This document shows, piece by piece, positions 1-64,000 of a stretch of DNA of 64,000 bases (positions within the stretch are counted from its first letter, which is position 1; each line of letters starts with the position of its first letter). Location: positions 186,001-250,000 of the IMG/VR virus record IMGVR_UViG_3300023179_004149. One strand, given 5' to 3'. The position numbers were made by a program, and so were the translations under genes. The notes under the pieces are model-generated. The model saw only the letters and a list, made by a program, of their open reading frames with translations. It was not told where the DNA came from and did no database searches.

Positions 1-1
1 A

Positions 2-1069
2 ACTGACGGAGACGGTGAGGAAATGGGTTCAGAAGAAATGACTGCTGGTGATGATGAAGACGATGAAATGGGTGCTGATGATACTTTTAGTGCTGATGAT
101 TCGGATTCTGAAACGGATATAACAGAACCAGAAGTAATTGACTTAACAGACAAAACAGACGATGAGGTTATTAAACATTTTAACCTTATGACTCCAGCCG
201 ACGAAATCGAAGTTATTCAAACGCCAGAAGGTGGTGTTCAAATTAACATAAAACCTTCGAGCGAAGACGAAGAACCAGGGACGGAAGAACCTATGAGCGA
301 TGAGCCAAGTGATGAACCTATGGGTGAAAAACCAGGTGAAGAACCTGATGAGGAATCAACAGAAGAACTAGGCGATGAAGAAGGTGAAGACGATAACGAA
401 AAGATCGCAGAAGAAGCTGGTGAACCAGTTTACGAAATCGAAATCGATGAGGCTGAGGAAGAAGATGAATCAACAACAACAAACATGCATGATGAAAAAC
501 ACATGAAGAATGTGGACCAAGAAGAAACCGTTGATGAAATTAAACATATCCATAACAAAGCCTTAAAACATGTTCAAAATGTTAAAGAAAAAGAGTTACA
601 GGAAAGCTTGGTGACAACTCGCAAAAAGATCCAAGGTTTAATGGCTGAAAACAAACAAAAAGCTAAAGAGTTACAAGATATGACATCTTTAGTTAAAGAA
701 TTTAAGACTAAAGAAGTTGAATACAAATCAGCTATCAAAAATCTTAAAGGTAATTTACAAGAGGTTGCATTATTCACATCGAACCTTTCTTACATCGTAA
801 AATTATTAAGCGAGAACACAACTACTAAGGATGAAAAATTAGACATAATCAAGAGATTTGATAAAGCTAATAATTTATCTGAGTCAAGAGAAATCTACAA
901 CAGTCTTAATTCATTACTTAACGAAAGTAAGAAATCGGCGGATAAAGTAATCGAAGAACACGTTTTTAAAACACAAAAAACAAGTGGCGCTTCTAAAATT
1001 AATGAATCAACCGCTTATAAGAATCCACAACTCGAAAGAATGTTGGATATGATCAATAAAATGAAATAA
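2..1069 (+). CDS. Prohead core scaffold protein (T4 gp22-like), 5' end outside window
   Basis: Frame is open from position 2. Very acidic N-part, coiled-coil C-part, many (L/I)xE motifs, and it lies directly upstream of the major capsid gene as in the T4 gp22-gp23 order. Confidence 0.75.
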   Translation, partial: TDGDGEEMGSEEMTAGDDEDDEMGADDTFSADDSDSETDITEPEVIDLTDKTDDEVIKHFNLMTPADEIEVIQTPEGGVQINIKPSSEDEEPGTEEPMSDEPSDEPMGEKPGEEPDEESTEELGDEEGEDDNEKIAEEAGEPVYEIEIDEAEEEDESTTTNMHDEKHMKNVDQEETVDEIKHIHNKALKHVQNVKEKELQESLVTTRKKIQGLMAENKQKAKELQDMTSLVKEFKTKEVEYKSAIKNLKGNLQEVALFTSNLSYIVKLLSENTTTKDEKLDIIKRFDKANNLSESREIYNSLNSLLNESKKSADKVIEEHVFKTQKTSGASKINESTAYKNPQLERMLDMINKMK

Positions 1070-1100
1070 TAAATCAAAAACAAATCAAAAACACACTAAC

Positions 1101-2756
1101 ATGGGTGCATTATTAGAATCAGGAAAAGTTGGTAACGTGTCGTTAAACCACTTAAAAAGAGTTCGTCAGGACGTTATCAATAGATGGGACAGCTTAGGCC
1201 TCTTAGAAGGTTTAACTGGTCATAGAAAAGAAAACATCGCTCAACTTTATGAAAACCAAGCTTCTTGGATGTTGAACGAATCAACAACATTGGGTACAGA
1301 AGGTTCATTTGAAACTGTTGTATTTCCAATCGTGAGGAGAGTATTCTCAAAATTATTAGCAAACGAAATCGTTTCAGTACAAGCATTAAACTTACCTATT
1401 GGTAAATTGTTCTACTTCGTACCAAAAATTGGTGAATCACGTTTCGATTCAACAAACGCACCGAAATCATTAGCTAACGCTAATATTAACTATGGTGCTG
1501 GTACAGGTTCAACTGGTGGTAACAACATGATGAGTATGGTATCTGGTAACGACTTCTCAGATAACAACAACCTTTATGATGGTTTCTATGGTGATGACGC
1601 TTTCTTTGATAAATCAAAAGGTAAATATACTACTTTAACAGCCTCAACTTACGGTTCGGGTTATACATTTAACTCAACATCAACATCTGGTTTTGCGGTT
1701 GCTAACCAAACTGGTATCACATCTGGTAATACAGGTATTGTAAAATTAACTTTCACAATGGGTAACGGTTTTGATTGGGAAAACATTGAAGACTTTATGT
1801 CATCTATGGTAATCACATCATCTAACCCTTCAGTTTCAGCGGTTGATTTCTATTTCCCAAGTCAGAAATACGGTAATCAGTTAATGGACTCAAACGGTGT
1901 GGTTTATGTTGCAATCCCTAACACAGGTTCAACAACAATAGCAATAACTGGTTTAACAGCTACAGCTAAGCAGTACGCTTCTCTTGAATTAGCTGATGAT
2001 ATGGGCGAAGTTTCTTTCGAACTTAAGTCTGTAACTGTATCAGTTATTGAAAGAAAATTAAGAGCGCAGTGGTCACCAGAACTTGCTCAGGACGTTAGTG
2101 CGTTCCATAACATTGACGCTGAGGCTGAATTAACAGCTTTATTGTCAGAGCAGGTAGCTGCTGAAATCGACAGGGAAATCCTTAAAGACCTTAGAAGAGG
2201 TGCTGCATGGAGATTATACTGGGATTATAAAGGTGCAACAGGTCGTGGTATCGATATTAACGCAGCTGGTGCTTTCTATACTCAGAAAGAATGGAACCAA
2301 ACATTGGTTACAGCAATCAACCAGGTTTCTGCACAGATCCACAAAGCAACATTAAGAGGTGGTGCAAACTTCATCGTATGTTCTGCTGAGGTATCAGCTA
2401 TCTTTGATGACTTGGAATATTTCCACGTATCAAACGCCGCTCCAGATCAGGACAAGTATAACATGGGTATTGAGAGAGTGGGTGCTTTAGCTGGTCGTTA
2501 CCAGGTTTACCGTGACCCTTACTTCCCTGCTGACACGATCCTTATCGGTCACAAAGGTACTTCATTGTTAGATACTGGTTACATCTACGCTCCATATGTA
2601 CCATTGCAATTAACACCAACAATGTATAATCCGTTCACTTTCGCCCCTGTGAAAGGTATCATGACTCGTTACGCTAAGAAGATGGTTAACAACCGTTTCT
2701 ATGGTGTGGTTAAGGTACAGAACGTTGTAACATTCGGTATCGATTCATTCAGATAA
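1101..2756 (+). CDS. gp23: Major capsid protein, T4 gp23-like
   Basis: Motifs FPIVRRVF, VSVQALNLPIGKLFY, RKLRAQWSPELAQD, AEIDREI, YAPYVPLQ, GIMTRYA. The N-terminal region ends MLNE|ST at residue 60, a plausible prohead-protease site. Confidence 0.97.
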   Translation: MGALLESGKVGNVSLNHLKRVRQDVINRWDSLGLLEGLTGHRKENIAQLYENQASWMLNESTTLGTEGSFETVVFPIVRRVFSKLLANEIVSVQALNLPIGKLFYFVPKIGESRFDSTNAPKSLANANINYGAGTGSTGGNNMMSMVSGNDFSDNNNLYDGFYGDDAFFDKSKGKYTTLTASTYGSGYTFNSTSTSGFAVANQTGITSGNTGIVKLTFTMGNGFDWENIEDFMSSMVITSSNPSVSAVDFYFPSQKYGNQLMDSNGVVYVAIPNTGSTTIAITGLTATAKQYASLELADDMGEVSFELKSVTVSVIERKLRAQWSPELAQDVSAFHNIDAEAELTALLSEQVAAEIDREILKDLRRGAAWRLYWDYKGATGRGIDINAAGAFYTQKEWNQTLVTAINQVSAQIHKATLRGGANFIVCSAEVSAIFDDLEYFHVSNAAPDQDKYNMGIERVGALAGRYQVYRDPYFPADTILIGHKGTSLLDTGYIYAPYVPLQLTPTMYNPFTFAPVKGIMTRYAKKMVNNRFYGVVKVQNVVTFGIDSFR

Positions 2757-2776
2757 TCGAATTAACCTTATAATAA

Positions 2777-2802
2777 GAATGGGACTCTTTCGAGTCCCAT
2801 TC
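2777..2802. terminator. Intrinsic terminator (bidirectional) after capsid gene
   Basis: gaatgggactc-tttc-gagtcccattc followed by a T-run, between convergent genes. Confidence 0.85.
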
Positions 2803-2806
2803 CTTT

Positions 2807-3634
2807 TTATAACATCATCTGAACCATTCTTCGTTTCACACGATCAATATATTCCTCTGAAACCAATTCTCTAGAGGTTAATTCATATTTGGTGTTACCC
2901 AGTGATTTAACCATTTTTTTAGCCATTTCCAGACAGGCTAATACATTACTAACCACAACTATCTCATGGGGGCTGTGCATCCTCTCATAGCCGACAGAAT
3001 AGTTAATACAGGTAAAGTCATATAGGCGTTTTAACGCTGATACATCTGTATAAGGATGATTACCTAAACACTTTCTAGAATACCCCCTCATATTCGACTG
3101 GAATATTGGTTCTATTTTCTGAAAAAATTCAGAATCCAATTCAAATAATTGAACCCCATCTGAACGATATGAAATCCAATCATGATACGGCGCATCAAAT
3201 TGAATGGCATATCCCACGTTCTTAAAAAAATTACGATCCGATAAATAAGAACCTAAACAACCAACCTCCTCAGCTACAAAAAAAGCGGCTTTCATTATGT
3301 CGGTGTCTTTTAATATTTCCAAACAAACAAATACGCCAGCTTTATCATCACCGCCAATACCTGTACGTCGACCATCTGGTGTCATTGCGAATAATACATC
3401 ACCAGCGTCACATACATCCATTTCCGTTATAGGGTGTACAGTATCAATATGTGAAACCACACACGGGTAAACCTCAGCCAAGCCCTTTGTAACGTATACG
3501 TTTCCGTATTCATCGGAATATGCCGATAAGTTATGTGCTTGACAATAATCTAGGATATATTGTGTCATTTTGCTTTCTTTGCCCGAGAATGACGGAACGG
3601 ACAGTACATTGATTAATCTTTGTTTTAGTTCCAT
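2807..3634 (-). CDS. Zinc exopeptidase, M20/M28/M42-like
   Basis: HIDTVH, GIGGDDKAG, EEVG, D and C-terminal H metal-ligand motifs. Confidence 0.85.
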   Translation of the reverse strand: MELKQRLINVLSVPSFSGKESKMTQYILDYCQAHNLSAYSDEYGNVYVTKGLAEVYPCVVSHIDTVHPITEMDVCDAGDVLFAMTPDGRRTGIGGDDKAGVFVCLEILKDTDIMKAAFFVAEEVGCLGSYLSDRNFFKNVGYAIQFDAPYHDWISYRSDGVQLFELDSEFFQKIEPIFQSNMRGYSRKCLGNHPYTDVSALKRLYDFTCINYSVGYERMHSPHEIVVVSNVLACLEMAKKMVKSLGNTKYELTSRELVSEEYIDRVKRRMVQMML

Positions 3635-4170
3635 ATAAAATAATTATCTGCGTTAAATTTTACAATATTTCTGGCGTATTGGTTAACAACTGGTTTACCA
3701 GTATTATACGCACCCAACGCCAGCTTCCAGGTTCCATATCGTTTCTTGAGTTGAGATAATAACTTAAGACTTAAATGCACATTTAATTCCGAATTGTTTA
3801 ATAATTCGGACTTAGTTATTTTTTTATCCGAAACCAAATTGGCTGTGGTTAATTTAATTTGCATGGGGCCGTAAGCCTTTGATTTTGATGTGAGTTTGGG
3901 ATTATATTCTAGGTGTAGCGGACCTTTATACCCCGATTCTTTATTTGCGATACCGAAAGCTATATTTACAGGAATGGAATATTCATTAGCATATTTAACT
4001 ATATATGTAAACAACTTTACCGATTCGGGTAATTTATTATAAGTGCTGTCAACACTAACAGAATCAACAACGGCTTCCTTTTTGGTTTCATCGGCGAAAC
4101 CACTTGTCAAAATTGACGACGATAATATCAATACGATAAATAATGATGTAATAAAAAATGTTTTTGTCAT
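3625..4170 (-). CDS. Lytic transglycosylase (SLT domain) with N-terminal signal/anchor
   Basis: IANKESG catalytic Glu, GPMQ, ALGAYNTG motifs. Hydrophobic N-terminus from ATG 4170, downstream of the promoter at 4225-4256. Confidence 0.88.
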   Translation of the reverse strand: MTKTFFITSLFIVLILSSSILTSGFADETKKEAVVDSVSVDSTYNKLPESVKLFTYIVKYANEYSIPVNIAFGIANKESGYKGPLHLEYNPKLTSKSKAYGPMQIKLTTANLVSDKKITKSELLNNSELNVHLSLKLLSQLKKRYGTWKLALGAYNTGKPVVNQYARNIVKFNADNYFIWN

Positions 4171-4224
4171 AAAAAAAATTAGTTTTAAGTTAAAAAAAAT
4201 TGCGTCAGAGTTTTCACCCTGGCG

Positions 4225-4256
4225 CAAATTTAGTAAAAAGTTTAGAATAAACCAAA
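4225..4256 (-). promoter_or_regulatory. Bacteroidota-type promoter for SLT gene
   Basis: Minus strand reads TTTG-N20-TAAATTTG. Confidence 0.7.
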
Positions 4257-4260
4257 TATT

Positions 4261-6414
4261 TTAAAGCAAAATATCGTTTATTGCGTTTATTATTTCATCT
4301 GGTTGGATAGTTCTGGTGCACTCGAACTGGCGATGAGTACCTTTATGTTCTGGGCACCAATCCCAATCACCAGTATTTAATTTTTGTTTATTAAAACACC
4401 CATTACAAGTGTATGGTTTATTGGTAAATATCCTGATACAATCGCTAAATTCAGTGTACGGATTGCTGAAACCAGATATTAACATTGTTTTCGTACCCAA
4501 GGCCCAAGATAACCAACTCAAACCACTCCCAAGACCAATAAAGAGATCTGCGTCCCTAATATCAACCATTCGGTCCTGTATTGATATATCGCCAGTTTTG
4601 TCGATTACTCCAGTTAATGTACCTCCGAGTTTAGCATCTTCCGAATCAACACCCAGTTTTTCCATTGTAAGCATAACCACTTTATAACCTATTGTATTAA
4701 GCCAATTAATGACGGTTTGCCACCCACCTGGGTTATTCCAATACTTTGCATGTGCTGATGCGTGCGGTGCTATCACAACATACTTACCCTCTATCTCCGT
4801 TTTCTTTTTTGGTACTGTTATTTTTGGCCTAATCTCAAGTGCTGGTAGTCCAAGTATTGATGTTGCCGTTTGCTGCAAATGATGCGCTCTAAAATCAGCT
4901 CTATTCAAATCATAATTGATTTTATCGCCATTATAAAACCACCCAATACGATACATAGCGTATAGGTCGTGTACAACTTGGCCAGGTTTAACAAATTCAA
5001 TATCAGGATATTCCGCTTCGAACCAGTCATTATGAAATGTTGAAACTATTATTTTACAATTATGATTTTTTCTAAATTCATCAACAGATGGGAACCAAGC
5101 AAGCGTATCACCCATGGCTTTGGATTCAAAAGCGATGTAAACCCTTTTATCCGATGCGTCATATTTGTGACTATGGATAAGTTGGTTATTTTCGTAAATA
5201 TTAATTAACCAATTAACAAAATACTTCTTATTTGGTCTACACCAATGGTTGGTACTTATTTCTGTTTTATATTCAATAGAATTAGTTTCCTGATTTATAA
5301 ATTCAACAACGTAGTTAGCTGGTTTAGATCCGATTATTTCAACATTAGCACCGCCTACGAAATCAATTTTTATTTCATTCTCATGTGTTTTAATTATGTT
5401 GGTTGAATCTATCTGCGTTTCTTCATAAATTTTGACTAACGATTCTCTCATATTTTTTGGTTTCAATATCTCATTATATATACCAACGAGTTTATTTGTT
5501 ATGTTTTTAAAACTAAAATCAGTCGCTGTGTTAAAAGCGGCTAGATGATAGTAATCATAATTAACATCCACATATTCTATCGCTTTAACAATCTGGTCTA
5601 CATCACGTTCAATTCGATATATACCTGGTAAATTAGTCTCATTTTCGATTGTGGCTAATACTGGCATACCGCAAGCCATAGCCTCAAGTAATGTTAGGTT
5701 AGGATGACCCGCTTCAAGTATTGAAGGGTTCACGAACATTTTATGTGTACTATAAAGATCAACCAATTCTTCTTCATCTGGTTCGGTTACAATAATTAAA
5801 TTGGGATACTCTAAAGCCCATTGATTCTCAGCAAAAAATTCTGAATTATTTTTCGGACCAGCTATTGTTATGGATAAATCCAACCGCATAGCTGCTTTAA
5901 TTGCGTAACCAAATCCCTTTCGATCATAACTACTATCACCAGCCATTCCGTTATTGGCAACACATAATAAATCACGTATTCTAGCACCATAGTTTGACTT
6001 GTTACTTTTTTTGAATATATCAGTATTCACGCCGTGAGATAGGTATTGTACTTTTGGTGAATTAAAATATTTAATCAAGAATCGACCAGGTACCAATGTC
6101 ATCATTGAATTATCTATGGCACGTTTGTTGGTTTTATAACATTCGGAATCTTTACCATAATAATAGGCATGATGATCGTGTAAATGAAATATATAATTAA
6201 CACCATTAGCTTTTAATGTATCACATAAATTGCCAACGTGGCAATGTACAATATCATAATCACCTGGTTTTATTTCACTAGCATATTTAATATCTACGGT
6301 GTGGCCTAATTTTCTTAGGTTTTGTGTGTATTCCCATACGATACGCTCAATTGCACCCCATTTAGGTGGGGGTATAGGGATACCACAACCTGGATTAACT
6401 TGACATATTCTCAT
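4261..6414 (-). CDS. Two-domain glycosyltransferase: GT4-like plus Aah/TibC-like O-heptosyltransferase
   Basis: N-part has PS..EAG.P.L..LEAMACGMPV. C-part has ESKAMGDTLAW, ADLFIGLGSGLSWLSW and the Cys cluster CNGCF...WCP...FECT. Confidence 0.85.
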   Translation of the reverse strand: MRICQVNPGCGIPIPPPKWGAIERIVWEYTQNLRKLGHTVDIKYASEIKPGDYDIVHCHVGNLCDTLKANGVNYIFHLHDHHAYYYGKDSECYKTNKRAIDNSMMTLVPGRFLIKYFNSPKVQYLSHGVNTDIFKKSNKSNYGARIRDLLCVANNGMAGDSSYDRKGFGYAIKAAMRLDLSITIAGPKNNSEFFAENQWALEYPNLIIVTEPDEEELVDLYSTHKMFVNPSILEAGHPNLTLLEAMACGMPVLATIENETNLPGIYRIERDVDQIVKAIEYVDVNYDYYHLAAFNTATDFSFKNITNKLVGIYNEILKPKNMRESLVKIYEETQIDSTNIIKTHENEIKIDFVGGANVEIIGSKPANYVVEFINQETNSIEYKTEISTNHWCRPNKKYFVNWLINIYENNQLIHSHKYDASDKRVYIAFESKAMGDTLAWFPSVDEFRKNHNCKIIVSTFHNDWFEAEYPDIEFVKPGQVVHDLYAMYRIGWFYNGDKINYDLNRADFRAHHLQQTATSILGLPALEIRPKITVPKKKTEIEGKYVVIAPHASAHAKYWNNPGGWQTVINWLNTIGYKVVMLTMEKLGVDSEDAKLGGTLTGVIDKTGDISIQDRMVDIRDADLFIGLGSGLSWLSWALGTKTMLISGFSNPYTEFSDCIRIFTNKPYTCNGCFNKQKLNTGDWDWCPEHKGTHRQFECTRTIQPDEIINAINDILL

Positions 6415-8380
6415 TTATTAATTTTTTAAAGATTCCGTTATTTTTTATTTTTGTGTTCATGTAGTTTTCGTCTACTACAATTTTTCTTTTCAGTTCATTA
6501 TTTTCAGTTAATAAGATTGTATATGTACCGTTTGAGTATTTGAATATTCTATGATACTGGGTAACACTTTTAATTGTTAAGTGCTGATGTAATAATCTCG
6601 TTCCATCAGAATGCATTACTTCTATTAAAACCTCACGATCATCAATAGAATTGCTCGTACTATACCAAATAACAAACTCATTCTCATCGGTGGGTAATAC
6701 GGTAAAATATTCTACCATTGAACATACATCGATAGTACACTCCTTTAACATATCGTAAAACTCAGAATTGGATAATATCAACACATCATTCAACCTATTT
6801 TTAAGTGTGTGATAGAACATATTTTCCAACCCGTTCGATTCAGAACCAACTTTGGTTTTCCAATTATTATAATCACACTCATGATCTATGACTTTGAAAT
6901 TAGATAAGAAGAAATCTATCTCAGTGGCAAACAACACTGTCCTAAAACACACACCTTCATCACCATGGTTTAAATTAAATACCGCTTTTTTGTCGTGGAG
7001 ATTATTAACCAAGGTTAAATAAACACTTTTATCGGTAATATCCATGTCAAAATTTTGACATATTACGTTTTTATACCCTAGAGCCTTAGCTAGAGCTATC
7101 CCGTTGTAATAGTTAGTATAAACCGCAGGGCCGTGATAAATATGATTACCTTCCCCTTTTAAATTAATCTCAACCGAATAATCATTATGTTGATACCAGG
7201 AACGATTATAAAAATCATGATATGTTAGTAAGTTATTTGAATCGTATACCACATATGTTGCTTCATCCTGGAGTTCTTGTGGTACTTTTGCATGTGATGT
7301 TAATATCACATTAAATCCCTGTTTCTTAGCTGAGATGATTGATTTTAATGTTAAATCAATTGAACTCTTGGTTGTCGGGTAAGCTGAAATAATTACAGCG
7401 GTTTTACCCTTATCCGATCGTAACATACTATCTATAATATGTACGTTTTTGTTAAAATCGTTAAAATCCAAATAATGTATTGCATCATAGTTATTAAAAT
7501 AGTTCTTATATACGGGTAGATTATATATTAACGAAGGGATATTCCAAGATATAGCTTCTCTGATAACCAGAGGCATTGTTTCTTTATCAGTAATTGTTCC
7601 TTTTGATGTGAACAGAAATAAGTCCATTGCCGCATAGTACTCATCCACATTATCTTTTTCACCGTGAATAACTACATTGTTTGGTTTGTTTTTCAATAAG
7701 GGTTCCCAATAGTATTTAAAGTTATCGGCCATATTACCTATTGAATGGAATATAACATCTTGGTTCTCGAATTCTTTCGCATATTCAAAAAACTCAGCTT
7801 GGTTTTTTCTTGGAGTAAATAAACCAACATGCAAAACATGTTTCTTACTTGGATCTAAACCTAATTTCGTTAACGCAGCCAATCTATTAGGTCTTTCTTT
7901 AAATTCTATAGGGTATTCTACAACCTCAGAAGGTATGTTTAAAGGCGCTAACATCTCAACCTGGTATTGAGATACCAAAATAAATTTATCTGGCCTAAAA
8001 CGCTTTCTATTGGGATCAAATGACGAATCGTGACAAGTCTCAAATATTTTATAGGTTCTGTCAGCTTTATAAATTTGTAAAGCTATAGAATCACTCATAA
8101 AATATTCTGGCATCTCCTCAAAATGAATTATATCTGGATTGATTTTGGATATTAATTTAATTAATAATCCTTTATCATGACCGTGCGGTATGGTTATCAG
8201 GTTATCACCCAATAACTTTTGGATCTTTTGTTTTTGGACAATTAATTTACCGCCAGTTATATCTTCGTATTCCACAACAAAAATGTTGTATACGTTTTTC
8301 AAAGACTCAACTTTTTTAAGCAGATATTGAGGGAGACCACCTGTCGATAAATGTGGTGCAATAAATAAAATTATTTTCAT
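6395..8380 (-). CDS. Glycosyltransferase (GT4-like) with C-terminal extension
   Basis: HLSTGGLPQY, GLFTPRKNQ, DLFLFTS...ETMPLVIREA motifs. Confidence 0.85.
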   Translation of the reverse strand: MKIILFIAPHLSTGGLPQYLLKKVESLKNVYNIFVVEYEDITGGKLIVQKQKIQKLLGDNLITIPHGHDKGLLIKLISKINPDIIHFEEMPEYFMSDSIALQIYKADRTYKIFETCHDSSFDPNRKRFRPDKFILVSQYQVEMLAPLNIPSEVVEYPIEFKERPNRLAALTKLGLDPSKKHVLHVGLFTPRKNQAEFFEYAKEFENQDVIFHSIGNMADNFKYYWEPLLKNKPNNVVIHGEKDNVDEYYAAMDLFLFTSKGTITDKETMPLVIREAISWNIPSLIYNLPVYKNYFNNYDAIHYLDFNDFNKNVHIIDSMLRSDKGKTAVIISAYPTTKSSIDLTLKSIISAKKQGFNVILTSHAKVPQELQDEATYVVYDSNNLLTYHDFYNRSWYQHNDYSVEINLKGEGNHIYHGPAVYTNYYNGIALAKALGYKNVICQNFDMDITDKSVYLTLVNNLHDKKAVFNLNHGDEGVCFRTVLFATEIDFFLSNFKVIDHECDYNNWKTKVGSESNGLENMFYHTLKNRLNDVLILSNSEFYDMLKECTIDVCSMVEYFTVLPTDENEFVIWYSTSNSIDDREVLIEVMHSDGTRLLHQHLTIKSVTQYHRIFKYSNGTYTILLTENNELKRKIVVDENYMNTKIKNNGIFKKLINENMSS

Positions 8381-8474
8381 TGTCTAGTTTTACTATTCGT
8401 TTATATAAAGGTGTTGAGTATCTTGTTAATTTATCTTTATTAACAAGATACCCAGCAAAAATAAACGCTTAATT

Positions 8475-10934
8475 TTATATTAGTGATACTAATATTTTAT
8501 CTTTTTCTTTATCAAAGATAACACTGAAGTTAGCACTTTCTGGCATACCAGCAACCAATAATTCATCGGACATAGGATCTTCTACATACTTCTGGATAGT
8601 TCTCTGTAATTCTCTAGCACCGTAAGTTCGGTTATAACCCAATTTAGCCAACTTTTCTTTTACGTCTTCTGTTACAGTAAATCTATAGTTGGACTCAGCT
8701 AACCTATCCGACAAATCATTCAGTTGAATATCAACGATTTTTATAATATCTTCTGTGTTCAAATGCTTGAAGAATATAACCTCATCGAGACGATTTAAAA
8801 ACTCTGGTTTGAAGTGTTTCCTAAGGGCTTTTTCAATGATATCCTTGCTGGTATCATCAGATGATTCTGATGCATTAAACCCGATTTTTACTCCGAAGTC
8901 TTGTACTTCTTTTAGACCAGTGTTAGATGTCATAATAATAATGGTATTTTTAAAATTCACCTTTCTACCAGAACCATCGGTAAGATGTCCCTCATCCAAT
9001 AACTGGAGTAGCGTATTGAAAATATCGGGGTGTGCTTTTTCAATCTCATCAAATAAGATAACCGAGTAAGGTTTATTTCTCACTTGTTCGGTTAACTGAC
9101 CACCTTCATTGTAACCAACGTATCCTGGAGGCGCACCGATAAGTTTGGTTACATTGAATTTTTCACCGTATTCAGACATATCGACACGGATAAGAGAATC
9201 TTCAGTACCAAACACCTTTTTACTCAAAACCTTGGCAAGTTCTGTTTTACCAACACCAGATGGGCCTATAAACATAAACGAACCTATGGGTTTATTTTGT
9301 TTGCGGATACCCGTCCTATTTCGTTTGATTGCCGATGCGATCTTTTCAATCGCATCTTGTTGCCCAACAACAGAATTGCTTATTTCTTTATCAATATTGA
9401 TTAAACGTTTGATTTCGTTTTCAGATACCTTAGTAATGGGGACACCTGTCATCATTGATACAACCTCACATATCATTTCGTCATCAACCACCGTTTTTTC
9501 GGTTGAGATGCGATTTTTCCACTCTGCGTTTCTTTTATCGAGTTCAGTAATAACTTTCTTTTCCTGGTCTCTAAGCTCAGCCGCTTTCTCGAAATCCTGG
9601 CTCTTAACAACAAGCTGTTTGTTATCTTTTATTACTTTGAGTCTATCTTCAAGCACCTTAATTTCTTTAGGTGCTTTCAGACTAACCCGAGCACGTGAAC
9701 CCGCTTCATCCATAATATCAATAGCCTTATCTGGAAACTCACGATTTGTGATATACCTATCAGCCAAACGAACAATCTCGTCTATGGCTTCGTCAGTATA
9801 AGTTACATTATGAAAATCTTGGTATTTATCCTTTAAGTTAAGGAGAATTTGTTTTGTTTCAACTAGGGTGGGTGCGTTGATTATAACCCTTTGGAATCTT
9901 CTTTCCAGGGCACCATCCTTTTCGATGTACTCACGATATTCGTCAAGAGTAGTCGCACCTATACATTGTACCTCACCTCTCGCCAAAGCGGGTTTAAATA
10001 CGTTTGCCGCATCTAATGCACCAGCACCATTACCCGCACCAACAAGTGTGTGTAATTCATCCACAAATAAGATAACATTTCTGTTATCACGTACTTCCTC
10101 TAAAAGACCTTTGATCCTTTGTTCAAACTCACCACGATATTTTGTACCCGCAACCATTAAAGTAAGGTCGAGAGCAACAAGGCGCTTACCCTGTAGTGTA
10201 CGAGGACAATCGTTATTTGCTATTTTAACCGCTAACCCTTCGGCTATAGCCGTCTTACCAACACCTGGGTCACCAATTAATACGGGGTTGTTCTTTTTGC
10301 GTCTACTGATGATTTGTGCTACCCTTTCAACCTCAGCTTCTCTACCAATTACTGGGTCAAGTTTACCTTGGGATGCTAATGTTGTGAGATCACGACTGAA
10401 ATTATCTAATATTGGCGTCTTAGATTTTATATTTTTTGAGGATGAAGATGATTCACCACTAGAAGATCCTTTTTTACCAGATTCTTCATCGAAGTAACCA
10501 TCGGTTACGTTGAGTTGTTTCAACCTTCTCTCGATGAAAGGTTTTGTAATGTTACAATCTTTGATGATTTTGATAATTGCCACGTTTAAATCCATTGCAG
10601 TAAGGAAGAATAGTTCTGGGTTTATGTTTTCTTCTTTCTTTTTAATTTTTGAGCACTGCATTAACACCTCCTGTAATAGAGTATCGAAATGCAATATGCT
10701 TTCGTTTGTAATATCGGCTTGTTCGGTCTGTCTTTTGTTAAAATTCTCGATATCCTGGACTAATAGTCCAAAGTCGGAAACCCTCTCGTTAAGAATCTCA
10801 TGAATTATATTATCGGTAGTTAAAATACCGTACAATACGTGTTCAAGTCTTAGTTTAGAATCCTTACAACGAAAAGCTTCATCTTTTGCGGCATTGAACG
10901 CCAGTCTGAGTTCGTTTGACATTTTTTCTTTCAT
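8475..10934 (-). CDS. clpC: ClpC-type Hsp100 ATPase
   Basis: Clp N-domain, two Walker A motifs (GDPGVGKT, GPSGVGKT), UVR-type middle domain (FEKAAELRD), and IGF ClpP-docking loop. Confidence 0.93.
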   Translation of the reverse strand: MKEKMSNELRLAFNAAKDEAFRCKDSKLRLEHVLYGILTTDNIIHEILNERVSDFGLLVQDIENFNKRQTEQADITNESILHFDTLLQEVLMQCSKIKKKEENINPELFFLTAMDLNVAIIKIIKDCNITKPFIERRLKQLNVTDGYFDEESGKKGSSSGESSSSSKNIKSKTPILDNFSRDLTTLASQGKLDPVIGREAEVERVAQIISRRKKNNPVLIGDPGVGKTAIAEGLAVKIANNDCPRTLQGKRLVALDLTLMVAGTKYRGEFEQRIKGLLEEVRDNRNVILFVDELHTLVGAGNGAGALDAANVFKPALARGEVQCIGATTLDEYREYIEKDGALERRFQRVIINAPTLVETKQILLNLKDKYQDFHNVTYTDEAIDEIVRLADRYITNREFPDKAIDIMDEAGSRARVSLKAPKEIKVLEDRLKVIKDNKQLVVKSQDFEKAAELRDQEKKVITELDKRNAEWKNRISTEKTVVDDEMICEVVSMMTGVPITKVSENEIKRLINIDKEISNSVVGQQDAIEKIASAIKRNRTGIRKQNKPIGSFMFIGPSGVGKTELAKVLSKKVFGTEDSLIRVDMSEYGEKFNVTKLIGAPPGYVGYNEGGQLTEQVRNKPYSVILFDEIEKAHPDIFNTLLQLLDEGHLTDGSGRKVNFKNTIIIMTSNTGLKEVQDFGVKIGFNASESSDDTSKDIIEKALRKHFKPEFLNRLDEVIFFKHLNTEDIIKIVDIQLNDLSDRLAESNYRFTVTEDVKEKLAKLGYNRTYGARELQRTIQKYVEDPMSDELLVAGMPESANFSVIFDKEKDKILVSLI

Positions 10935-10953
10935 GCTTTGACTTTATTTTTTA

Positions 10954-11001
10954 CAAAGATAGGTAATTGTTTGACATTTTCAAAATCTTTTTGTATTTTT
11001 G
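10954..11001. promoter_or_regulatory. Overlapping divergent Bacteroidota-type promoters
   Basis: Minus strand TTTG...TATCTTTG (10954-10984) toward clpC. Plus strand TTTG-N20-TATTTTTG (10970-11001) toward 11017. Confidence 0.7.
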
Positions 11002-11016
11002 TAAAAAAAAAAGATT

Positions 11017-11235
11017 GTGGAAAGATTAACGATATGTTACAAGAATGGTTCATTTGAGGAGATTAATGAGGTTTCCACTTATATAATAAGTGGAAACTTC
11101 CTTTTGGTTGAAACCAAAATAGTACCTCAGTCTGAGGATCCCATTATAAACAAAGTTAACACAGTATACTCGCTGAACGAAATCAAATCTTTTTCAGTAA
11201 CAATAAAAACAACTAAATACAATTTAAATGACTAA
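11017..11235 (+). CDS. Hypothetical protein
   Basis: GTG-start ORF just downstream of the promoter, overlapping the next start. Confidence 0.6.
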   Translation: MERLTICYKNGSFEEINEVSTYIISGNFLLVETKIVPQSEDPIINKVNTVYSLNEIKSFSVTIKTTKYNLND

Positions 11236-11482
11236 AAGTAAAAATTACGAAGGTAGCAAGGTAATCTGCGAATACGACAGCTCAAACCTTAAGAGGGGTG
11301 TATATGATACCGAAACAAAAAAATTAACACTTACCTTTAATAATGAGGGTTTATATGAGTATGATGAAGTACCTCATGAAGTGTTTGCTGCGTTAAACCT
11401 GGCTGAGAGTACTGGTAAGTACTTTAACACTAACATCAAAAAGAATTACAGCTACAGAAAAGTAACCCCAGTATCAGCATAA
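11228..11482 (+). CDS. KTSC-domain protein
   Basis: SSNL...YD.ETKKL.LTF....YEY.EVP..VF..L..AES.GKYFN.NIK..Y pattern. Confidence 0.9.
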   Translation: MTKSKNYEGSKVICEYDSSNLKRGVYDTETKKLTLTFNNEGLYEYDEVPHEVFAALNLAESTGKYFNTNIKKNYSYRKVTPVSA

Positions 11483-11715
11483 TGAAAAAGTGTTTATTAA
11501 TACTCGGATTACTTGCGGGTGCGTATATTACGCATATTGTTTGGCTTGAAAAAGCACACAACAAAATTCTTGCTGATAAAGAATATGTTATTGATAGTCT
11601 TGAGGGTGAAACCTCAACCATATCAATCGATATTGGTTGCTACGAAATTATCTTAGATAAGATTAGATCTGTTGATTCTAGTCTTGTTGATAGTGTGATG
11701 AGAAATGTTGAATAA
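11482..11715 (+). CDS. Hypothetical protein with N-terminal hydrophobic segment
   Basis: Coupled ORF (TAATG overlap). Confidence 0.6.
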   Translation: MKKCLLILGLLAGAYITHIVWLEKAHNKILADKEYVIDSLEGETSTISIDIGCYEIILDKIRSVDSSLVDSVMRNVE

Positions 11716-11729
11716 TTAAGCGATAGTAT

Positions 11730-12014
11730 ATGGAAATCATACAAGTTTATCATCCGCTACAAGATAGTAATACAGAACCAAATAAAATGCAATGTATTAA
11801 TGGGGAATATCCTCATTGGCGTGTTAAAACCGAGAACCTAAAAGTGGGCCAAACGTATCAGGAATGGTTAATGAATAAGAAAGTTTATTGTGAGGGGTAT
11901 TTAATTCCTGGTATATATCTGTATGATATTATGCCAGTGTGTGTGGTTGATGGTGAAACAGCATTAACCATAAGATATGCATATATAATACCTAAAGATA
12001 AAAGAACAACATGA
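11730..12014 (+). CDS. Hypothetical protein
   Basis: ORF in a co-directional run. Confidence 0.55.
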   Translation: MEIIQVYHPLQDSNTEPNKMQCINGEYPHWRVKTENLKVGQTYQEWLMNKKVYCEGYLIPGIYLYDIMPVCVVDGETALTIRYAYIIPKDKRTT

Positions 12015-12127
12015 ATAACATAGATAAACAATACAAATCATTACTCCTGGATATCCTAGATAACGGATATACAAAAAAAGATAGGGTGGGTACTGGAACA
12101 ATGTCGGTATTTGAAGGAAAACCATAA
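12011..12127 (+). pseudogene. Truncated thymidylate synthase N-terminal fragment
   Basis: MNNIDKQYKSLLLDILDNGYTKKDRVGTGTMSVFEGKP* matches the N-terminus of the intact thyA about 100 nt downstream. Confidence 0.8.
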
Positions 12128-12222
12128 TGAATATTATAGAAGAGATTTTAATTAAATTTAAAAAGAAAAAAATCTTATTAAAAGAGAATCTGTAATAAAT
12201 AAAGGAATTAATTTATAATATT

Positions 12223-13332
12223 ATGAATCAATTAGATTTAGATTACCAAGCCCTATTAAAAGACATTTTAGAAAATGGCGTGGAGAAAAAAGATAGGACT
12301 GGTACAGGTACATTGAGTGTTTTTGGAAGACAAATTAGGTATAAGTTTAAAGACGGAAAATTTCCCCTGCTCACAACAAAAAAAATGTACTTCAAAGGCA
12401 TCGTAACCGAACTTTTATGGTTTTTACGTGGAGATACAAACATCAAGTACCTTGTGGATAATGACTGTCATATCTGGGATGGTGATGCGTATAAGAGGTA
12501 CTCAGATCATTTTAAAGGTTATGAAGATGTTATGTCAAAAGAGGTATTTATTCACGAAATAAAAACTAATCCTGAGTTTGCAGCGAAGTGGGGCGAATTA
12601 GGACCTATTTACGGTAAGCAGTGGAGAGATTGGACATACTTTACAAGAGAAAATAAGAAAGACATAAAAGGTATTGATGAGTCAGTTTGCGGCGTTGATA
12701 TATGGGATGGTTATGCTTATCTCAGAACTTTAGACCAAATGCAAAAATTAATCAGCGACTTAAAAACAAATCCAGATTCAAGAAGATTGATGGTAAATGC
12801 CTGGAATGTCGGAGAAGTAGATGAAATGGTTTTGCCCCCATGTCATTATGGGTTTCAGGTTTATACCAGAGAACTAACTTGGGAAGAACAAGTTCAATGG
12901 GTTATGAAAAATACTGATGTTGAATGGGAGAATCTCTACATAGTTGAAGAAATTGCTAAACCGTCTACACCGAAACGAGCAATCTCCTTAATGTGGAATC
13001 AGCGCAGTGTTGACACACCATTGGGGTTACCTTTTAATATAGCGTCATACGCCCTATTGTTGGAGATTGTTGGTAAAATGGTTAATATGGTACCAGATGA
13101 ATTGATTGGAACTTTGGGTGATACTCACATCTACCTTAATCAGGTTGATGGTGTTAAAGAACAGTTAACAAAAGAGCCATATGAATTACCAACACTTAAG
13201 ATGGGTAAATCTGATGATTTTTATAAGTCATTATCTGATGATTTATCATTATTAGGTCATTTAGATCCGTCAGACTTCACGATTGAAAATTATCAATCAC
13301 ATCCAACAATAAAATACCCCCTAAGTAATTAA
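12223..13332 (+). CDS. thyA: Thymidylate synthase
   Basis: DRTGTGT, ELLWFLRG, GPIYGKQWR, LPPCH, QRSVD, GLPFNIASY, DTHIY. Continuous frame, no intron. Confidence 0.97.
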   Translation: MNQLDLDYQALLKDILENGVEKKDRTGTGTLSVFGRQIRYKFKDGKFPLLTTKKMYFKGIVTELLWFLRGDTNIKYLVDNDCHIWDGDAYKRYSDHFKGYEDVMSKEVFIHEIKTNPEFAAKWGELGPIYGKQWRDWTYFTRENKKDIKGIDESVCGVDIWDGYAYLRTLDQMQKLISDLKTNPDSRRLMVNAWNVGEVDEMVLPPCHYGFQVYTRELTWEEQVQWVMKNTDVEWENLYIVEEIAKPSTPKRAISLMWNQRSVDTPLGLPFNIASYALLLEIVGKMVNMVPDELIGTLGDTHIYLNQVDGVKEQLTKEPYELPTLKMGKSDDFYKSLSDDLSLLGHLDPSDFTIENYQSHPTIKYPLSN

Positions 13333-13333
13333 T

Positions 13334-13717
13334 ATGGATAAAATATATATAAATCAAGAAATTACTGATTATGTAATTAATAAATACGGTGAAATTGGTC
13401 TCGATCAAATTATTTCAGGTAAGAAGTTATTGTTTATTGATGAAGAATTAATTAAACTAATAACCTCATCATCAGTTGAAATCTCAATACCAGTTAACGA
13501 ACATGATGAACCGTTTAATAACATTCGGTTTGATTTAAAATACTTACTTAGCAAAGTAAAAACAAATACAGTAAGGTTTAAAAACGGTAAATTAAAAATA
13601 CGTTTGAGATCATTAAAACTATATTTTCAATATTTGCGTTCTTATATTAAGTATATATACCTAAAACACGTATTAAAATTAACAATCATACCCAACTATA
13701 AAATACCCATTAAGTAA
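13334..13717 (+). CDS. Hypothetical protein
   Basis: ORF coupled to the thyA stop. Confidence 0.6.
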   Translation: MDKIYINQEITDYVINKYGEIGLDQIISGKKLLFIDEELIKLITSSSVEISIPVNEHDEPFNNIRFDLKYLLSKVKTNTVRFKNGKLKIRLRSLKLYFQYLRSYIKYIYLKHVLKLTIIPNYKIPIK

Positions 13718-13722
13718 TTAAT

Positions 13723-13962
13723 ATGAGTAGAATAAACAGACGAGCATGGACAATAGCCGAGTACGGTAATAGAAATGTTAAAGGGTTATTTGGTATGATG
13801 GACGTCGCCATCAAAGAAAATCTTAGAATAACCGACGATGAATATAATTTCATTGCTGGTGAAATGACCGATGAGGAAATGGATAATGTCTTAGAAGAGA
13901 AACCAACATTTGCACAGCGCAGAAGAATAATTGAAACTTTAAACAAATACATAGAATATTAA
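13723..13962 (+). CDS. Hypothetical protein
   Basis: ORF in a co-directional run. Confidence 0.65.
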   Translation: MSRINRRAWTIAEYGNRNVKGLFGMMDVAIKENLRITDDEYNFIAGEMTDEEMDNVLEEKPTFAQRRRIIETLNKYIEY

Positions 13963-13963
13963 T

Positions 13964-14128
13964 ATGAACGAAGGTTTTAACACTGATTACACGCCAATAA
14001 CGAAAAAACAAACATTCGAGGATAAGATTGGCCGTTATAAGAACACAATGGAGTTTATTAGAACTCTTATTGGGTTTATTCTGTTAACCATTCAGATATT
14101 TGTTTTAATTAAGCTCTATTCTAATTGA
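13964..14128 (+). CDS. Small membrane protein (54 aa, not in ORF track)
   Basis: MNEGFNTDYTPITKKQTFEDKIGRYKNTMEFIRTLIGFILLTIQIFVLIKLYSN. Starts 1 nt after the previous stop and has a C-terminal TM segment. Confidence 0.6.
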   Translation: MNEGFNTDYTPITKKQTFEDKIGRYKNTMEFIRTLIGFILLTIQIFVLIKLYSN

Positions 14129-14167
14129 TCCTTATTATAAATGGAGATATTTATAATAAAATATTAA

Positions 14168-14908
14168 ATGGATTCAATATTAAAGAGTTTTAAACTCCAA
14201 AAACATCTCAACCCAGATATTTGGGACAATGTTGAAACAGATGAGTTTGATCAGATCACATTAAAATCCGATGTAAGATCCGCATTACTTAAAATAGCCA
14301 AAGATTTTGTTGATTCGTTCAATCTTGAAAACCTCGAGATTGATGATGTTGTTATTATTGGTAGTTTGGTCAATTATAACTGGTCAAAATACTCTGACAT
14401 TGATCTACATATCATTTTTGATAAGTCATCCCTTAAATCGGATGAAACGGTGGTTGATGAGTTATTCGACGCTAAAAAGGAAATATATAACGAAAAGCGC
14501 GATATAACCATCAAGGGTTATGACGTTGAATTATACGCCCAGGGTGTTGGTGAAAAAACAGAATCTCTGGGTAAGTATTCCGTACTTTACAACAAATGGG
14601 AAAATATACCAGATAAAGAGAATTTTGAGTTAAATTCTAAGCTAATCATCAGCAAGGTTAAAGTCTTTGAGAAAGAACTGAAAACCATCGAAAAAATGGA
14701 AGATTCGGAAGCAAAAGTCAATAAGATAAAAAAACTCAAGGAAAAGATCAAAAATTATCGCCAGTCTGGTTTAAAGAAAGAAGGTGAATTTAGTAATGAA
14801 AATATCGTTTTTAAATACCTAAGACGCTCAGGTTACATGGGTAGAATCAACGATATTAAAAATACCGCAAAAGATGCGGTATTAACAATAGAAAACTCCG
14901 AACTTTAA
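14168..14908 (+). CDS. Nucleotidyltransferase, Pol-beta superfamily
   Basis: IIGSLVNYNWSKYSDIDLH (hGS...DxD) plus a later DVELY acidic residue. TATTTATA lies upstream. Confidence 0.85.
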   Translation: MDSILKSFKLQKHLNPDIWDNVETDEFDQITLKSDVRSALLKIAKDFVDSFNLENLEIDDVVIIGSLVNYNWSKYSDIDLHIIFDKSSLKSDETVVDELFDAKKEIYNEKRDITIKGYDVELYAQGVGEKTESLGKYSVLYNKWENIPDKENFELNSKLIISKVKVFEKELKTIEKMEDSEAKVNKIKKLKEKIKNYRQSGLKKEGEFSNENIVFKYLRRSGYMGRINDIKNTAKDAVLTIENSEL

Positions 14909-14957
14909 CGAAAAGCTAGATATTTATAGTTAGAATAAATACAAAAAATTTTTAATT

Positions 14958-15965
14958 ATGAGACCAATCGGTTCAGAAAAAATATCAAATGCTGATGATA
15001 AGCTTGCAAGAATAATGGAGATTGCGGGTATTAAAAAGGGTAACATTGAAGAGGTAAAACCATTTATAGGTAAACAATCTTCTGTTTTACATGAAGCGGT
15101 AGCTGCTGATGGTACCGAATTTGCCATTGTTCAAGAATCAAAGCACGTTTATATTAAAAAATTAGTTAATAACGATTATCAATATATGAGTGGCGTTGAA
15201 AATATTCAAGAACACTCTTATTCGTCATATGCTGAAGCTATGAAACATTTGAACCTTATATTCAAAGATATCAACGAAGCTGTCGGCCAAAAGGAGAACA
15301 TCGATATTTTTAAAAAAAAAAGCTTAAATGAGAAGAAGTATGTCTTAAAATTAAAAAAGACAGGATCTGACATGTCAACACCTCAAGGTGGTGATACCGC
15401 ACAAGATTTCACTGAACCAGCCCAGGACACTGCGGCTGGTTCTTCTGCTTCAACAGACCCTGAAATTGCTGATCTCGAAAACGATTTATTGGGCGGTAAT
15501 GCTGGAGCTGATACCTCAGCTGACGCTGGTGCAGAAACACCAACAGATACTGCGGCACCCGCCGATACAACGCCAGCCGAAGGTGGAAATTCATCAGTTG
15601 AAGAAATACAAAAACTAACTGGACAACTTGCTCAGAAAATGAGAGAAGCTGGACAACAAATGCAACCGACTGATTATAAATCGGTTATTAACTCAATACT
15701 TGCTGCGGTTGATATGTCACAAATGTCAGATAAAGATAAAAATGATATTATCAAGAAAGTGAAACAAGGATCAGCCGAAAACGGTGGTGAGATGAATGAA
15801 TACGGTGAGGAATATGGTTATCAAAGCGACAACGATATGTATAACAACGAACCAGCGAGATATATGGCGAGTGGTGGACAGACAATCGGTGAGGATAGTT
15901 TAAATGAAAGGTTAGAAACAATAATAAAGAGAGCTAAAGAAAATGTTCTCAGAAACAAGATCTAA
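14958..15965 (+). CDS. Hypothetical, probable head-associated protein
   Basis: TATTTATA upstream, repeated (L/I/M)NE motifs, acidic low-complexity linker. Confidence 0.6.
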   Translation: MRPIGSEKISNADDKLARIMEIAGIKKGNIEEVKPFIGKQSSVLHEAVAADGTEFAIVQESKHVYIKKLVNNDYQYMSGVENIQEHSYSSYAEAMKHLNLIFKDINEAVGQKENIDIFKKKSLNEKKYVLKLKKTGSDMSTPQGGDTAQDFTEPAQDTAAGSSASTDPEIADLENDLLGGNAGADTSADAGAETPTDTAAPADTTPAEGGNSSVEEIQKLTGQLAQKMREAGQQMQPTDYKSVINSILAAVDMSQMSDKDKNDIIKKVKQGSAENGGEMNEYGEEYGYQSDNDMYNNEPARYMASGGQTIGEDSLNERLETIIKRAKENVLRNKI

Positions 15966-15972
15966 ATTAACA

Positions 15973-18273
15973 ATGAAAACAAAACAAAGTGTTTTAAATG
16001 AGGTTAACGAAATCAGAAGACACCTAAAGATGCAACCATTAACCGAATCTGAGTTAATGGAAAATGAACTATCTCAAATTGATTTAAGTTCATTAAATGA
16101 AGGTTGGTGGGAGAATGCAAAATATGCGTTATCTAAATTGGGTCGTTATAAAGCTGGTGGTAAGATAATGGGTAAAACTCAAACAACATCAAAAGCAAAT
16201 GCTGAGATAGCGGCGTTATTAAATAAAAAGGGTAACGAAGTTATCAAAATGCTCGATGTACAAATTAAAAAAACAAACCCAGAATTCCCAAATAATAAAA
16301 ATCAGGATGATTTCTTAAATACAATAATGGATATAGCCTACGTATATGATTCAATCATTGCGGCGGCAAAAAAATCACCAAATGAACAGGGTTATTTACC
16401 TGTAGATGCCGCTAATGCAATTATCGCCGATCTTGTACTTTACGTTAAAAAATATTTAGATGTTGATTTAACAGCCGCGTTCTCCGTTTTCACGGAAGCC
16501 GTCGAAGATGTTAGGGCTATTGACCCAGCAGGTAAAAGAGCTAATCTCACACAAAAGTTTGCTGATACTAAACAATCAATTAAACAAGGTGATACACAAG
16601 CATATGATAGTTATCGTATGAAAACACTTAAATCCTGGAGGTTACCATTAGCCTTAACGGGTGCGGCTGCTTCGTTTGGTGCTTTAAGTTGGTTAATTGA
16701 ATATATGTTTCCACCAGAACAACTTAGTCAATGGACACCTCAAATAGTCCAAGAAAAAGCACAAGCTATTCTCGGTAATGTAAAACCAGGTGAAGGTTTG
16801 ACTCAGATCATGAATAAAACTCTTGGTACCAGTTTAAACCCAAATTCAAACCCCAAAGATGTGGTTGCTGCATTATCCAAATTAGGTGGTGGTGACGCTA
16901 ATAAGGGTGTTGAAATCATAACACAAAAAGGCGGTATTTTTGCTGACCCAGAAGCGGCGAGAGGTACCCTTACCATGATTGTAAATAACCCAACAGAACA
17001 CGGAACAACACTAAAACAAGTATTTTCGGGTACTTGGGCGGGTACTGGCCGCGCGGCTGGTGACACACTGGTTACATTACCTGGTAGATCATTAGTTGGT
17101 TTAGTAGTTAAGTCCGTTAAAACATGGGTACTTAAAACAACCGCAATTAAAGGAGCGAAAGCAACAATAGCGGCACCAGTGTTAAAAACATTAGGTATTG
17201 CTTTGTTGGCTGGTGGTGCTGTGGTTGCATTAAGTAGATATAAAGGTCGTAAATCGTCAAGAGCTCAAATGTTAAACGATTTAATGCAATATTTACAACC
17301 AGCTCAACCAAATAAACAAAACCCATCAGTAATACCTCAAAACTCATTACCAACAGCTAAACAACAAGTACAATTAGGTGCTGGCAGTCAAACAAATGGA
17401 CAATTACCCACAGCAAAACAACAAGTACAATTAGGCTCTGGTGCTCAAACCGCTGGACAATTACCCGTTGGCCAACAACGAGCACAACTAGGTACTAATA
17501 GTAAGAAATTAACACAGCCTGGTGATATCGATGATATTATGGCATTGATGGAATTTGTAAATCTTAACAAAATATTTGAAGGTTTGGCTGAGAACGTTAG
17601 TGACGATGATATTACTGGAATTATTAATGAAGCATTAAATAAGTCACAACAAAGCGCACTTCAATCAAGTAATCACTCAAAACTATTTAGACAAGTTGCG
17701 AGTGTTATGTTACCTGATACGGTTGAAAAAATAAGAATGGCCTATAGGGAAAAATACGGTCAACCATTGAATCGTATCAAATTAGCTAATTTCTTACAGA
17801 ACTTTTTTAATACATTAGGTAATATGAAAAAGTCTGACGCTATGACTATATTGAGACGTTTTGATGGTAGTGTAACCGACTTTAATAAATTTGTAAATTC
17901 ATTTAAAGCGGATGACGCTGGTGCGAAAACACCATCACAATCTGGTTTAGTTATCGCTGGTTATGATTTAACGAACGTTTCAAAACCAGCACGTGAAGCT
18001 TTATTTAATAAAGCCAAAGAGATATTACAACGTAACAATATGGATCTTAGTAAAGATAATATTGAAGGTGCCATTGGACAGTTAATAGATGATATTAATG
18101 CCAGTGGTAAGAAAAAAATACCGAAAGCAGGAGAAACAGCACCAGAATCAGATGAGGTTCCGCAGCAAAGCGGTACACCACCAGAAAGGGAACCGTATTA
18201 CTCACAGTCAACATCAACAGGTTCGATAGATTATAATAGACCAAACGACACCGATCAAGGTTATAACGGATAA
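15973..18273 (+). CDS. Large hypothetical virion-type protein with hydrophobic segments
   Basis: Leader VLNEVNEIRRHL..LTE..LNE, two Gly/Ala-rich hydrophobic stretches, and internal repeats. Start placed at MKTKQ. Confidence 0.6.
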   Translation: MKTKQSVLNEVNEIRRHLKMQPLTESELMENELSQIDLSSLNEGWWENAKYALSKLGRYKAGGKIMGKTQTTSKANAEIAALLNKKGNEVIKMLDVQIKKTNPEFPNNKNQDDFLNTIMDIAYVYDSIIAAAKKSPNEQGYLPVDAANAIIADLVLYVKKYLDVDLTAAFSVFTEAVEDVRAIDPAGKRANLTQKFADTKQSIKQGDTQAYDSYRMKTLKSWRLPLALTGAAASFGALSWLIEYMFPPEQLSQWTPQIVQEKAQAILGNVKPGEGLTQIMNKTLGTSLNPNSNPKDVVAALSKLGGGDANKGVEIITQKGGIFADPEAARGTLTMIVNNPTEHGTTLKQVFSGTWAGTGRAAGDTLVTLPGRSLVGLVVKSVKTWVLKTTAIKGAKATIAAPVLKTLGIALLAGGAVVALSRYKGRKSSRAQMLNDLMQYLQPAQPNKQNPSVIPQNSLPTAKQQVQLGAGSQTNGQLPTAKQQVQLGSGAQTAGQLPVGQQRAQLGTNSKKLTQPGDIDDIMALMEFVNLNKIFEGLAENVSDDDITGIINEALNKSQQSALQSSNHSKLFRQVASVMLPDTVEKIRMAYREKYGQPLNRIKLANFLQNFFNTLGNMKKSDAMTILRRFDGSVTDFNKFVNSFKADDAGAKTPSQSGLVIAGYDLTNVSKPAREALFNKAKEILQRNNMDLSKDNIEGAIGQLIDDINASGKKKIPKAGETAPESDEVPQQSGTPPEREPYYSQSTSTGSIDYNRPNDTDQGYNG
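17341..17490 (+). repeat. Three in-frame tandem 19-aa repeats (LPTAKQQVQLG...)
   Basis: ttaccaacagctaaacaacaagtacaattagg, a near-identical copy 57 nt later, and a third degenerate copy. Confidence 0.85.
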
Positions 18274-18277
18274 ATAA

Positions 18278-18301
18278 AACCCAGGTATAAAAACCTGGGT
18301 T
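18278..18301 (+). terminator. Intrinsic terminator
   Basis: aacccaggt-ataaaa-acctgggtt plus T-run. Confidence 0.85.
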
Positions 18302-18350
18302 TTTTATTTGTTAGTCTCAGAAAAAATACTTACTATTGTAAAAAAAGATT

Positions 18351-18908
18351 ATGGTAATAGGTATACTCGGACGTAAACGCCACGGAAAAGATACAATAGC
18401 GGATTATTTGGTATCCAAATATGGTTATGATAAGTATAGCTTTGCAACCCCTCTTAAGAGGGGTTGCATGGAACTCTTCGGCTTCACCGAAGAACAGGTC
18501 TTCGGTAATCTTAAAGATGAAGTAGACCCGCTCTGGGGTTGCACACCAAGGTTGATGTTACAGGTACTTGGTACCGAATTGTTGCAGTATGATATTCAAC
18601 GATACATCCCTTCATTTAAAGATGATATAGGTAGAAAAGTATGGCTTAAGTGCTTTAACAGGTATTACACCGCTAACCCAGAAAAAAACCTAACGATAGC
18701 TGATGTTAGATTCTTCCATGAATCGGAAGAAATTAAAGCGCTGGGTGGTATTATAATAAAAGTAGTGAGGCCAGGTATATCAGATGATGATTTCCACGCA
18801 TCTGAGGTGGAAATAGATAGAATGGAGTACGATCATTTGATCGTCAATGATGGTAGTCTCGAAAGCCTCTACTCAAAGGTTGATACTATAATGAATGGAG
18901 TACAATAA
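18351..18908 (+). CDS. Deoxynucleoside monophosphate kinase (T4 gp1-like)
   Basis: GRKRHGKDT P-loop, FATPLK, PRLMLQVLGTE, DVRF..E, H.SE. Confidence 0.9.
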   Translation: MVIGILGRKRHGKDTIADYLVSKYGYDKYSFATPLKRGCMELFGFTEEQVFGNLKDEVDPLWGCTPRLMLQVLGTELLQYDIQRYIPSFKDDIGRKVWLKCFNRYYTANPEKNLTIADVRFFHESEEIKALGGIIIKVVRPGISDDDFHASEVEIDRMEYDHLIVNDGSLESLYSKVDTIMNGVQ

Positions 18909-19272
18909 GTGGAATTGTATTTACGACATATTAAGTTTATATTACAATGAACTACCATTTGTCGTATCTGAATATTTTTGTCGTATTTTTAACTCTCAAA
19001 TCTTGTGTAGATTTCCGATAAAATACAAAACCTTTTTTGACCCTTTTAAAGAGTATAAAGATCATGTAACTTATCTATTTCAAAACATTGGATCCGATAA
19101 CGACGAATATAAGTTCGTCAGGTTGGTATCAATAACCATACTAATTAAATTAAACCAAGAAGAGGAGTGTATGTACAAGTTTTCAAATTTTATACATCCC
19201 ACCAATTGTCATATTGAATGGTTCGATCAGACCCCAGACGGTTATGTGGGAAGATGTACTATTTCGTTTTAG
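18895..19272 (+). CDS. Hypothetical protein
   Basis: ORF overlapping the kinase stop. Confidence 0.55.
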   Translation: MEYNKWNCIYDILSLYYNELPFVVSEYFCRIFNSQILCRFPIKYKTFFDPFKEYKDHVTYLFQNIGSDNDEYKFVRLVSITILIKLNQEEECMYKFSNFIHPTNCHIEWFDQTPDGYVGRCTISF

Positions 19273-19592
19273 AATAAACGTTTATAGTTTTTAAGCGCCT
19301 TATCTAATTTAGATTCATTTATTTGAGACTTTGTTGGTTTAGACTCATTTAATGTTTCACTAATGTGTGTTTCCGTATCGTGGAACTTAGTGTGCATCCC
19401 CGATTGTTCGTCGTCATATTTTTGAATCTGCTGGTTAATGTAACCTTCTGAGTTCTTCTCAATGTCCTTAACGGCCATTTCAAAAAATCTCTTTGCGTAG
19501 GTCAAGTATCTTTCAGATTCGGCTGTTCCGCCGTGTTCCATTGCCTTTTTAAGATTATAATCTAAGGCTGATAATATTTTATCGAATATCAT
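19269..19592 (-). CDS. Hypothetical protein with LNES/INES motifs
   Basis: C-terminal ISETLNESK...INESK. Confidence 0.6.
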   Translation of the reverse strand: MIFDKILSALDYNLKKAMEHGGTAESERYLTYAKRFFEMAVKDIEKNSEGYINQQIQKYDDEQSGMHTKFHDTETHISETLNESKPTKSQINESKLDKALKNYKRLF

Positions 19593-19603
19593 ATTTATAT
19601 GTT

Positions 19604-20239
19604 TTATACCATTTTAGATACTGGTTTATTACTCCAGGTTTTACAAGCCCAATATCTTGCTTTCCAACGAGGGCCAGGGTTTTCGCAATGATGTCTTGCT
19701 CTGAAACTCTTTCTCCTTTTAGGGTTATCTCTTTTTATTTCCATGTTAGGATCACCGAACTCAACCTTAACAACGTTTCCGTTAGCGTTTTTAACATGAA
19801 CCTTATATTTCTTACGGTCACCTTTACTAATTTTACCTAACTGAACCTTCCTACCTTTGTATTCTGCTTCATTTAAGTTTTCTTCGGTTAACATATAGTA
19901 TTCCGATAATGCGTCATTAACGACTTCTTCAAGTATTTCATATGTCATTTGACCTTCACAAATCTGTAAATTAGTGAAATCTAAATCCTCGATTATACCT
20001 TCACCAGTTTCATTAATAATAATCTCATCAATCAATGAGAATATATTTGCATTGGTAATGCTTTCCTTCTTAGATGCTTTAACGGCCTTATCCCAACCTT
20101 TCTTGTCTGGGTAATCCTCATCACCTGGTTTAGCTGGCTTTTCACCACGCTCTCTTTTTTTTCTTATGTTATCCCATAAACCATCTTCTTCGACGGTTTT
20201 TTTAACGGCTTCTTGTAGCTGTTGTTTTGTAATCTTCAT
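19604..20239 (-). CDS. Conserved-type phage hypothetical, probable head protein
   Basis: Modules GLWDNIRKKRERG and LNE|AEYKGRKV...FGDPNM...RKSFRARHHC...ARYWACKTW, separated by (L/I)xE motifs. TATTTATA upstream. Confidence 0.65.
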   Translation of the reverse strand: MKITKQQLQEAVKKTVEEDGLWDNIRKKRERGEKPAKPGDEDYPDKKGWDKAVKASKKESITNANIFSLIDEIIINETGEGIIEDLDFTNLQICEGQMTYEILEEVVNDALSEYYMLTEENLNEAEYKGRKVQLGKISKGDRKKYKVHVKNANGNVVKVEFGDPNMEIKRDNPKRRKSFRARHHCENPGPRWKARYWACKTWSNKPVSKMV

Positions 20240-20275
20240 GGAAAATAATTTATTATAAATAGTCAAATTAAATTA

Positions 20276-20301
20276 AAAAGGTGCCTAAAATGGCACCTTT
20301 T
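20276..20301. terminator. Intrinsic terminator
   Basis: aaaaggtgcc-taaaat-ggcacctttt. Confidence 0.8.
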
Positions 20302-20321
20302 ATCAATTTTTATTAAATATT

Positions 20322-20894
20322 TTACATACCGCTGCTAAATAAAACCTGAGCTTTTTCCAATAAATCATGACTTAATATAACATCACTGATTTCGGGATAA
20401 TCCAGTGTATCTGGTGTTACCAATAAAAACTCGTAGTTACCAGCGTCAACTTGAAATTCCTGAGCGTCATCTGTTACTTTCAATAAATTTTTATTATATT
20501 GATCGTTAACATAACTCATAACCGCCAAAGCTAAATCCTCCTCTGTTACATTGTCTTCCCAACCATCAGCTGGTACCATATATGTACCGTCTTCGTTCGA
20601 TTCCTCTTCTTGAGGAATAGACAAATAATCTTGCATAGCATGATAAATATCACCACCAAAACCATCACCGATACAATATAACACATCACCAGTATCAGGA
20701 TTCTTTAAAAGATATTGGTTATTATCAAACCCAACCATTTGGAATGGTTCTCTAACCACGATAGGTTCACTCATGCTCGGTTCCATGTCATCCATATAAG
20801 CCGACGGATCATCAGGGTGATGAAGTTCGTTTCTCATGGTGTACTCCATAATCATTTGAACCTGGCTCTCTGTTAGTATTAATTTTTTGCTCAT
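20322..20894 (-). CDS. Acidic hypothetical protein with ILTESQV leader
   Basis: MSKKLILTESQVQMIME start, TATTTATA upstream. Confidence 0.65.
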   Translation of the reverse strand: MSKKLILTESQVQMIMEYTMRNELHHPDDPSAYMDDMEPSMSEPIVVREPFQMVGFDNNQYLLKNPDTGDVLYCIGDGFGGDIYHAMQDYLSIPQEEESNEDGTYMVPADGWEDNVTEEDLALAVMSYVNDQYNKNLLKVTDDAQEFQVDAGNYEFLLVTPDTLDYPEISDVILSHDLLEKAQVLFSSGM

Positions 20895-20947
20895 ATTTTT
20901 TATATATAAATAGCGGGAAATAGTATAAAAAACCTCGTGTGGTGTTA

Positions 20948-21739
20948 TTATAAGTTATTTCCGCACTTAGGACAGAATGTCCAAGTATTTTTTCTTATTC
21001 TATATCCGCAACCACTACAATAGTTTTTAATATCGGATGCTTGTACTGGTTCATGGGATTGTGGTAGTATCTTCCAGTTAATACTATGGAATTGATATGA
21101 ATTAAAATTCATATCCACATTTTGTAATTTGGTATTCGAATTAGACCCCTTCTCAAGACGGCCAGTTTCTATGCTCTTACTTCTAAGACCAGAACTACTC
21201 GTATTAAGATGTTGGTTGTTATTGTAATTGCTGGATGATGTTAATGAATAACTATATAACGGATCACCGTTAGCTGTTAATGACCCATTAAAGTGTAAGT
21301 TATCCGAAACTACGGTATTGCTAACGTATGTGCTAATTATTGGGTAATTTAATGTGAAACTACTTATTATTGTCTCATCATAAAATTCAACTTGAACATC
21401 ACCGTTCATAGCAATAGCAGCCACCGCTCCTGAATCGGTCCCATCAACATTATAGGTTGAGAATTTGAATCTTTTTGAATCATCAATGAAACGATCCAAA
21501 TAGATTCTCTGACCTGGTTTAATTACAATACCACGGGTAGAAATGTAATTTCCGTTTATTTTGATTTTAGCCAATACATTAGTTGACCTAGGATTGTAGA
21601 GTTCTATTTCAAACTCATCGTTGTTAGACAAATAAATGGTGGAACCGTTTTGTCTTAATCTGTTTTTACCTTTTGTGATAAAGGCTTCTGGGTACGGCAT
21701 ATAATAAGTACCATACACAGCTGTTGTTGTGTAATTCAT
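20948..21739 (-). CDS. Hypothetical protein with C-terminal zinc ribbon
   Basis: CSGCG...FCPKCG at the C-terminus. Confidence 0.75.
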   Translation of the reverse strand: MNYTTTAVYGTYYMPYPEAFITKGKNRLRQNGSTIYLSNNDEFEIELYNPRSTNVLAKIKINGNYISTRGIVIKPGQRIYLDRFIDDSKRFKFSTYNVDGTDSGAVAAIAMNGDVQVEFYDETIISSFTLNYPIISTYVSNTVVSDNLHFNGSLTANGDPLYSYSLTSSSNYNNNQHLNTSSSGLRSKSIETGRLEKGSNSNTKLQNVDMNFNSYQFHSINWKILPQSHEPVQASDIKNYCSGCGYRIRKNTWTFCPKCGNNL

Positions 21740-21873
21740 TGTTTTCTCGTTTTATATTTTATTATACTAACCTTTTTACCGCTCTTAACGATTCAAGGGC
21801 ATCTTAGTACCCAAGGTTAATAGCCACACGAGGCTTTTTACAATTATAAATATAACCCGATTAAAAATAAACC

Positions 21874-22440
21874 CTATTTTGTCATTCGCATAAAAGCACC
21901 CAAGTCATCAGTTATAGGTTTGAGATGATAAAAAGCATAAAATGCTGATTTATTAAGTTCCCTTAATCTATCGGATAAAACAAGCTCTTGGGTATTAAAC
22001 CCACTAACTATATTAGGTTCACCCAACCCACAAACATAGAATTCTCTCTTATTTACCATACAGATGAATATGGTTTTTTTCAATGTCTTTTTATAGACTA
22101 AAGGAAACAACCCATATGAGAAGGTAACCACGGAAACGTTGTTATTTTTTGTTACCTTCGTGATGAATGATTGTTGGCCAGGCTCAAACTTATTGATGTC
22201 AACAAAATCTAATTGTAGTAATTGTTCAAGCACCACATCACCAGCTAATTGAGTATAAATCTTCTTATACTTTTCAATTTCATTAGTATTGAGCTTTCTG
22301 TTTAACTTTTTTTCATGAGCTCTAATCATGGTACCAACGGCTGTTGCTAATTTCGTGGTATGGTCATCATCTAAAATAACCTTGTTAAATCTACCAATGT
22401 AAGGAACGAAACAAGTATCGTATGTAATTTGGTTAGTCAT
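21874..22440 (-). CDS. Hypothetical protein
   Basis: Long ORF with its own Bacteroidota-type promoter. Confidence 0.65.
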   Translation of the reverse strand: MTNQITYDTCFVPYIGRFNKVILDDDHTTKLATAVGTMIRAHEKKLNRKLNTNEIEKYKKIYTQLAGDVVLEQLLQLDFVDINKFEPGQQSFITKVTKNNNVSVVTFSYGLFPLVYKKTLKKTIFICMVNKREFYVCGLGEPNIVSGFNTQELVLSDRLRELNKSAFYAFYHLKPITDDLGAFMRMTK

Positions 22441-22444
22441 AAAA

Positions 22445-22492
22445 CAAAATTAAACAAAAATTTGGAACTAACCAAATAATTACCTACTTTTG
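22445..22492. promoter_or_regulatory. Overlapping divergent Bacteroidota-type promoters
   Basis: Plus strand TTTG-N20-TACTTTTG (22461-22492). Minus strand TTTG-N20-TAATTTTG (22445-22476). Confidence 0.75.
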
Positions 22493-22508
22493 TTAAAAAA
22501 TAACCGTA

Positions 22509-24953
22509 ATGAATAAACACACAGACGAGCAATTAAAATTTATCAACTTTAAAGAGTCCGATTCCATTGTTCTTTCAGCCACAGCTGGTTCAGGTAAAAC
22601 CTATTCCGCTGTGGGTAGGTTAAATCGAATGATTGCTGACGGTGTGGATCCAACTAAAATCATTTTCTTTAGCTTTACTAATGACGCCGTAAACGAATTA
22701 CGGGCCAGAATTAAGCACGATGTGAAGATAACAACCATACATAGCTTCACCAGTACTTTGTTAGGTAAAATGGGCTTATTTAAGCCAATTGTAACGTTTT
22801 ATGACTTCACTAACTGGTATAAGGAAAAATACAAACCCCATGCTAAGGACCCGATGAAGATTAAAATGGAATATGCCAACACAGTAGATAAATTCTATGA
22901 AGAGGGTAACCAAATATCATCAACCTTCTCAGCTTATAAACTACAGTCGTCAGATGGACTTAAAGTACTAAAACCAAAATACTATGATGAGTACGCCGCT
23001 TTCATCAAAGAAACCAAAAGCCGCGATTTCTCAGATATGTTGATCGACACTGAGAAATATAGCCGAGATCCCAAATACAAACAATTTTTTGAAGGTACAT
23101 ATGAATATATATTCATCGATGAATATCAAGATACCTCAACCTTACAGATGAAAATTTTGTTGACCATCAAAGCTAAACAATATCACTTGATAGGTGACAA
23201 AAATCAATGTATTATTACCAATCAAAGAGTTATAACCGATAATGGTAGTACCTTAATACAAAATTTGAAAGTTGGTGATAATGTATTATCAGCCATGGGG
23301 TGTGGTCGAACAGGTTATAAAAAAGTTATTAATATTAATAAGGGTGTAATATCAGGCGGTATTGTTGAATTAAAAACTAAGAGCGGTAGAACAATAAAAA
23401 CCACACCAAACCACACACATTTTGCACAATTTACGTTCGATAACGAAAATAAATTTTTGGTATACTTAATGTATAAGCGTGGTTATGGCTACCGAATTGG
23501 AAAAACGGAAATTTACCCTAAGCGAAATGTAAAAAATAATTCTGATAGGTTTGGATTTAAGTTTCGCTTAAATCAGGAACACGGTGATAAAATATGGATA
23601 CTAAATTCATATAAAACATTGAATGATGCGTTTTTGGCTGAGGAAACATACTCGTTAGGCTACGGTATACCAACAATGTGTTTTGTTGCCCGAAGCGGAC
23701 AGAGTCAAGACCAGATTGATAATTTATTTAACAACATCGACACTGAATCACGTGCTACCAAACTATTACATGATTTATCCTATTCAATATTACAACCACA
23801 TTTTGTTCCTAGATCACGTAGCGGAGCCGCTACCAATGTAACAGTCACTATGTGTATGGATGGTAGACGTAAAAAACCATTACACACTTTGGAGGTAAAT
23901 GGTATCTCTGATAAGATTAAAGAATATTTTGAGAATAATGGATATTTGACGACAAATAATGGGAAAAATACGGGTTGGCGAATACGTAAACAATCAACTG
24001 ATTTGAGTCAAATCATGAGTTCGGTCACATTAATATCTGATAGTATTAATTTGATATTAAAAACTAAATTGGTTGATAAAACTTATTTACAATTACCTGC
24101 GGCTCAGGTCGTACCTGGTATGTCAGTAATGGTATGGGATGGAGATAAAATTATCATTGACGAAGTCGTTGAAAGAAATAACGTTGCTGTAGATTCAAAC
24201 GATATTTATGATGTTGATGTTGAAGACTCACACAATTTGATTGTAAATGATATTTTCACACATAATTCGATTTATGGCTTCTCGGGCGCCAACTGTGAGG
24301 CCATTGAAAACCTCCTGAAAAAGAATTATAAGACCATTGAGATGAGTTTAACCAAAAACTTTAGATCACATAAAAAAATCGTAGAAAACTCAAACAAATA
24401 TAGTTCTTTGGTTGCAATACCACATCACGAAGAAGATGGGTATATACACTCTGATTTGATCGATGAAGATACAATGTATGACATGATGGATGATGGTAAA
24501 CCATTGGCCATACTAGCACGCACAAACAACGTGATTAAAGAAATTGAAAAACATTGTCTTAAGAAAAAAATAAATATGAGATATTTTAACTATATCTCAC
24601 CATCCGATATAGAAAAGATAAGAGAGGGTAAGATAAACCCATCCTTGAAGAAAAGACTTGAGGCTGTAGCACCGTATCACGGTAACACATTTGGTTTATT
24701 AAAATTCATTGAAGATAACAAAGACTCCGATGTATTCGTTACATCCATACATAAAAGTAAAGGTCGTGAGTTTCCTAGATGTATTATTATAAACTCAGTC
24801 GATCCTGAACTATTAGTGGATCAACCTTATGACTTTGAGGATTATAGCTTTATAAGGGATGATGGAGATATTGACATCGAAGCCCGTAATGTACACTATG
24901 TGGCAGTTACGCGTCCGAAAGAAGAATTATACTTTTTGATATATGAGAAATAA
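22509..24953 (+). CDS. UvrD/Rep-family SF1A helicase, intein-containing
   Basis: ATAGSGKT, IFIDEYQD, GDKNQ|SIYGFSGA split by the intein, KNFRS, SIHKSKGREF, HYVAVTRPK. Confidence 0.92.
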   Translation: MNKHTDEQLKFINFKESDSIVLSATAGSGKTYSAVGRLNRMIADGVDPTKIIFFSFTNDAVNELRARIKHDVKITTIHSFTSTLLGKMGLFKPIVTFYDFTNWYKEKYKPHAKDPMKIKMEYANTVDKFYEEGNQISSTFSAYKLQSSDGLKVLKPKYYDEYAAFIKETKSRDFSDMLIDTEKYSRDPKYKQFFEGTYEYIFIDEYQDTSTLQMKILLTIKAKQYHLIGDKNQCIITNQRVITDNGSTLIQNLKVGDNVLSAMGCGRTGYKKVININKGVISGGIVELKTKSGRTIKTTPNHTHFAQFTFDNENKFLVYLMYKRGYGYRIGKTEIYPKRNVKNNSDRFGFKFRLNQEHGDKIWILNSYKTLNDAFLAEETYSLGYGIPTMCFVARSGQSQDQIDNLFNNIDTESRATKLLHDLSYSILQPHFVPRSRSGAATNVTVTMCMDGRRKKPLHTLEVNGISDKIKEYFENNGYLTTNNGKNTGWRIRKQSTDLSQIMSSVTLISDSINLILKTKLVDKTYLQLPAAQVVPGMSVMVWDGDKIIIDEVVERNNVAVDSNDIYDVDVEDSHNLIVNDIFTHNSIYGFSGANCEAIENLLKKNYKTIEMSLTKNFRSHKKIVENSNKYSSLVAIPHHEEDGYIHSDLIDEDTMYDMMDDGKPLAILARTNNVIKEIEKHCLKKKINMRYFNYISPSDIEKIREGKINPSLKKRLEAVAPYHGNTFGLLKFIEDNKDSDVFVTSIHKSKGREFPRCIIINSVDPELLVDQPYDFEDYSFIRDDGDIDIEARNVHYVAVTRPKEELYFLIYEK
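23208..24266 (+). mobile_element. Intein (353 aa) in helicase motif III
   Basis: Starts CIITNQ, ends ...HNLIVNDIFTHN followed by Ser. Contains TPNH block B and a central VYLM...YRIGKT nuclease-like insert. Confidence 0.92.
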
Positions 24954-24955
24954 AA

Positions 24956-24994
24956 AATAATGGGTGTTCTTATGGCATAAGAACACCCATTATT
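24956..24994. terminator. Bidirectional terminator
   Basis: aataatgggtgttcttat-ggc-ataagaacacccattatt between convergent genes. Confidence 0.88.
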
Positions 24995-25036
24995 TTTGAA
25001 TACAAGTATTTATTTCCTCTTTTTTCGTCCTAACGA

Positions 25037-26008
25037 TTAGTATCTAAGTATCTGTTTCATTCTTGCAATCTGTTCGTTAAGAGCTTTAGACGTTTCGTCT
25101 TCTTCTTCAGGTTCATCATTTTCCATCATATCTTTACCCTCTTCTTCAGTTTCTTCGTACATACCGCATTCATCACATGGTTCACCTTCTGTGTGCATGT
25201 GATCCATACCCATTTCGTGCATATCGTGGTGCATGTCAGACATATCCATACCCTCATCTTCCATACCTGGTTCTTCATTCATCCAAGTTTCATCAACCCA
25301 AGATTCGTCAGTCGGTAAATAACCTTCTTCGTAAACCTTACCTTTAGCGCCAGCTCTTAAAGCCATTTCACTTTGCCCATCTTCTTTCATATTAGGTAAA
25401 CCACTCTTCTTTCCACCAACCTCAGTTGATCCTTTAGGTGATGCTGTTGCTTTTTTAGCTTGATCAAAAGGCTTTTCAACTGGTTTTTTAACCTGTGTTT
25501 CTTGTGGTTTTCCCTTACCACCCGTTTTAGCTTGTTCAAATGGTTTTTCTGTTGGTTTTGGTGCTCTTGTCTCTTGCTTAGTAGCTGTACCGCTCGTAGA
25601 ATTGGCCATTTTTTCTTCACCTGGATTGCTCACGGTTGAAACCTTATGCATATTAACAGTGTGACCCTCGCCAGCTTTAATACCATTCAAAACGTGCTTA
25701 GTTGCTGCGTTTTTAACGACCTCGTCTTCTTTAAGGCCAGGTTTTTTAATACCTGGGTTAGAAACCGTCTTTTGGGACTTTAAATCACCACCCTTCAAAC
25801 CCGATTTAACGTGCTTAGTTGCTGCATTTTTAATACTATCACCACCAGTTTTAGGTAATGAGTTTTCATCTGCCATTGAAGCGTGAGATTCGCCGTCAAC
25901 TTCTTTCATACCTTTTACAATATGTTTTGTGGCGTCTTTGGCAACCGTACCTGCGGTTCCAGGAGTTTTTGTCGCTGGCTTAGGTGCCTGTGTTTTTTTA
26001 GTATCCAT
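25037..26008 (-). CDS. Low-complexity repeat protein ending in leader-like helix
   Basis: Repeats (K)NAATKHV x3, VSNPG x2, EKPF(E/D)QAK x2, an acidic tail, and C-terminal ALNEQIARMKQILRY. Confidence 0.75.
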   Translation of the reverse strand: MDTKKTQAPKPATKTPGTAGTVAKDATKHIVKGMKEVDGESHASMADENSLPKTGGDSIKNAATKHVKSGLKGGDLKSQKTVSNPGIKKPGLKEDEVVKNAATKHVLNGIKAGEGHTVNMHKVSTVSNPGEEKMANSTSGTATKQETRAPKPTEKPFEQAKTGGKGKPQETQVKKPVEKPFDQAKKATASPKGSTEVGGKKSGLPNMKEDGQSEMALRAGAKGKVYEEGYLPTDESWVDETWMNEEPGMEDEGMDMSDMHHDMHEMGMDHMHTEGEPCDECGMYEETEEEGKDMMENDEPEEEDETSKALNEQIARMKQILRY

Positions 26009-26102
26009 AATTTTTTATAAAATTTATTGTTTATATTCAATAAATAGTTTCATTTTAAGGAAAAATCAATAATATTTATTAATAACTAAAAAAGATTCGA
26101 CC

Positions 26103-26255
26103 ATGTATTATTTTTATTTCAGAAATGACCAGAAAAAAGAAAAAATCAACACCACAAACGAATTCACATCTCGTTTAGCGGCAGCCAAGTACTTTGCAAC
26201 CATTAAAAAAATGCAACTTAAAGAATTCTTAAGGTTATTTTCTGTTTCTAAATAA
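26103..26255 (+). CDS. Small hypothetical protein (50 aa, not in ORF track)
   Basis: MYYFYFRNDQKKEKINTTNEFTSRLAAAKYFATIKKMQLKEFLRLFSVSK, with TATTTATT upstream. Confidence 0.6.
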   Translation: MYYFYFRNDQKKEKINTTNEFTSRLAAAKYFATIKKMQLKEFLRLFSVSK

Positions 26256-26296
26256 CTTTCGATTCACATCATATATTTATCTGAAAACCATAGAGA

Positions 26297-26530
26297 ATGT
26301 ACGCTAAAGTATTGAAGCACCTTAATTCCATTAGAGAAGAATTACAAGATATAATCGACGGACAATCAGATAGATTATTAGAATCAACAAAATCCACCCA
26401 ATTACAGGATGATATACAAAGAAATGTAATTGACACAATAACCTCAGCAATAGAAGAGATAGATAACATTATTGACGCTATCGATAGTGATGACTATAAT
26501 GAAACTGATGATTACAACGAAAATTTTTAA
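26297..26530 (+). CDS. Small acidic coiled-coil protein
   Basis: Heptad-like acidic ORF, TATTTATC upstream. Confidence 0.65.
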   Translation: MYAKVLKHLNSIREELQDIIDGQSDRLLESTKSTQLQDDIQRNVIDTITSAIEEIDNIIDAIDSDDYNETDDYNENF

Positions 26531-26533
26531 CCC

Positions 26534-26791
26534 ATGAACCAAAACGAATACGTGGAAGAAGAAGAAATAACCGAAGAAAGTGGATCTGATTCTGGTTCAT
26601 TTGGTAACCCAAAAGGCGCAGGTAAAGTGTGGGATTCTGGCACCAAACGTGGTAAAGCCAACCCAATATCAAATCACGGCGAATGGGAGTCGGGTGTAAC
26701 AAGAGGCCGCGCCAACCCAGTTAAAACCATGGGCGAAGCCCTGGATAATGAATTAAATGAAATGAAAAAGTGGATGACTAAGTTAGATTAA
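26534..26791 (+). CDS. Small protein with two W(D/E)SGxxRGxANP repeats
   Basis: WDSGTKRGKANPI and WESGVTRGRANPV, C-terminal ELNEMKKWMTKLD. Confidence 0.7.
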   Translation: MNQNEYVEEEEITEESGSDSGSFGNPKGAGKVWDSGTKRGKANPISNHGEWESGVTRGRANPVKTMGEALDNELNEMKKWMTKLD

Positions 26792-26802
26792 TCTCCACTT
26801 TT

Positions 26803-27375
26803 TCATTTATTTTCACCTGCGGCGTATTTCACACCCATTATTGTACCAATAATACTGAATGAGTTGGTTAATAATATACCAAACATATTAGACCACGCCG
26901 ATTCCAATAACTTAGTATCGTAATGGTTTACCATGGCAAATACGTACAAACCAGTGGTAACAACACCAACACCAAGAACCACAATCAAAGCCACACGGAC
27001 AATTAATCCGATCAACTCAAATTGTGCCCTTTTCTGATAACTATCCAAATCCTCAACCGCAGCATCCCTCAATTGCTCAGCTTCAAATTTAGCATCCTGG
27101 GCCTCAGTTAAAGCAGCTTTTAATTTATTCATTAACCCAATATTTTCATCCTGGGCTTTGGTTAAGTCGATGTTCTGACTCTGTATCTTTTTGGTAATCT
27201 CAAGGCGTTTTTTTCTTGACTCCGTATCCAAACGCTTAGCCTCATCAAGATACGCCTTGAATTCCTCATCTGAATCCTCCTGGATCAGCTTTAATATATT
27301 ACCCTCAAGAGCAATTCTCTTTGATTTAAAAATCTCCAATAGTTGCTGCTTGGTTTCTTTATTTAAATTAATCAT
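26803..27375 (-). CDS. Coiled-coil membrane protein in two-component operon
   Basis: Coiled-coil N-part and two C-terminal TM segments, coupled to the response regulator stop. Confidence 0.75.
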   Translation of the reverse strand: MINLNKETKQQLLEIFKSKRIALEGNILKLIQEDSDEEFKAYLDEAKRLDTESRKKRLEITKKIQSQNIDLTKAQDENIGLMNKLKAALTEAQDAKFEAEQLRDAAVEDLDSYQKRAQFELIGLIVRVALIVVLGVGVVTTGLYVFAMVNHYDTKLLESAWSNMFGILLTNSFSIIGTIMGVKYAAGENK

Positions 27376-27812
27376 TATTTATATATCTTAAAAGGTGCTG
27401 TTCTATTTTTATATTTTGGGAAATCCTTTCTAAACTCTTCTAACCTGGGCTCAATCTCATCTGATTTTATTATCCAAAATTGCGCACCTGCCTTAACCGC
27501 CTTTGCTTGTTCCTCTGGCTCGTTACTCGATGATATAATACCAATAACAACGTTATTACCATGTTCAAAATTGATTCTTCTTACTAATTCTATACCATCA
27601 AACGATGACCCTATAATGTTTAAGTCCACAAATACACATTCGGGCCTCGATGTTAATTCTTTATATTTTGTTTCAAATAATTTTTCGGCATCATCTGCAC
27701 TATTTATCGACTCTAACGTTAACGTTATATCTAATAAACTACAAGCATCCTCAAATACCAGGTGGAATAAATCCTCGTCATCCACCAAAAGGATCGATTC
27801 AATCATGTTCAT
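27375..27812 (-). CDS. Single-domain response regulator (REC/CheY-like)
   Basis: ILLVDDED, VFVDLNI (phospho-Asp), DGIELV, IISSS, conserved Lys in WIIK. Confidence 0.92.
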   Translation of the reverse strand: MNMIESILLVDDEDLFHLVFEDACSLLDITLTLESINSADDAEKLFETKYKELTSRPECVFVDLNIIGSSFDGIELVRRINFEHGNNVVIGIISSSNEPEEQAKAVKAGAQFWIIKSDEIEPRLEEFRKDFPKYKNRTAPFKIYK

Positions 27813-27814
27813 TT

Positions 27815-29575
27815 TTACTTTAATTTAATTTTCATTTTTGTACCTATCTTATTTTTTTCACATGTGAGAACAAAACCATGTTCTTCCAATATTGCCATGC
27901 ATATATTTAAACCAAGACCTGAGCCAGGCTCCTTCTGTTCTTTTTTCCTCGTGTATGGTTTTGATAACTGTTCAAGATCGGCCTGTTCAATACCTCTACC
28001 GTTATCCTGAATTATCATATCACCATTCTCCATATAAATCTTTACATATTTAGTATTGGAATCATTATATTTTAAACCATTCCTAATTAAGTTATCGATA
28101 GCCGTACAAAACAACGATTCATTAACTTCTGTGGTTACCAAATCATCAATCACCACCTGACTAACATAAGCGGTATTAGATAAATATTTTTTTAATATCT
28201 CTTTTAAATTACATTCAGTCTTTGTTAATACAGCATCCTTTTTTACCAGGTTGGTGAACTCATAAACGCCCCTGTAAACCTTTTGGGTGTGTTCCAAACC
28301 CTCTTTGATTAACTTTAACGGAGCCTCTAACTTTAATTTAGCCGTTATTTCTGGATTAAGTCTTCTTTCCAATGATGAAACACCTCTCGGTATATAAGTA
28401 TTGATGCCAGAATGCATATCATGTCTTAATATCTTTGCGGCGTGTTCGAGATATGTATTCTTTTTTTCTAATTCCTGGGTGTTTTTAATAACATCACTAA
28501 TATCATACCTTATTGACATGAATCCAGTTAAATCACCCCATTCGTCAAATTCGGCTTTGATATTGGTGTCTACGTAGTAAATTTCACCGTTTTTAGCCCT
28601 ATTTGTCACAATAGATGACCATATTTTCTTATCCTTAACGGTTTTTTTGTACATCTCCGCCCAGAACTCTTTAGAATGCTCCCCAGAATTAACAATATGA
28701 TGATCCTTGCCAATCGCTTCTTTAGACTTCCAACCAGAAACCTCCTCAAATCTTTTATTAACATATGTAATTTTACCATGCTTATCCGTTTTTGAAACCA
28801 AAGCGGCAACATTGATAAACTTCTCAAGATCTTTGGTTCTTTTTTGCTCCAAAACATTTTCTTTAACGGAATAAGCAAATGAATATAATGAAGATAATAA
28901 GTGAGCAAAATCTATCTCCGTATCTGTCCAGGTGCGCTGTGTGAAACTTTCAATGCAGATTACACCAATAATATTACCTTTATATATGATAGGAACATCC
29001 AACATCGATTTAACACCCAGTGGTTTTAAATAAACCTCTTTAAAACAAATTGTGGCTGGATGCGTTTCTGCATTGTGAGCCACAACAATATTATCGTTTT
29101 CCAACGCCCTAAAATAAGGTTCAAAATCTTTTCTATATAATACTGCATCAGATTCCCATCTATTTTCGTGAGCCAAATATAATTGTTCACAATAGATCGA
29201 ATTCTTCTTATTATCCTCATATAACCAAATAGAACACCTATCCGCATCAATCGAATCCGCAACGCTCTCGGTTAATTCCTTAGCACCCTGTGAAGTATTA
29301 CCCTCATAAAATAATGGATTATGTGACTGGCCTATTAAAACCCTACTAAGCTTTTCCTTATATTCTTTTTCCTTTTTAATCAATTTGGCGTTAGCCATAT
29401 ATTCTCTCGCCATACCACCGAACACAGGTACGATGAATAAAATAGATATAAACTCAGCCCAACGAGTTGTTGGAGTTGATTGAAAGATACCCAATAAGAC
29501 ATTGATCTTTACATAAAAAAATATGAATAATATTAGAACAGCGAACCAGAAACTAATTTTGGGTAATCCTATCAT
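27815..29575 (-). CDS. Sensor histidine kinase (TM-GAF-PAS-HisKA-HATPase)
   Basis: N-terminal TM helices, GAF (SMLDVPI...IGVIC.E), PAS/PAC (ITYVNKRF...NRAKNGE), RHD His box, NLIRNGLKY, DNGRGI, GSGLGL. Confidence 0.92.
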   Translation of the reverse strand: MIGLPKISFWFAVLILFIFFYVKINVLLGIFQSTPTTRWAEFISILFIVPVFGGMAREYMANAKLIKKEKEYKEKLSRVLIGQSHNPLFYEGNTSQGAKELTESVADSIDADRCSIWLYEDNKKNSIYCEQLYLAHENRWESDAVLYRKDFEPYFRALENDNIVVAHNAETHPATICFKEVYLKPLGVKSMLDVPIIYKGNIIGVICIESFTQRTWTDTEIDFAHLLSSLYSFAYSVKENVLEQKRTKDLEKFINVAALVSKTDKHGKITYVNKRFEEVSGWKSKEAIGKDHHIVNSGEHSKEFWAEMYKKTVKDKKIWSSIVTNRAKNGEIYYVDTNIKAEFDEWGDLTGFMSIRYDISDVIKNTQELEKKNTYLEHAAKILRHDMHSGINTYIPRGVSSLERRLNPEITAKLKLEAPLKLIKEGLEHTQKVYRGVYEFTNLVKKDAVLTKTECNLKEILKKYLSNTAYVSQVVIDDLVTTEVNESLFCTAIDNLIRNGLKYNDSNTKYVKIYMENGDMIIQDNGRGIEQADLEQLSKPYTRKKEQKEPGSGLGLNICMAILEEHGFVLTCEKNKIGTKMKIKLK

Positions 29576-29676
29576 CAGTATAAATTTTTTATAATAAATA
29601 GTCGTGAAATCTTCATTAATACCGAACTATTTATAATAAATTATTTATAAACAAGATCGATAACCAACTCCATAAA

Positions 29677-29858
29677 ATGAATTATCTCATCGGATTTAAA
29701 CAAGACGATAACGATGATGCAAGATTAAACGAATATGTAAGACAACGTGGTAATAAATGGGTTGTGTTATCCAGAAAGGGAAAGTTCTCGGAACCCATGA
29801 CACCAAATCAGATGCCGTAAATCAATTAAAAGCTATAGAAGCAAATAAACACGCCTAA
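29677..29858 (+). CDS. Small protein spanning a -1 frameshift at G_GGA_AAG (not in ORF track)
   Basis: Frame 0 stops at 29820. The -1 frame from 29778-29784 gives ...LNEYVRQRGNKWVVLSRKGKVLGTHDTKSDAVNQLKAIEANKHA, ending 1 nt before the next ATG. Confidence 0.6.
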
Positions 29859-29859
29859 A

Positions 29860-30840
29860 ATGAAAAAAGTAAATTTAAACGAACAAATCGTTAGAATGAG
29901 ATCCATTATGGGGCTCAATGAATCAAAAAGAACCGAAGCAGATGCCCAGAGAATACTCGCTGGCGTTGAAAACGCTGAGACTATAGTAAAACAATTCGCC
30001 CAGGGTGACCAATCAAAAGACCAAAAGAATATACCCATTATGGCATCCATATATAAAAATTTTAACTATACCGATGTTAAAAATATAGTGGATGTTATGA
30101 ACGATTATAATGATTTGGTTACTAAAAATAGGGTTAAACCTATTCAAATAGCCAAGGGTGTTTTATCAATAGGGGATAAATCCTTTAATGATTTTATTAG
30201 GTTTTCTGAATATATTCACGGTGAAAAGAACAAATATGCGGCACCTCAAAAAGGTTCAAGTGTTGATGCTGATTTCATCTCTAATAAAAAACCTATGTGG
30301 TCGGGTAATAATATCGATATCTATGAAGGTGATGAGGTTGGTAAATGTATCGCATACACCATGGGTGGTTTAACTGGTAGAGGTTATAGCTTCTGTATCG
30401 GTCAACCAGGTAATACCGTGTATCAATCTTACAGAGACACCAAAGTTTCATCATTCTATTTCGTGGTGGATAAAAACCACTTTAAAACCAATGAAGACGG
30501 TAGTGTAAATCTTGATGATCCATTACACATTGTGGTGTTCGATAATACACAACACGGTATAGAACTTACAGATGCTAACAACACAACTGGTAAAATCGCT
30601 GAACCATTTGGTACCAATTCAGATATATATGTTGATTATCTTAAAAATAAAGGCGTTCCAGTTGATCAACTCATCAATAAACCAAAAACCGATCAGGAAA
30701 GAAAAGAAGATGAATTGTTAGGTAGACCCAATCCAAGCCTTGAATGGTTTGTAAAATTACCGATTGATTTAAAATCAAAATACATAGGTAGAGGACACCA
30801 ATTAACAAACGATCAATTCGATTATCTCATAGGTAAATAA
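29860..30840 (+). CDS. Leader-tagged hypothetical protein
   Basis: Starts MKKVNLNEQIVRMRSIMGLNE. Contains GRGYSFCIG...YFVVD. Confidence 0.75.
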   Translation: MKKVNLNEQIVRMRSIMGLNESKRTEADAQRILAGVENAETIVKQFAQGDQSKDQKNIPIMASIYKNFNYTDVKNIVDVMNDYNDLVTKNRVKPIQIAKGVLSIGDKSFNDFIRFSEYIHGEKNKYAAPQKGSSVDADFISNKKPMWSGNNIDIYEGDEVGKCIAYTMGGLTGRGYSFCIGQPGNTVYQSYRDTKVSSFYFVVDKNHFKTNEDGSVNLDDPLHIVVFDNTQHGIELTDANNTTGKIAEPFGTNSDIYVDYLKNKGVPVDQLINKPKTDQERKEDELLGRPNPSLEWFVKLPIDLKSKYIGRGHQLTNDQFDYLIGK

Positions 30841-30841
30841 T

Positions 30842-31468
30842 ATGACACCACAAGATTTAATACAACAATATGTCAATACTGGTATCGGTATTCCCAGATA
30901 TCAATTTGATAGATTACCCAATGATTTAAAAAAATCATATATTAGAAAAATGTATATTTCATTGGATTATAAACCATATAATATTGTATATTATTATGGG
31001 GAGTTACCTGAACAAAAACAAATCGAAATTGTTAGTCACGATGGATTTTTAATTGAACACATCAACAACCCAACCGAAGCGGCACAATTGGCTGCCGTTA
31101 CAGAAGATGGTTTAGCTATTAAACATATTAAAAATCCATCGGAACAAGTACAAATTACTGCCGTTAAAAAAGATGGTATTGCAATTAAATATATTGACAA
31201 CCCATCCGAAGAGGTACAATTAACTGCCGTTAAAAAAGATTATCATAGTTTAAAACACATTATACAAAAGAGAATTATACCAAGTGAGGCGGTGCAATTG
31301 GCTGCCGTTAAAAAATTTGGCCCTATGATTGAATACATCTATAACCCATCCGAAACAGTACAATTAGCTGCCGTTAAAGAAAATCGTTTTGCTATTAAAT
31401 ATATTATAAAAAAGGGTATAAAACCGAGTGATGAGGTTTATAAAATTTTTAACCAATATGACAAATAA
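30842..31468 (+). CDS. Repeat protein (DUF4116-like ~22-aa repeats)
   Basis: NPSE.VQL.AVK.DG.AIKYI repeated about 5 times. Family name recalled from memory. Confidence 0.75.
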   Translation: MTPQDLIQQYVNTGIGIPRYQFDRLPNDLKKSYIRKMYISLDYKPYNIVYYYGELPEQKQIEIVSHDGFLIEHINNPTEAAQLAAVTEDGLAIKHIKNPSEQVQITAVKKDGIAIKYIDNPSEEVQLTAVKKDYHSLKHIIQKRIIPSEAVQLAAVKKFGPMIEYIYNPSETVQLAAVKENRFAIKYIIKKGIKPSDEVYKIFNQYDK

Positions 31469-32372
31469 AGATTTAATACACCAATATGTAAGTACAGGTA
31501 CTCAATTACCAGAACACCAATTGACTCAACTCAACACGAACCAATTGAAGAGTTATTTCAGACAACGTATTCTCGCTCAAGAATATGGCGTTGCTTTTCA
31601 ACAATATGAATATTTATTAGCCCCAGATGAAATAAAACCATTCATCATCAAATCAATCGCAAACGATGATGAATTTATTGATTTTTTGAATGGTAAGTCA
31701 CCAGAACGCTACGAAACGGAGGATAGGTATTATCATCGTTATGAACCAAAAATCGATTTCGCCGCCCTTATAAAAATGATATTAGAATCATACACTGAGG
31801 AAACACAAAATCCAAATCTATGGGCTATTAAAGAATTTATTGTTGGGATGGTTAGCACACCAGAAAATCAAAAAATTTATAATATTAAGGCCGACACCCA
31901 AGAGATATATAACATTATGTTGTCAACACCAGATTGTGGAAAAGATAAAACGGAAATGAATTATATATACTATATTTTAAAAACAACAGACACGCTAACC
32001 CCATTTAAAACATTTGCAAAAGATAAATTCGGGGCTTATTTGGAAATATTAAAAAATAAATCAAGTGATGATAAGTGGGAGAAGTTTGGAAACATATTCA
32101 AAACAACACCCATACCAAAACAAATAATAGAATTATCCAATACTTATGATTCTATGGGTGATGCTTTTTTATGGTATATGCCTAATGATGTGTTCTATGG
32201 GTTATTAGATTCTAAACACCCATTACATAGAATTAGCTTAATACCAGAGAAAAAAGTGAAACGGATGCTTCATAACGTATTTACTAAATACACCCAGGGT
32301 AACCCAGAAGAATACGCACAAGGTTTTACCAATCCTAAAGAAGTTATCCAAATTTATAATATGTATTATTAA
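31458..32372 (+). CDS. Hypothetical helical protein with N-terminal module shared with 30842
   Basis: MTNKDLIHQYVSTG vs MTPQDLIQQYVNTG. Confidence 0.7.
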   Translation: MTNKDLIHQYVSTGTQLPEHQLTQLNTNQLKSYFRQRILAQEYGVAFQQYEYLLAPDEIKPFIIKSIANDDEFIDFLNGKSPERYETEDRYYHRYEPKIDFAALIKMILESYTEETQNPNLWAIKEFIVGMVSTPENQKIYNIKADTQEIYNIMLSTPDCGKDKTEMNYIYYILKTTDTLTPFKTFAKDKFGAYLEILKNKSSDDKWEKFGNIFKTTPIPKQIIELSNTYDSMGDAFLWYMPNDVFYGLLDSKHPLHRISLIPEKKVKRMLHNVFTKYTQGNPEEYAQGFTNPKEVIQIYNMYY

Positions 32373-32578
32373 CTTTCCATATAACCCGTCATTTGATCGG
32401 TTGCACCCAAATCTGTACCAGTCCTAATCTCAGCGTCTTCGCCGAATGAATCCCTGAATCCTGGGGGTATTGAGGTGGCACCAACACCAACGGTGTTATC
32501 ACCACCCTCAAGCACATCTGACCATTGTTTGATTTTTTTGATTTCCTGTTCCAATGATATTTTTTCTGTTTTTTTCAT
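32369..32578 (-). CDS. Small protein with leader-like N-terminus
   Basis: SLEQEIKKIKQW...LE, TATTTATT upstream. Confidence 0.6.
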   Translation of the reverse strand: MKKTEKISLEQEIKKIKQWSDVLEGGDNTVGVGATSIPPGFRDSFGEDAEIRTGTDLGATDQMTGYMES

Positions 32579-32646
32579 TTTTTTTGTGTTTTTAAAATAA
32601 ATAGTTGAACTTTGGTCATGAGCATATATTCTTATGATTTGGTAAT

Positions 32647-32670
32647 GGGATAGGGGATAGGGGGCTTGGG
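32647..32670 (+). other. Intergenic G-quadruplex-forming motif
   Basis: GGG-ATA-GGGG-ATA-GGGGG-CTT-GGG in an AT-rich divergent intergenic region. Confidence 0.5.
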
Positions 32671-32691
32671 TATTAAGAACGTGTAAATTTT

Positions 32692-32720
32692 AAAAAAGCG
32701 GGTAAATTACCCGCTTTTTT
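32692..32720. terminator. Terminator-like hairpin
   Basis: aaaaaagcgggt-aaatt-acccgcttttt. Confidence 0.65.
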
Positions 32721-32748
32721 TATATATTTATATGTATAAAACATATAA

Positions 32749-35382
32749 ATGACAATGAAAATTGTAATTACTGAAGAGCAACTTCAAAAATTATCCGAAT
32801 ATATGATTTCAAATAAATTATTTGAGGGTGAGTTTAGGTTAGATACGACCAACACCACACAAATAGATCATATATTTAATATATTTAAACAATCATACGA
32901 GAAATCTACTGGTGGTTCCTGGGATAAATCTAAATTTTTATCAAGAGCTAGTGATTGGTTATTTTTTGGTGATATGGATGGTTTTATTGCGGTAAGACCT
33001 CAGAAATCAGGTTTATACAAGTTAGTGGGTGTGGCTGGCTCACCAAAAAGCATATTAAGCGCTTTGAGTGAAATCGAATCCAAAAACATACCAGTATGGG
33101 GTATGGTTACTCAAAACATACAGACAATGCTCCAAAAGAAAGGATTTATAACACCAACACCCGAGCAATTACAACTACTATACAAATCCATACCATCATC
33201 CGTATTCGGCGGAGCCGAAACTCAGCAGAATCCTGACGGTAGCTTAACGTTAAAATATAACGATGTTGGTGACGCAACAAAATTCTTTGTTGGTAACGAA
33301 ATGTATTTCAATGCAATGAAGACCATGTTTGGGGATAAATTCAACCTGGATGAGGCAAGATCAAACCCAGAAAAAAATCCGAGAGTTACATTCGGGATGT
33401 TCATGGATAATCTGGTAAATAAATATACATATGAAAATATATTTGTGTCATTTAGAAATGATTTACATGTAACAGATGTAAATGTTAATAACAAATACAG
33501 CACCCCAACTGGTGTTTATTCATACCCGCTTATTTCATATTTCAGAAACAAATACGATTTATCCAGGATGGATGAAGGTATGTTCAGAGAAGCATTCCCA
33601 TACCAATCTAAATTACCTTATATGTATTTTATTGTCTTAAAATCACATAACGGTATCCTGGATGAAAACACAACTTTTGAGCAGGTTGTTCCTTACGTTA
33701 AAAAGATAATGGATCTTTATGGTGACATTACACCCGTATATAAAACATGTGAATTATATTTGAATAAAGATTTTAAATCAACATATAATTCTTCCCCTTA
33801 TCATGAAGCACATAACTTTTGGTTATTTCTGTATGAGGTTGCGGCCTATATAACTAAGAATAAAAAACAACATGCGATTAATATTATTTGTACTAAAATA
33901 GGTGTTAATGGCTTTGTTGACTATAAAGGTAACGGATATATCCACCCGTCAGAGCCAAAACAAGCGGTGTTCTTTAGAATTAAACCAATTGCTGATGTTC
34001 TAATTTATAAAACCCAGATAACCAATTCTAATGATAAATTTGAATCATATTTAAAACAATTAAAACCAGGTGTGAAAAATCAGGTGTTGGTGAATAAATT
34101 ATTGGATTTTAACTTAATCTTCAATTACAATCAAGTTAATAGGATCGTTAATGCTTCAACGGATCAGCTCGATACGGCTTTAAGATTAATAATTAAAGAA
34201 GCTAATAAAATGGATCTGTCTAACTCATATATGGATAGTGTATTTTTCGCTGTTACAGAACCAGGTGGTAAAGATAAATTGGCCCTTGCTTTGCTCGATT
34301 CAAAATTAATCTACCACCATTCAATTGTTACGATGCTGGGACACGTATCGGACGAAAATCTTTTTGCTGAAAAACTATTAGAGAAATCGGAAAGTTTTAA
34401 TAATTACAAAATAGTAAACGAAATATTATTTTATTTAAAAGACCCGATTAAAGGGGCTAAAGATATTTTGGCTAAATTGGATCTTGAATTTGCCAGCGTG
34501 GAAATAATACAAATATTGATCGAACATGGTGGTGATGTATTAGCATATTTAATAACAAATAAAGTTTTTGGTAAAGAAAATTATCACGACTTCATTAATA
34601 CAATTCTTACACGTGTTAAAGATAATCTAAAATACTGTGTGTTCCTAATCAAAAAAGAAAATAAAAATATTAGTAGATTGACCTTAGATACTATTTTCTC
34701 ATGGGTTGACCTACCAACAGATAGAGCTAAATTAATGAAAATAGTTCTACAACTATTAGATTATCAACCAAGGCCAGCTATTTTAAAGTTTATATTAAGT
34801 AATAGTCCAGATTTATACAATGTTTTAAATGCGATCTACACCAAACAAAACGGATTTACCGATGAACAATACGTTATGTTATTTACCTCACAATATCTCA
34901 GCGGTAAAAACTATTTCTTTGTTCTTGATAAATGGCTCGAAAAGCTTAAAACTAAAGAAGGCCTTACTGCCGATGAAATATTCTTTAGTGGAACAATTGG
35001 AAATAAAATACGTGGTTTAAGTGACGAGGAAGGGTATGAGAACGTTAGAACAAAATTAATGGATACATACGTCGAATTGGTTAATAAAGTAATATCAAAA
35101 GTTGATGATCCAGTTTTGGTTTATCAAAAATTATTTAAACTCAATTTTATTTCAGCTGATAAATTATTGATCAAACTCATCACACAAATTAGTCCAGAAA
35201 ACGGAGAAATGTTAGCTAATGATATCCAGGATAAAAAGGGTGCTGATATGTTCAACCCTATTTATGCATTCTCTAATAAACTAACTGATGAATTAAATAA
35301 CGCAAAAACAAATAAAACATACGATATCCTAAAACGCATGGATAATGTGATCGAAGCCTTTTATAACGTAACCAATTTATAA
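32749..35382 (+). CDS. Multi-domain probable head-packaged protein
   Basis: Leader MKIVITEEQLQKLSE...LFE, internal NLDE|ARSNPE, a module ending GFVD.KG.GYIHPSEP.Q.VFF (possibly ART-like), and helical repeats. Confidence 0.7.
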   Translation: MTMKIVITEEQLQKLSEYMISNKLFEGEFRLDTTNTTQIDHIFNIFKQSYEKSTGGSWDKSKFLSRASDWLFFGDMDGFIAVRPQKSGLYKLVGVAGSPKSILSALSEIESKNIPVWGMVTQNIQTMLQKKGFITPTPEQLQLLYKSIPSSVFGGAETQQNPDGSLTLKYNDVGDATKFFVGNEMYFNAMKTMFGDKFNLDEARSNPEKNPRVTFGMFMDNLVNKYTYENIFVSFRNDLHVTDVNVNNKYSTPTGVYSYPLISYFRNKYDLSRMDEGMFREAFPYQSKLPYMYFIVLKSHNGILDENTTFEQVVPYVKKIMDLYGDITPVYKTCELYLNKDFKSTYNSSPYHEAHNFWLFLYEVAAYITKNKKQHAINIICTKIGVNGFVDYKGNGYIHPSEPKQAVFFRIKPIADVLIYKTQITNSNDKFESYLKQLKPGVKNQVLVNKLLDFNLIFNYNQVNRIVNASTDQLDTALRLIIKEANKMDLSNSYMDSVFFAVTEPGGKDKLALALLDSKLIYHHSIVTMLGHVSDENLFAEKLLEKSESFNNYKIVNEILFYLKDPIKGAKDILAKLDLEFASVEIIQILIEHGGDVLAYLITNKVFGKENYHDFINTILTRVKDNLKYCVFLIKKENKNISRLTLDTIFSWVDLPTDRAKLMKIVLQLLDYQPRPAILKFILSNSPDLYNVLNAIYTKQNGFTDEQYVMLFTSQYLSGKNYFFVLDKWLEKLKTKEGLTADEIFFSGTIGNKIRGLSDEEGYENVRTKLMDTYVELVNKVISKVDDPVLVYQKLFKLNFISADKLLIKLITQISPENGEMLANDIQDKKGADMFNPIYAFSNKLTDELNNAKTNKTYDILKRMDNVIEAFYNVTNL

Positions 35383-35383
35383 C

Positions 35384-36502
35384 ATGAAACTAAACGAACA
35401 AATATCAAGAATGAAATCCATCATGGGTATCAAAGAATCTATACGTGCTTCCGAAGCAACAAACCAAATAGATTCAATCTTAACCGTATTACACGGTAAG
35501 AGAAACCTGGCATTCATTACATTTGGTGATCTAAATCCAACAAATAAACAAACGGTGACTAAACTAATCAACTCAGACCCCTCTTTAAACTCAATACACG
35601 TCAAAAAGAATCCTCTTATGGGATTTGTGATATATAGAGAGGGACACGAGAAAGAAGCCCAGGAATTGGCTAATTTGGCCAATAGATACGGTGGTTATTT
35701 ATCCGTGGATGCAACCAAAGAAGATTCAATCAGAATCGGACAATTGCTCGATTACGATCCTCAAGATATTCAAGATTATATAAACAAACATTATGATGAA
35801 TATGGCGTGAATATTCGCACTGGTAACTTGTTTGAATTTGATTCACCCGATCAAAACCCATCCGCTATTTCAGTTCTGGGGTTGGATGAGGTGGCTAAAA
35901 CAGTGAGTGATTTACCTGCCGATACTGGCCTATACCACCAAACAAATATTAATATTGGAGACCAGTTTGTGTTATACTCAGCATCAGAAGATAAAGTCTA
36001 TGGTGGGATTAATATATATAATACAGATGAAGACCCTAATGTTTATATGGTGTCACGTGTGTCAGCCAACGAAAGTTTCGGCCCCCTATTGTATGATATG
36101 ATGTTATCATACGTATATCCTAAACCACTCATTCCAGATCGCAATACGATATCAAAAGATGCAATAAAGGTTTGGACATATTATTTCAATAATAGAAATG
36201 ATATAAAAAAGGAACCAATAGATATTGATGATCAATTATATAGCACAATCTATCCCTACGAACGAGAAATCGATCCCGATGTTCTAAAAGATCTACTTTT
36301 TGAACCCGAATACAAAGATACAATACACGAGTTGGATATCTATAATTCCAAATATATCGGAAAACCTTTGAATATACAACCGCTGTTAATTAACGCCAAT
36401 AAACAACTAAAATTAAAAAATGTAAACCTAAACGACTTAATCAGTAGATCGGGTAAGCATTACGACCAATCAAAAGGTGTACCCAGTGATTACGACATAT
36501 GA
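35384..36502 (+). CDS. Leader-tagged two-module protein, C-terminal GNAT-like
   Basis: MKLNEQISRMKSIMGIKE, internal LFE/LDE, VSRVSANESFGPLLYD...SKDAIKVW. Confidence 0.7.
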   Translation: MKLNEQISRMKSIMGIKESIRASEATNQIDSILTVLHGKRNLAFITFGDLNPTNKQTVTKLINSDPSLNSIHVKKNPLMGFVIYREGHEKEAQELANLANRYGGYLSVDATKEDSIRIGQLLDYDPQDIQDYINKHYDEYGVNIRTGNLFEFDSPDQNPSAISVLGLDEVAKTVSDLPADTGLYHQTNINIGDQFVLYSASEDKVYGGINIYNTDEDPNVYMVSRVSANESFGPLLYDMMLSYVYPKPLIPDRNTISKDAIKVWTYYFNNRNDIKKEPIDIDDQLYSTIYPYEREIDPDVLKDLLFEPEYKDTIHELDIYNSKYIGKPLNIQPLLINANKQLKLKNVNLNDLISRSGKHYDQSKGVPSDYDI

Positions 36503-36900
36503 AACTTAACGAACAAATAACAAAAATGAAATCTATGATGGGACTAAAAGAAAATATCCAATACTATGGAATTGTTAACCCAGAAGATAGAAATTGGCTC
36601 AGAATCAAAGGAAGAAAATCCTATAGCGGCGGCGAACTCTCACCAATCATCATAGATGGCGTTATGGTCGGTGGAATACATATAGATAAAATGTCGGGCG
36701 TGTGGGGTATCGATTATCTCGAAATTAAACCAGAATTCCAAAACAAAGGTACCCTAAGAAAAATCATATACGATCAAGCTGACGATGGTGTGGTTAAATT
36801 CATTAGCGCAAGCGATGAACTCCAACAAAAATTAACTACCTATGGTGAAGTAACAACCGATCCAAACACGGATATAACAACATTAACTATTACAAAATGA
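36499..36900 (+). CDS. Leader-tagged GNAT-like acetyltransferase
   Basis: MKLNEQITKMKSMMGLKE, IDYLEIKPEFQNKG (motif A-like). Confidence 0.7.
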   Translation: MKLNEQITKMKSMMGLKENIQYYGIVNPEDRNWLRIKGRKSYSGGELSPIIIDGVMVGGIHIDKMSGVWGIDYLEIKPEFQNKGTLRKIIYDQADDGVVKFISASDELQQKLTTYGEVTTDPNTDITTLTITK

Positions 36901-37517
36901 ACCTTAACGAACAATTAAATATAATGAAAACCATGATGGGTATCAAAGAAGATGATATAATCATCGATAAAAATCCCAACATTATGCACTTTTTTCATGG
37001 TGGTGACCTGGATGAGGTTAAACAAGACCTCATCCAAAGATCCGACAGACAAGTTCATGGCCCTGGCCTTTATCTTACAACAAATTGGGAGAGAGCAAAG
37101 AAATACGCCAAAGGCGGTAGAAAAATGTATATTGTGTCTGTGGAGAAAGGCAATAATCTCGATGATAAAGACATCGATATGGTTGCGCTCACACAATTCC
37201 TTAAACAAAACCTTTCACCCAAAAAAGTACAATATGTGCTCGATAGAGCCAATACCAGATTGCACGGTGGTAAAATACCAGCTTATATCGTTAATAACAT
37301 ACTTATAGATAGCGGATTCCTCAAATCAAATTTTTCATTAATGTGGAAAACATTCCTTATAGGTGTCGGCATTGATTACGTTCTTGATGAAACAGCTTTC
37401 GGCGGCGAAGGACAAATGATGGTATTATACAACACCAATAAAATAAAAAATATCAGGAGAATCATGCCAAATGATAAACTTCCAACATACGATTTAAGAC
37501 CATACAATGAAACTTAA
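36897..37517 (+). CDS. Leader-tagged ADP-ribosyltransferase-fold protein
   Basis: MNLNEQLNIMKTMMGIKE, FFHGG...GPGLYLTT...AKKYA. Confidence 0.7.
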   Translation: MNLNEQLNIMKTMMGIKEDDIIIDKNPNIMHFFHGGDLDEVKQDLIQRSDRQVHGPGLYLTTNWERAKKYAKGGRKMYIVSVEKGNNLDDKDIDMVALTQFLKQNLSPKKVQYVLDRANTRLHGGKIPAYIVNNILIDSGFLKSNFSLMWKTFLIGVGIDYVLDETAFGGEGQMMVLYNTNKIKNIRRIMPNDKLPTYDLRPYNET

Positions 37518-38409
37518 CGAACAACTGAATAAAATGAAATCAATGATGGGATTACAAACCATCAACGAATACGTCACACAACATGATGTATATCTTCGTG
37601 ACTATTTTAATATGACCGAAGAGCAAAAGAAAAACTCTTTGCCCTTTATGTACCCATGGTTGTTCAGCGATTTTCTTGAAGAAAAAGATATCGAATTTAA
37701 AAGACCAACAAAAGCTTATTTTGATGCTTACGGTGAAGAACAACCTGGTGATGAATATGAGGATTATGAAATCGTTGATATCTTACAACACAAAGATAAA
37801 CCAGTGTTCGACGCTTTCGCCGATTATCTTTTTGATAAAGTGGAACGCAATGAACTTTCGGTTGACGATACAGAATATCCAGCCTGGTCATATATAACAC
37901 ACCCAAAATTGATAACAAACCAATGGTTAATACACTTCACCGAAGAACCATGGAAAATAGCTCGTGAAGGATTCACACGTGGTGTATCTGAATTAGACAA
38001 GTTGCACCTAACAACAAGACTCGGCGAATTCGATAAAAAATACGGCGGCTATAACTTCGCATTTAGAGCCGATATATATAAAAGATACGCAAGAAGAGGT
38101 TATATGCACGGAGGCGGATATAAATACGGAAACGAAGCAGTTATGTTCATTGGATCTGGTATAGAAGTCATACACCACGGCGATGAAGAACCACAAGTAA
38201 TCTTCTGGGGTAAAAAAGCAAGAAATATCGTGCCGATAACACAGGAATACGGCGACGACTATGCGGTACACAATATTAAAAAAGGCGGTATTGTTTACAA
38301 AAGCCAAGACCTGGACGACGTGGTTTCTTGGGTTATGAGAAACTATGATAGATATAAAAATGTGATTCAATACGAACCCACAAGAACAAAAGAACCTGAC
38401 AAATATTAA
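37507..38409 (+). CDS. Leader-tagged protein, possible ART fold
   Basis: MKLNEQLNKMKSMMGL..INE, WLIHFT...EGF...GYNFAF...EEPQVIF. Confidence 0.6.
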   Translation: MKLNEQLNKMKSMMGLQTINEYVTQHDVYLRDYFNMTEEQKKNSLPFMYPWLFSDFLEEKDIEFKRPTKAYFDAYGEEQPGDEYEDYEIVDILQHKDKPVFDAFADYLFDKVERNELSVDDTEYPAWSYITHPKLITNQWLIHFTEEPWKIAREGFTRGVSELDKLHLTTRLGEFDKKYGGYNFAFRADIYKRYARRGYMHGGGYKYGNEAVMFIGSGIEVIHHGDEEPQVIFWGKKARNIVPITQEYGDDYAVHNIKKGGIVYKSQDLDDVVSWVMRNYDRYKNVIQYEPTRTKEPDKY

Positions 38410-38410
38410 T

Positions 38411-38995
38411 ATGAACCTTAACGAACAAATCTCCAGGATAAAAGAAATGATGGACATAAACGAAGCACTTCAACCCATCACCGTTTATCACGGATCCAAT
38501 ACCAAAATCACAAACTTCGTGGATGACTTTGTGGGCGGAGAACAAGCCAACGACCTGGAAGGGCCTGGCATATACTTCACAACAATAGCGGAAAATGCCG
38601 AATATTTTGGAACATACGTACATGAAGTAACAATAACACCAAGAAAACTACTAACCGAAAGCCCAAATGGGGGCACCACCATCGAATTAACAAAATTAGC
38701 CAAAATGGCACCCGATTGGGAAAGCACAGCTCAAAATTGGGACGAAAACCCACAGATAGGTTTAAATAAAGCTATCAGAGACTTTATTTCATATAACCAC
38801 AACCAAAAAGATAGGTTCCTACAGGTATGGATAGACTTCTATAAAAATGACCCAGTGGATTATGTTAGAAACTGTGTTAAACTCGGATATGATGGTATCG
38901 TTGTTAATAGAGATGTTATAGACGGAAAACGACTTAAACACTATATCATATATAACCCAAGCATAATACAAATAAAAAAAGTAACCCAGGTATAA
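38411..38995 (+). CDS. Leader-tagged ADP-ribosyltransferase-fold protein (ART-PolyVal-like)
   Basis: MNLNEQISRIKEMMDINE, VYHGS...GPGIYFTT..ENAEYF...GYDGIVV...YIIYNP..IQI. Confidence 0.8.
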   Translation: MNLNEQISRIKEMMDINEALQPITVYHGSNTKITNFVDDFVGGEQANDLEGPGIYFTTIAENAEYFGTYVHEVTITPRKLLTESPNGGTTIELTKLAKMAPDWESTAQNWDENPQIGLNKAIRDFISYNHNQKDRFLQVWIDFYKNDPVDYVRNCVKLGYDGIVVNRDVIDGKRLKHYIIYNPSIIQIKKVTQV

Positions 38996-39004
38996 CCCTG
39001 GGTT
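38983..39004. terminator. Bidirectional terminator
   Basis: aacccagg-tataa-cctgggtt between convergent genes. Confidence 0.75.
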
Positions 39005-39016
39005 TTATTTTTAATT

Positions 39017-41602
39017 TTACTCTAATGCGTTTAATACTTTTTCCTTTATTGTTTGAACACGATTATGATTCGATTTCGCCATCTTTTCAACAATCAAAGC
39101 CCTCAACCGATCAGCCACCTTAGGGTCCTTCAATCTATATACCTTTAATAACGAATCGTACTTACCCAATAAAGATTGATCCTCATCCGATATACCAATC
39201 AAATTATAAAACACATACCCATTAACCAATTGTAAAACCCTATCCTTACCAATTTGATCCTTTAGTTTGATGAACCGTTGAACAATCTCATCATCTGATT
39301 CCTTCTTAACATTTAATTCTTTATATAATGGTTCCAATTCAGCGCCAACCAAATCAAAATACATCTCCCTCAACTCAGCTGGAAACTTATTAACAACAAA
39401 CGGCGATATGGTCTTAACTATCGTATCGGTTAACACATGGACAATATGTTTGATAACATCAAACCCCTTGTTTTTGTTAAATAAACCAAATAACACATCG
39501 TATCGACCATGATTTATCAATTCCCTGACATAAATGTCTGTGTTCATGTTATTAATCGTTCTACCATGATACAAGACACCAAAGGCATCCTCAACAAGAA
39601 CATCCAAAGATTGTGACCAATATGATTCCATCCCCTTCAACACACCCCTTTCATTACGATACTTTAACTCATACTCCGTTAACCACCCAATCACAAAATT
39701 CTTAAACTTCTGATTGAACACCCCATAATAAGGCCCAGTAAAATGACAATAAATACCAGAGGCAAATCTACCAAGAGGATCCTTAATATTCCAATCACCC
39801 TCCTTTATTAAATAAAAAACAAAACTATTATCCCTTATCATATTGCCAACACCCGCACCATAACCTTCACCACCATCATCAATAGTTGATTTGATCATCG
39901 TTTGCTTTATATCCTTAATACCAGAAAGATTCTCACATGTGCTAAAATGATCACTATCTCCCATATTTGCAATATCATGCGAATGCCTGGATATAACAGC
40001 ATACATCTTACCTTCACCACCAGCCCTGGTCATCGAATCCAAATAACTCGTGTATCTTTTCAATAAACCAACATCATACTTTTGCAATAACTTGGTTAAT
40101 TTAACCTCCTGGTTACTCTTCTCATCCTTCACCTTGTTACCGTCAAAATCAACCAACACAAAACCATTATCGGCAATAACACGATCAATATCATGCCTTA
40201 ACTTATCACTAATATTAACATCCAAATTTAAAGTCGGTGTTTTCCTGGTCGGCGTAATCATCTTCCCAGTATCGAGATCATAATATAAACGATATACATT
40301 CTTACCAAATAAATTATCCATATTAGCATCAAAACGCTTTTGATAGGCCCTGGCTTGCTTGGATAAATTCAACTCAATGGCCTCACCCAACCACATCACC
40401 CCCCTCATGCGGGAAACCTCTTCATTTAATTTATTTAACGTCTCTTCTGCAAATTCTAATGACTCTTTCTCATTATCATCAAGCTCTCTATTAATACCAC
40501 TTATAACTTTTCGTATTATATCCTCTTCCCACCTAAACGCATACAACACATACGATAACAAACTCTCACCACGCCTAATAATTCTCTTATCATATATTAT
40601 TTTCATTAAGTTATAATTAATTATCATCTTAATGTTTTTATCCGTTATGTTATTGGCCATATCAGGGTCTTCAATTAATTTGGTATGTAATGATTGCAAA
40701 TAAACTTTCTTTAACTCATCTCGCAACCCATCAAAATCAAAAAACCAATTATAATACCTCTTAACCAAAACCTTGCTACGTTCCAAAGGCATCGAGTTTA
40801 ACTCATCCATCTGTTTCTTATCATAAATTACATCATTTGATAATAACCTGTTTTCTAATGAGTCGTGTGTTCCAATAACACCTTTCTTATTTATATTAAT
40901 AAATAAGGTGTTTATATCAACAGACTTCATATCACCATCAATCTTATTAAGATCATAGATAACCGAACCATGTAACGTATTATCCCAATCCCAAACACCT
41001 GAAACATTAACACCATTATAGCCATTCCACTCCATAATCCTGGTGGAAAATGAAGCCGAACTACTGGCTTGCGTTTTATTATACATCGAATTAAAATCAC
41101 TCGCGGCTTGTTTTAACATATTGATAAACTCACGATACTTTGGAACCTTTAAACCCAAATAACTTAAATTATTAACAACAACCAAATACCGCTTGCTTAT
41201 ATCGCCATGCCCATATAAAAAACTATAAAATATATCATTCAACTCCTTCAATGTGTTAAATAACCACTTACCTTGTTCATTGCTCTTTACTCGATATAAA
41301 TTTTTATAGAAATCCATATTAACCCTATAAACACTATCACCAACCTGAATCAACCCAGACATATCCTTAAAAGCAGATCCATATTTTTTATCATAATCAG
41401 CTTTATCCCTTAACTTATAAGTTGAAAAATACATACCCGAACCAAAGTGACCCGTGCCCCTACCTTGCATTCTCCATATGTTATCAGAACCATACGGTTT
41501 TAAATTAGATAAATTAACACTACCCGAATGATAGTTGTAATCGGCCTCAATTAATAAAACCATTTTTTTTATTTGTTGTAACTCAGAAAGTAACTTATCC
41601 AT
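39017..41602 (-). CDS. Fused two-cassette leader-tagged polyprotein, N-module ART-like
   Basis: N-leader LLSELQQIKKMV.LIE, YHSG...GHFGSGMYFST, and a second internal leader LNKLNEEVSRMRGVMWLGE at 40391-40438. Confidence 0.75.
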   Translation of the reverse strand: MDKLLSELQQIKKMVLLIEADYNYHSGSVNLSNLKPYGSDNIWRMQGRGTGHFGSGMYFSTYKLRDKADYDKKYGSAFKDMSGLIQVGDSVYRVNMDFYKNLYRVKSNEQGKWLFNTLKELNDIFYSFLYGHGDISKRYLVVVNNLSYLGLKVPKYREFINMLKQAASDFNSMYNKTQASSSASFSTRIMEWNGYNGVNVSGVWDWDNTLHGSVIYDLNKIDGDMKSVDINTLFININKKGVIGTHDSLENRLLSNDVIYDKKQMDELNSMPLERSKVLVKRYYNWFFDFDGLRDELKKVYLQSLHTKLIEDPDMANNITDKNIKMIINYNLMKIIYDKRIIRRGESLLSYVLYAFRWEEDIIRKVISGINRELDDNEKESLEFAEETLNKLNEEVSRMRGVMWLGEAIELNLSKQARAYQKRFDANMDNLFGKNVYRLYYDLDTGKMITPTRKTPTLNLDVNISDKLRHDIDRVIADNGFVLVDFDGNKVKDEKSNQEVKLTKLLQKYDVGLLKRYTSYLDSMTRAGGEGKMYAVISRHSHDIANMGDSDHFSTCENLSGIKDIKQTMIKSTIDDGGEGYGAGVGNMIRDNSFVFYLIKEGDWNIKDPLGRFASGIYCHFTGPYYGVFNQKFKNFVIGWLTEYELKYRNERGVLKGMESYWSQSLDVLVEDAFGVLYHGRTINNMNTDIYVRELINHGRYDVLFGLFNKNKGFDVIKHIVHVLTDTIVKTISPFVVNKFPAELREMYFDLVGAELEPLYKELNVKKESDDEIVQRFIKLKDQIGKDRVLQLVNGYVFYNLIGISDEDQSLLGKYDSLLKVYRLKDPKVADRLRALIVEKMAKSNHNRVQTIKEKVLNALE

Positions 41603-41605
41603 ACA

Positions 41606-42850
41606 CTATTTTAATTTATCAAACTCTCTATCATAAGAAGATTTTTCATCCAACGGATTCTTTAGATGATTGGTTACATAATCCTCAAATCGGAAAAAAG
41701 CACCATTAATTTTATTCAAAAGATCTTCTGAAATATCTGGCGTTATTTTTAAAGGTTCATTAACCTCATTCAAACCCATAACCTTTTTTATTTGATTAAG
41801 CCCCTCATCTAACATATCTGAACTAATACCTAAAGTATTTAAATACTTATTAAAATCCATATCATACACTTCATACCATTTAATGTTGTTACTCAAATAT
41901 AAAGAATAACTATCTGGTAAATAGGTCATCAAAAACCTAGCATCATCAATATCCATGTTAAAATCCATTATAACATACACATACCCCAAACCAGCATAAT
42001 CTTCCCAATAATTCTCACTACCAACTTGTGCAAAACACCAATTACTATAACAACCCAATTGCTGCATAGCCTCATAATCATTAACCTTGATTACCAGAAC
42101 ATCGTTTTTATCATATACCAAATCAGCATCAAGATTCGGCAATAAATCCAAAACATGTTTACGACCCGTTTCAGCGCCATCACCAATATAACTCATGGTC
42201 TTACTCAAATGATCAAAACCCGCAACAATATCTTTAAAACTCCTACCACTACGAAATAGTTTAGGCAACATCTCATCGTGTTTTTTCTTAGGTAAAGCCT
42301 GTAATATTTTATTAATAACCCTCAACCCCTCATACACTTTTTTAAAATTATATGAAATAAACTGTTGGTAATTCGGGTCGGCTGTATCAATGTTATATAT
42401 ATATTCTTTAATTGGTTTCATCATATTACGCTTAATAATATCTGATAATTTACCCCAACTTTTAACCAAATAACTCCTTTCCTTTAACATCTCATATAAA
42501 GACATTACATGAAATCTATTATCCTGGGTTTCATATTTGTAGTCGGTTAAATTACCTGGAACAGGAAATAATTGTTTATCATACACTCTTACTAAATCGT
42601 AAAAATCCGCAACAATATCCATATTCCTCTCAGTATATTTACTCTGGTCAGATTCAAACCTATTCATCTGATAATAAAAATCAGTAACCAACTTCGTAAA
42701 ATTATTACCGTTTGTAAGATCAACAATAGCTTCCTTGACACGAGGCTCTAACTTACCCGAATTAAAATAAACTTTATCGGCTAATTGAACATTCTCATTC
42801 AAACCCATCATTACCCTCATACGGAAAACTTGCTCGTTTAATTTATTCAT
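41606..42850 (-). CDS. Leader-tagged hypothetical protein
   Basis: MNKLNEQVFRMRVMMGLNE, LGCYSNWCF module, internal LDEGLNQIKKVMGLNE near the C-terminus. Confidence 0.75.
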   Translation of the reverse strand: MNKLNEQVFRMRVMMGLNENVQLADKVYFNSGKLEPRVKEAIVDLTNGNNFTKLVTDFYYQMNRFESDQSKYTERNMDIVADFYDLVRVYDKQLFPVPGNLTDYKYETQDNRFHVMSLYEMLKERSYLVKSWGKLSDIIKRNMMKPIKEYIYNIDTADPNYQQFISYNFKKVYEGLRVINKILQALPKKKHDEMLPKLFRSGRSFKDIVAGFDHLSKTMSYIGDGAETGRKHVLDLLPNLDADLVYDKNDVLVIKVNDYEAMQQLGCYSNWCFAQVGSENYWEDYAGLGYVYVIMDFNMDIDDARFLMTYLPDSYSLYLSNNIKWYEVYDMDFNKYLNTLGISSDMLDEGLNQIKKVMGLNEVNEPLKITPDISEDLLNKINGAFFRFEDYVTNHLKNPLDEKSSYDREFDKLK

Positions 42851-43453
42851 TTATACTCCACTAAAACTTAATTGGTTATTATCATTTATATATAAATCAA
42901 CTGACCCCATATCACGTGATGCTTTCATTAATATATTCTCGTCCTCATCATCATAACCCCTATCAAAAAAACCAGCACCGTGACCATTACGTGTCAACCA
43001 AAAGTCATGACCAAGTTGTTCAGCACCAAACTCATTAATCGCCCTATGAATTAAATCCTCACCACATAACTGAATGAATTTCTTAATACCTATATAAGCA
43101 TCAATTAACGAATCTGACTCAATATCTTCACGACTGAATGATACAATACCCTTATTATTCAACTGCGATGTTAATCTAATTAATTTATCCAATTCGGTAT
43201 CATCCTCATCCTCATCATCGTCGTCATAAACACTATCATCACCTTGTTCATCTCTCAAAGATTCCTCCTCAGTCCATAATGCCGCTTCAATATACCCCAT
43301 CAATATCTTATTTATAATATCGGTAGATATATCAGATTCGTCTAATACACTACCATCATCCTGAATATCCTTGGCAAATTGATACCTACCCGAATTTTCA
43401 GATATACCCATTATCGCCCTCATGCGGGACACTTGTTCATTTAATTTATTCAT
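42851..43453 (-). CDS. Leader-tagged hypothetical protein (GHDFWLTRNGHGAGF motif)
   Basis: Start reassigned to MNKLNEQVSRMRAIMGISE at 43453. Confidence 0.75.
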   Translation of the reverse strand: MNKLNEQVSRMRAIMGISENSGRYQFAKDIQDDGSVLDESDISTDIINKILMGYIEAALWTEEESLRDEQGDDSVYDDDDEDEDDTELDKLIRLTSQLNNKGIVSFSREDIESDSLIDAYIGIKKFIQLCGEDLIHRAINEFGAEQLGHDFWLTRNGHGAGFFDRGYDDEDENILMKASRDMGSVDLYINDNNQLSFSGV

Positions 43454-43466
43454 AACGATATCAATT

Positions 43467-44081
43467 TTATTTTGTTTCATAATTATCTGGTACCAGGTTA
43501 CTAAGATGCTCCACAAACGTATCAAACTCGAAAAATTTGGGATTGTATTTATATGGTACCTCTTTACCATCTGGACGTAAAACAACAACTTTATAATCAC
43601 TAAATTTACTATGAGTATCTCTAAATCCAGATATAATATCCACAATATAGGAATAATGATTCGTATCAGTTAATATAATTCTGAATTTGATCCTATCTGG
43701 TGTATTCTCGAATATATTAACCTTCACCACAACAGCTTTAACGTCACCAATATTTATTGTTTTACCCACATATGAATTAATTAGATCCTCTGAAAATATA
43801 CCAGATACATACCAGTGCTTATTCCCTGATTTATCAAGAATTGGTTTAAAATCACCAAACTCCAAATCTATAGGTTCACCAGAAACATCAACATCCGCAA
43901 CATCCGATTTTTTAAAATTACCAAATCTGCCAACTTTATCATCTGGCTTTAACTTCTTCCTGGTAGTGTCAAGATTCTTGGTCTTATTCCAATACCAATC
44001 AGAATCATCCCAAGATTCACTTAACCCCATCATCCGCCTGATGTTTTGAATCTCCTCATTTAATGTTTGTTTCTGTTTCAT
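43467..44081 (-). CDS. Leader-tagged hypothetical protein
   Basis: MKQKQTLNEEIQNIRRMMGLSE. Confidence 0.75.
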   Translation of the reverse strand: MKQKQTLNEEIQNIRRMMGLSESWDDSDWYWNKTKNLDTTRKKLKPDDKVGRFGNFKKSDVADVDVSGEPIDLEFGDFKPILDKSGNKHWYVSGIFSEDLINSYVGKTINIGDVKAVVVKVNIFENTPDRIKFRIILTDTNHYSYIVDIISGFRDTHSKFSDYKVVVLRPDGKEVPYKYNPKFFEFDTFVEHLSNLVPDNYETK

Positions 44082-44082
44082 A

Positions 44083-44190
44083 TTACTTTAATTCACTTAT
44101 GATTCTTTGATTTTCCCAGATACGTTTCAAATTCTTTAATACGTTCTTTCTAATCTTATTCTTTTTTTGCTTGGGTTTTGCTTTTGCCAT
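44083..44190 (-). CDS. Small basic peptide (35 aa)
   Basis: MAKAKPKQKKNKIRKNVLKNLKRIWENQRIISELK, TATTTATG upstream, stop 1 nt before the next ATG. Confidence 0.55.
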   Translation of the reverse strand: MAKAKPKQKKNKIRKNVLKNLKRIWENQRIISELK

Positions 44191-44235
44191 AATATAACTT
44201 TTACTACTCATAAATATAAAAAAATCCACAATAAA

Positions 44236-44267
44236 TTTGCCTATGCACCAAAATATTCGTATATTTG
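44236..44267 (+). promoter_or_regulatory. Bacteroidota-type promoter
   Basis: TTTG-N20-TATATTTG, ATG at 44275. Confidence 0.75.
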
Positions 44268-44274
44268 CTCCGTT

Positions 44275-45627
44275 ATGGCACGGTACATCGAAATAGAAAG
44301 AAAAGAAGCGGAAAAAGAAAAGGCTTACCAAGAAGCCCTGGATCGCCACGCACTGGAACGTAAAGTAAACAGAGCTAAAACAGCACAACTAGTTGAATGG
44401 ATCTGCTCAAACAAACTCAAACCAACCAACTACCTCTATACTTCCAATAACTTCGATCTTTGGAGCACCATGGAAGTAACCGCCACATTATGCCGCAAAT
44501 CCGATAAATTCAAAAAAATCGCAACTCATATAGCAGAATGGGCCCCTAACTTCTATGAAAATAGGGATAACATACTAGCCCTCAGAGGTATCTCAGAAGT
44601 TTATTCAGAAAGACTCAGAAACATAGAAGATTGGGAACCAAAAAAACTTAATCACAAATCTATACTCATCGAAATCCTAAACCACCTATTCACCAATTAC
44701 CAATCACCCCAATTCCTCATTAACGGATTTATCAACAATAACCATGAGTCAATGCTGCTCTTTATACACCTGGGACAAGGTAAGTCCATGAAAACATGGC
44801 CATTTATCCCAGAATTTAATATACCCAAAAAAGCACTACACCACCTCTACACCACACCAAACTATTGCACATATAACGAAGCTTTCAGAAGAGCACAAAT
44901 TATTCACCTCGGCGGAGATGATAAACTCTTCCGACTCCTTATGTCAACAAAACTCGAACACCACACCAATAATATTAATAAACACAGAGCCAAAGACGAA
45001 CCATTCTGGGAATCGGTTATCAAATTCTTTATCGAACACCAAATGATGAACCCAGATAAAGTAGGTGAAATTATCGACTATATCTACGACCAAAAATTTG
45101 CCCTTAAAAGAAAACCAGGACCTAACGGTACAACGGTGAACGAACCAGATCAACCCAACTTTACCATGAAAGGTAGAACACCAATGTCACTGATCCAACA
45201 GTCAGATGATTGGCACTACTTTGTCGCCATGAATAAAAAACGTGAGGAAGACCCTAAAGAATGGGAACCAATCGATCTACCTGATTGGGAATGGAAAGAA
45301 GGTGAAGAAAATAACTTCGCTAAAATGAGATACAACATCACCCAGCTCACAAAAACCAAAGAACTTATCGCAGAAGGTAATAAAATGCACCACTGTGTCG
45401 CCACTTATGCCAGCTCATGTATTAAGAAATGGTGCTCCATCTTCTCGTTCCGTGTAACCAACCACACCCAGGGCAAATTCGATGAACCAGAAGTAACCCT
45501 GGAAATCAGATCTAAAACCATAGTACAGGCCAGAGGTAAATACAACAGAACACCTCACCCACACTATATGCAAATGATCAAATCATGGGCCGATATTAAC
45601 GGAGTGAAATTCTCAAATTATATGTAA
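44275..45627 (+). CDS. PcfJ-like domain protein
   Basis: C-terminal L..EG.KMHHCVATY...IFSFR...TLEI....IVQARGKYN pattern. Family name recalled from memory. Confidence 0.8.
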   Translation: MARYIEIERKEAEKEKAYQEALDRHALERKVNRAKTAQLVEWICSNKLKPTNYLYTSNNFDLWSTMEVTATLCRKSDKFKKIATHIAEWAPNFYENRDNILALRGISEVYSERLRNIEDWEPKKLNHKSILIEILNHLFTNYQSPQFLINGFINNNHESMLLFIHLGQGKSMKTWPFIPEFNIPKKALHHLYTTPNYCTYNEAFRRAQIIHLGGDDKLFRLLMSTKLEHHTNNINKHRAKDEPFWESVIKFFIEHQMMNPDKVGEIIDYIYDQKFALKRKPGPNGTTVNEPDQPNFTMKGRTPMSLIQQSDDWHYFVAMNKKREEDPKEWEPIDLPDWEWKEGEENNFAKMRYNITQLTKTKELIAEGNKMHHCVATYASSCIKKWCSIFSFRVTNHTQGKFDEPEVTLEIRSKTIVQARGKYNRTPHPHYMQMIKSWADINGVKFSNYM

Positions 45628-45653
45628 AAATGAACCTATTTATAATAAAAAAT

Positions 45654-46187
45654 ATGGTACTTACAGAACAAATAAATAGGATTAAAGAAATGATGGGATT
45701 AGATCCCAAAAAACGATTTGAGTATAAACCCATCACATATGAAGAATTTGATGACGCACTATCAGATATCTCCACATTAAACCTGGAAGACGATCAACTG
45801 GGTATACCTGAATTTAATCAGAATACCGATAATTTTTTATTACGAATCGATGACATCGACCTCTATATAAAAAATAGACAACAGTTACCAGAAAGTGGCC
45901 CCTATGAATTATTAATTGATAATAACGATGGCGATACCATAGGTTTCATTCGCGGAACCAAATTTAATAACATCCTTTCATTTAATCTCGTATATATTGC
46001 ACCAGAAGAAAGAGGTAATGGCATCGGTACCAGTATCTACCAATACTTTTTGAACCACGGTTATATAATGAAGACCGATAAGGAAATTAGTGATTCCACT
46101 CATTCCATATATACTAACCTCGCAAAATCTGAATATACGCCCATTATGTTCGCCGATCATAGAGTGGGACTGATTAAATCATCATAA
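45654..46187 (+). CDS. Leader-tagged GNAT-like acetyltransferase
   Basis: MVLTEQINRIKEMMGL, LVYIAPEERGNGIGTSIY (motif A), TATTTATA upstream. Confidence 0.8.
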   Translation: MVLTEQINRIKEMMGLDPKKRFEYKPITYEEFDDALSDISTLNLEDDQLGIPEFNQNTDNFLLRIDDIDLYIKNRQQLPESGPYELLIDNNDGDTIGFIRGTKFNNILSFNLVYIAPEERGNGIGTSIYQYFLNHGYIMKTDKEISDSTHSIYTNLAKSEYTPIMFADHRVGLIKSS

Positions 46188-46199
46188 ATTTTCCCAGAA

Positions 46200-46360
46200 A
46201 TTTTTTTGAAAAACCAAACCCAAATAAAACAAAGGTCGATTTTCTGAAAAAAACCAACCCCAAAATTTTTTTTTGAAAATAATTCACATAGATATTTGAC
46301 CCCCTTATACGCCCTCCGCCCCTCCCCTATGGGAGGGGGATACGGGGGAGGGGAGGGGTA
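46200..46360. other. Candidate replication origin or packaging element
   Basis: Two A/C-tract direct repeats, then a C-tract block and a G-tract block with the hairpin CCCCTCCC-CTAT-GGGAGGGG, at an apparent strand-skew switch. Confidence 0.4.
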
Positions 46361-46373
46361 TATATTAGTATTT

Positions 46374-46481
46374 TTACTTATGAGGATAAAATAATATAAA
46401 GCTAATTAGTATAGCTGATACAGATAGAAAAATTCCGAATATGGCACTGGCTGCCATGAATAATATTAGTTTCTTGTCCAT
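46374..46481 (-). CDS. Small membrane peptide (35 aa, not in ORF track)
   Basis: MDKKLILFMAASAIFGIFLSVSAILISFILFYPHK. Confidence 0.45.
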   Translation of the reverse strand: MDKKLILFMAASAIFGIFLSVSAILISFILFYPHK

Positions 46482-46591
46482 ATGTTAATAACGCATTTTG
46501 AGGTGGTAAATTTCGTTTCTTTCGGTTGGTTGGTACTTTGCCCTACCTTGCTATATTTGCGCTTAATTTTAGGCAAATAATGAGGTAAAAA

Positions 46592-46618
46592 CAAGGTAGG
46601 GTATTTAACCCTACCTTG
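46592..46618 (-). terminator. Intrinsic terminator
   Basis: caaggtaggg-N7-ccctaccttg with a T-run on the minus strand. Confidence 0.8.
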
Positions 46619-46631
46619 CTACCTTTACATA

Positions 46632-47303
46632 TTAGGCGAGTTCTAATGTTTCGCCCTTACTGGTAAATGAAGTTAACACATTATCAATTTTGAATGTGCG
46701 TAGGTCTTCTTTACGTAGGGTATCACGTATTATGTTTTTTGCTACAGTAAGGGGAGCGCTGGCGACTTTTTTATATTCGCCCTTTACTGTTGTTTCCTTG
46801 CTTACTTTTTTACCGAATATAAGCAAGTTATTTGTAGATGTGTTAAACCATAATACAGGGTTAAGTTTGATATTATTATTTTCCCTATCTGTTGGTTGTT
46901 GGTCGGTTTGTTTCATTTCGATTAATGCCGTAGGCAACAAATCCAAAATTTCGTTATATGGTTGGGTTGGGTTGGCAAATTTTTTCAGGTCGTATTTACC
47001 AAAATTGTGGCTCATTACCTTTTCTCTTAATACGTCCTTTATCGTATCAATATCGTAGCTATGTAGTGTTAAACTATCTTTGTTTAACATATTTTCATAG
47101 CTGATACCTATGTTAACCACGTAGTTAGCAAGTTCGGTGTTATCCGAATTATCGCTATTATAGTCCTTAATACTGATAAACTTTGCGCCCTTTACAGTTG
47201 TGGCGTCAATAAGTTTAAACAGGTCGGTACGACTTAAATTGGGATAGGCGGAAAGAATAGCCAAAATTGTTTGTTCCTGAATAGTGAATGTTTGTTGTAA
47301 CAT
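46632..47303 (-). CDS. Hypothetical protein
   Basis: Long ORF, start placed at MLQQTF. Confidence 0.7.
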   Translation of the reverse strand: MLQQTFTIQEQTILAILSAYPNLSRTDLFKLIDATTVKGAKFISIKDYNSDNSDNTELANYVVNIGISYENMLNKDSLTLHSYDIDTIKDVLREKVMSHNFGKYDLKKFANPTQPYNEILDLLPTALIEMKQTDQQPTDRENNNIKLNPVLWFNTSTNNLLIFGKKVSKETTVKGEYKKVASAPLTVAKNIIRDTLRKEDLRTFKIDNVLTSFTSKGETLELA

Positions 47304-47458
47304 AAAAAAAGTTTTAGGTAACTGCGACATTGCAATTACACCACAAAGGTCTAATTTATTTTTGAATTTTCGCAATCTATTTTGTTAAAAAGTTGTTAAA
47401 GAAAAATGACTCTGATATATACCAGAGTCATGTTAGATATTTAAAAATTTAAATATAT

Positions 47459-48241
47459 TTAAAATTCACAATCTCGGTCTAAGGTCTTAACAACAAATTC
47501 AGAGTTTTCTATATTATTAATTCTTACCTTTTTATACTTTAACCCGACTATCACACCTTTGGCGTCTAAATAGCGTAAATCTGAATAGTCACCATTGATT
47601 ACTGTAAACCCTTTAAACTTTTTAGGTATATGTTTTTCAAATACCACTGCCACATTCATATTATTGTTTAGTGCTATTTGGCATTCATGCCAGTTTTTAC
47701 CACTATATGAAAATGTCAGATGATAGTTTTTATACTTAGATAAAAGTTTATATCTGTTGACTACTTTCGTATAATCATAAAATTGTATGTTTGGGAGTAA
47801 CTGGAGTATATTAAAATCTTCTAATTTGAAACTCTCAGGCGATATATCTGAAGTTCCGTTAATACGAACCGAAAAATTATATCCTTTACTGTCAGCCATA
47901 TTCTTATATGCTATAATTTCCGCATATAGCCATTGCATAAAGAATTTTCTGTTATTAAAAAAAAGTTTGGTTTTTTCAATCCTTGCACGGTTGATAGTGT
48001 TTTCATGTATATCTATTCTGTTATGTCCGCTTTCATTCAGGCATAGACGTTTGCATTCAACCGTATGTTTGGGGCAAACATTGAATCCTGATAGGTCGGC
48101 GGGTGCTAAATACAATACATAGGTTAATGTATTCAATACCTTACTTTTGGCTATCTTTGAAGATAGTGATACGCCTCCCAAATATGATAATTTTGTATCA
48201 CGTTTGGCTTGCGCTCGGTTGGTGAATTTTAAGTCAGTCAT
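47459..48241 (-). CDS. GP88-like protein
   Basis: LYLAPA...NVCP...C...CL..SG, RINGTSDI, FYDYTK, HLTFSYS, GD.SDLRYLD..GVIVGLK. Family name recalled from memory. Confidence 0.75.
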   Translation of the reverse strand: MTDLKFTNRAQAKRDTKLSYLGGVSLSSKIAKSKVLNTLTYVLYLAPADLSGFNVCPKHTVECKRLCLNESGHNRIDIHENTINRARIEKTKLFFNNRKFFMQWLYAEIIAYKNMADSKGYNFSVRINGTSDISPESFKLEDFNILQLLPNIQFYDYTKVVNRYKLLSKYKNYHLTFSYSGKNWHECQIALNNNMNVAVVFEKHIPKKFKGFTVINGDYSDLRYLDAKGVIVGLKYKKVRINNIENSEFVVKTLDRDCEF

Positions 48242-48395
48242 AATAAAGTTGTTTGTTGTGACTGCAAAGGTACAACTTATTTTGGTATTACCAACAAATA
48301 GTTTGAATATTTTTATTTTTAAATTAAAAAAGGCGCCGTATATAATACAGCACCTTACTTGAGTAGATAGGGATATAGGTTAACAACAAACAAAG

Positions 48396-48581
48396 TTAAT
48401 AATTATGATTGAATACGCCATTATGTGGCATGGGGTTATGGTATGAGTACAATGTGCTTACATTAAAATCCCTGCACCATGTATTGAAGTCAGGTCTGTT
48501 TTCAGGTGTTACTGTGCTTTTGATTTGCACACCTTTTGCCACCTTTGGGGCTGTCTCTTTTTTAAGTTTGAAAAATAGCAT
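48396..48581 (-). CDS. Small hypothetical protein
   Basis: Starts MLFFKLKK downstream of a promoter cassette. Confidence 0.6.
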   Translation of the reverse strand: MLFFKLKKETAPKVAKGVQIKSTVTPENRPDFNTWCRDFNVSTLYSYHNPMPHNGVFNHNY

Positions 48582-48641
48582 GTTTGTTGAATTTAAAGTG
48601 CAAAGATAAGGCGGATATTTCAATCCGCCAAATCTTTTTTG

Positions 48642-48958
48642 TTAATGGAATGTTAAGGTGTTTAAACTATCCTTAGCCACATAATTGTTGGAACCACCAG
48701 TAAAATCTGAATAGTTTTTAGCGGTACGGTATAGTAATTTATCGTATGCAAAATGCCTTACATCTGAACAAGACATATAGTAGATTTGTCCGTTCGGAGC
48801 TGTAAAGAAACCACTGAAAATGTAGAAACCGTAATTGAATTGAATTTCGGTACAACCCAACTTAATTAATTCAGCTGTGATACGTTTGAACTCTTTACGT
48901 ACCCATGACTTAAATTCTGAAGATAAGTCTGAACCACTGTAATTTTTACGCTTCATAT
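48642..48958 (-). CDS. Hypothetical protein
   Basis: Starts MKRKNYSG downstream of a promoter cassette. Confidence 0.7.
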
Positions 48959-49029
48959 GTTTGTTGTTTAGACTGCAAAGGTAAGGTGGATTATTCAATC
49001 CACCAAACCCCCGCAATGTTAATTCAATG

Positions 49030-49602
49030 TTAACGTATTCCGTATACATTCAGGTACAAATTAACTTTTGACCCTTTATAATATTCTTTATATTCATTGA
49101 TTTTTTCAATCATTTGTTCTGTTGTGGTAAACGTCACATCGGGTTTAACTTCAAGTCCTAAATTAGTAATATCGGTATCATTCCACCTGTAAGGGTATAG
49201 GGTTACTGTTATACCCTTATCCCGTAATTGTTCGATTGTGAGTGCATTTTTAATGGCTTTCTTATAGAAAGAAAGGTACTTACCGAATGTGGTATTACGG
49301 GTTGAATTTGGGCTAATTGCTATACCTGAATACCAACCAAAACTTTTATCATTGTATTCACCATTATTGTTATTAACAAGACCATCTCTGTATTCTGTAA
49401 TGCTACTCAAAAGGTCAGTAATAGGGGTAATTAAACCATTTTTGGTGTGTGCGTATGTATTACCCCATTCCCTTACCCTCCTCGTACTTCTACCCCTTAT
49501 ATCTGTTTCGTATAGATTATTGCAACCTTGTTCCAATAATGGTAGTACCGCATTGTCGCCCACCTTAATGAATTGAGCTTTGTAAAGAATTGTGTAACTC
49601 AT
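49030..49602 (-). CDS. Hypothetical protein
   Basis: Promoter cassette at 49625. Confidence 0.7.
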   Translation of the reverse strand: MSYTILYKAQFIKVGDNAVLPLLEQGCNNLYETDIRGRSTRRVREWGNTYAHTKNGLITPITDLLSSITEYRDGLVNNNNGEYNDKSFGWYSGIAISPNSTRNTTFGKYLSFYKKAIKNALTIEQLRDKGITVTLYPYRWNDTDITNLGLEVKPDVTFTTTEQMIEKINEYKEYYKGSKVNLYLNVYGIR

Positions 49603-49729
49603 ATGTTTGTTGTTTTTGTTACTGCAAAGGTAGGGAGTATTACCGACAATTCCAACACCTCAACATATATTTTTTTCTGTGATCCCCTGGGGCTTCACCT
49701 GGTTGTGATCCTGACTGATAAACTAAAAG

Positions 49730-49782
49730 GGCTCTCGACTGGGATCGAACCAGTATGGTGTAGTTTTGATATTACCAACACC
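49730..49782 (-). pseudogene. tRNA remnant (T-arm plus preceding hairpin)
   Basis: ACTGG-TTCGATC-CCAGT T-arm and a GGTGT/ACACC hairpin. No D-arm or pairing acceptor 5' strand. Confidence 0.45.
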
Positions 49783-49808
49783 CCCAACACATATTTTTTT
49801 CCGTGTTT

Positions 49809-50021
49809 TTACGGTTTTATATGTGGTTTTAAATCGTGGGCCGTTAACTCGTTTAGGGTTAATATTTCTTCGTATTTACACACTTTAGGGTCTGGTTGGT
49901 GCATCACATCCAACCACGTACTAACACCATGTGTATCTCCGTTGATACCGACTGATATCTCAATCTTGTATTTTTCCAGTAGGGCGTGTAGTTCTTTAAT
50001 AAATTCATTGCGGTTATCCAT
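49809..50021 (-). CDS. Small hypothetical protein
   Basis: Promoter cassette at 50048. Confidence 0.65.
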   Translation of the reverse strand: MDNRNEFIKELHALLEKYKIEISVGINGDTHGVSTWLDVMHQPDPKVCKYEEILTLNELTAHDLKPHIKP

Positions 50022-50272
50022 GACTTGTCGTGTTGTCTAAACTATCACAAAGGTACAACTTTTTTGACTAATCCTATACCCAAAAAAAAATATATTTCTT
50101 TTTATAATAGTTGAAACCATCTGGCGGATCTGGGGACTATATTTGCCAGGCTGATAAACTAAAAGGGCCGATCTGTTAAGATCAACCCTTTAGCATATGG
50201 AACAACAAACAAGTATGATTAATAGAGGGGTAGAGCCGCAAATACTACCATTTACCCGCATCCTCTATTTAG

Positions 50273-50355
50273 TGGTCAGGACAGGAGTCGAACCTGTGAC
50301 CCAATACCGACCAGCGGACCTCTTAGTTGTGCTCTACCAACTGAGCTACCTGACC
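50273..50355 (-). tRNA. tRNA-like RNA with enlarged, non-canonical anticodon arm (no assignable anticodon)
   Basis: Acceptor GGTCAGG/CCTGACC, D-arm GCTC-AGTTGGTA-GAGC, T-arm ACAGG-TTCGACT-CCTGT, 28 nt in place of the 17-nt anticodon arm, own promoter at 50367-50397. Confidence 0.65.
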
Positions 50356-50458
50356 AAATTAAATAACAAAGATAGGGTTTATAGGTCAACCAACAAATGT
50401 TACCGCAAAGGTAAGGTGGATTATTGAATCCACCAAACCCTGCAATGTTAAGGTTGTG

Positions 50459-50812
50459 TTAATTGAATTGTTCCGCCCACTTGTTGCAAGTTGCTTTATC
50501 AATCCATCGGATAAGCGGAGTAATTTCCTCAACTGTGGTTTTACAGTCAACACTATCACCCTCCTTGTCAGTACCAATAATCAGGATATTACCCACAATA
50601 GGGTAGTTCCAATCGGGCATCATTACACCGCCCTCAAACGGGTGAAATAAACCCTCATCATCGGCATAGATGGTATCACCGTTATCAAACTCAAGAGGGC
50701 ATGTAAAACAGGTACATTCGTTACCAATAGCCTCGTAAATGGCTGATAAACCCTTACCCAACTCAATCTGGGTGATTGTCTTGTTTGCTGAATCAATCTT
50801 AATTGCTTTCAT
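50459..50812 (-). CDS. DUF3846-like protein
   Basis: LSAIYEAIG...IYADDEG...PIVGNILIIG.D.EG. Family name recalled from memory. Confidence 0.65.
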   Translation of the reverse strand: MKAIKIDSANKTITQIELGKGLSAIYEAIGNECTCFTCPLEFDNGDTIYADDEGLFHPFEGGVMMPDWNYPIVGNILIIGTDKEGDSVDCKTTVEEITPLIRWIDKATCNKWAEQFN

Positions 50813-50867
50813 ATCGTTTGTTAATTTTGTTACTGCAAAGGTAAGGTGTATTCAACACCCACCAAAT

Positions 50868-51338
50868 TTATTTTGTTAAGTTTGTGTTAATACTCCATTT
50901 GATAAGATAATCGGAGTTGAATGTGTTGCAACACATACCGCACGATTCGAACTGCATCAGGTTTGGTTTTTTATGCCTCCTGTGGGTATGACCATTGGGG
51001 CATACGCCAATATACCGTGGCTCTGGTTTTGTTACTTCACTTGAGTAACACCTATTACCGTCACAACCAATTTCGATAGCTTTAGCCCTCCAGACAGCAT
51101 TATGACCATGTTTGAAACCAACTAAGGCATGTGCTATCTCATGCAGTATGGTATTGCGCACTTGGCTTTCATCATTAAGTTTAACCAGATGGTGGGATAG
51201 GCTTATTTTTTTTAGGTCGTAGTTACAAGCACCAAACCTACGTTTAGCGTTATCGAATGAGAACCGCCAACCAGAGGCTATAAGGTTGTGTTGTTTCATT
51301 AGCTCGTTAGCCAATGTTTCCGCTTTGAATAAATCCAT
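50868..51338 (-). CDS. SprT-like zinc metalloprotease
   Basis: RRFGAC, NTILHEIAHAL, GH...W. Confidence 0.85.
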   Translation of the reverse strand: MDLFKAETLANELMKQHNLIASGWRFSFDNAKRRFGACNYDLKKISLSHHLVKLNDESQVRNTILHEIAHALVGFKHGHNAVWRAKAIEIGCDGNRCYSSEVTKPEPRYIGVCPNGHTHRRHKKPNLMQFESCGMCCNTFNSDYLIKWSINTNLTK

Positions 51339-51390
51339 ATGTTTGTTGTTTAGACAGCAAAGGTAAACTAACTTTCCGATACCACCAAAT

Positions 51391-51666
51391 TTATTTTTTA
51401 CGGTAGTCAGCAATAACATTTACCTTATAACCACGTTCGGCGGCGCGTTTAAGGAAGTCATCATAAAAACCTAGATTACACTGCCCTTGTTTACCGTTAT
51501 TAAGTTTGCGATTAATATTCGCTGGGTCATACCAAAAAGAATCCCAGTATTGTTTTGTTAATTTGGTTGAACCATCCATAACAGTCACATCCTCTCGGAT
51601 AATAACATTAAACACATTACGTTCAGTAGGATAATAAGTATCGGGAAATGGTGTTGTCTCACTCAT
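51391..51666 (-). CDS. Hypothetical protein
   Basis: Promoter cassette at 51674. Confidence 0.6.
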   Translation of the reverse strand: MSETTPFPDTYYPTERNVFNVIIREDVTVMDGSTKLTKQYWDSFWYDPANINRKLNNGKQGQCNLGFYDDFLKRAAERGYKVNVIADYRKK

Positions 51667-51728
51667 AATACCACAAAGGTAAGCTAATTTAATGGGGTTA
51701 CCAAATTAATTTGGTAACCCCCATAAAT

Positions 51729-52535
51729 CTATTCAATTTCGCTCACGACTTCAGAAGACGTTAACATTGCAAGTATGTCATCGCAAGATAGTTTATTTTC
51801 CAACAACGATTTGCAGAATTTGTATAATTCGTTTGTTGAATTATCGGGTATTAATTTCATGGCTTTACGTAATTCAACCATTGAATTAATATTACCGAAT
51901 TCTTCATCCATTGTTTTCTTTGTTACCTTTTTGCCAGTTTTTTTGGCGTTATCCAGAGCCGTTTCAACTTTTTCAAGTAGAACAGCTTCATCCAAAGATT
52001 TGTTGGATTTAATAACATCCATGACCAAAGTTGCACTTATTTCGTTTTCACGTATACGATTCTTCAACTTGGTTGGCACATCACTTAAGATGAGCATATT
52101 ATATATGTGTGTTTCAGTAACACCCAAATTAGTTGAAATTTCTTTCACTGTTAATCCGCAATTACGCAAACGGTTAATCAGCGTACTTTCCTCCAGTGGG
52201 GTGAGTCGTTTACCGTCATTGCACACAAACATATCAACCAACCTTCTTTCTTCTGAAGGGGCTTTTTCAGATACGAAAGGCACACGAATTTCAATACCTT
52301 GTTCAATTAAAAGCATACACGCCTTTAACCTGCGATGACCATCAGTTAGATAATATTCTCCGTTTTTTTTGTATCCACGAAGATTAACTCTAACCCCATT
52401 TTCTTTAATGGATTCAGCTAGGGCTGTAATATCACCATAATCTTCACGAACATTGAATCCATCAATAACATTAATGGCCCTCGGGTCAACGTGAAACATA
52501 TCGCTGCGTCGTTCAATTAATAATGTGTTTTCCAT
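51729..52535 (-). CDS. ParB/Srx-like N-terminal domain protein with HTH
   Basis: FNVR...LAESIKENG...LTDGHRRLKA, then a KEIS.NLG HTH-like segment. Confidence 0.85.
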   Translation of the reverse strand: MENTLLIERRSDMFHVDPRAINVIDGFNVREDYGDITALAESIKENGVRVNLRGYKKNGEYYLTDGHRRLKACMLLIEQGIEIRVPFVSEKAPSEERRLVDMFVCNDGKRLTPLEESTLINRLRNCGLTVKEISTNLGVTETHIYNMLILSDVPTKLKNRIRENEISATLVMDVIKSNKSLDEAVLLEKVETALDNAKKTGKKVTKKTMDEEFGNINSMVELRKAMKLIPDNSTNELYKFCKSLLENKLSCDDILAMLTSSEVVSEIE

Positions 52536-52677
52536 ATATTTTTCTTTGCACAAAGGTAACTAACTTTCTGATACCGCCAACTTTTTTATTGTTAAGTCAT
52601 TGTTAACTTTCCTGGTGTGGATCCATGCGGAATAAAAAGGTCGGGGTTTCTACCCCGACCCTTGGATTCATATATGG

Positions 52678-52878
52678 CTATTCTTTTAGTGCATCAATAA
52701 ACGCCTTCTTACATTTATAGTGTATGTAAATAGCCCTTGCCGAAAAGAAGCGACAAGATACGGGCGTATCTTTGCTCCTTATCTTTTCACCGCAATGTTC
52801 ACATGAATGTCCACGATTTACGGTTACTATGTCGGCGCCGATAAAGTCCTTTTTTTTATATATCTTTTTCATTGTCAT
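52678..52878 (-). CDS. Small zinc-finger-like protein
   Basis: CEHCGE...HYKC, overlapping the upstream stop. Confidence 0.55.
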   Translation of the reverse strand: MTMKKIYKKKDFIGADIVTVNRGHSCEHCGEKIRSKDTPVSCRFFSARAIYIHYKCKKAFIDALKE

Positions 52879-53191
52879 CCGTATATTCATCCTCAGGGTC
52901 AAACGATTCAGTTTCGGGTTCAGGTTCTGTTACCGCTTCCAGTTCTTTTATCTCTTTGGCTGATAACTTAACTTCTTGTGGCACATCGTCCAAAACATCC
53001 TCATCCAGTTCATCTAAAATGAAAGATGTCTTAACGGGTTCAACCTTAATGGGTTCAACCTCTACGGGTTCTACAATCTTGTTGGTTGGTGGTCGGTGTG
53101 TTACCGAATACCTTACCATTGGTTTGGGTTGCCATTTTTTGTTGCCGTGGTCAAGCTCTTTGCTGAATTCGTATGGCTTTGTAGCTTCCAT
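52856..53191 (-). CDS. Acidic hypothetical protein
   Basis: Promoter cassette at 53218. Confidence 0.65.
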   Translation of the reverse strand: MEATKPYEFSKELDHGNKKWQPKPMVRYSVTHRPPTNKIVEPVEVEPIKVEPVKTSFILDELDEDVLDDVPQEVKLSAKEIKELEAVTEPEPETESFDPEDEYTDDNEKDI

Positions 53192-53311
53192 TGTTTTTCA
53201 ATTTTGTTTTGTTAGTGCAAAGGTAAGGTGTATTCAACACCCCACCAAATTTATTTTTGTTAAAGGAAATAAAAAATGCCAGGTGGTGAGCCTGGCATTT
53301 AGTTTAGATGG

Positions 53312-53926
53312 TTACTTTTGCGCCATCCTTATTACTTCATCGGGAATGTCGATACCCAGTTCTTTCAGGTTGGTATTCAGTATGCGGTCACCCTTATTCA
53401 TCTTTGGTAAGATGTTGGTGATGATTGATTGTTTAACCGCTCGTGCGCCGAAGTGATGAACACAATCAACTAAGTTCTTATTGGCCTTAATGAACTTGTG
53501 TAGTGTGTATTTGTATTTGGTTTCATCACCAACACATATACCTTTAACCATATCCTTTTTTAGTTTAGCTGCGAATTGTTTAGCCGCTTTTGCCAATAGG
53601 ATTTCCTCTATCAGCAGGTATATTATCTGCTCGACCTGTGTGTGTAGTTTAATATGGGTTGGCTCCTTCATAAAACCCCAACCGTTATCGAACAGGAATT
53701 GGTTCATATTAAGTTCAATACACATCTTCTCAATGTGGTCTTTAGCTTCCGAGTTCAGCTGTATATCAATTTCTCCGCCGTAACCGTCGTCATTGTAGTA
53801 ACCCACCTTTTTCTTTCTGAGGTAAACGTCGGCGAACAGCCCCATAAGGTCATGCCCGAAACCATCCTTTACGTTCTTTACAGATAGCTGTTCCTTGACA
53901 GCATTCAACATGGTTTGTTTATCCAT
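53312..53926 (-). CDS. Hypothetical protein
   Basis: Start MDKQTML downstream of the cassette at 53945. Confidence 0.7.
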   Translation of the reverse strand: MDKQTMLNAVKEQLSVKNVKDGFGHDLMGLFADVYLRKKKVGYYNDDGYGGEIDIQLNSEAKDHIEKMCIELNMNQFLFDNGWGFMKEPTHIKLHTQVEQIIYLLIEEILLAKAAKQFAAKLKKDMVKGICVGDETKYKYTLHKFIKANKNLVDCVHHFGARAVKQSIITNILPKMNKGDRILNTNLKELGIDIPDEVIRMAQK

Positions 53927-54037
53927 TGCTTTCGATTTAGAATACAAAGGTATGTAAAAAAGTTAAACCACCAAATTTATTTTAGGTGATCGTGTATTCA
54001 AACAAAACAGGGTGGTAACCACCCTGTTTTGAATACT

Positions 54038-54406
54038 TTATGCGTAGTTTTTCATTTTATCTGCACCGTAAGCAATAACCACATCATCCCAACAACATGT
54101 ACCTTTATATGGGTTATTTTCAGAATCAACCCATTCAGCCCAATCTTCAACGTATGCAAACATATCCACATACTCCACAGCCCATTGATGGAGTATATCC
54201 AGACAAGCTATGTAGCCAATATTCTCTTTCTCATACAGCTCTTTCATGTAGTTGTCGGAGAGAATGATTGCAACCAGAGCCACCTCTTTAGCATAATCAT
54301 TTATCTTGTCCTTCACCAGATTAGTTAGCTCGGCATCTGGTGCAATGTTGCCCATGTTAACCACTTTGGCGACTATCTGGTCTGGTAATGTAATTGCGAA
54401 TGACAT
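54038..54406 (-). CDS. Hypothetical protein
   Basis: Start MSFAITL downstream of the cassette at 54428. Confidence 0.7.
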   Translation of the reverse strand: MSFAITLPDQIVAKVVNMGNIAPDAELTNLVKDKINDYAKEVALVAIILSDNYMKELYEKENIGYIACLDILHQWAVEYVDMFAYVEDWAEWVDSENNPYKGTCCWDDVVIAYGADKMKNYA

Positions 54407-54465
54407 TGTGTTGTTGTTTTGTTTCAGCAAAGGTAAATTAACTTTCTGATACCACCAAATTTATT

Positions 54466-54672
54466 TTATTCGGTTTCAACGGGAATAATACGGCAATGAT
54501 CCGCCAATTCATCCAGAGGTATACGTCCGCTGTTTGAGGAATAATAACCCTGTCGTTCATATCGTTTAGCCCATTCTTTCTGGGCCGCCTCAGCCTCTTG
54601 TGGTGTGTCCCAAACCTCGTCAAATGATATGGAGAAACCATCTGGGCTTAATACGTCATACTTAGTAGCCAT
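54466..54672 (-). CDS. Small hypothetical protein
   Basis: Cassette at 54693. Confidence 0.7.
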   Translation of the reverse strand: MATKYDVLSPDGFSISFDEVWDTPQEAEAAQKEWAKRYERQGYYSSNSGRIPLDELADHCRIIPVETE

Positions 54673-54802
54673 GCTGTTTTCGATTTAGAATGCAAAGGTA
54701 AAATAACTTTATTACACCACCAAATTAAATTTGGTTTATCTGGTGATCTCCCTGGCAACCAGAATACAAAAAGAAATGGTGGGCTATTAACCCACCATTC
54801 AC

Positions 54803-55501
54803 TTAGCTTTCAGCCACCAGAAGTGTCCTGTATTCATTTTCGGTAAGATGCCTTACACTACCTGTACCGTTGGTATCGTATGGCTTAATGAGAATACAAT
54901 CACCCTGCCTGATTATCTTCTCAATGTTAGCCATGTTAACATTGGTTTGGATTGTCCACGATATGGCTTCTATTGCTGTTACTTTCTTCTCGGCAAGTTT
55001 CAGGTCTTCCGAATAACCCCATTCATGGTTATTCGGGTGGTTGTTCTTATACACGTCCCAGAGGTCAACCCAGATAAAATAGTTCCTGTCGGTTGATGTG
55101 TCCTTACACTTGATGAAGTAACAGTTCTTTGTTTCACGCCACGAATTTTGTACACCCTCATTGAAGTGCTTACCGTCCACACGATACAACTCATAAGTAT
55201 CGTCAAACTCAACGGTCTTAATAGTCCCGTCTTCCATTACCCACGTTGTTGTCTTGCGTATGGTTTCGCTGTTAATCAACGTAGGCTTTACTTCCTCTGC
55301 CAGACGTTCCAAACCCATACAAAGCACACCAACACGCCTGTGTTCAAGGTTCGGTAGTGTTGCTATCTCGGCAAAAGTCATAGGCTTAATTTCATCCCAA
55401 AAGTCTTCCAACTGTGGGTATGGGCATGTCTTGTGTTGCAGTTTCAGCAGTCGGCAACCCTCATTGAATGGAAATGTGGTATTATGAATAACTATTTTCA
55501 T
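54803..55501 (-). CDS. Hypothetical protein (DUF6745-like)
   Basis: I...NLEHRRV, YFIKCKDTSTDRNYF..V, AIEAISW. Family name recalled from memory. Confidence 0.6.
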   Translation of the reverse strand: MKIVIHNTTFPFNEGCRLLKLQHKTCPYPQLEDFWDEIKPMTFAEIATLPNLEHRRVGVLCMGLERLAEEVKPTLINSETIRKTTTWVMEDGTIKTVEFDDTYELYRVDGKHFNEGVQNSWRETKNCYFIKCKDTSTDRNYFIWVDLWDVYKNNHPNNHEWGYSEDLKLAEKKVTAIEAISWTIQTNVNMANIEKIIRQGDCILIKPYDTNGTGSVRHLTENEYRTLLVAES

Positions 55502-55530
55502 TTAAATTGTTTTTGGTATGTTAACGGATA

Positions 55531-56217
55531 TTATTCATCGTCCTTAAAGACTGTTATGCTGTTGGTGATGTAAAGGATAAGGTTGTTACCCTCTACTGTC
55601 AGGTCGGTAACTTCGTTCATATCACCGTCAGTATTGGTGGTGAATGTGTACCAGTCCTGTAACTCACCTTCAACATTCTCACCATTATCATGTGGGTTGT
55701 AATCCCTCACAAACTCGTCAATCCTATTTTCCAAGTCGGCAAGGATAGCTTCTTCTTCATCGGACATAAGAAAGTCATGCTTGAAGTTTATGGCAATACC
55801 AGCATCATAACCACCATTGATGTTCAGGATATGTTCCCTAACAAAGGCTGCTTCAACATCGTCAAGCGCACACTCAACTTTGCTTGTATGGCTTTCAGAC
55901 CATTCAGATGTTGCTGATTTGGAGAATGAGAAATCCCATTCTTCCTCGTTCTCGCTATCCTCATCCAGAGTTACCGTAACCGTACCCGCTTCACCGCAGT
56001 AATGACCGTCAGAATCAACATAGAAGCTCACCCTGTTATACACTTCATCTTCAAGGTAGTCCTCAACCTCTTTAGGGGCTTTACAATCGTTACCATCCGC
56101 ATCGGAAAACTCCCATTGAGTATCGCCCATACTATCACCACCGCAGGTGAATATGAACCTCGCTTCACCGAGGTTGTTCTCTTTCCAGAGTTTAATTATA
56201 TCGTTTCTTTCAGACAT
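55531..56217 (-). CDS. Acidic hypothetical protein (DUF6878-like N-part)
   Basis: FTCGGDSMG motif. Family name recalled from memory. Confidence 0.55.
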   Translation of the reverse strand: MSERNDIIKLWKENNLGEARFIFTCGGDSMGDTQWEFSDADGNDCKAPKEVEDYLEDEVYNRVSFYVDSDGHYCGEAGTVTVTLDEDSENEEEWDFSFSKSATSEWSESHTSKVECALDDVEAAFVREHILNINGGYDAGIAINFKHDFLMSDEEEAILADLENRIDEFVRDYNPHDNGENVEGELQDWYTFTTNTDGDMNEVTDLTVEGNNLILYITNSITVFKDDE

Positions 56218-56606
56218 GATAATTTTTCTTTGAACTCGTTAGCAATTTGTGTCGCTTCTGGGTTGTTAACGTCCTTTACACCGTTACACATCCATGCTTC
56301 CACCGTCATGTGGCGTAGGTAATCTTGTGGTGTCGGCACGAACTTCATTCGGAAATCCTCTAAGATATGCAACATGGCAATATCAACCGTATCAACACTC
56401 TTACCGTCAGAGTTAGTAATGTTATACCCGAATATCTTTGGAATGATATTGTAGGCGAACCATGTGTTGTGAGTGAGGAAACGTGAGGTGTTGTTATTCA
56501 TAGCACCCTTTGGGCTATCAATAAGTTCGTGGATTGCCAGATAGTCCTCTGGTTTGCCACCCCAACGCTTAACGCTTGATTTTGAGTGGATAAGTGGATT
56601 TGCCAT
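56196..56606 (-). CDS. DUF6915-like protein
   Basis: MANPLIHSKSS..RWGG.PEDYL.IH..ID, HN.WF, ITNSDG, HILED...PT..DYL. Family name recalled from memory. Confidence 0.7.
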   Translation of the reverse strand: MANPLIHSKSSVKRWGGKPEDYLAIHELIDSPKGAMNNNTSRFLTHNTWFAYNIIPKIFGYNITNSDGKSVDTVDIAMLHILEDFRMKFVPTPQDYLRHMTVEAWMCNGVKDVNNPEATQIANEFKEKLSCLKETI

Positions 56607-56660
56607 GTTGTTGTGTTTTGTTTATGCAAAGGTAATTAACTTTCTGATACCACCAAAATA

Positions 56661-56924
56661 TTAATCACATATCTGGGTGATAGACCTTTGGAATGGATTA
56701 TATTCAACTTGTCGTCCCATTACCCAATCACCCCTGTCAACTTTCAGGGCTTTGTGTTCGTTGCTGAACGAGCCATCTGGCTGCTCATGTCTTAGTACGC
56801 TATCGTCTTTCACCACAACCTTGCCAAACTGTGGGTTGGCTGTGTCGGTTGCAAACGAGCCGTACAATGTGTGCTGATTAGCACCTTCCCCCTTCAAAAG
56901 GGTGTGTTTTGTCATGTGTTGCAT
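56661..56924 (-). CDS. Small His-containing beta-type hypothetical protein
   Basis: KGEG.NQH, LRHEQ...EHKAL.V..G.W...QVEY.P. Confidence 0.65.
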   Translation of the reverse strand: MQHMTKHTLLKGEGANQHTLYGSFATDTANPQFGKVVVKDDSVLRHEQPDGSFSNEHKALKVDRGDWVMGRQVEYNPFQRSITQICD

Positions 56925-56978
56925 ATTGTATATTGTTTTGTTCTGCAAAGGTAATAAAAGAAAATTAAACCACCAAAT

Positions 56979-57203
56979 TTAATTTATCTGGCTTATCTGG
57001 CGACCATACGCCCAATGTCCGTTATCAAGGTCAACAGTAATATTACCATTCTTTACCGTTGCCCAATCAACCGAATCAACAGGTTTACCATACTTCTCAC
57101 CAGACTTACACACCTCAATACCTTCCACTTTAGCAGTCTTGGCTGGTTCGCTACCGAAACCACCACGCCATAATACTGCGTCTCCTACTTTAAGTTTTGC
57201 CAT
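56979..57203 (-). CDS. Small hypothetical protein
   Basis: Cassette at 57223. Confidence 0.7.
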   Translation of the reverse strand: MAKLKVGDAVLWRGGFGSEPAKTAKVEGIEVCKSGEKYGKPVDSVDWATVKNGNITVDLDNGHWAYGRQISQIN

Positions 57204-57345
57204 TTGTTTATGATTTAGATTGCAAAGGTAAACTAACTTTCTGATACCACCAAATTTATTTTATTCTGGGGATCTACCAGGTGCCTTAAAATGAGATAGG
57301 GTTAACCGTTAAAGTTAACCCATACCCCACCAAAACACAACTTCT

Positions 57346-57780
57346 TTATGTTGTGACCTCTTCCGTTTTATACTTTTTAATAAAGTCGGCGGGGTCCCCA
57401 TCGAACAATACTTTTTTCGGCACATCGATACACTTCATGGTGAGTTTCTTGGTATCATCGTCATATATAACGTGGTAATGGTAATCCTCCCACATATCCT
57501 TATCACCTCCACGGTATACATAGATACCACCCGCACCATCTTTGAAGTCTTTAATGAACTGGGCTATGAGACAATTAAACCCGTTAAACACCCTCTGGTC
57601 TCCCAAACCCACACCATTCACCATTTTACCGCTTAGAAGGAATTCAGCAAGCTCGAGGCCATGACCTTTGGGGTAGCCGTCATAGTGACGGTATACTGTT
57701 ACTATCTTTTCGGTTTTTTTCTTTTGTTTCTCATTATCCGTCCATGTCTGGATAAACGTTGTGAGTGCTCTTGTACCCAT
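57346..57780 (-). CDS. Phage hypothetical protein (MGTR...YRHYDGYP)
   Basis: Cassette at 57800. Confidence 0.75.
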   Translation of the reverse strand: MGTRALTTFIQTWTDNEKQKKKTEKIVTVYRHYDGYPKGHGLELAEFLLSGKMVNGVGLGDQRVFNGFNCLIAQFIKDFKDGAGGIYVYRGGDKDMWEDYHYHVIYDDDTKKLTMKCIDVPKKVLFDGDPADFIKKYKTEEVTT

Positions 57781-57809
57781 GTGTTTTTGATTTAGATAGC
57801 AAAGATAAA

Positions 57810-58076
57810 TTAACTTTCCGATACCACCAAATTTAATTTGGTGGGTTTATACAAGGTTCTTTTCGGTGCGTAAGTGGTATTTACATACGTAGCTCCCCGT
57901 ATACCATGAGTGTTTAGGTAATGCTCCATGTATCTCTTATCATCTTTTCGAATTCTCATAGCTGAAGTCATCCTGGTGGTGTATTCAACGCCATAATTTG
58001 TTAACCTAAGGATCTTTTCACCTCTCTTTGAGGATAGCCCCTCAACCCATACAACATAGTATTCAACCCTCCCCAT
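57810..58076 (-). CDS. Hypothetical protein
   Basis: Coupled to the upstream stop, runs into the next promoter. Confidence 0.55.
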   Translation of the reverse strand: MGRVEYYVVWVEGLSSKRGEKILRLTNYGVEYTTRMTSAMRIRKDDKRYMEHYLNTHGIRGATYVNTTYAPKRTLYKPTKLNLVVSES

Positions 58077-58077
58077 A

Positions 58078-58371
58078 TTACCAAATGTTTTTTAAGTTTG
58101 TTTTAGTCTTTATCCACTCCATAATCTGGTCGGCATAGTAACTGGTGGTTAAGTCACCCAGAAACATAAACAACCCACGGGGTGCATCGCTATTATTCGT
58201 ATTGAATGTAGCTCTGGTGAATTCCTTCGCCTTACTCTGGTCACTGCTTTTACGTGTACCTGTAGACATATCCCACTCCTTACCGATAACAGTAATATTA
58301 TCACCTTTGGTGTCAACAGTGATAACCCCACCCTTACATAGCTCTCCGAGCTTCCAAGTTTTAGTTGCCAT
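58078..58371 (-). CDS. Hypothetical protein
   Basis: Start MATKTW downstream of the -7 box at 58391. Confidence 0.7.
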   Translation of the reverse strand: MATKTWKLGELCKGGVITVDTKGDNITVIGKEWDMSTGTRKSSDQSKAKEFTRATFNTNNSDAPRGLFMFLGDLTTSYYADQIMEWIKTKTNLKNIW

Positions 58372-58480
58372 ATCGCTTTTGATTATGGTGCAAATGTATA
58401 ACAACTTTGCCAGAAAAAAAAATTAATTTTATTTTGTTGATTCGAATAAGATTCGTAACTTTACTTAAAATTCAAAGGTT

Positions 58481-58714
58481 ATGGCAAAAAACACAAGCAT
58501 TACACCAAGCCAAGTTAAGGCGATAAAAACGGTGGTTAGACAGTACATCTCTGATGAACGCAGGGGTTGTTCAGAGTGTCTACTGGATGAGGGTATTGTC
58601 GATGAAGACGATGAAGACATCGATTCTATGACAGATGAAGAATTCTATGAAAAGTATCATGCTGATTATGACCACATCTGGTTTTATTTGTATGAGTTAT
58701 CACAAATAGAATAA
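58481..58714 (+). CDS. Small acidic hypothetical protein
   Basis: First gene of the rightward arm. Confidence 0.65.
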   Translation: MAKNTSITPSQVKAIKTVVRQYISDERRGCSECLLDEGIVDEDDEDIDSMTDEEFYEKYHADYDHIWFYLYELSQIE

Positions 58715-58876
58715 ATTTGGTGGTTAGAAATAACCACCTTATTTTTGTGTCCTTAAGTGATAAACAACATGGCTAAAATATTCTCAGCTCCGTCCAGGAT
58801 TAAAAGGATCTCACTAAAAATAAATTTGGTGGTTAACTTTTTTATTCCTACATTTGCATTCTAATTAGGTAAAATA

Positions 58877-59098
58877 ATGAACACAGCTTTAACGAACTAC
58901 ATTATTAATTCAATACACGAAGGTTACACTGTTGCACAATCTAAATTATTGCGTAACACATATAACTTAACAAGGCATGGTCAAAAAATGATTGTGTTTC
59001 AAGGATGGCAATCCGACAATACGGGGTGGTACGCCTGCTTAGTTGATAATCACGGGGCTTCTGGTGCGCGAACCAGCGAACCAATAAAAATTGCATAA
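58877..59098 (+). CDS. Small hypothetical protein
   Basis: Cassette at 58825-58856. Confidence 0.6.
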   Translation: MNTALTNYIINSIHEGYTVAQSKLLRNTYNLTRHGQKMIVFQGWQSDNTGWYACLVDNHGASGARTSEPIKIA

Positions 59099-59120
59099 GA
59101 CACCATCAAAAACAAAAAAC

Positions 59121-59315
59121 ATGAAACCAGCAGAACAAACTTACAACGCAATTGATGAGCAAGTAAAGGCGTTAACAAACGAAATTTGCGAGAAACTTTT
59201 ACCAAACGGCACAACCTTTATGCAGCGGCTATTTGTTGCTAATACTTTGAAAAGGATGGCTCAGACCACAAAAATGGAAATGGTCAAACATATGACCACC
59301 AAATTCAACGTTTAG
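59121..59315 (+). CDS. Small hypothetical protein
   Basis: A-rich 5'UTR then MKPAEQ. Confidence 0.6.
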   Translation: MKPAEQTYNAIDEQVKALTNEICEKLLPNGTTFMQRLFVANTLKRMAQTTKMEMVKHMTTKFNV

Positions 59316-59392
59316 GCTAAGGTAGCCTAACAAAGTAAAAATAAATTTGGCGGTTAACTTTTTTATGCTTACCTTTGCAAAAACACAACAGT

Positions 59393-59644
59393 ATGCAACT
59401 CTTAAACGTAATCAGTATTCATAACGGTATCGTGCACGCCATTCACTCCTTCGCGGTACACAACCATGATGAACATCCGAATTTACCAGTGGAAGAGGCG
59501 GAGAAAACATTCGAGGAAGAAATCAGGTCTTATGCTTCTGATGTAACCGATGAGGATATTGAAGATGCAATCGAAAACGGCTCATGGGATGATAATAACG
59601 GACATGAGGTATTATTAACGTGGTCAACAACCGTAAACGAATAA
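59393..59644 (+). CDS. Small acidic hypothetical protein
   Basis: Start MQLLNV downstream of the cassette at 59346-59377. Confidence 0.65.
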   Translation: MQLLNVISIHNGIVHAIHSFAVHNHDEHPNLPVEEAEKTFEEEIRSYASDVTDEDIEDAIENGSWDDNNGHEVLLTWSTTVNE

Positions 59645-59645
59645 T

Positions 59646-59954
59646 ATGGCAATGACAGGACACTTTCTGGACTTCTTCTTAGAAGTGGCCAGAGTAAGAG
59701 GCAACATGATTGCCGAAATCTATTCAATGACCAACGGCGGTTCTGACATTACCTGTAACGACGGCGATTTTGCCATCAGCAGAAAGGATGATGAATATAC
59801 CATTGCTACGGTGTTCCATTCACCTATCGACGATAAAACGTATGTGAAAGCAGATGACGGTACGGTGTTTGAAATCAGTGAGCTTTCAACCGATGACCTT
59901 GTAGCTCTTTATGAATTCGTGTTCGGGTATCTGCACCCCGATCAAAGCGAATAA
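59646..59954 (+). CDS. Hypothetical protein
   Basis: Coupled ORF. Confidence 0.65.
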   Translation: MAMTGHFLDFFLEVARVRGNMIAEIYSMTNGGSDITCNDGDFAISRKDDEYTIATVFHSPIDDKTYVKADDGTVFEISELSTDDLVALYEFVFGYLHPDQSE

Positions 59955-59978
59955 TTACATCTTTAACAACAACACATA

Positions 59979-60164
59979 ATGGGCACACTGGAAAAAATAA
60001 AAGCGCATGGGCAAGAACTCTGCCTGCGACTGAAAGCGGGGGAAAAGCTAACAGCTGATGAACTTGCTACCGCTAATATGTACCTATCGCTTTATGGGGG
60101 TAAAGCGGGGAATGCTGGCAAACGCATCACCACTGAAACAAAGCAAAGAAACAAGGCGAGGTAA
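59979..60164 (+). CDS. Small hypothetical protein
   Basis: A-rich UTR, co-directional run. Confidence 0.55.
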   Translation: MGTLEKIKAHGQELCLRLKAGEKLTADELATANMYLSLYGGKAGNAGKRITTETKQRNKAR

Positions 60165-60177
60165 CGAATAACAACAT

Positions 60178-60348
60178 ATGAAACCAACAATCTATAGTGT
60201 GGTAACTCTCCGTAGGCTCATCCAGAAGAATCAATCCAAGGAATTGGGGGTGTTTTACGGTAAATATGATTTACGTGGTAAAGCCTTTCGTGAATTGAAT
60301 AGATTTATGCTAGAACAACATTTACAACTTTTAAAATCCGCAATATGA
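60178..60348 (+). CDS. Small hypothetical protein (56 aa, not in ORF track)
   Basis: MKPTIYSVVTLRRLIQKNQSKELG..., with an ATGA overlap with the next gene. Confidence 0.55.
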   Translation: MKPTIYSVVTLRRLIQKNQSKELGVFYGKYDLRGKAFRELNRFMLEQHLQLLKSAI

Positions 60349-60533
60349 ACCACACAGTAGCAATGGCAATAGTAAAATCAGTTTATCCAAAAGCAACTTA
60401 TGTGAAATTTGTAAATTCTGAATATTTACATCATATTCGATTATACACGAATTCTTATCCATATATCAGAAGTCTCGGCGTAAGCGACATTTCTGAAGAG
60501 AATGCATGGATTGACGCCGCAAAAAAGATTTAA
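60345..60533 (+). CDS. Small hypothetical protein
   Basis: Coupled ORF. Confidence 0.55.
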   Translation: MNHTVAMAIVKSVYPKATYVKFVNSEYLHHIRLYTNSYPYIRSLGVSDISEENAWIDAAKKI

Positions 60534-60690
60534 ACAACCAAATAAATACCATAGCGGCGACTTATACCCACAACACACCAAACTTGTAATGGATCGGCTT
60601 TGGGTTATTTTTGAAATATGGTTTGGTTATGTCAATAAAAAGATTTAATTTTACAACGCAATATTGCAAATACAATTAAATTTTATCACA

Positions 60691-61320
60691 TTGCACAAAG
60701 GAGTAATACTCATCGTTAAGGCTGATGATGCCAACGAAGCACAAGAGAAGGTGGAAGAATTCCTCGAGATGTACAACGGAGTGGTTTGGGACTGGTACGT
60801 AATCGGTGGAAGGTGGTCTGGCATACTGAACAAACTGAATCAACGGTTTTTGACCGCTGCGAATCGGTTCATGGCTAAAAAATGCAAGGTTAAGACCAAA
60901 GAACTCAGGGTAACCGATAAACTATTGAAAGAATGTGCCAATGACCTTAATGCTATCTGGGAAAAGATGGGTGGCACAGGTAGTAACCCTTATGAACGTA
61001 AGTGCGGCACTGACATTATGCCACTATCTGAGTGTACCGATATTGTAAAGAAGTGGAAGCGTGACCTTGTAAAAGAAGCTAACAAAGCGTTTCGCCAGCT
61101 CTGCATAGAGCGTAAAAAAGAACGTGAAGCCCGTATGCGCGGAGATAAACACTGCGGTTTTTTATCTGCGTACCATGCAGGTTTGTACAAGGATGCGGTG
61201 TTTGATAGTTTCTGCTTCGAGAGCAATACTTATGACATTGATGTTTCCACAAATGACCCAACCAAAGCACTGGATAACCCAGAAGGTCGCTGGGCGGTGA
61301 TTGTCGACCTACACAATTAA
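60691..61320 (+). CDS. Phage hypothetical protein (WDWYVIGGRWSG motif)
   Basis: Probable TTG start giving MHKGVILIVKA. Confidence 0.7.
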   Translation: MHKGVILIVKADDANEAQEKVEEFLEMYNGVVWDWYVIGGRWSGILNKLNQRFLTAANRFMAKKCKVKTKELRVTDKLLKECANDLNAIWEKMGGTGSNPYERKCGTDIMPLSECTDIVKKWKRDLVKEANKAFRQLCIERKKEREARMRGDKHCGFLSAYHAGLYKDAVFDSFCFESNTYDIDVSTNDPTKALDNPEGRWAVIVDLHN

Positions 61321-61335
61321 TATCTACACTTCTAT

Positions 61336-61366
61336 AACTGGTGTGGGTGTCTCGCTCACACCAGTT
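61336..61366 (+). terminator. Intrinsic terminator
   Basis: aactggtgtg...cacaccagtt plus T-run. Confidence 0.8.
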
Positions 61367-61404
61367 TTTTTATCTCTTTATTTTCATTAACAAACAAATC
61401 CACA

Positions 61405-61512
61405 ATGGCCAAATCAAGTTCGAAAGTAAAAATCACCAAAACATCTTACTCTTTCACCAGGAAACCAAAGCTTAAACAGGGTGGTATACCGAAACCCAGC
61501 AAAAAAAGATGA
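61405..61512 (+). CDS. Small basic peptide (35 aa, not in ORF track)
   Basis: MAKSSSKVKITKTSYSFTRKPKLKQGGIPKPSKKR after an A/C-rich UTR. Confidence 0.4.
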   Translation: MAKSSSKVKITKTSYSFTRKPKLKQGGIPKPSKKR

Positions 61513-61591
61513 CCAGACTCTTGGTTCTGTGGTATACAAAAACAATTTGGTGGTTTCAAAATAATTTCCTACTTTTGTAAAAAATTTAAAT

Positions 61592-62200
61592 ATGCTTACG
61601 TTTGAAGTTGTTTCAGGTGAGATTGTTATTAGTGACCCGTGTTATAGCATTGAACCGCCTACCTGGTGTGCTGGTACGGTAAAAGCAAAGAACGGCACTT
61701 GGGGTGTCTATTATCAAACGGATGACAGGGGTGACCACATTACAGAAATCTGGGCTTATAGCCTCGATGCTGCGGTGAACCGCCCACACATCCCAGATGA
61801 ACTCACTCAAGCACCACCTCTACCGTTCATTAATGGCGTTGATTCTGGACAGCTCGGTTACTTTGACCGTAGTCACTATCGAAACGATGATTCCGCCAAA
61901 GAACTGGCTAAATACGACTTTGGTGAGGGATATAATTCTCAACCTGGTGATGAGTGGTATCGTGCTATGTGTGAAATCACTTTAAGTAATGAAAGTTTCG
62001 GCGTTACCCCTCACGGTGTAGTTAGCTCGTCAGGTTTTGGTGATGGCTCATACAAAACGCAAGGTATCTTCAACGAAGATGGTGAATGTATCGGTTTACG
62101 TACCGTGTTTATTGAGCAAGATTACGCCGATGATGAGGAAGATTGGTGGGCTCATGAAGAAATACCAGAAGAAGATGAAGACGACGATGACGATAATTAG
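61592..62200 (+). CDS. DUF4241-like acidic protein
   Basis: SGEIVISDPCY, GVDSGQ, SSGFGDGSY. Family name recalled from memory. Confidence 0.7.
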   Translation: MLTFEVVSGEIVISDPCYSIEPPTWCAGTVKAKNGTWGVYYQTDDRGDHITEIWAYSLDAAVNRPHIPDELTQAPPLPFINGVDSGQLGYFDRSHYRNDDSAKELAKYDFGEGYNSQPGDEWYRAMCEITLSNESFGVTPHGVVSSSGFGDGSYKTQGIFNEDGECIGLRTVFIEQDYADDEEDWWAHEEIPEEDEDDDDDN

Positions 62201-62488
62201 CAACCCTACTTTTGCAAAATAACCCCCAAGATAGAAACCTTGGGGGTTATTATTTTTTTTACCAGGATCCAAAATAATTTTGGTAATCCAAAAATTGATT
62301 GTATATTTGTGATGTTATTACTGAAAAAGGTAACGGGCGCACTATGAAACGTGTGAGGAGTTCTAAGTGATCTTATCTTGTTATATTACAAAAAGAAATA
62401 TACAAAATAATATTTGGTGGTGTTGAAAACTCGTTATACATTTGCACAAGAAAACTTAATTATCTCACACTAAAATAAAAACATCGTT

Positions 62489-62977
62489 ATGGTACGTACA
62501 AGATTAACACCAGAGCAGAGAGTACAGGTAGTAACCCTTGCCAATCAGGGTGTGAAACAAGTTGACATAGCCAGAAAATACGGCGTAAGCGAGGCATTGA
62601 TATCATATCATATTACTAAGGCTAAACAAGCCAGAGCCTCTATGACACCAGCCCAGAAAGCATGGGAAACAAGGCGCAAAAACGCCGAACCACATGCCCA
62701 GCCACAGGCGGAAGTAGCCGATGAGGTATCGACACTCTCTCCGCAACAGAAAGCGTGGATAACAAGGCGCAGAGCTGCCATGACACCTGCACAGAAAGCA
62801 TGGGAAACCAGGAAAGCCCAGAACGCCGAAAAGGTAAACAAGCGCACTCGCAAGGTTGCCATACTCGAATCGTTCACCTTCAATGGTACGGTAAAGGTAG
62901 ATAAGGAACTCCTGAAATACCTGCATCGCCATCCAAGTGGTAAGGAAGTAATCTTTGCCAAAACAAAGGTAGGCTAA
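62489..62977 (+). CDS. HTH DNA-binding protein with three KAW(E/I)TRR repeats
   Basis: LTPEQR..V..L..QG....DIARKYGVS...IS HTH, then TPAQKAWETRR, SPQQKAWITRR, TPAQKAWETRK. Confidence 0.75.
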   Translation: MVRTRLTPEQRVQVVTLANQGVKQVDIARKYGVSEALISYHITKAKQARASMTPAQKAWETRRKNAEPHAQPQAEVADEVSTLSPQQKAWITRRRAAMTPAQKAWETRKAQNAEKVNKRTRKVAILESFTFNGTVKVDKELLKYLHRHPSGKEVIFAKTKVG

Positions 62978-63061
62978 ACAAATGGGGAGATTAATTTCTC
63001 CCCACTAAAATTTGGAAAATTAAGTTTCTTATACTAAATTTGCATCCTAAATCAAAACACA

Positions 63062-63808
63062 ATGTTTCATTTCTCATTAGCATCATCAGACAGCAAAGCA
63101 AAAGCAAGGGAGTATTGTGCATCATTCTACAACGGCGAACCTGTATTGTCGGTATCATCTAATACCTTCGGCGAAGTACCTGTATTCTTCGGCGCAGCCA
63201 ATAAAGGTCAGCGTTTCGATTGTGTTGAAATTGACCGTACCACATTCTTATCTGGTCTAAGACCATATAACGAATTGAAGAAGCAATACCCTACTCTTAC
63301 TTACCAGAACAAAGATGTGTTCGATATGGATTTCTCCCAATACAAACGCATCAATCTGGATTTCTGCGGCAACCTGAACAATGCCTTAATGTTCAACCTG
63401 TTCAAACACCTGAAAGACTTTAATGGTAAGGTTTTCATAACTTTGCTGCGTGGTCGGGAACAGTTTGATGTTAGCCACTATGGTGCTAAAAGCAATGCAC
63501 ATTTCAGGGATGTTATCTTTCCCCAGATGATTAAGACCTTTACTGGTCTGGATGTGTACCTGCCTCGCCATGACTATGAGAACTATAAAGAAGGTAGCTC
63601 CAAAGCCTCTCACATGATGATATATTCTTTTATCAGGAATGAAAAAGATGTAAAGGCGAGGGAACACAATAAGAGAAACAGCGATAATATAGATGCTATA
63701 TACAACTATATCGACACACATGAAACATATTGTGTCATGGATGTTGTGAAAGCAACTGGCATCGATAAGGAAACGGTTGAACATTACTTTAAAAAATACC
63801 AACTTTAA
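63062..63808 (+). CDS. Hypothetical protein, possible SAM-dependent methyltransferase fold
   Basis: FDCVEID, NKDVF, INLDFCG resemble class I MTase motifs II-IV, but no clear motif I. Confidence 0.45.
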   Translation: MFHFSLASSDSKAKAREYCASFYNGEPVLSVSSNTFGEVPVFFGAANKGQRFDCVEIDRTTFLSGLRPYNELKKQYPTLTYQNKDVFDMDFSQYKRINLDFCGNLNNALMFNLFKHLKDFNGKVFITLLRGREQFDVSHYGAKSNAHFRDVIFPQMIKTFTGLDVYLPRHDYENYKEGSSKASHMMIYSFIRNEKDVKAREHNKRNSDNIDAIYNYIDTHETYCVMDVVKATGIDKETVEHYFKKYQL

Positions 63809-63812
63809 TTTT

Positions 63813-64000
63813 ATGGGTTACTGTACAGCCTACAAACTTACGGTTCACGTACCACAGGGTGAACCTGTTAATGAGAAAGCCATCCTGGCTGAACTCAAAA
63901 AGAAGAACACGCCAGAACGGGATGCTGAACTCCTGAATCAGTTGAAGCATCAACCCGTTACGGCTCGTTCAATTATTCAGGAACTACGAGAAACAAACCC
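63813..64000 (+). CDS. Hypothetical protein, 3' end outside window
   Basis: MGYCTAYKLTVH..., open to the window end. Confidence 0.6.
   Translation, partial: MGYCTAYKLTVHVPQGEPVNEKAILAELKKKNTPERDAELLNQLKHQPVTARSIIQELRETN

What the first reader, a model, noticed from the sequence alone, without database searches (positions are those of the whole stretch)
48241..63064. Array of ~27 gene cassettes each carrying its own host-type promoter and 5'UTR
Seen: nearly every small gene is preceded by a ~60-bp unit, for example aaatttggtggtatc(a/g)gaaagtta(g/a)tttacctttgc...ctaaa...aaacat-ATG. There are at least three near-identical subfamilies (51358/52551/54428/56627/57223/57800; 48976/50406; 50836/53218). 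Many genes are also followed by a terminator hairpin, and the array diverges from ~58.4 kb. Established: TTTG(-33)/TAnnTTTG(-7) is the Bacteroidota primary-sigma consensus, and T4-type phages use repeated promoter-stem-loop (PeSL) units to shuffle accessory genes. Inference: a plug-and-play early host-takeover or anti-defence gene bank, recombining at the promoter repeats.
Basis: partly seen in the sequence, partly recalled or inferred. Interest (0 to 1): 0.7.

Follow-up and report, generated by a model that had tools for sequence, protein, structure and literature searches.

The report
Promoter-flanked accessory gene array in phage
A 321-kb freshwater phage carries an ~18-kb block of about 35 small, mostly unknown genes, most with their own copy of a repeated Bacteroidota-type promoter, and related phages have gained, lost and swapped these genes at those repeats, much as T4-like phages do with their PeSL elements.

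Summary
The window holds 27 promoter-like units (TTTG(GTGG), about 19 nt, TAnnTTTG(C), A-rich leader, ATG). Twenty lie on the minus strand (48265-58398) and seven on the plus strand (58716-63042). Three more lie past the window end. The pattern occurs 33 times in the window against 4.0 +/- 2.0 in shuffles. Terminator-like hairpins are enriched (38 vs 13 +/- 3.3). E. coli-type promoters are not (62 vs 57). The three near-identical subfamilies are real.

The window is part of a complete 320,934-bp phage genome from a lake metagenome. The phage has sigma-like genes but no detected RNA polymerase. A second upstream motif, (A/C)TATTTAT, marks genes outside the array.

Related contigs from other samples keep the backbone order, but about half of their array genes have no homologue in this genome. 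Thirty of 56 homology-block ends fall within 10 nt of a unit (13% expected). Two single-cassette differences leave hybrid units with the crossover in the -7 box.

This is a Bacteroidota-promoter counterpart of T4-type PeSL hyperplastic regions. Recombination at the units is supported. Early timing and anti-defence or host-takeover function are untested, and about 80% of the genes are ORFans.

The parts
48241..58430 (-). Minus-strand arm of the array: 20 units, 22 ORFs, one tRNA-like gene
58431..64000 (+). Plus-strand arm: 7 consensus units plus one degenerate promoter, about 14 ORFs; continues to about w67.6k outside the window
48265..48294 (-). Unit driving the GP88-like gene 47459-48241
   Evidence: Pfam GP88 5.9e-35; relatives join this -7 box to w53242
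48601..48632 (-). Hairpin-type unit, then 61-aa ORF 48396-48581
   Evidence: spacer stem-loop -19.1 kcal/mol, z -6.7
48976..49007 (-). Hairpin-type unit (subfamily 2), then 104-aa ORF 48642-48956
   Evidence: -19.7 kcal/mol; this cassette is missing in relatives, joint 48639>49017
49625..49655 (-). Unit, then 190-aa ORF 49030-49602
   Evidence: ORF kept in L093 and L094 at 72-73% aa
50048..50055 (-). -7 box only (poor -33), then 70-aa ORF 49809-50021
   Evidence: zero depth for this ORF in runs X10, X11, X14
50367..50397 (-). Unit 11 nt upstream of the tRNA-like gene
50273..50355 (-). tRNA-like gene with about 11 extra nt in the anticodon arm
   Evidence: Rfam tRNA 52.5 bits; ARAGORN finds none
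50406..50437 (-). Hairpin-type unit (subfamily 2), in tandem with the tRNA promoter
   Evidence: -17.7 kcal/mol
50836..50866 (-). Subfamily-3 unit, then DUF3846 gene 50459-50812
51358..51389 (-). Subfamily-1 unit, then SprT-like gene 50868-51338
   Evidence: upstream edge is a breakpoint in relatives
51674..51705 (-). Unit whose -33 lies in a hairpin (51694-51722), then 91-aa ORF 51391-51666
52551..52581 (-). Subfamily-1 unit, then ParB-like gene 51729-52535
   Evidence: PHROG 1033 3.4e-38; the ParB-like gene and the 91-aa ORF are absent in L093-L098
53218..53249 (-). Subfamily-3 unit, then ORFs 52856-53191 and 52678-52872
   Evidence: spacer hairpin -15.3 plus upstream terminator 53274-53300
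53945..53975 (-). Unit, then 204-aa ORF 53312-53926
   Evidence: terminator 54003-54031 just upstream
54428..54459 (-). Subfamily-1 unit, then 122-aa ORF 54038-54406
   Evidence: in run X8 the gene is kept but follows another promoter, break at 54424
54693..54724 (-). Unit, then 68-aa ORF 54466-54672
   Evidence: terminator 54774-54800 upstream
56627..56657 (-). Subfamily-1 unit, then 3-gene operon 54803-56606 (DUF6915, acidic 228-aa, 232-aa)
   Evidence: Pfam DUF6915 5.1e-31; X8 breaks at 56606 and 56614
56946..56977 (-). Unit, then 87-aa ORF 56661-56924
   Evidence: its leader forms the 3' half of the L093 hybrid unit
57223..57254 (-). Subfamily-1 unit, then 74-aa ORF 56979-57203
   Evidence: its upstream half forms the 5' half of the L093 hybrid; the 74-aa cassette is absent there
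57800..57831 (-). Subfamily-1 unit, then 144-aa ORF 57346-57780 and hairpin 57299-57321
58391..58398 (-). -7 box (TACATTTG, no clear -33), then ORFs 58078-58371 and 57810-58076
58433..58463 (+). Degenerate promoter (TTTG-N19-TAACTTTA), then 77-aa ORF 58481-58714
   Evidence: read from the sequence
58716..58747 (+). Hairpin-type unit followed only by a 31-codon ORF
   Evidence: -13.5 kcal/mol
58825..58856 (+). Unit, then ORFs 58877-59098 and 59121-59315
   Evidence: (family D6)
59346..59377 (+). Unit, then 5-gene operon 59393-60533
   Evidence: 91% identical to the 58825 unit
60691..61320 (+). ORF (TTG start at 60691 or ATG at 60871) with no unit of its own; terminator 61336-61366
61546..61577 (+). 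Unit, then 202-aa acidic ORF 61592-62200 and terminator 62218-62251
   Evidence: weak DUF4241 hit, E 0.008
62279..62309 (+). Unit with no convincing ORF downstream (8 codons)
62413..62444 (+). Unit, then HTH protein 62489-62977
   Evidence: HTH_Tnp_1 3.5e-06
63011..63042 (+). Unit, then 248-aa ORF 63062-63808 and a next ORF that runs off the window

Best explanation
The region is the hyperplastic accessory-gene region of a 321-kb lytic phage of a freshwater Bacteroidota host.

Each cassette, a gene or short operon, is headed by a strong host-type promoter: an extended -33 TTTGGTGG, a spacer of about 19 nt and a -7 TAHHTTTGC. A leader of about 11-23 nt follows; it is A-rich and has no Shine-Dalgarno sequence. 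About half of the units also carry a stem-loop, either between -33 and -7 or just upstream. That stem-loop would insulate the cassette from read-through.

Host RNA polymerase with the host primary sigma would read these promoters as soon as the DNA enters the cell. The other genes use a different motif, probably read with phage sigma factors.

The units are 45-63 nt long and 82-98% alike. They therefore serve as portable homology. Recombination between units deletes, inserts or replaces whole cassettes without breaking expression, so related phages share a backbone but carry different cargo.

Shown: the motifs, their enrichment and position, the terminators, the turnover of cassettes, the breakpoints and hybrid units.

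Inferred: promoter activity, early timing, terminator activity, homologous recombination as the cause, and any counter-defence or host-takeover role of the cargo.
For: Motif enrichment and position:
- The unit pattern occurs 33 times against 4.0 +/- 2.0 in shuffles.
- Genome-wide there are 151 matches against 61 in the reversed control. Of these, 69 are intergenic and at most 120 nt upstream of a same-strand start, and 26 of the 69 fall in 6% of the genome.
- All 29 units fit TAHHTTTG, the consensus from F. johnsoniae TSS mapping.
- Sigma-70-type hexamers are not enriched. Terminator-like hairpins are.
- Six units have a strong stem-loop in the spacer, and about nine have a strong upstream hairpin.

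Transcription context:
- The phage has sigma-70 region 2-like ORFs and no detected RNA polymerase.
- A second motif, (A/C)TATTTAT, lies within 60 nt (mostly 5-20 nt) before 64 starts and is almost absent from the array.

Cassette turnover:
- In relatives fetched through SprT homologues, 18 of 34, 10 of 19 and 12 of 28 genes have no homologue in this genome. Shared genes range from 58 to 99% aa identity.
- 30 of 56 block ends lie within 10 nt of a unit, against 13% expected (P 8e-13).
- Novel cassettes in relatives carry the same unit families.
- Two hybrid units have their crossover in the -7 box.
- Logan contigs of other lakes show the same joints, with 222-255 nt of flank, and show promoter/gene uncoupling at 54424, 56606 and 56614.

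Alternative mechanisms: no tyrosine integrase was found.
Against: - There is no transcript evidence, so neither activity nor timing is shown.
- Almost every intergenic gap in the minus arm contains a unit. Clustering of block ends at units is therefore partly what any whole-cassette exchange would give. Only the hybrid units and the junctions inside leaders argue for crossovers inside the unit.
- Orthologous units are no better conserved than the coding sequence (84% vs 83%).
- Unrelated phage contigs (L010, L025) have similar spacers. Much of the unit likeness may therefore be convergence on a host optimum rather than shared descent.
- Only about half of the units have a stem-loop.
- No clear recombinase was found, only a sub-threshold RecA-like hit.
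- Cargo function is unknown.
Confidence: 0.7

Rival explanations
1. The units are only strong consensus host promoters, alike because selection pushes each towards the same optimum. Cassette turnover comes from illegitimate recombination or other events. Selection then keeps only products with intact promoter-gene units, so breakpoints merely appear to sit at promoters.
For: Unrelated phage contigs L010 and L025 have dense arrays with similar -33, spacer and -7 patterns. Orthologous units are not more conserved than genes. Nearly all intergenic gaps contain a unit, so block ends must fall near one.
Against: Paralogous units reach 97.8% identity over 45 nt, including spacer positions with no known role. 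Two single-cassette differences leave one hybrid unit with the crossover inside the shared -7 box, which is the signature of repeat-to-repeat recombination. Junctions at 56606 and 56614 lie inside the leader.
Confidence: 0.2
2. The conserved spacers, especially the perfect palindromes of the hairpin type, are operators for a phage- or host-encoded regulator. That regulator would switch the whole array on or off together, and the likeness among units would reflect regulator binding rather than recombination.
For: Subfamily-2 spacers are perfect inverted repeats lying between -33 and -7, where a bound dimer would block the polymerase. Subfamily-1 spacers recur in L093 and L099 on unrelated genes. 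An HTH protein is encoded in the array.
Against: At least five different spacer families coexist. No regulator has been linked to them. This reading does not explain the hybrid units or the cassette turnover, although it is compatible with them.
Confidence: 0.25
3. The array is an integron-like or transposon-like system in which a dedicated site-specific recombinase moves cassettes at the repeats.
For: The layout is an array of short cassettes separated by repeats with hairpins. One protein has a transposase-type HTH.
Against: No tyrosine integrase is present in the genome. The HTH protein lacks a catalytic domain hit. Each cassette has its own promoter, unlike integron cassettes. The repeats are promoters in sequence and position.
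Confidence: 0.03

Closest known systems
PeSL (promoter-early stem-loop) elements of T4-type phages (RB49/phi1, T4/PST, KVP40/nt-1)
   Same: Both are repeated units with a host primary-sigma consensus promoter, an AT-rich upstream stretch and often a stem-loop between or overlapping the two boxes. Both are concentrated in hyperplastic regions directly upstream of ORFans. In both, indels and replacements between close relatives are bounded by the units (PMC2839356, PMC4122927).
   Different: The promoter is the Bacteroidota -33/-7 type, with no Shine-Dalgarno sequence. Only about half of the units have a stem-loop. The phage shows no detected kinship to T4. Promoter and terminator activity and mini-circles, which were shown for PeSLs, are untested here.
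Host-takeover module of Bacillus phage SPO1
   Same: Both are clusters of about two dozen small early genes, read by host polymerase from several strong promoters, in a phage that later uses its own sigma factors (abstract of PMC6873191; details from general knowledge).
   Different: SPO1 promoters are not near-identical repeats linked to cassette exchange. Several SPO1 products have known targets, whereas none is known here.
Integron gene-cassette arrays
   Same: Both are arrays of short exchangeable cassettes separated by structured repeats.
   Different: Integron cassettes lack promoters and need an integrase and attC sites. Here every cassette has a promoter and no integrase is present.
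Free-standing homing endonucleases (seg/mob type) in T4 variable regions
   Same: An EndoVII/HNH-like gene on the opposite strand sits in the array just past the window. It lies at other positions in a relative and is flanked by a duplicated unit plus gene start.
   Different: Endonuclease activity and homing are not shown. The family hit is modest (E 6e-06).

Membership tests
PeSL-type regulatory cassettes | Repeated motif matching the host primary-sigma promoter consensus | tested here: met
   Matches the Bacteroidota consensus, not sigma-70: 33 vs 4.0 expected. All 29 units fit TAHHTTTG. TTGACA/TATAAT is not enriched.
PeSL-type regulatory cassettes | Stem-loop within or next to the promoter | tested here: inconclusive
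   Six of 29 units have strong spacer hairpins (-11 to -20 kcal/mol), one has a hairpin over the -33, and about nine have strong upstream hairpins. The rest have none.
PeSL-type regulatory cassettes | Concentration in hyperplastic regions, directly upstream of ORFans | tested here: met
   26 of 69 gene-proximal matches lie in 6% of the genome. About 80% of the genes have no family hit. Half of the relatives' array genes are absent from this genome.
PeSL-type regulatory cassettes | Indels and replacements between relatives bounded by the units | tested here: met
   30 of 56 block ends within 10 nt of a unit. Hybrid units. Joints in independent runs.
PeSL-type regulatory cassettes | Demonstrated promoter and terminator activity; mini-circles | not testable with these tools
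   Needs reporter assays, 5'-end mapping and outward PCR or long reads.
Bacteroidota primary-sigma promoter | -33 TTTG and -7 TAnnTTTG about 19 nt apart, start about 5 nt after the box | tested here: met
   The sequence and spacing are met. The start site itself is not testable here (one search gives the reference positions).
Integron cassette array | Tyrosine integrase plus promoterless cassettes with attC | tested here: not met
   No PF00589 match in the genome although the controls rang. The cassettes carry their own promoters.
Anti-defence or host-takeover gene island | Members with known or shown counter-defence or host-shutoff activity | tested here: inconclusive
   Pfam, PHROGs, NCBIfam and the Atlas give no such family. 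No dedicated anti-defence library was available.

The most novel reading that the evidence does not exclude
Promoter-mediated cassette exchange may be a convergent, general device of large lytic phages, here rebuilt on the Bacteroidota promoter. In this lineage it may be actively driven, for example by the mobile EndoVII/HNH-like module that makes breaks repaired through unit homology, or by circular intermediates. The array would then work as a population-wide shared bank of early genes, in effect a phage counterpart of an integron without an integrase.
Probability: 0.2. Interest if true: 0.75.

Novelty: new variant of a known kind. Interest (0 to 1): 0.5.

Why it matters
The principle was described for T4-like phages of Proteobacteria. 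Here the same architecture appears in an unrelated jumbo phage, built on a quite different promoter grammar, with natural variants from several lakes. Similar dense arrays occur in other putative Bacteroidota phage contigs.

Practical uses:
- The units are a ready set of compact, probably very strong promoter-leader modules for Bacteroidota genetics.
- The units flag early accessory genes in metagenomic phages of this phylum.
- About 60 distinct small ORFans across four genomes form a focused list to screen for counter-defence or host-shutoff activity in a phylum where few such genes are known.

Tried and rejected
- Megablast of the array against cultured phages found nothing.
- An exact subfamily-1 unit search in IMG/VR found nothing.
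- A JGI metagenome scan with the ParB-like protein found only the source contig.
- GP88-like relatives in IMG/VR and in cultured phages are distant (at most 49% identity) and span many host phyla, so they give no host call. They did reveal other dense promoter arrays.
- An exact-protein lookup with the DUF6915 protein returned only identical copies of this genome.
- ARAGORN finds no tRNA in the window or in the relatives. The tRNA-like gene folds no better than shuffles.
- NCBIfam and the ESM Atlas gave no function for the larger ORFans.
- A literature search for the DUFs in anti-defence contexts, and for such arrays in Bacteroidota phages, found nothing relevant in the held library.
- The integron reading is rejected because there is no integrase.
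- Own-polymerase transcription of the array is rejected because no Rpb2 match was found and the units fit the host consensus. The T7-type search was uninformative, since its controls did not ring.
- Several short-flank joints (side under 30 nt) were ignored as unreliable.
- RNA-level tests were not possible.

Full report
WHAT IS THERE

The window is bases 186001-250000 of a 320,934-bp virus record that CheckV rates as complete. It is the JGI contig Ga0214923_10000005. An independent ENA assembly of 320,734 bp and a Logan contig are 100% identical across the region, so the array is not an assembly artefact. Near-identical DNA occurs in lake, freshwater and pond metagenomes from several studies.

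From 48.2 kb to the window end, genes run leftward up to the start at 58371 and rightward from 58481. I call about 35 ORFs with a median length of 102 aa.

THE UNITS

Direct-repeat search finds families of 39-63 nt. Anchoring on TAnnTTTG shows a common plan:
- an AT-rich stretch;
- TTTGG(T/C)GG;
- a spacer that puts TTTG 17-21 nt before the box;
- TA(C/T)(C/A/T)TTTG, usually followed by C;
- an A-rich leader without a Shine-Dalgarno sequence;
- ATG about 15-27 nt after the box.

The pattern TTTG-N17-21-TANNTTTG occurs 33 times in the window against 4.03 +/- 2.01 in shuffles, and 26 of these lie in 48.6-63.0 kb. I count 27 units in the window and three more at w64269, w65322 and w66230.

The consensus matches the Bacteroidota -33/-7 promoter. 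TSS mapping in F. johnsoniae refined the box to TAHHTTTG, with its G at -5 (PMC6847099). None of the 29 units has G at the two middle positions. E. coli-type hexamers are not enriched (62 vs 57.3 +/- 6.9), whereas terminator-like hairpins are (38 vs 13.0 +/- 3.3).

Six units, plus w65322, share the spacer TATC(A/G)GAAAGTTA(A/G)TT. Two share a perfect palindrome, and 48601 is related to them. Two share a third spacer.

Six units fold into strong stem-loops between -33 and -7 (-11 to -20 kcal/mol, z -2.8 to -6.7). One has a hairpin over its -33. About nine have a strong hairpin just upstream.

One unit drives a tRNA-like gene rather than an ORF.

GENOME CONTEXT

Genome-wide, a looser pattern gives 151 matches against 61 in the reversed control. 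Of these, 69 are intergenic and lie close upstream of a same-strand start. Twenty-six of the 69 fall in 234-252 kb, and the rest are scattered at roughly 12-fold lower density.

The phage has two clear sigma-70 region 2-like ORFs and one weak one. No Rpb2-type polymerase was found. The T7-type search was uninformative.

Upstream regions that lack the host-type motif are enriched 12-18 fold for (A/C)TATTTAT(A). This motif sits within 60 nt (mostly 5-20 nt) before 64 starts across the rest of the genome and is almost absent from the array. This two-class layout fits a programme in which host polymerase with host sigma reads the array and phage sigmas redirect it later. The timing is inferred, not shown.

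CARGO

Family hits are few:
- GP88-like, DUF3846, SprT-like and ParB-like;
- DUF6915;
- an HTH protein and a weak DUF4241 hit.

PHROGs add only the name ParB-like. NCBIfam and the Atlas add nothing. Several products are very acidic (pI 4.1-4.5). None of this assigns a counter-defence or takeover role.

VARIATION AMONG RELATIVES

Laying Logan contigs from other samples on the array gave loose ends almost only at units. Five of these were other copies of the unit in this genome. Seven had flanks absent from the genome:
- In run X8, the 122-aa gene and the DUF6915 gene are kept but follow different promoters, with breaks at 54424 and at the ATG 56606.
- In run X8, the 56627 unit is kept but drives a different ORF, with the break at 56614.

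Runs X10, X11 and X14 hold an 85-95% identical relative:
- It lacks exactly one cassette. The joint 48639>49017 has 222 nt of flank and 7 shared bases.
- It lacks the 91-aa and ParB-like cassettes. The joint 51399>52652 has 61 other letters between and up to 255 nt of flank.
- It joins the -7 box before the GP88-like gene to the -33 region of the 53218 unit.

I then fetched assembled relatives through SprT-like homologues at 87% and 82% identity. These are L093 (from a 27.9-kb contig), L094, L095-L098 and L099/L100. They confirm the joints and show a collinear backbone with many cassette differences. L099 also has the SprT cassette in a different place.

Of their genes, 18 of 34, 10 of 19 and 12 of 28 have no homologue anywhere in this genome. 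Shared genes range from 58 to 99% aa identity, while the flanking GP88-like and 223-aa genes are 92-93% identical.

Of 56 homology-block ends inside the array, 19 lie within a unit and 30 within 10 nt of one, against 13% expected (binomial P 8e-13). The novel cassettes in relatives carry the same unit families.

Two single-cassette differences leave one hybrid unit each:
- In L093, the upstream half of the 57223 unit is fused to the leader of the 56946 unit.
- In L093, the upstream half of the 48976 unit is fused to the leader of the 48601 unit.

In both, the switch lies in the shared -7 box. This is the expected product of recombination between two direct repeats, in either direction.

CAVEATS

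- Almost every gap in the minus arm holds a unit, so block ends would fall near units under any whole-cassette exchange. The hybrid units and the junctions inside leaders carry the argument for crossovers within the unit.
- Orthologous units are no better conserved than coding sequence (84% vs 83%), and the two are uncoupled.
- Unrelated phage contigs have similar arrays: L010 has 36 matches in 20.7 kb, and L025 has 25 in 20.6 kb, each against 5 in reversed controls. Their spacers are partly similar. Part of the likeness is therefore probably convergence on a host optimum. It also shows that the layout is common in putative Bacteroidota phages.
- No recombinase was identified beyond a sub-threshold RecA-like hit, and there is no integrase.

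COMPARISON WITH KNOWN SYSTEMS

PeSLs of T4-type phages are defined as repeated sigma-70 early promoters with an AT-rich upstream region and a stem-loop, often between the boxes. They are concentrated in hyperplastic regions upstream of ORFans, and recombination between them causes indels and replacements (PMC2839356, PMC4122927).

Four of these features were tested here. Three were met and one, the stem-loop, was met only in part. The experimental features could not be tested.

The system works like a PeSL region. It differs in promoter grammar, in host phylum and in phage lineage. I found no description of such arrays for Bacteroidota phages in the held library. I file it as a new variant of a known kind.

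VERDICT

The promoter identity, by sequence, and recombination at the units are well supported. Early timing and counter-defence or takeover function are plausible but untested.

Noticed in passing
window 29860-46187, both strands: At least ten proteins begin with the same N-terminal motif, M(K/N)LNEQ(I/V)xR(M/I)KxMMG(L/I)xE, followed by unrelated sequence. It may be a shared targeting or packaging tag on a paralogue-rich block.
   Followed up: no
window 50273-50355 (-) and 49730-49754 (-): A promoter-driven tRNA-like gene scores 52.5 bits in Rfam but has about 11 extra nt in the anticodon arm, and ARAGORN misses it. A separate tRNA 3' fragment lies 0.5 kb away. In runs X10, X11 and X14 this stretch is rearranged: a contig joins w50331 to w49754 through 23 other letters, which as I read them would rebuild a normal-length tRNA with a CAU anticodon.
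   Followed up: partly
whole genome G000; e.g. window 14154, 20255, 26040, 29594, 32597: A second upstream motif, (A/C)TATTTAT(A), lies within 60 nt (mostly 5-20 nt) before 64 gene starts outside the array. It is enriched 12-18 fold in upstream regions that lack host-type promoters. It is a candidate middle or late promoter for the phage sigma-like factors.
   Followed up: partly
G000 250371-251221 (= w64371-65221, just past the window; L091:1386-2236): An opposite-strand two-gene module encodes an EndoVII/HNH-like protein (PHROG 1035, E 6e-06; the L094 homologue scores 1e-10). It uses the (A/C)TATTTAT motif rather than a host-type unit. It is flanked by a duplicated unit plus the first ~25 codons of the DUF932 gene, and is absent at this site in L099. 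L094 carries two homologues of the endonuclease gene at other positions in the array. It is probably a mobile homing-endonuclease insertion.
   Followed up: partly
window 62632-62674 and 62770-62812: An internal 43-nt direct repeat (86% identical, 138 nt apart) inside the HTH gene gives a repeated peptide motif.
   Followed up: no
window about 58000-60000: Cumulative GC skew reaches its minimum at the divergence point of the two arms. This could reflect only the strand switch of the genes, or a replication origin.
   Followed up: no
window 58716-58864 and 62279-62370: Two full units are followed by no convincing gene (a 31-codon ORF that runs into the next unit, and an 8-codon ORF). They could be small RNAs, micro-proteins or promoter relics left by cassette loss.
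   Followed up: no
L010 (IMGVR_UViG_3300032007_000053) and L025/L068: Unrelated putative Bacteroidota phage contigs have equally dense host-type promoter arrays with their own near-identical unit families. In L010 the array includes a tRNA cluster.
   Followed up: partly
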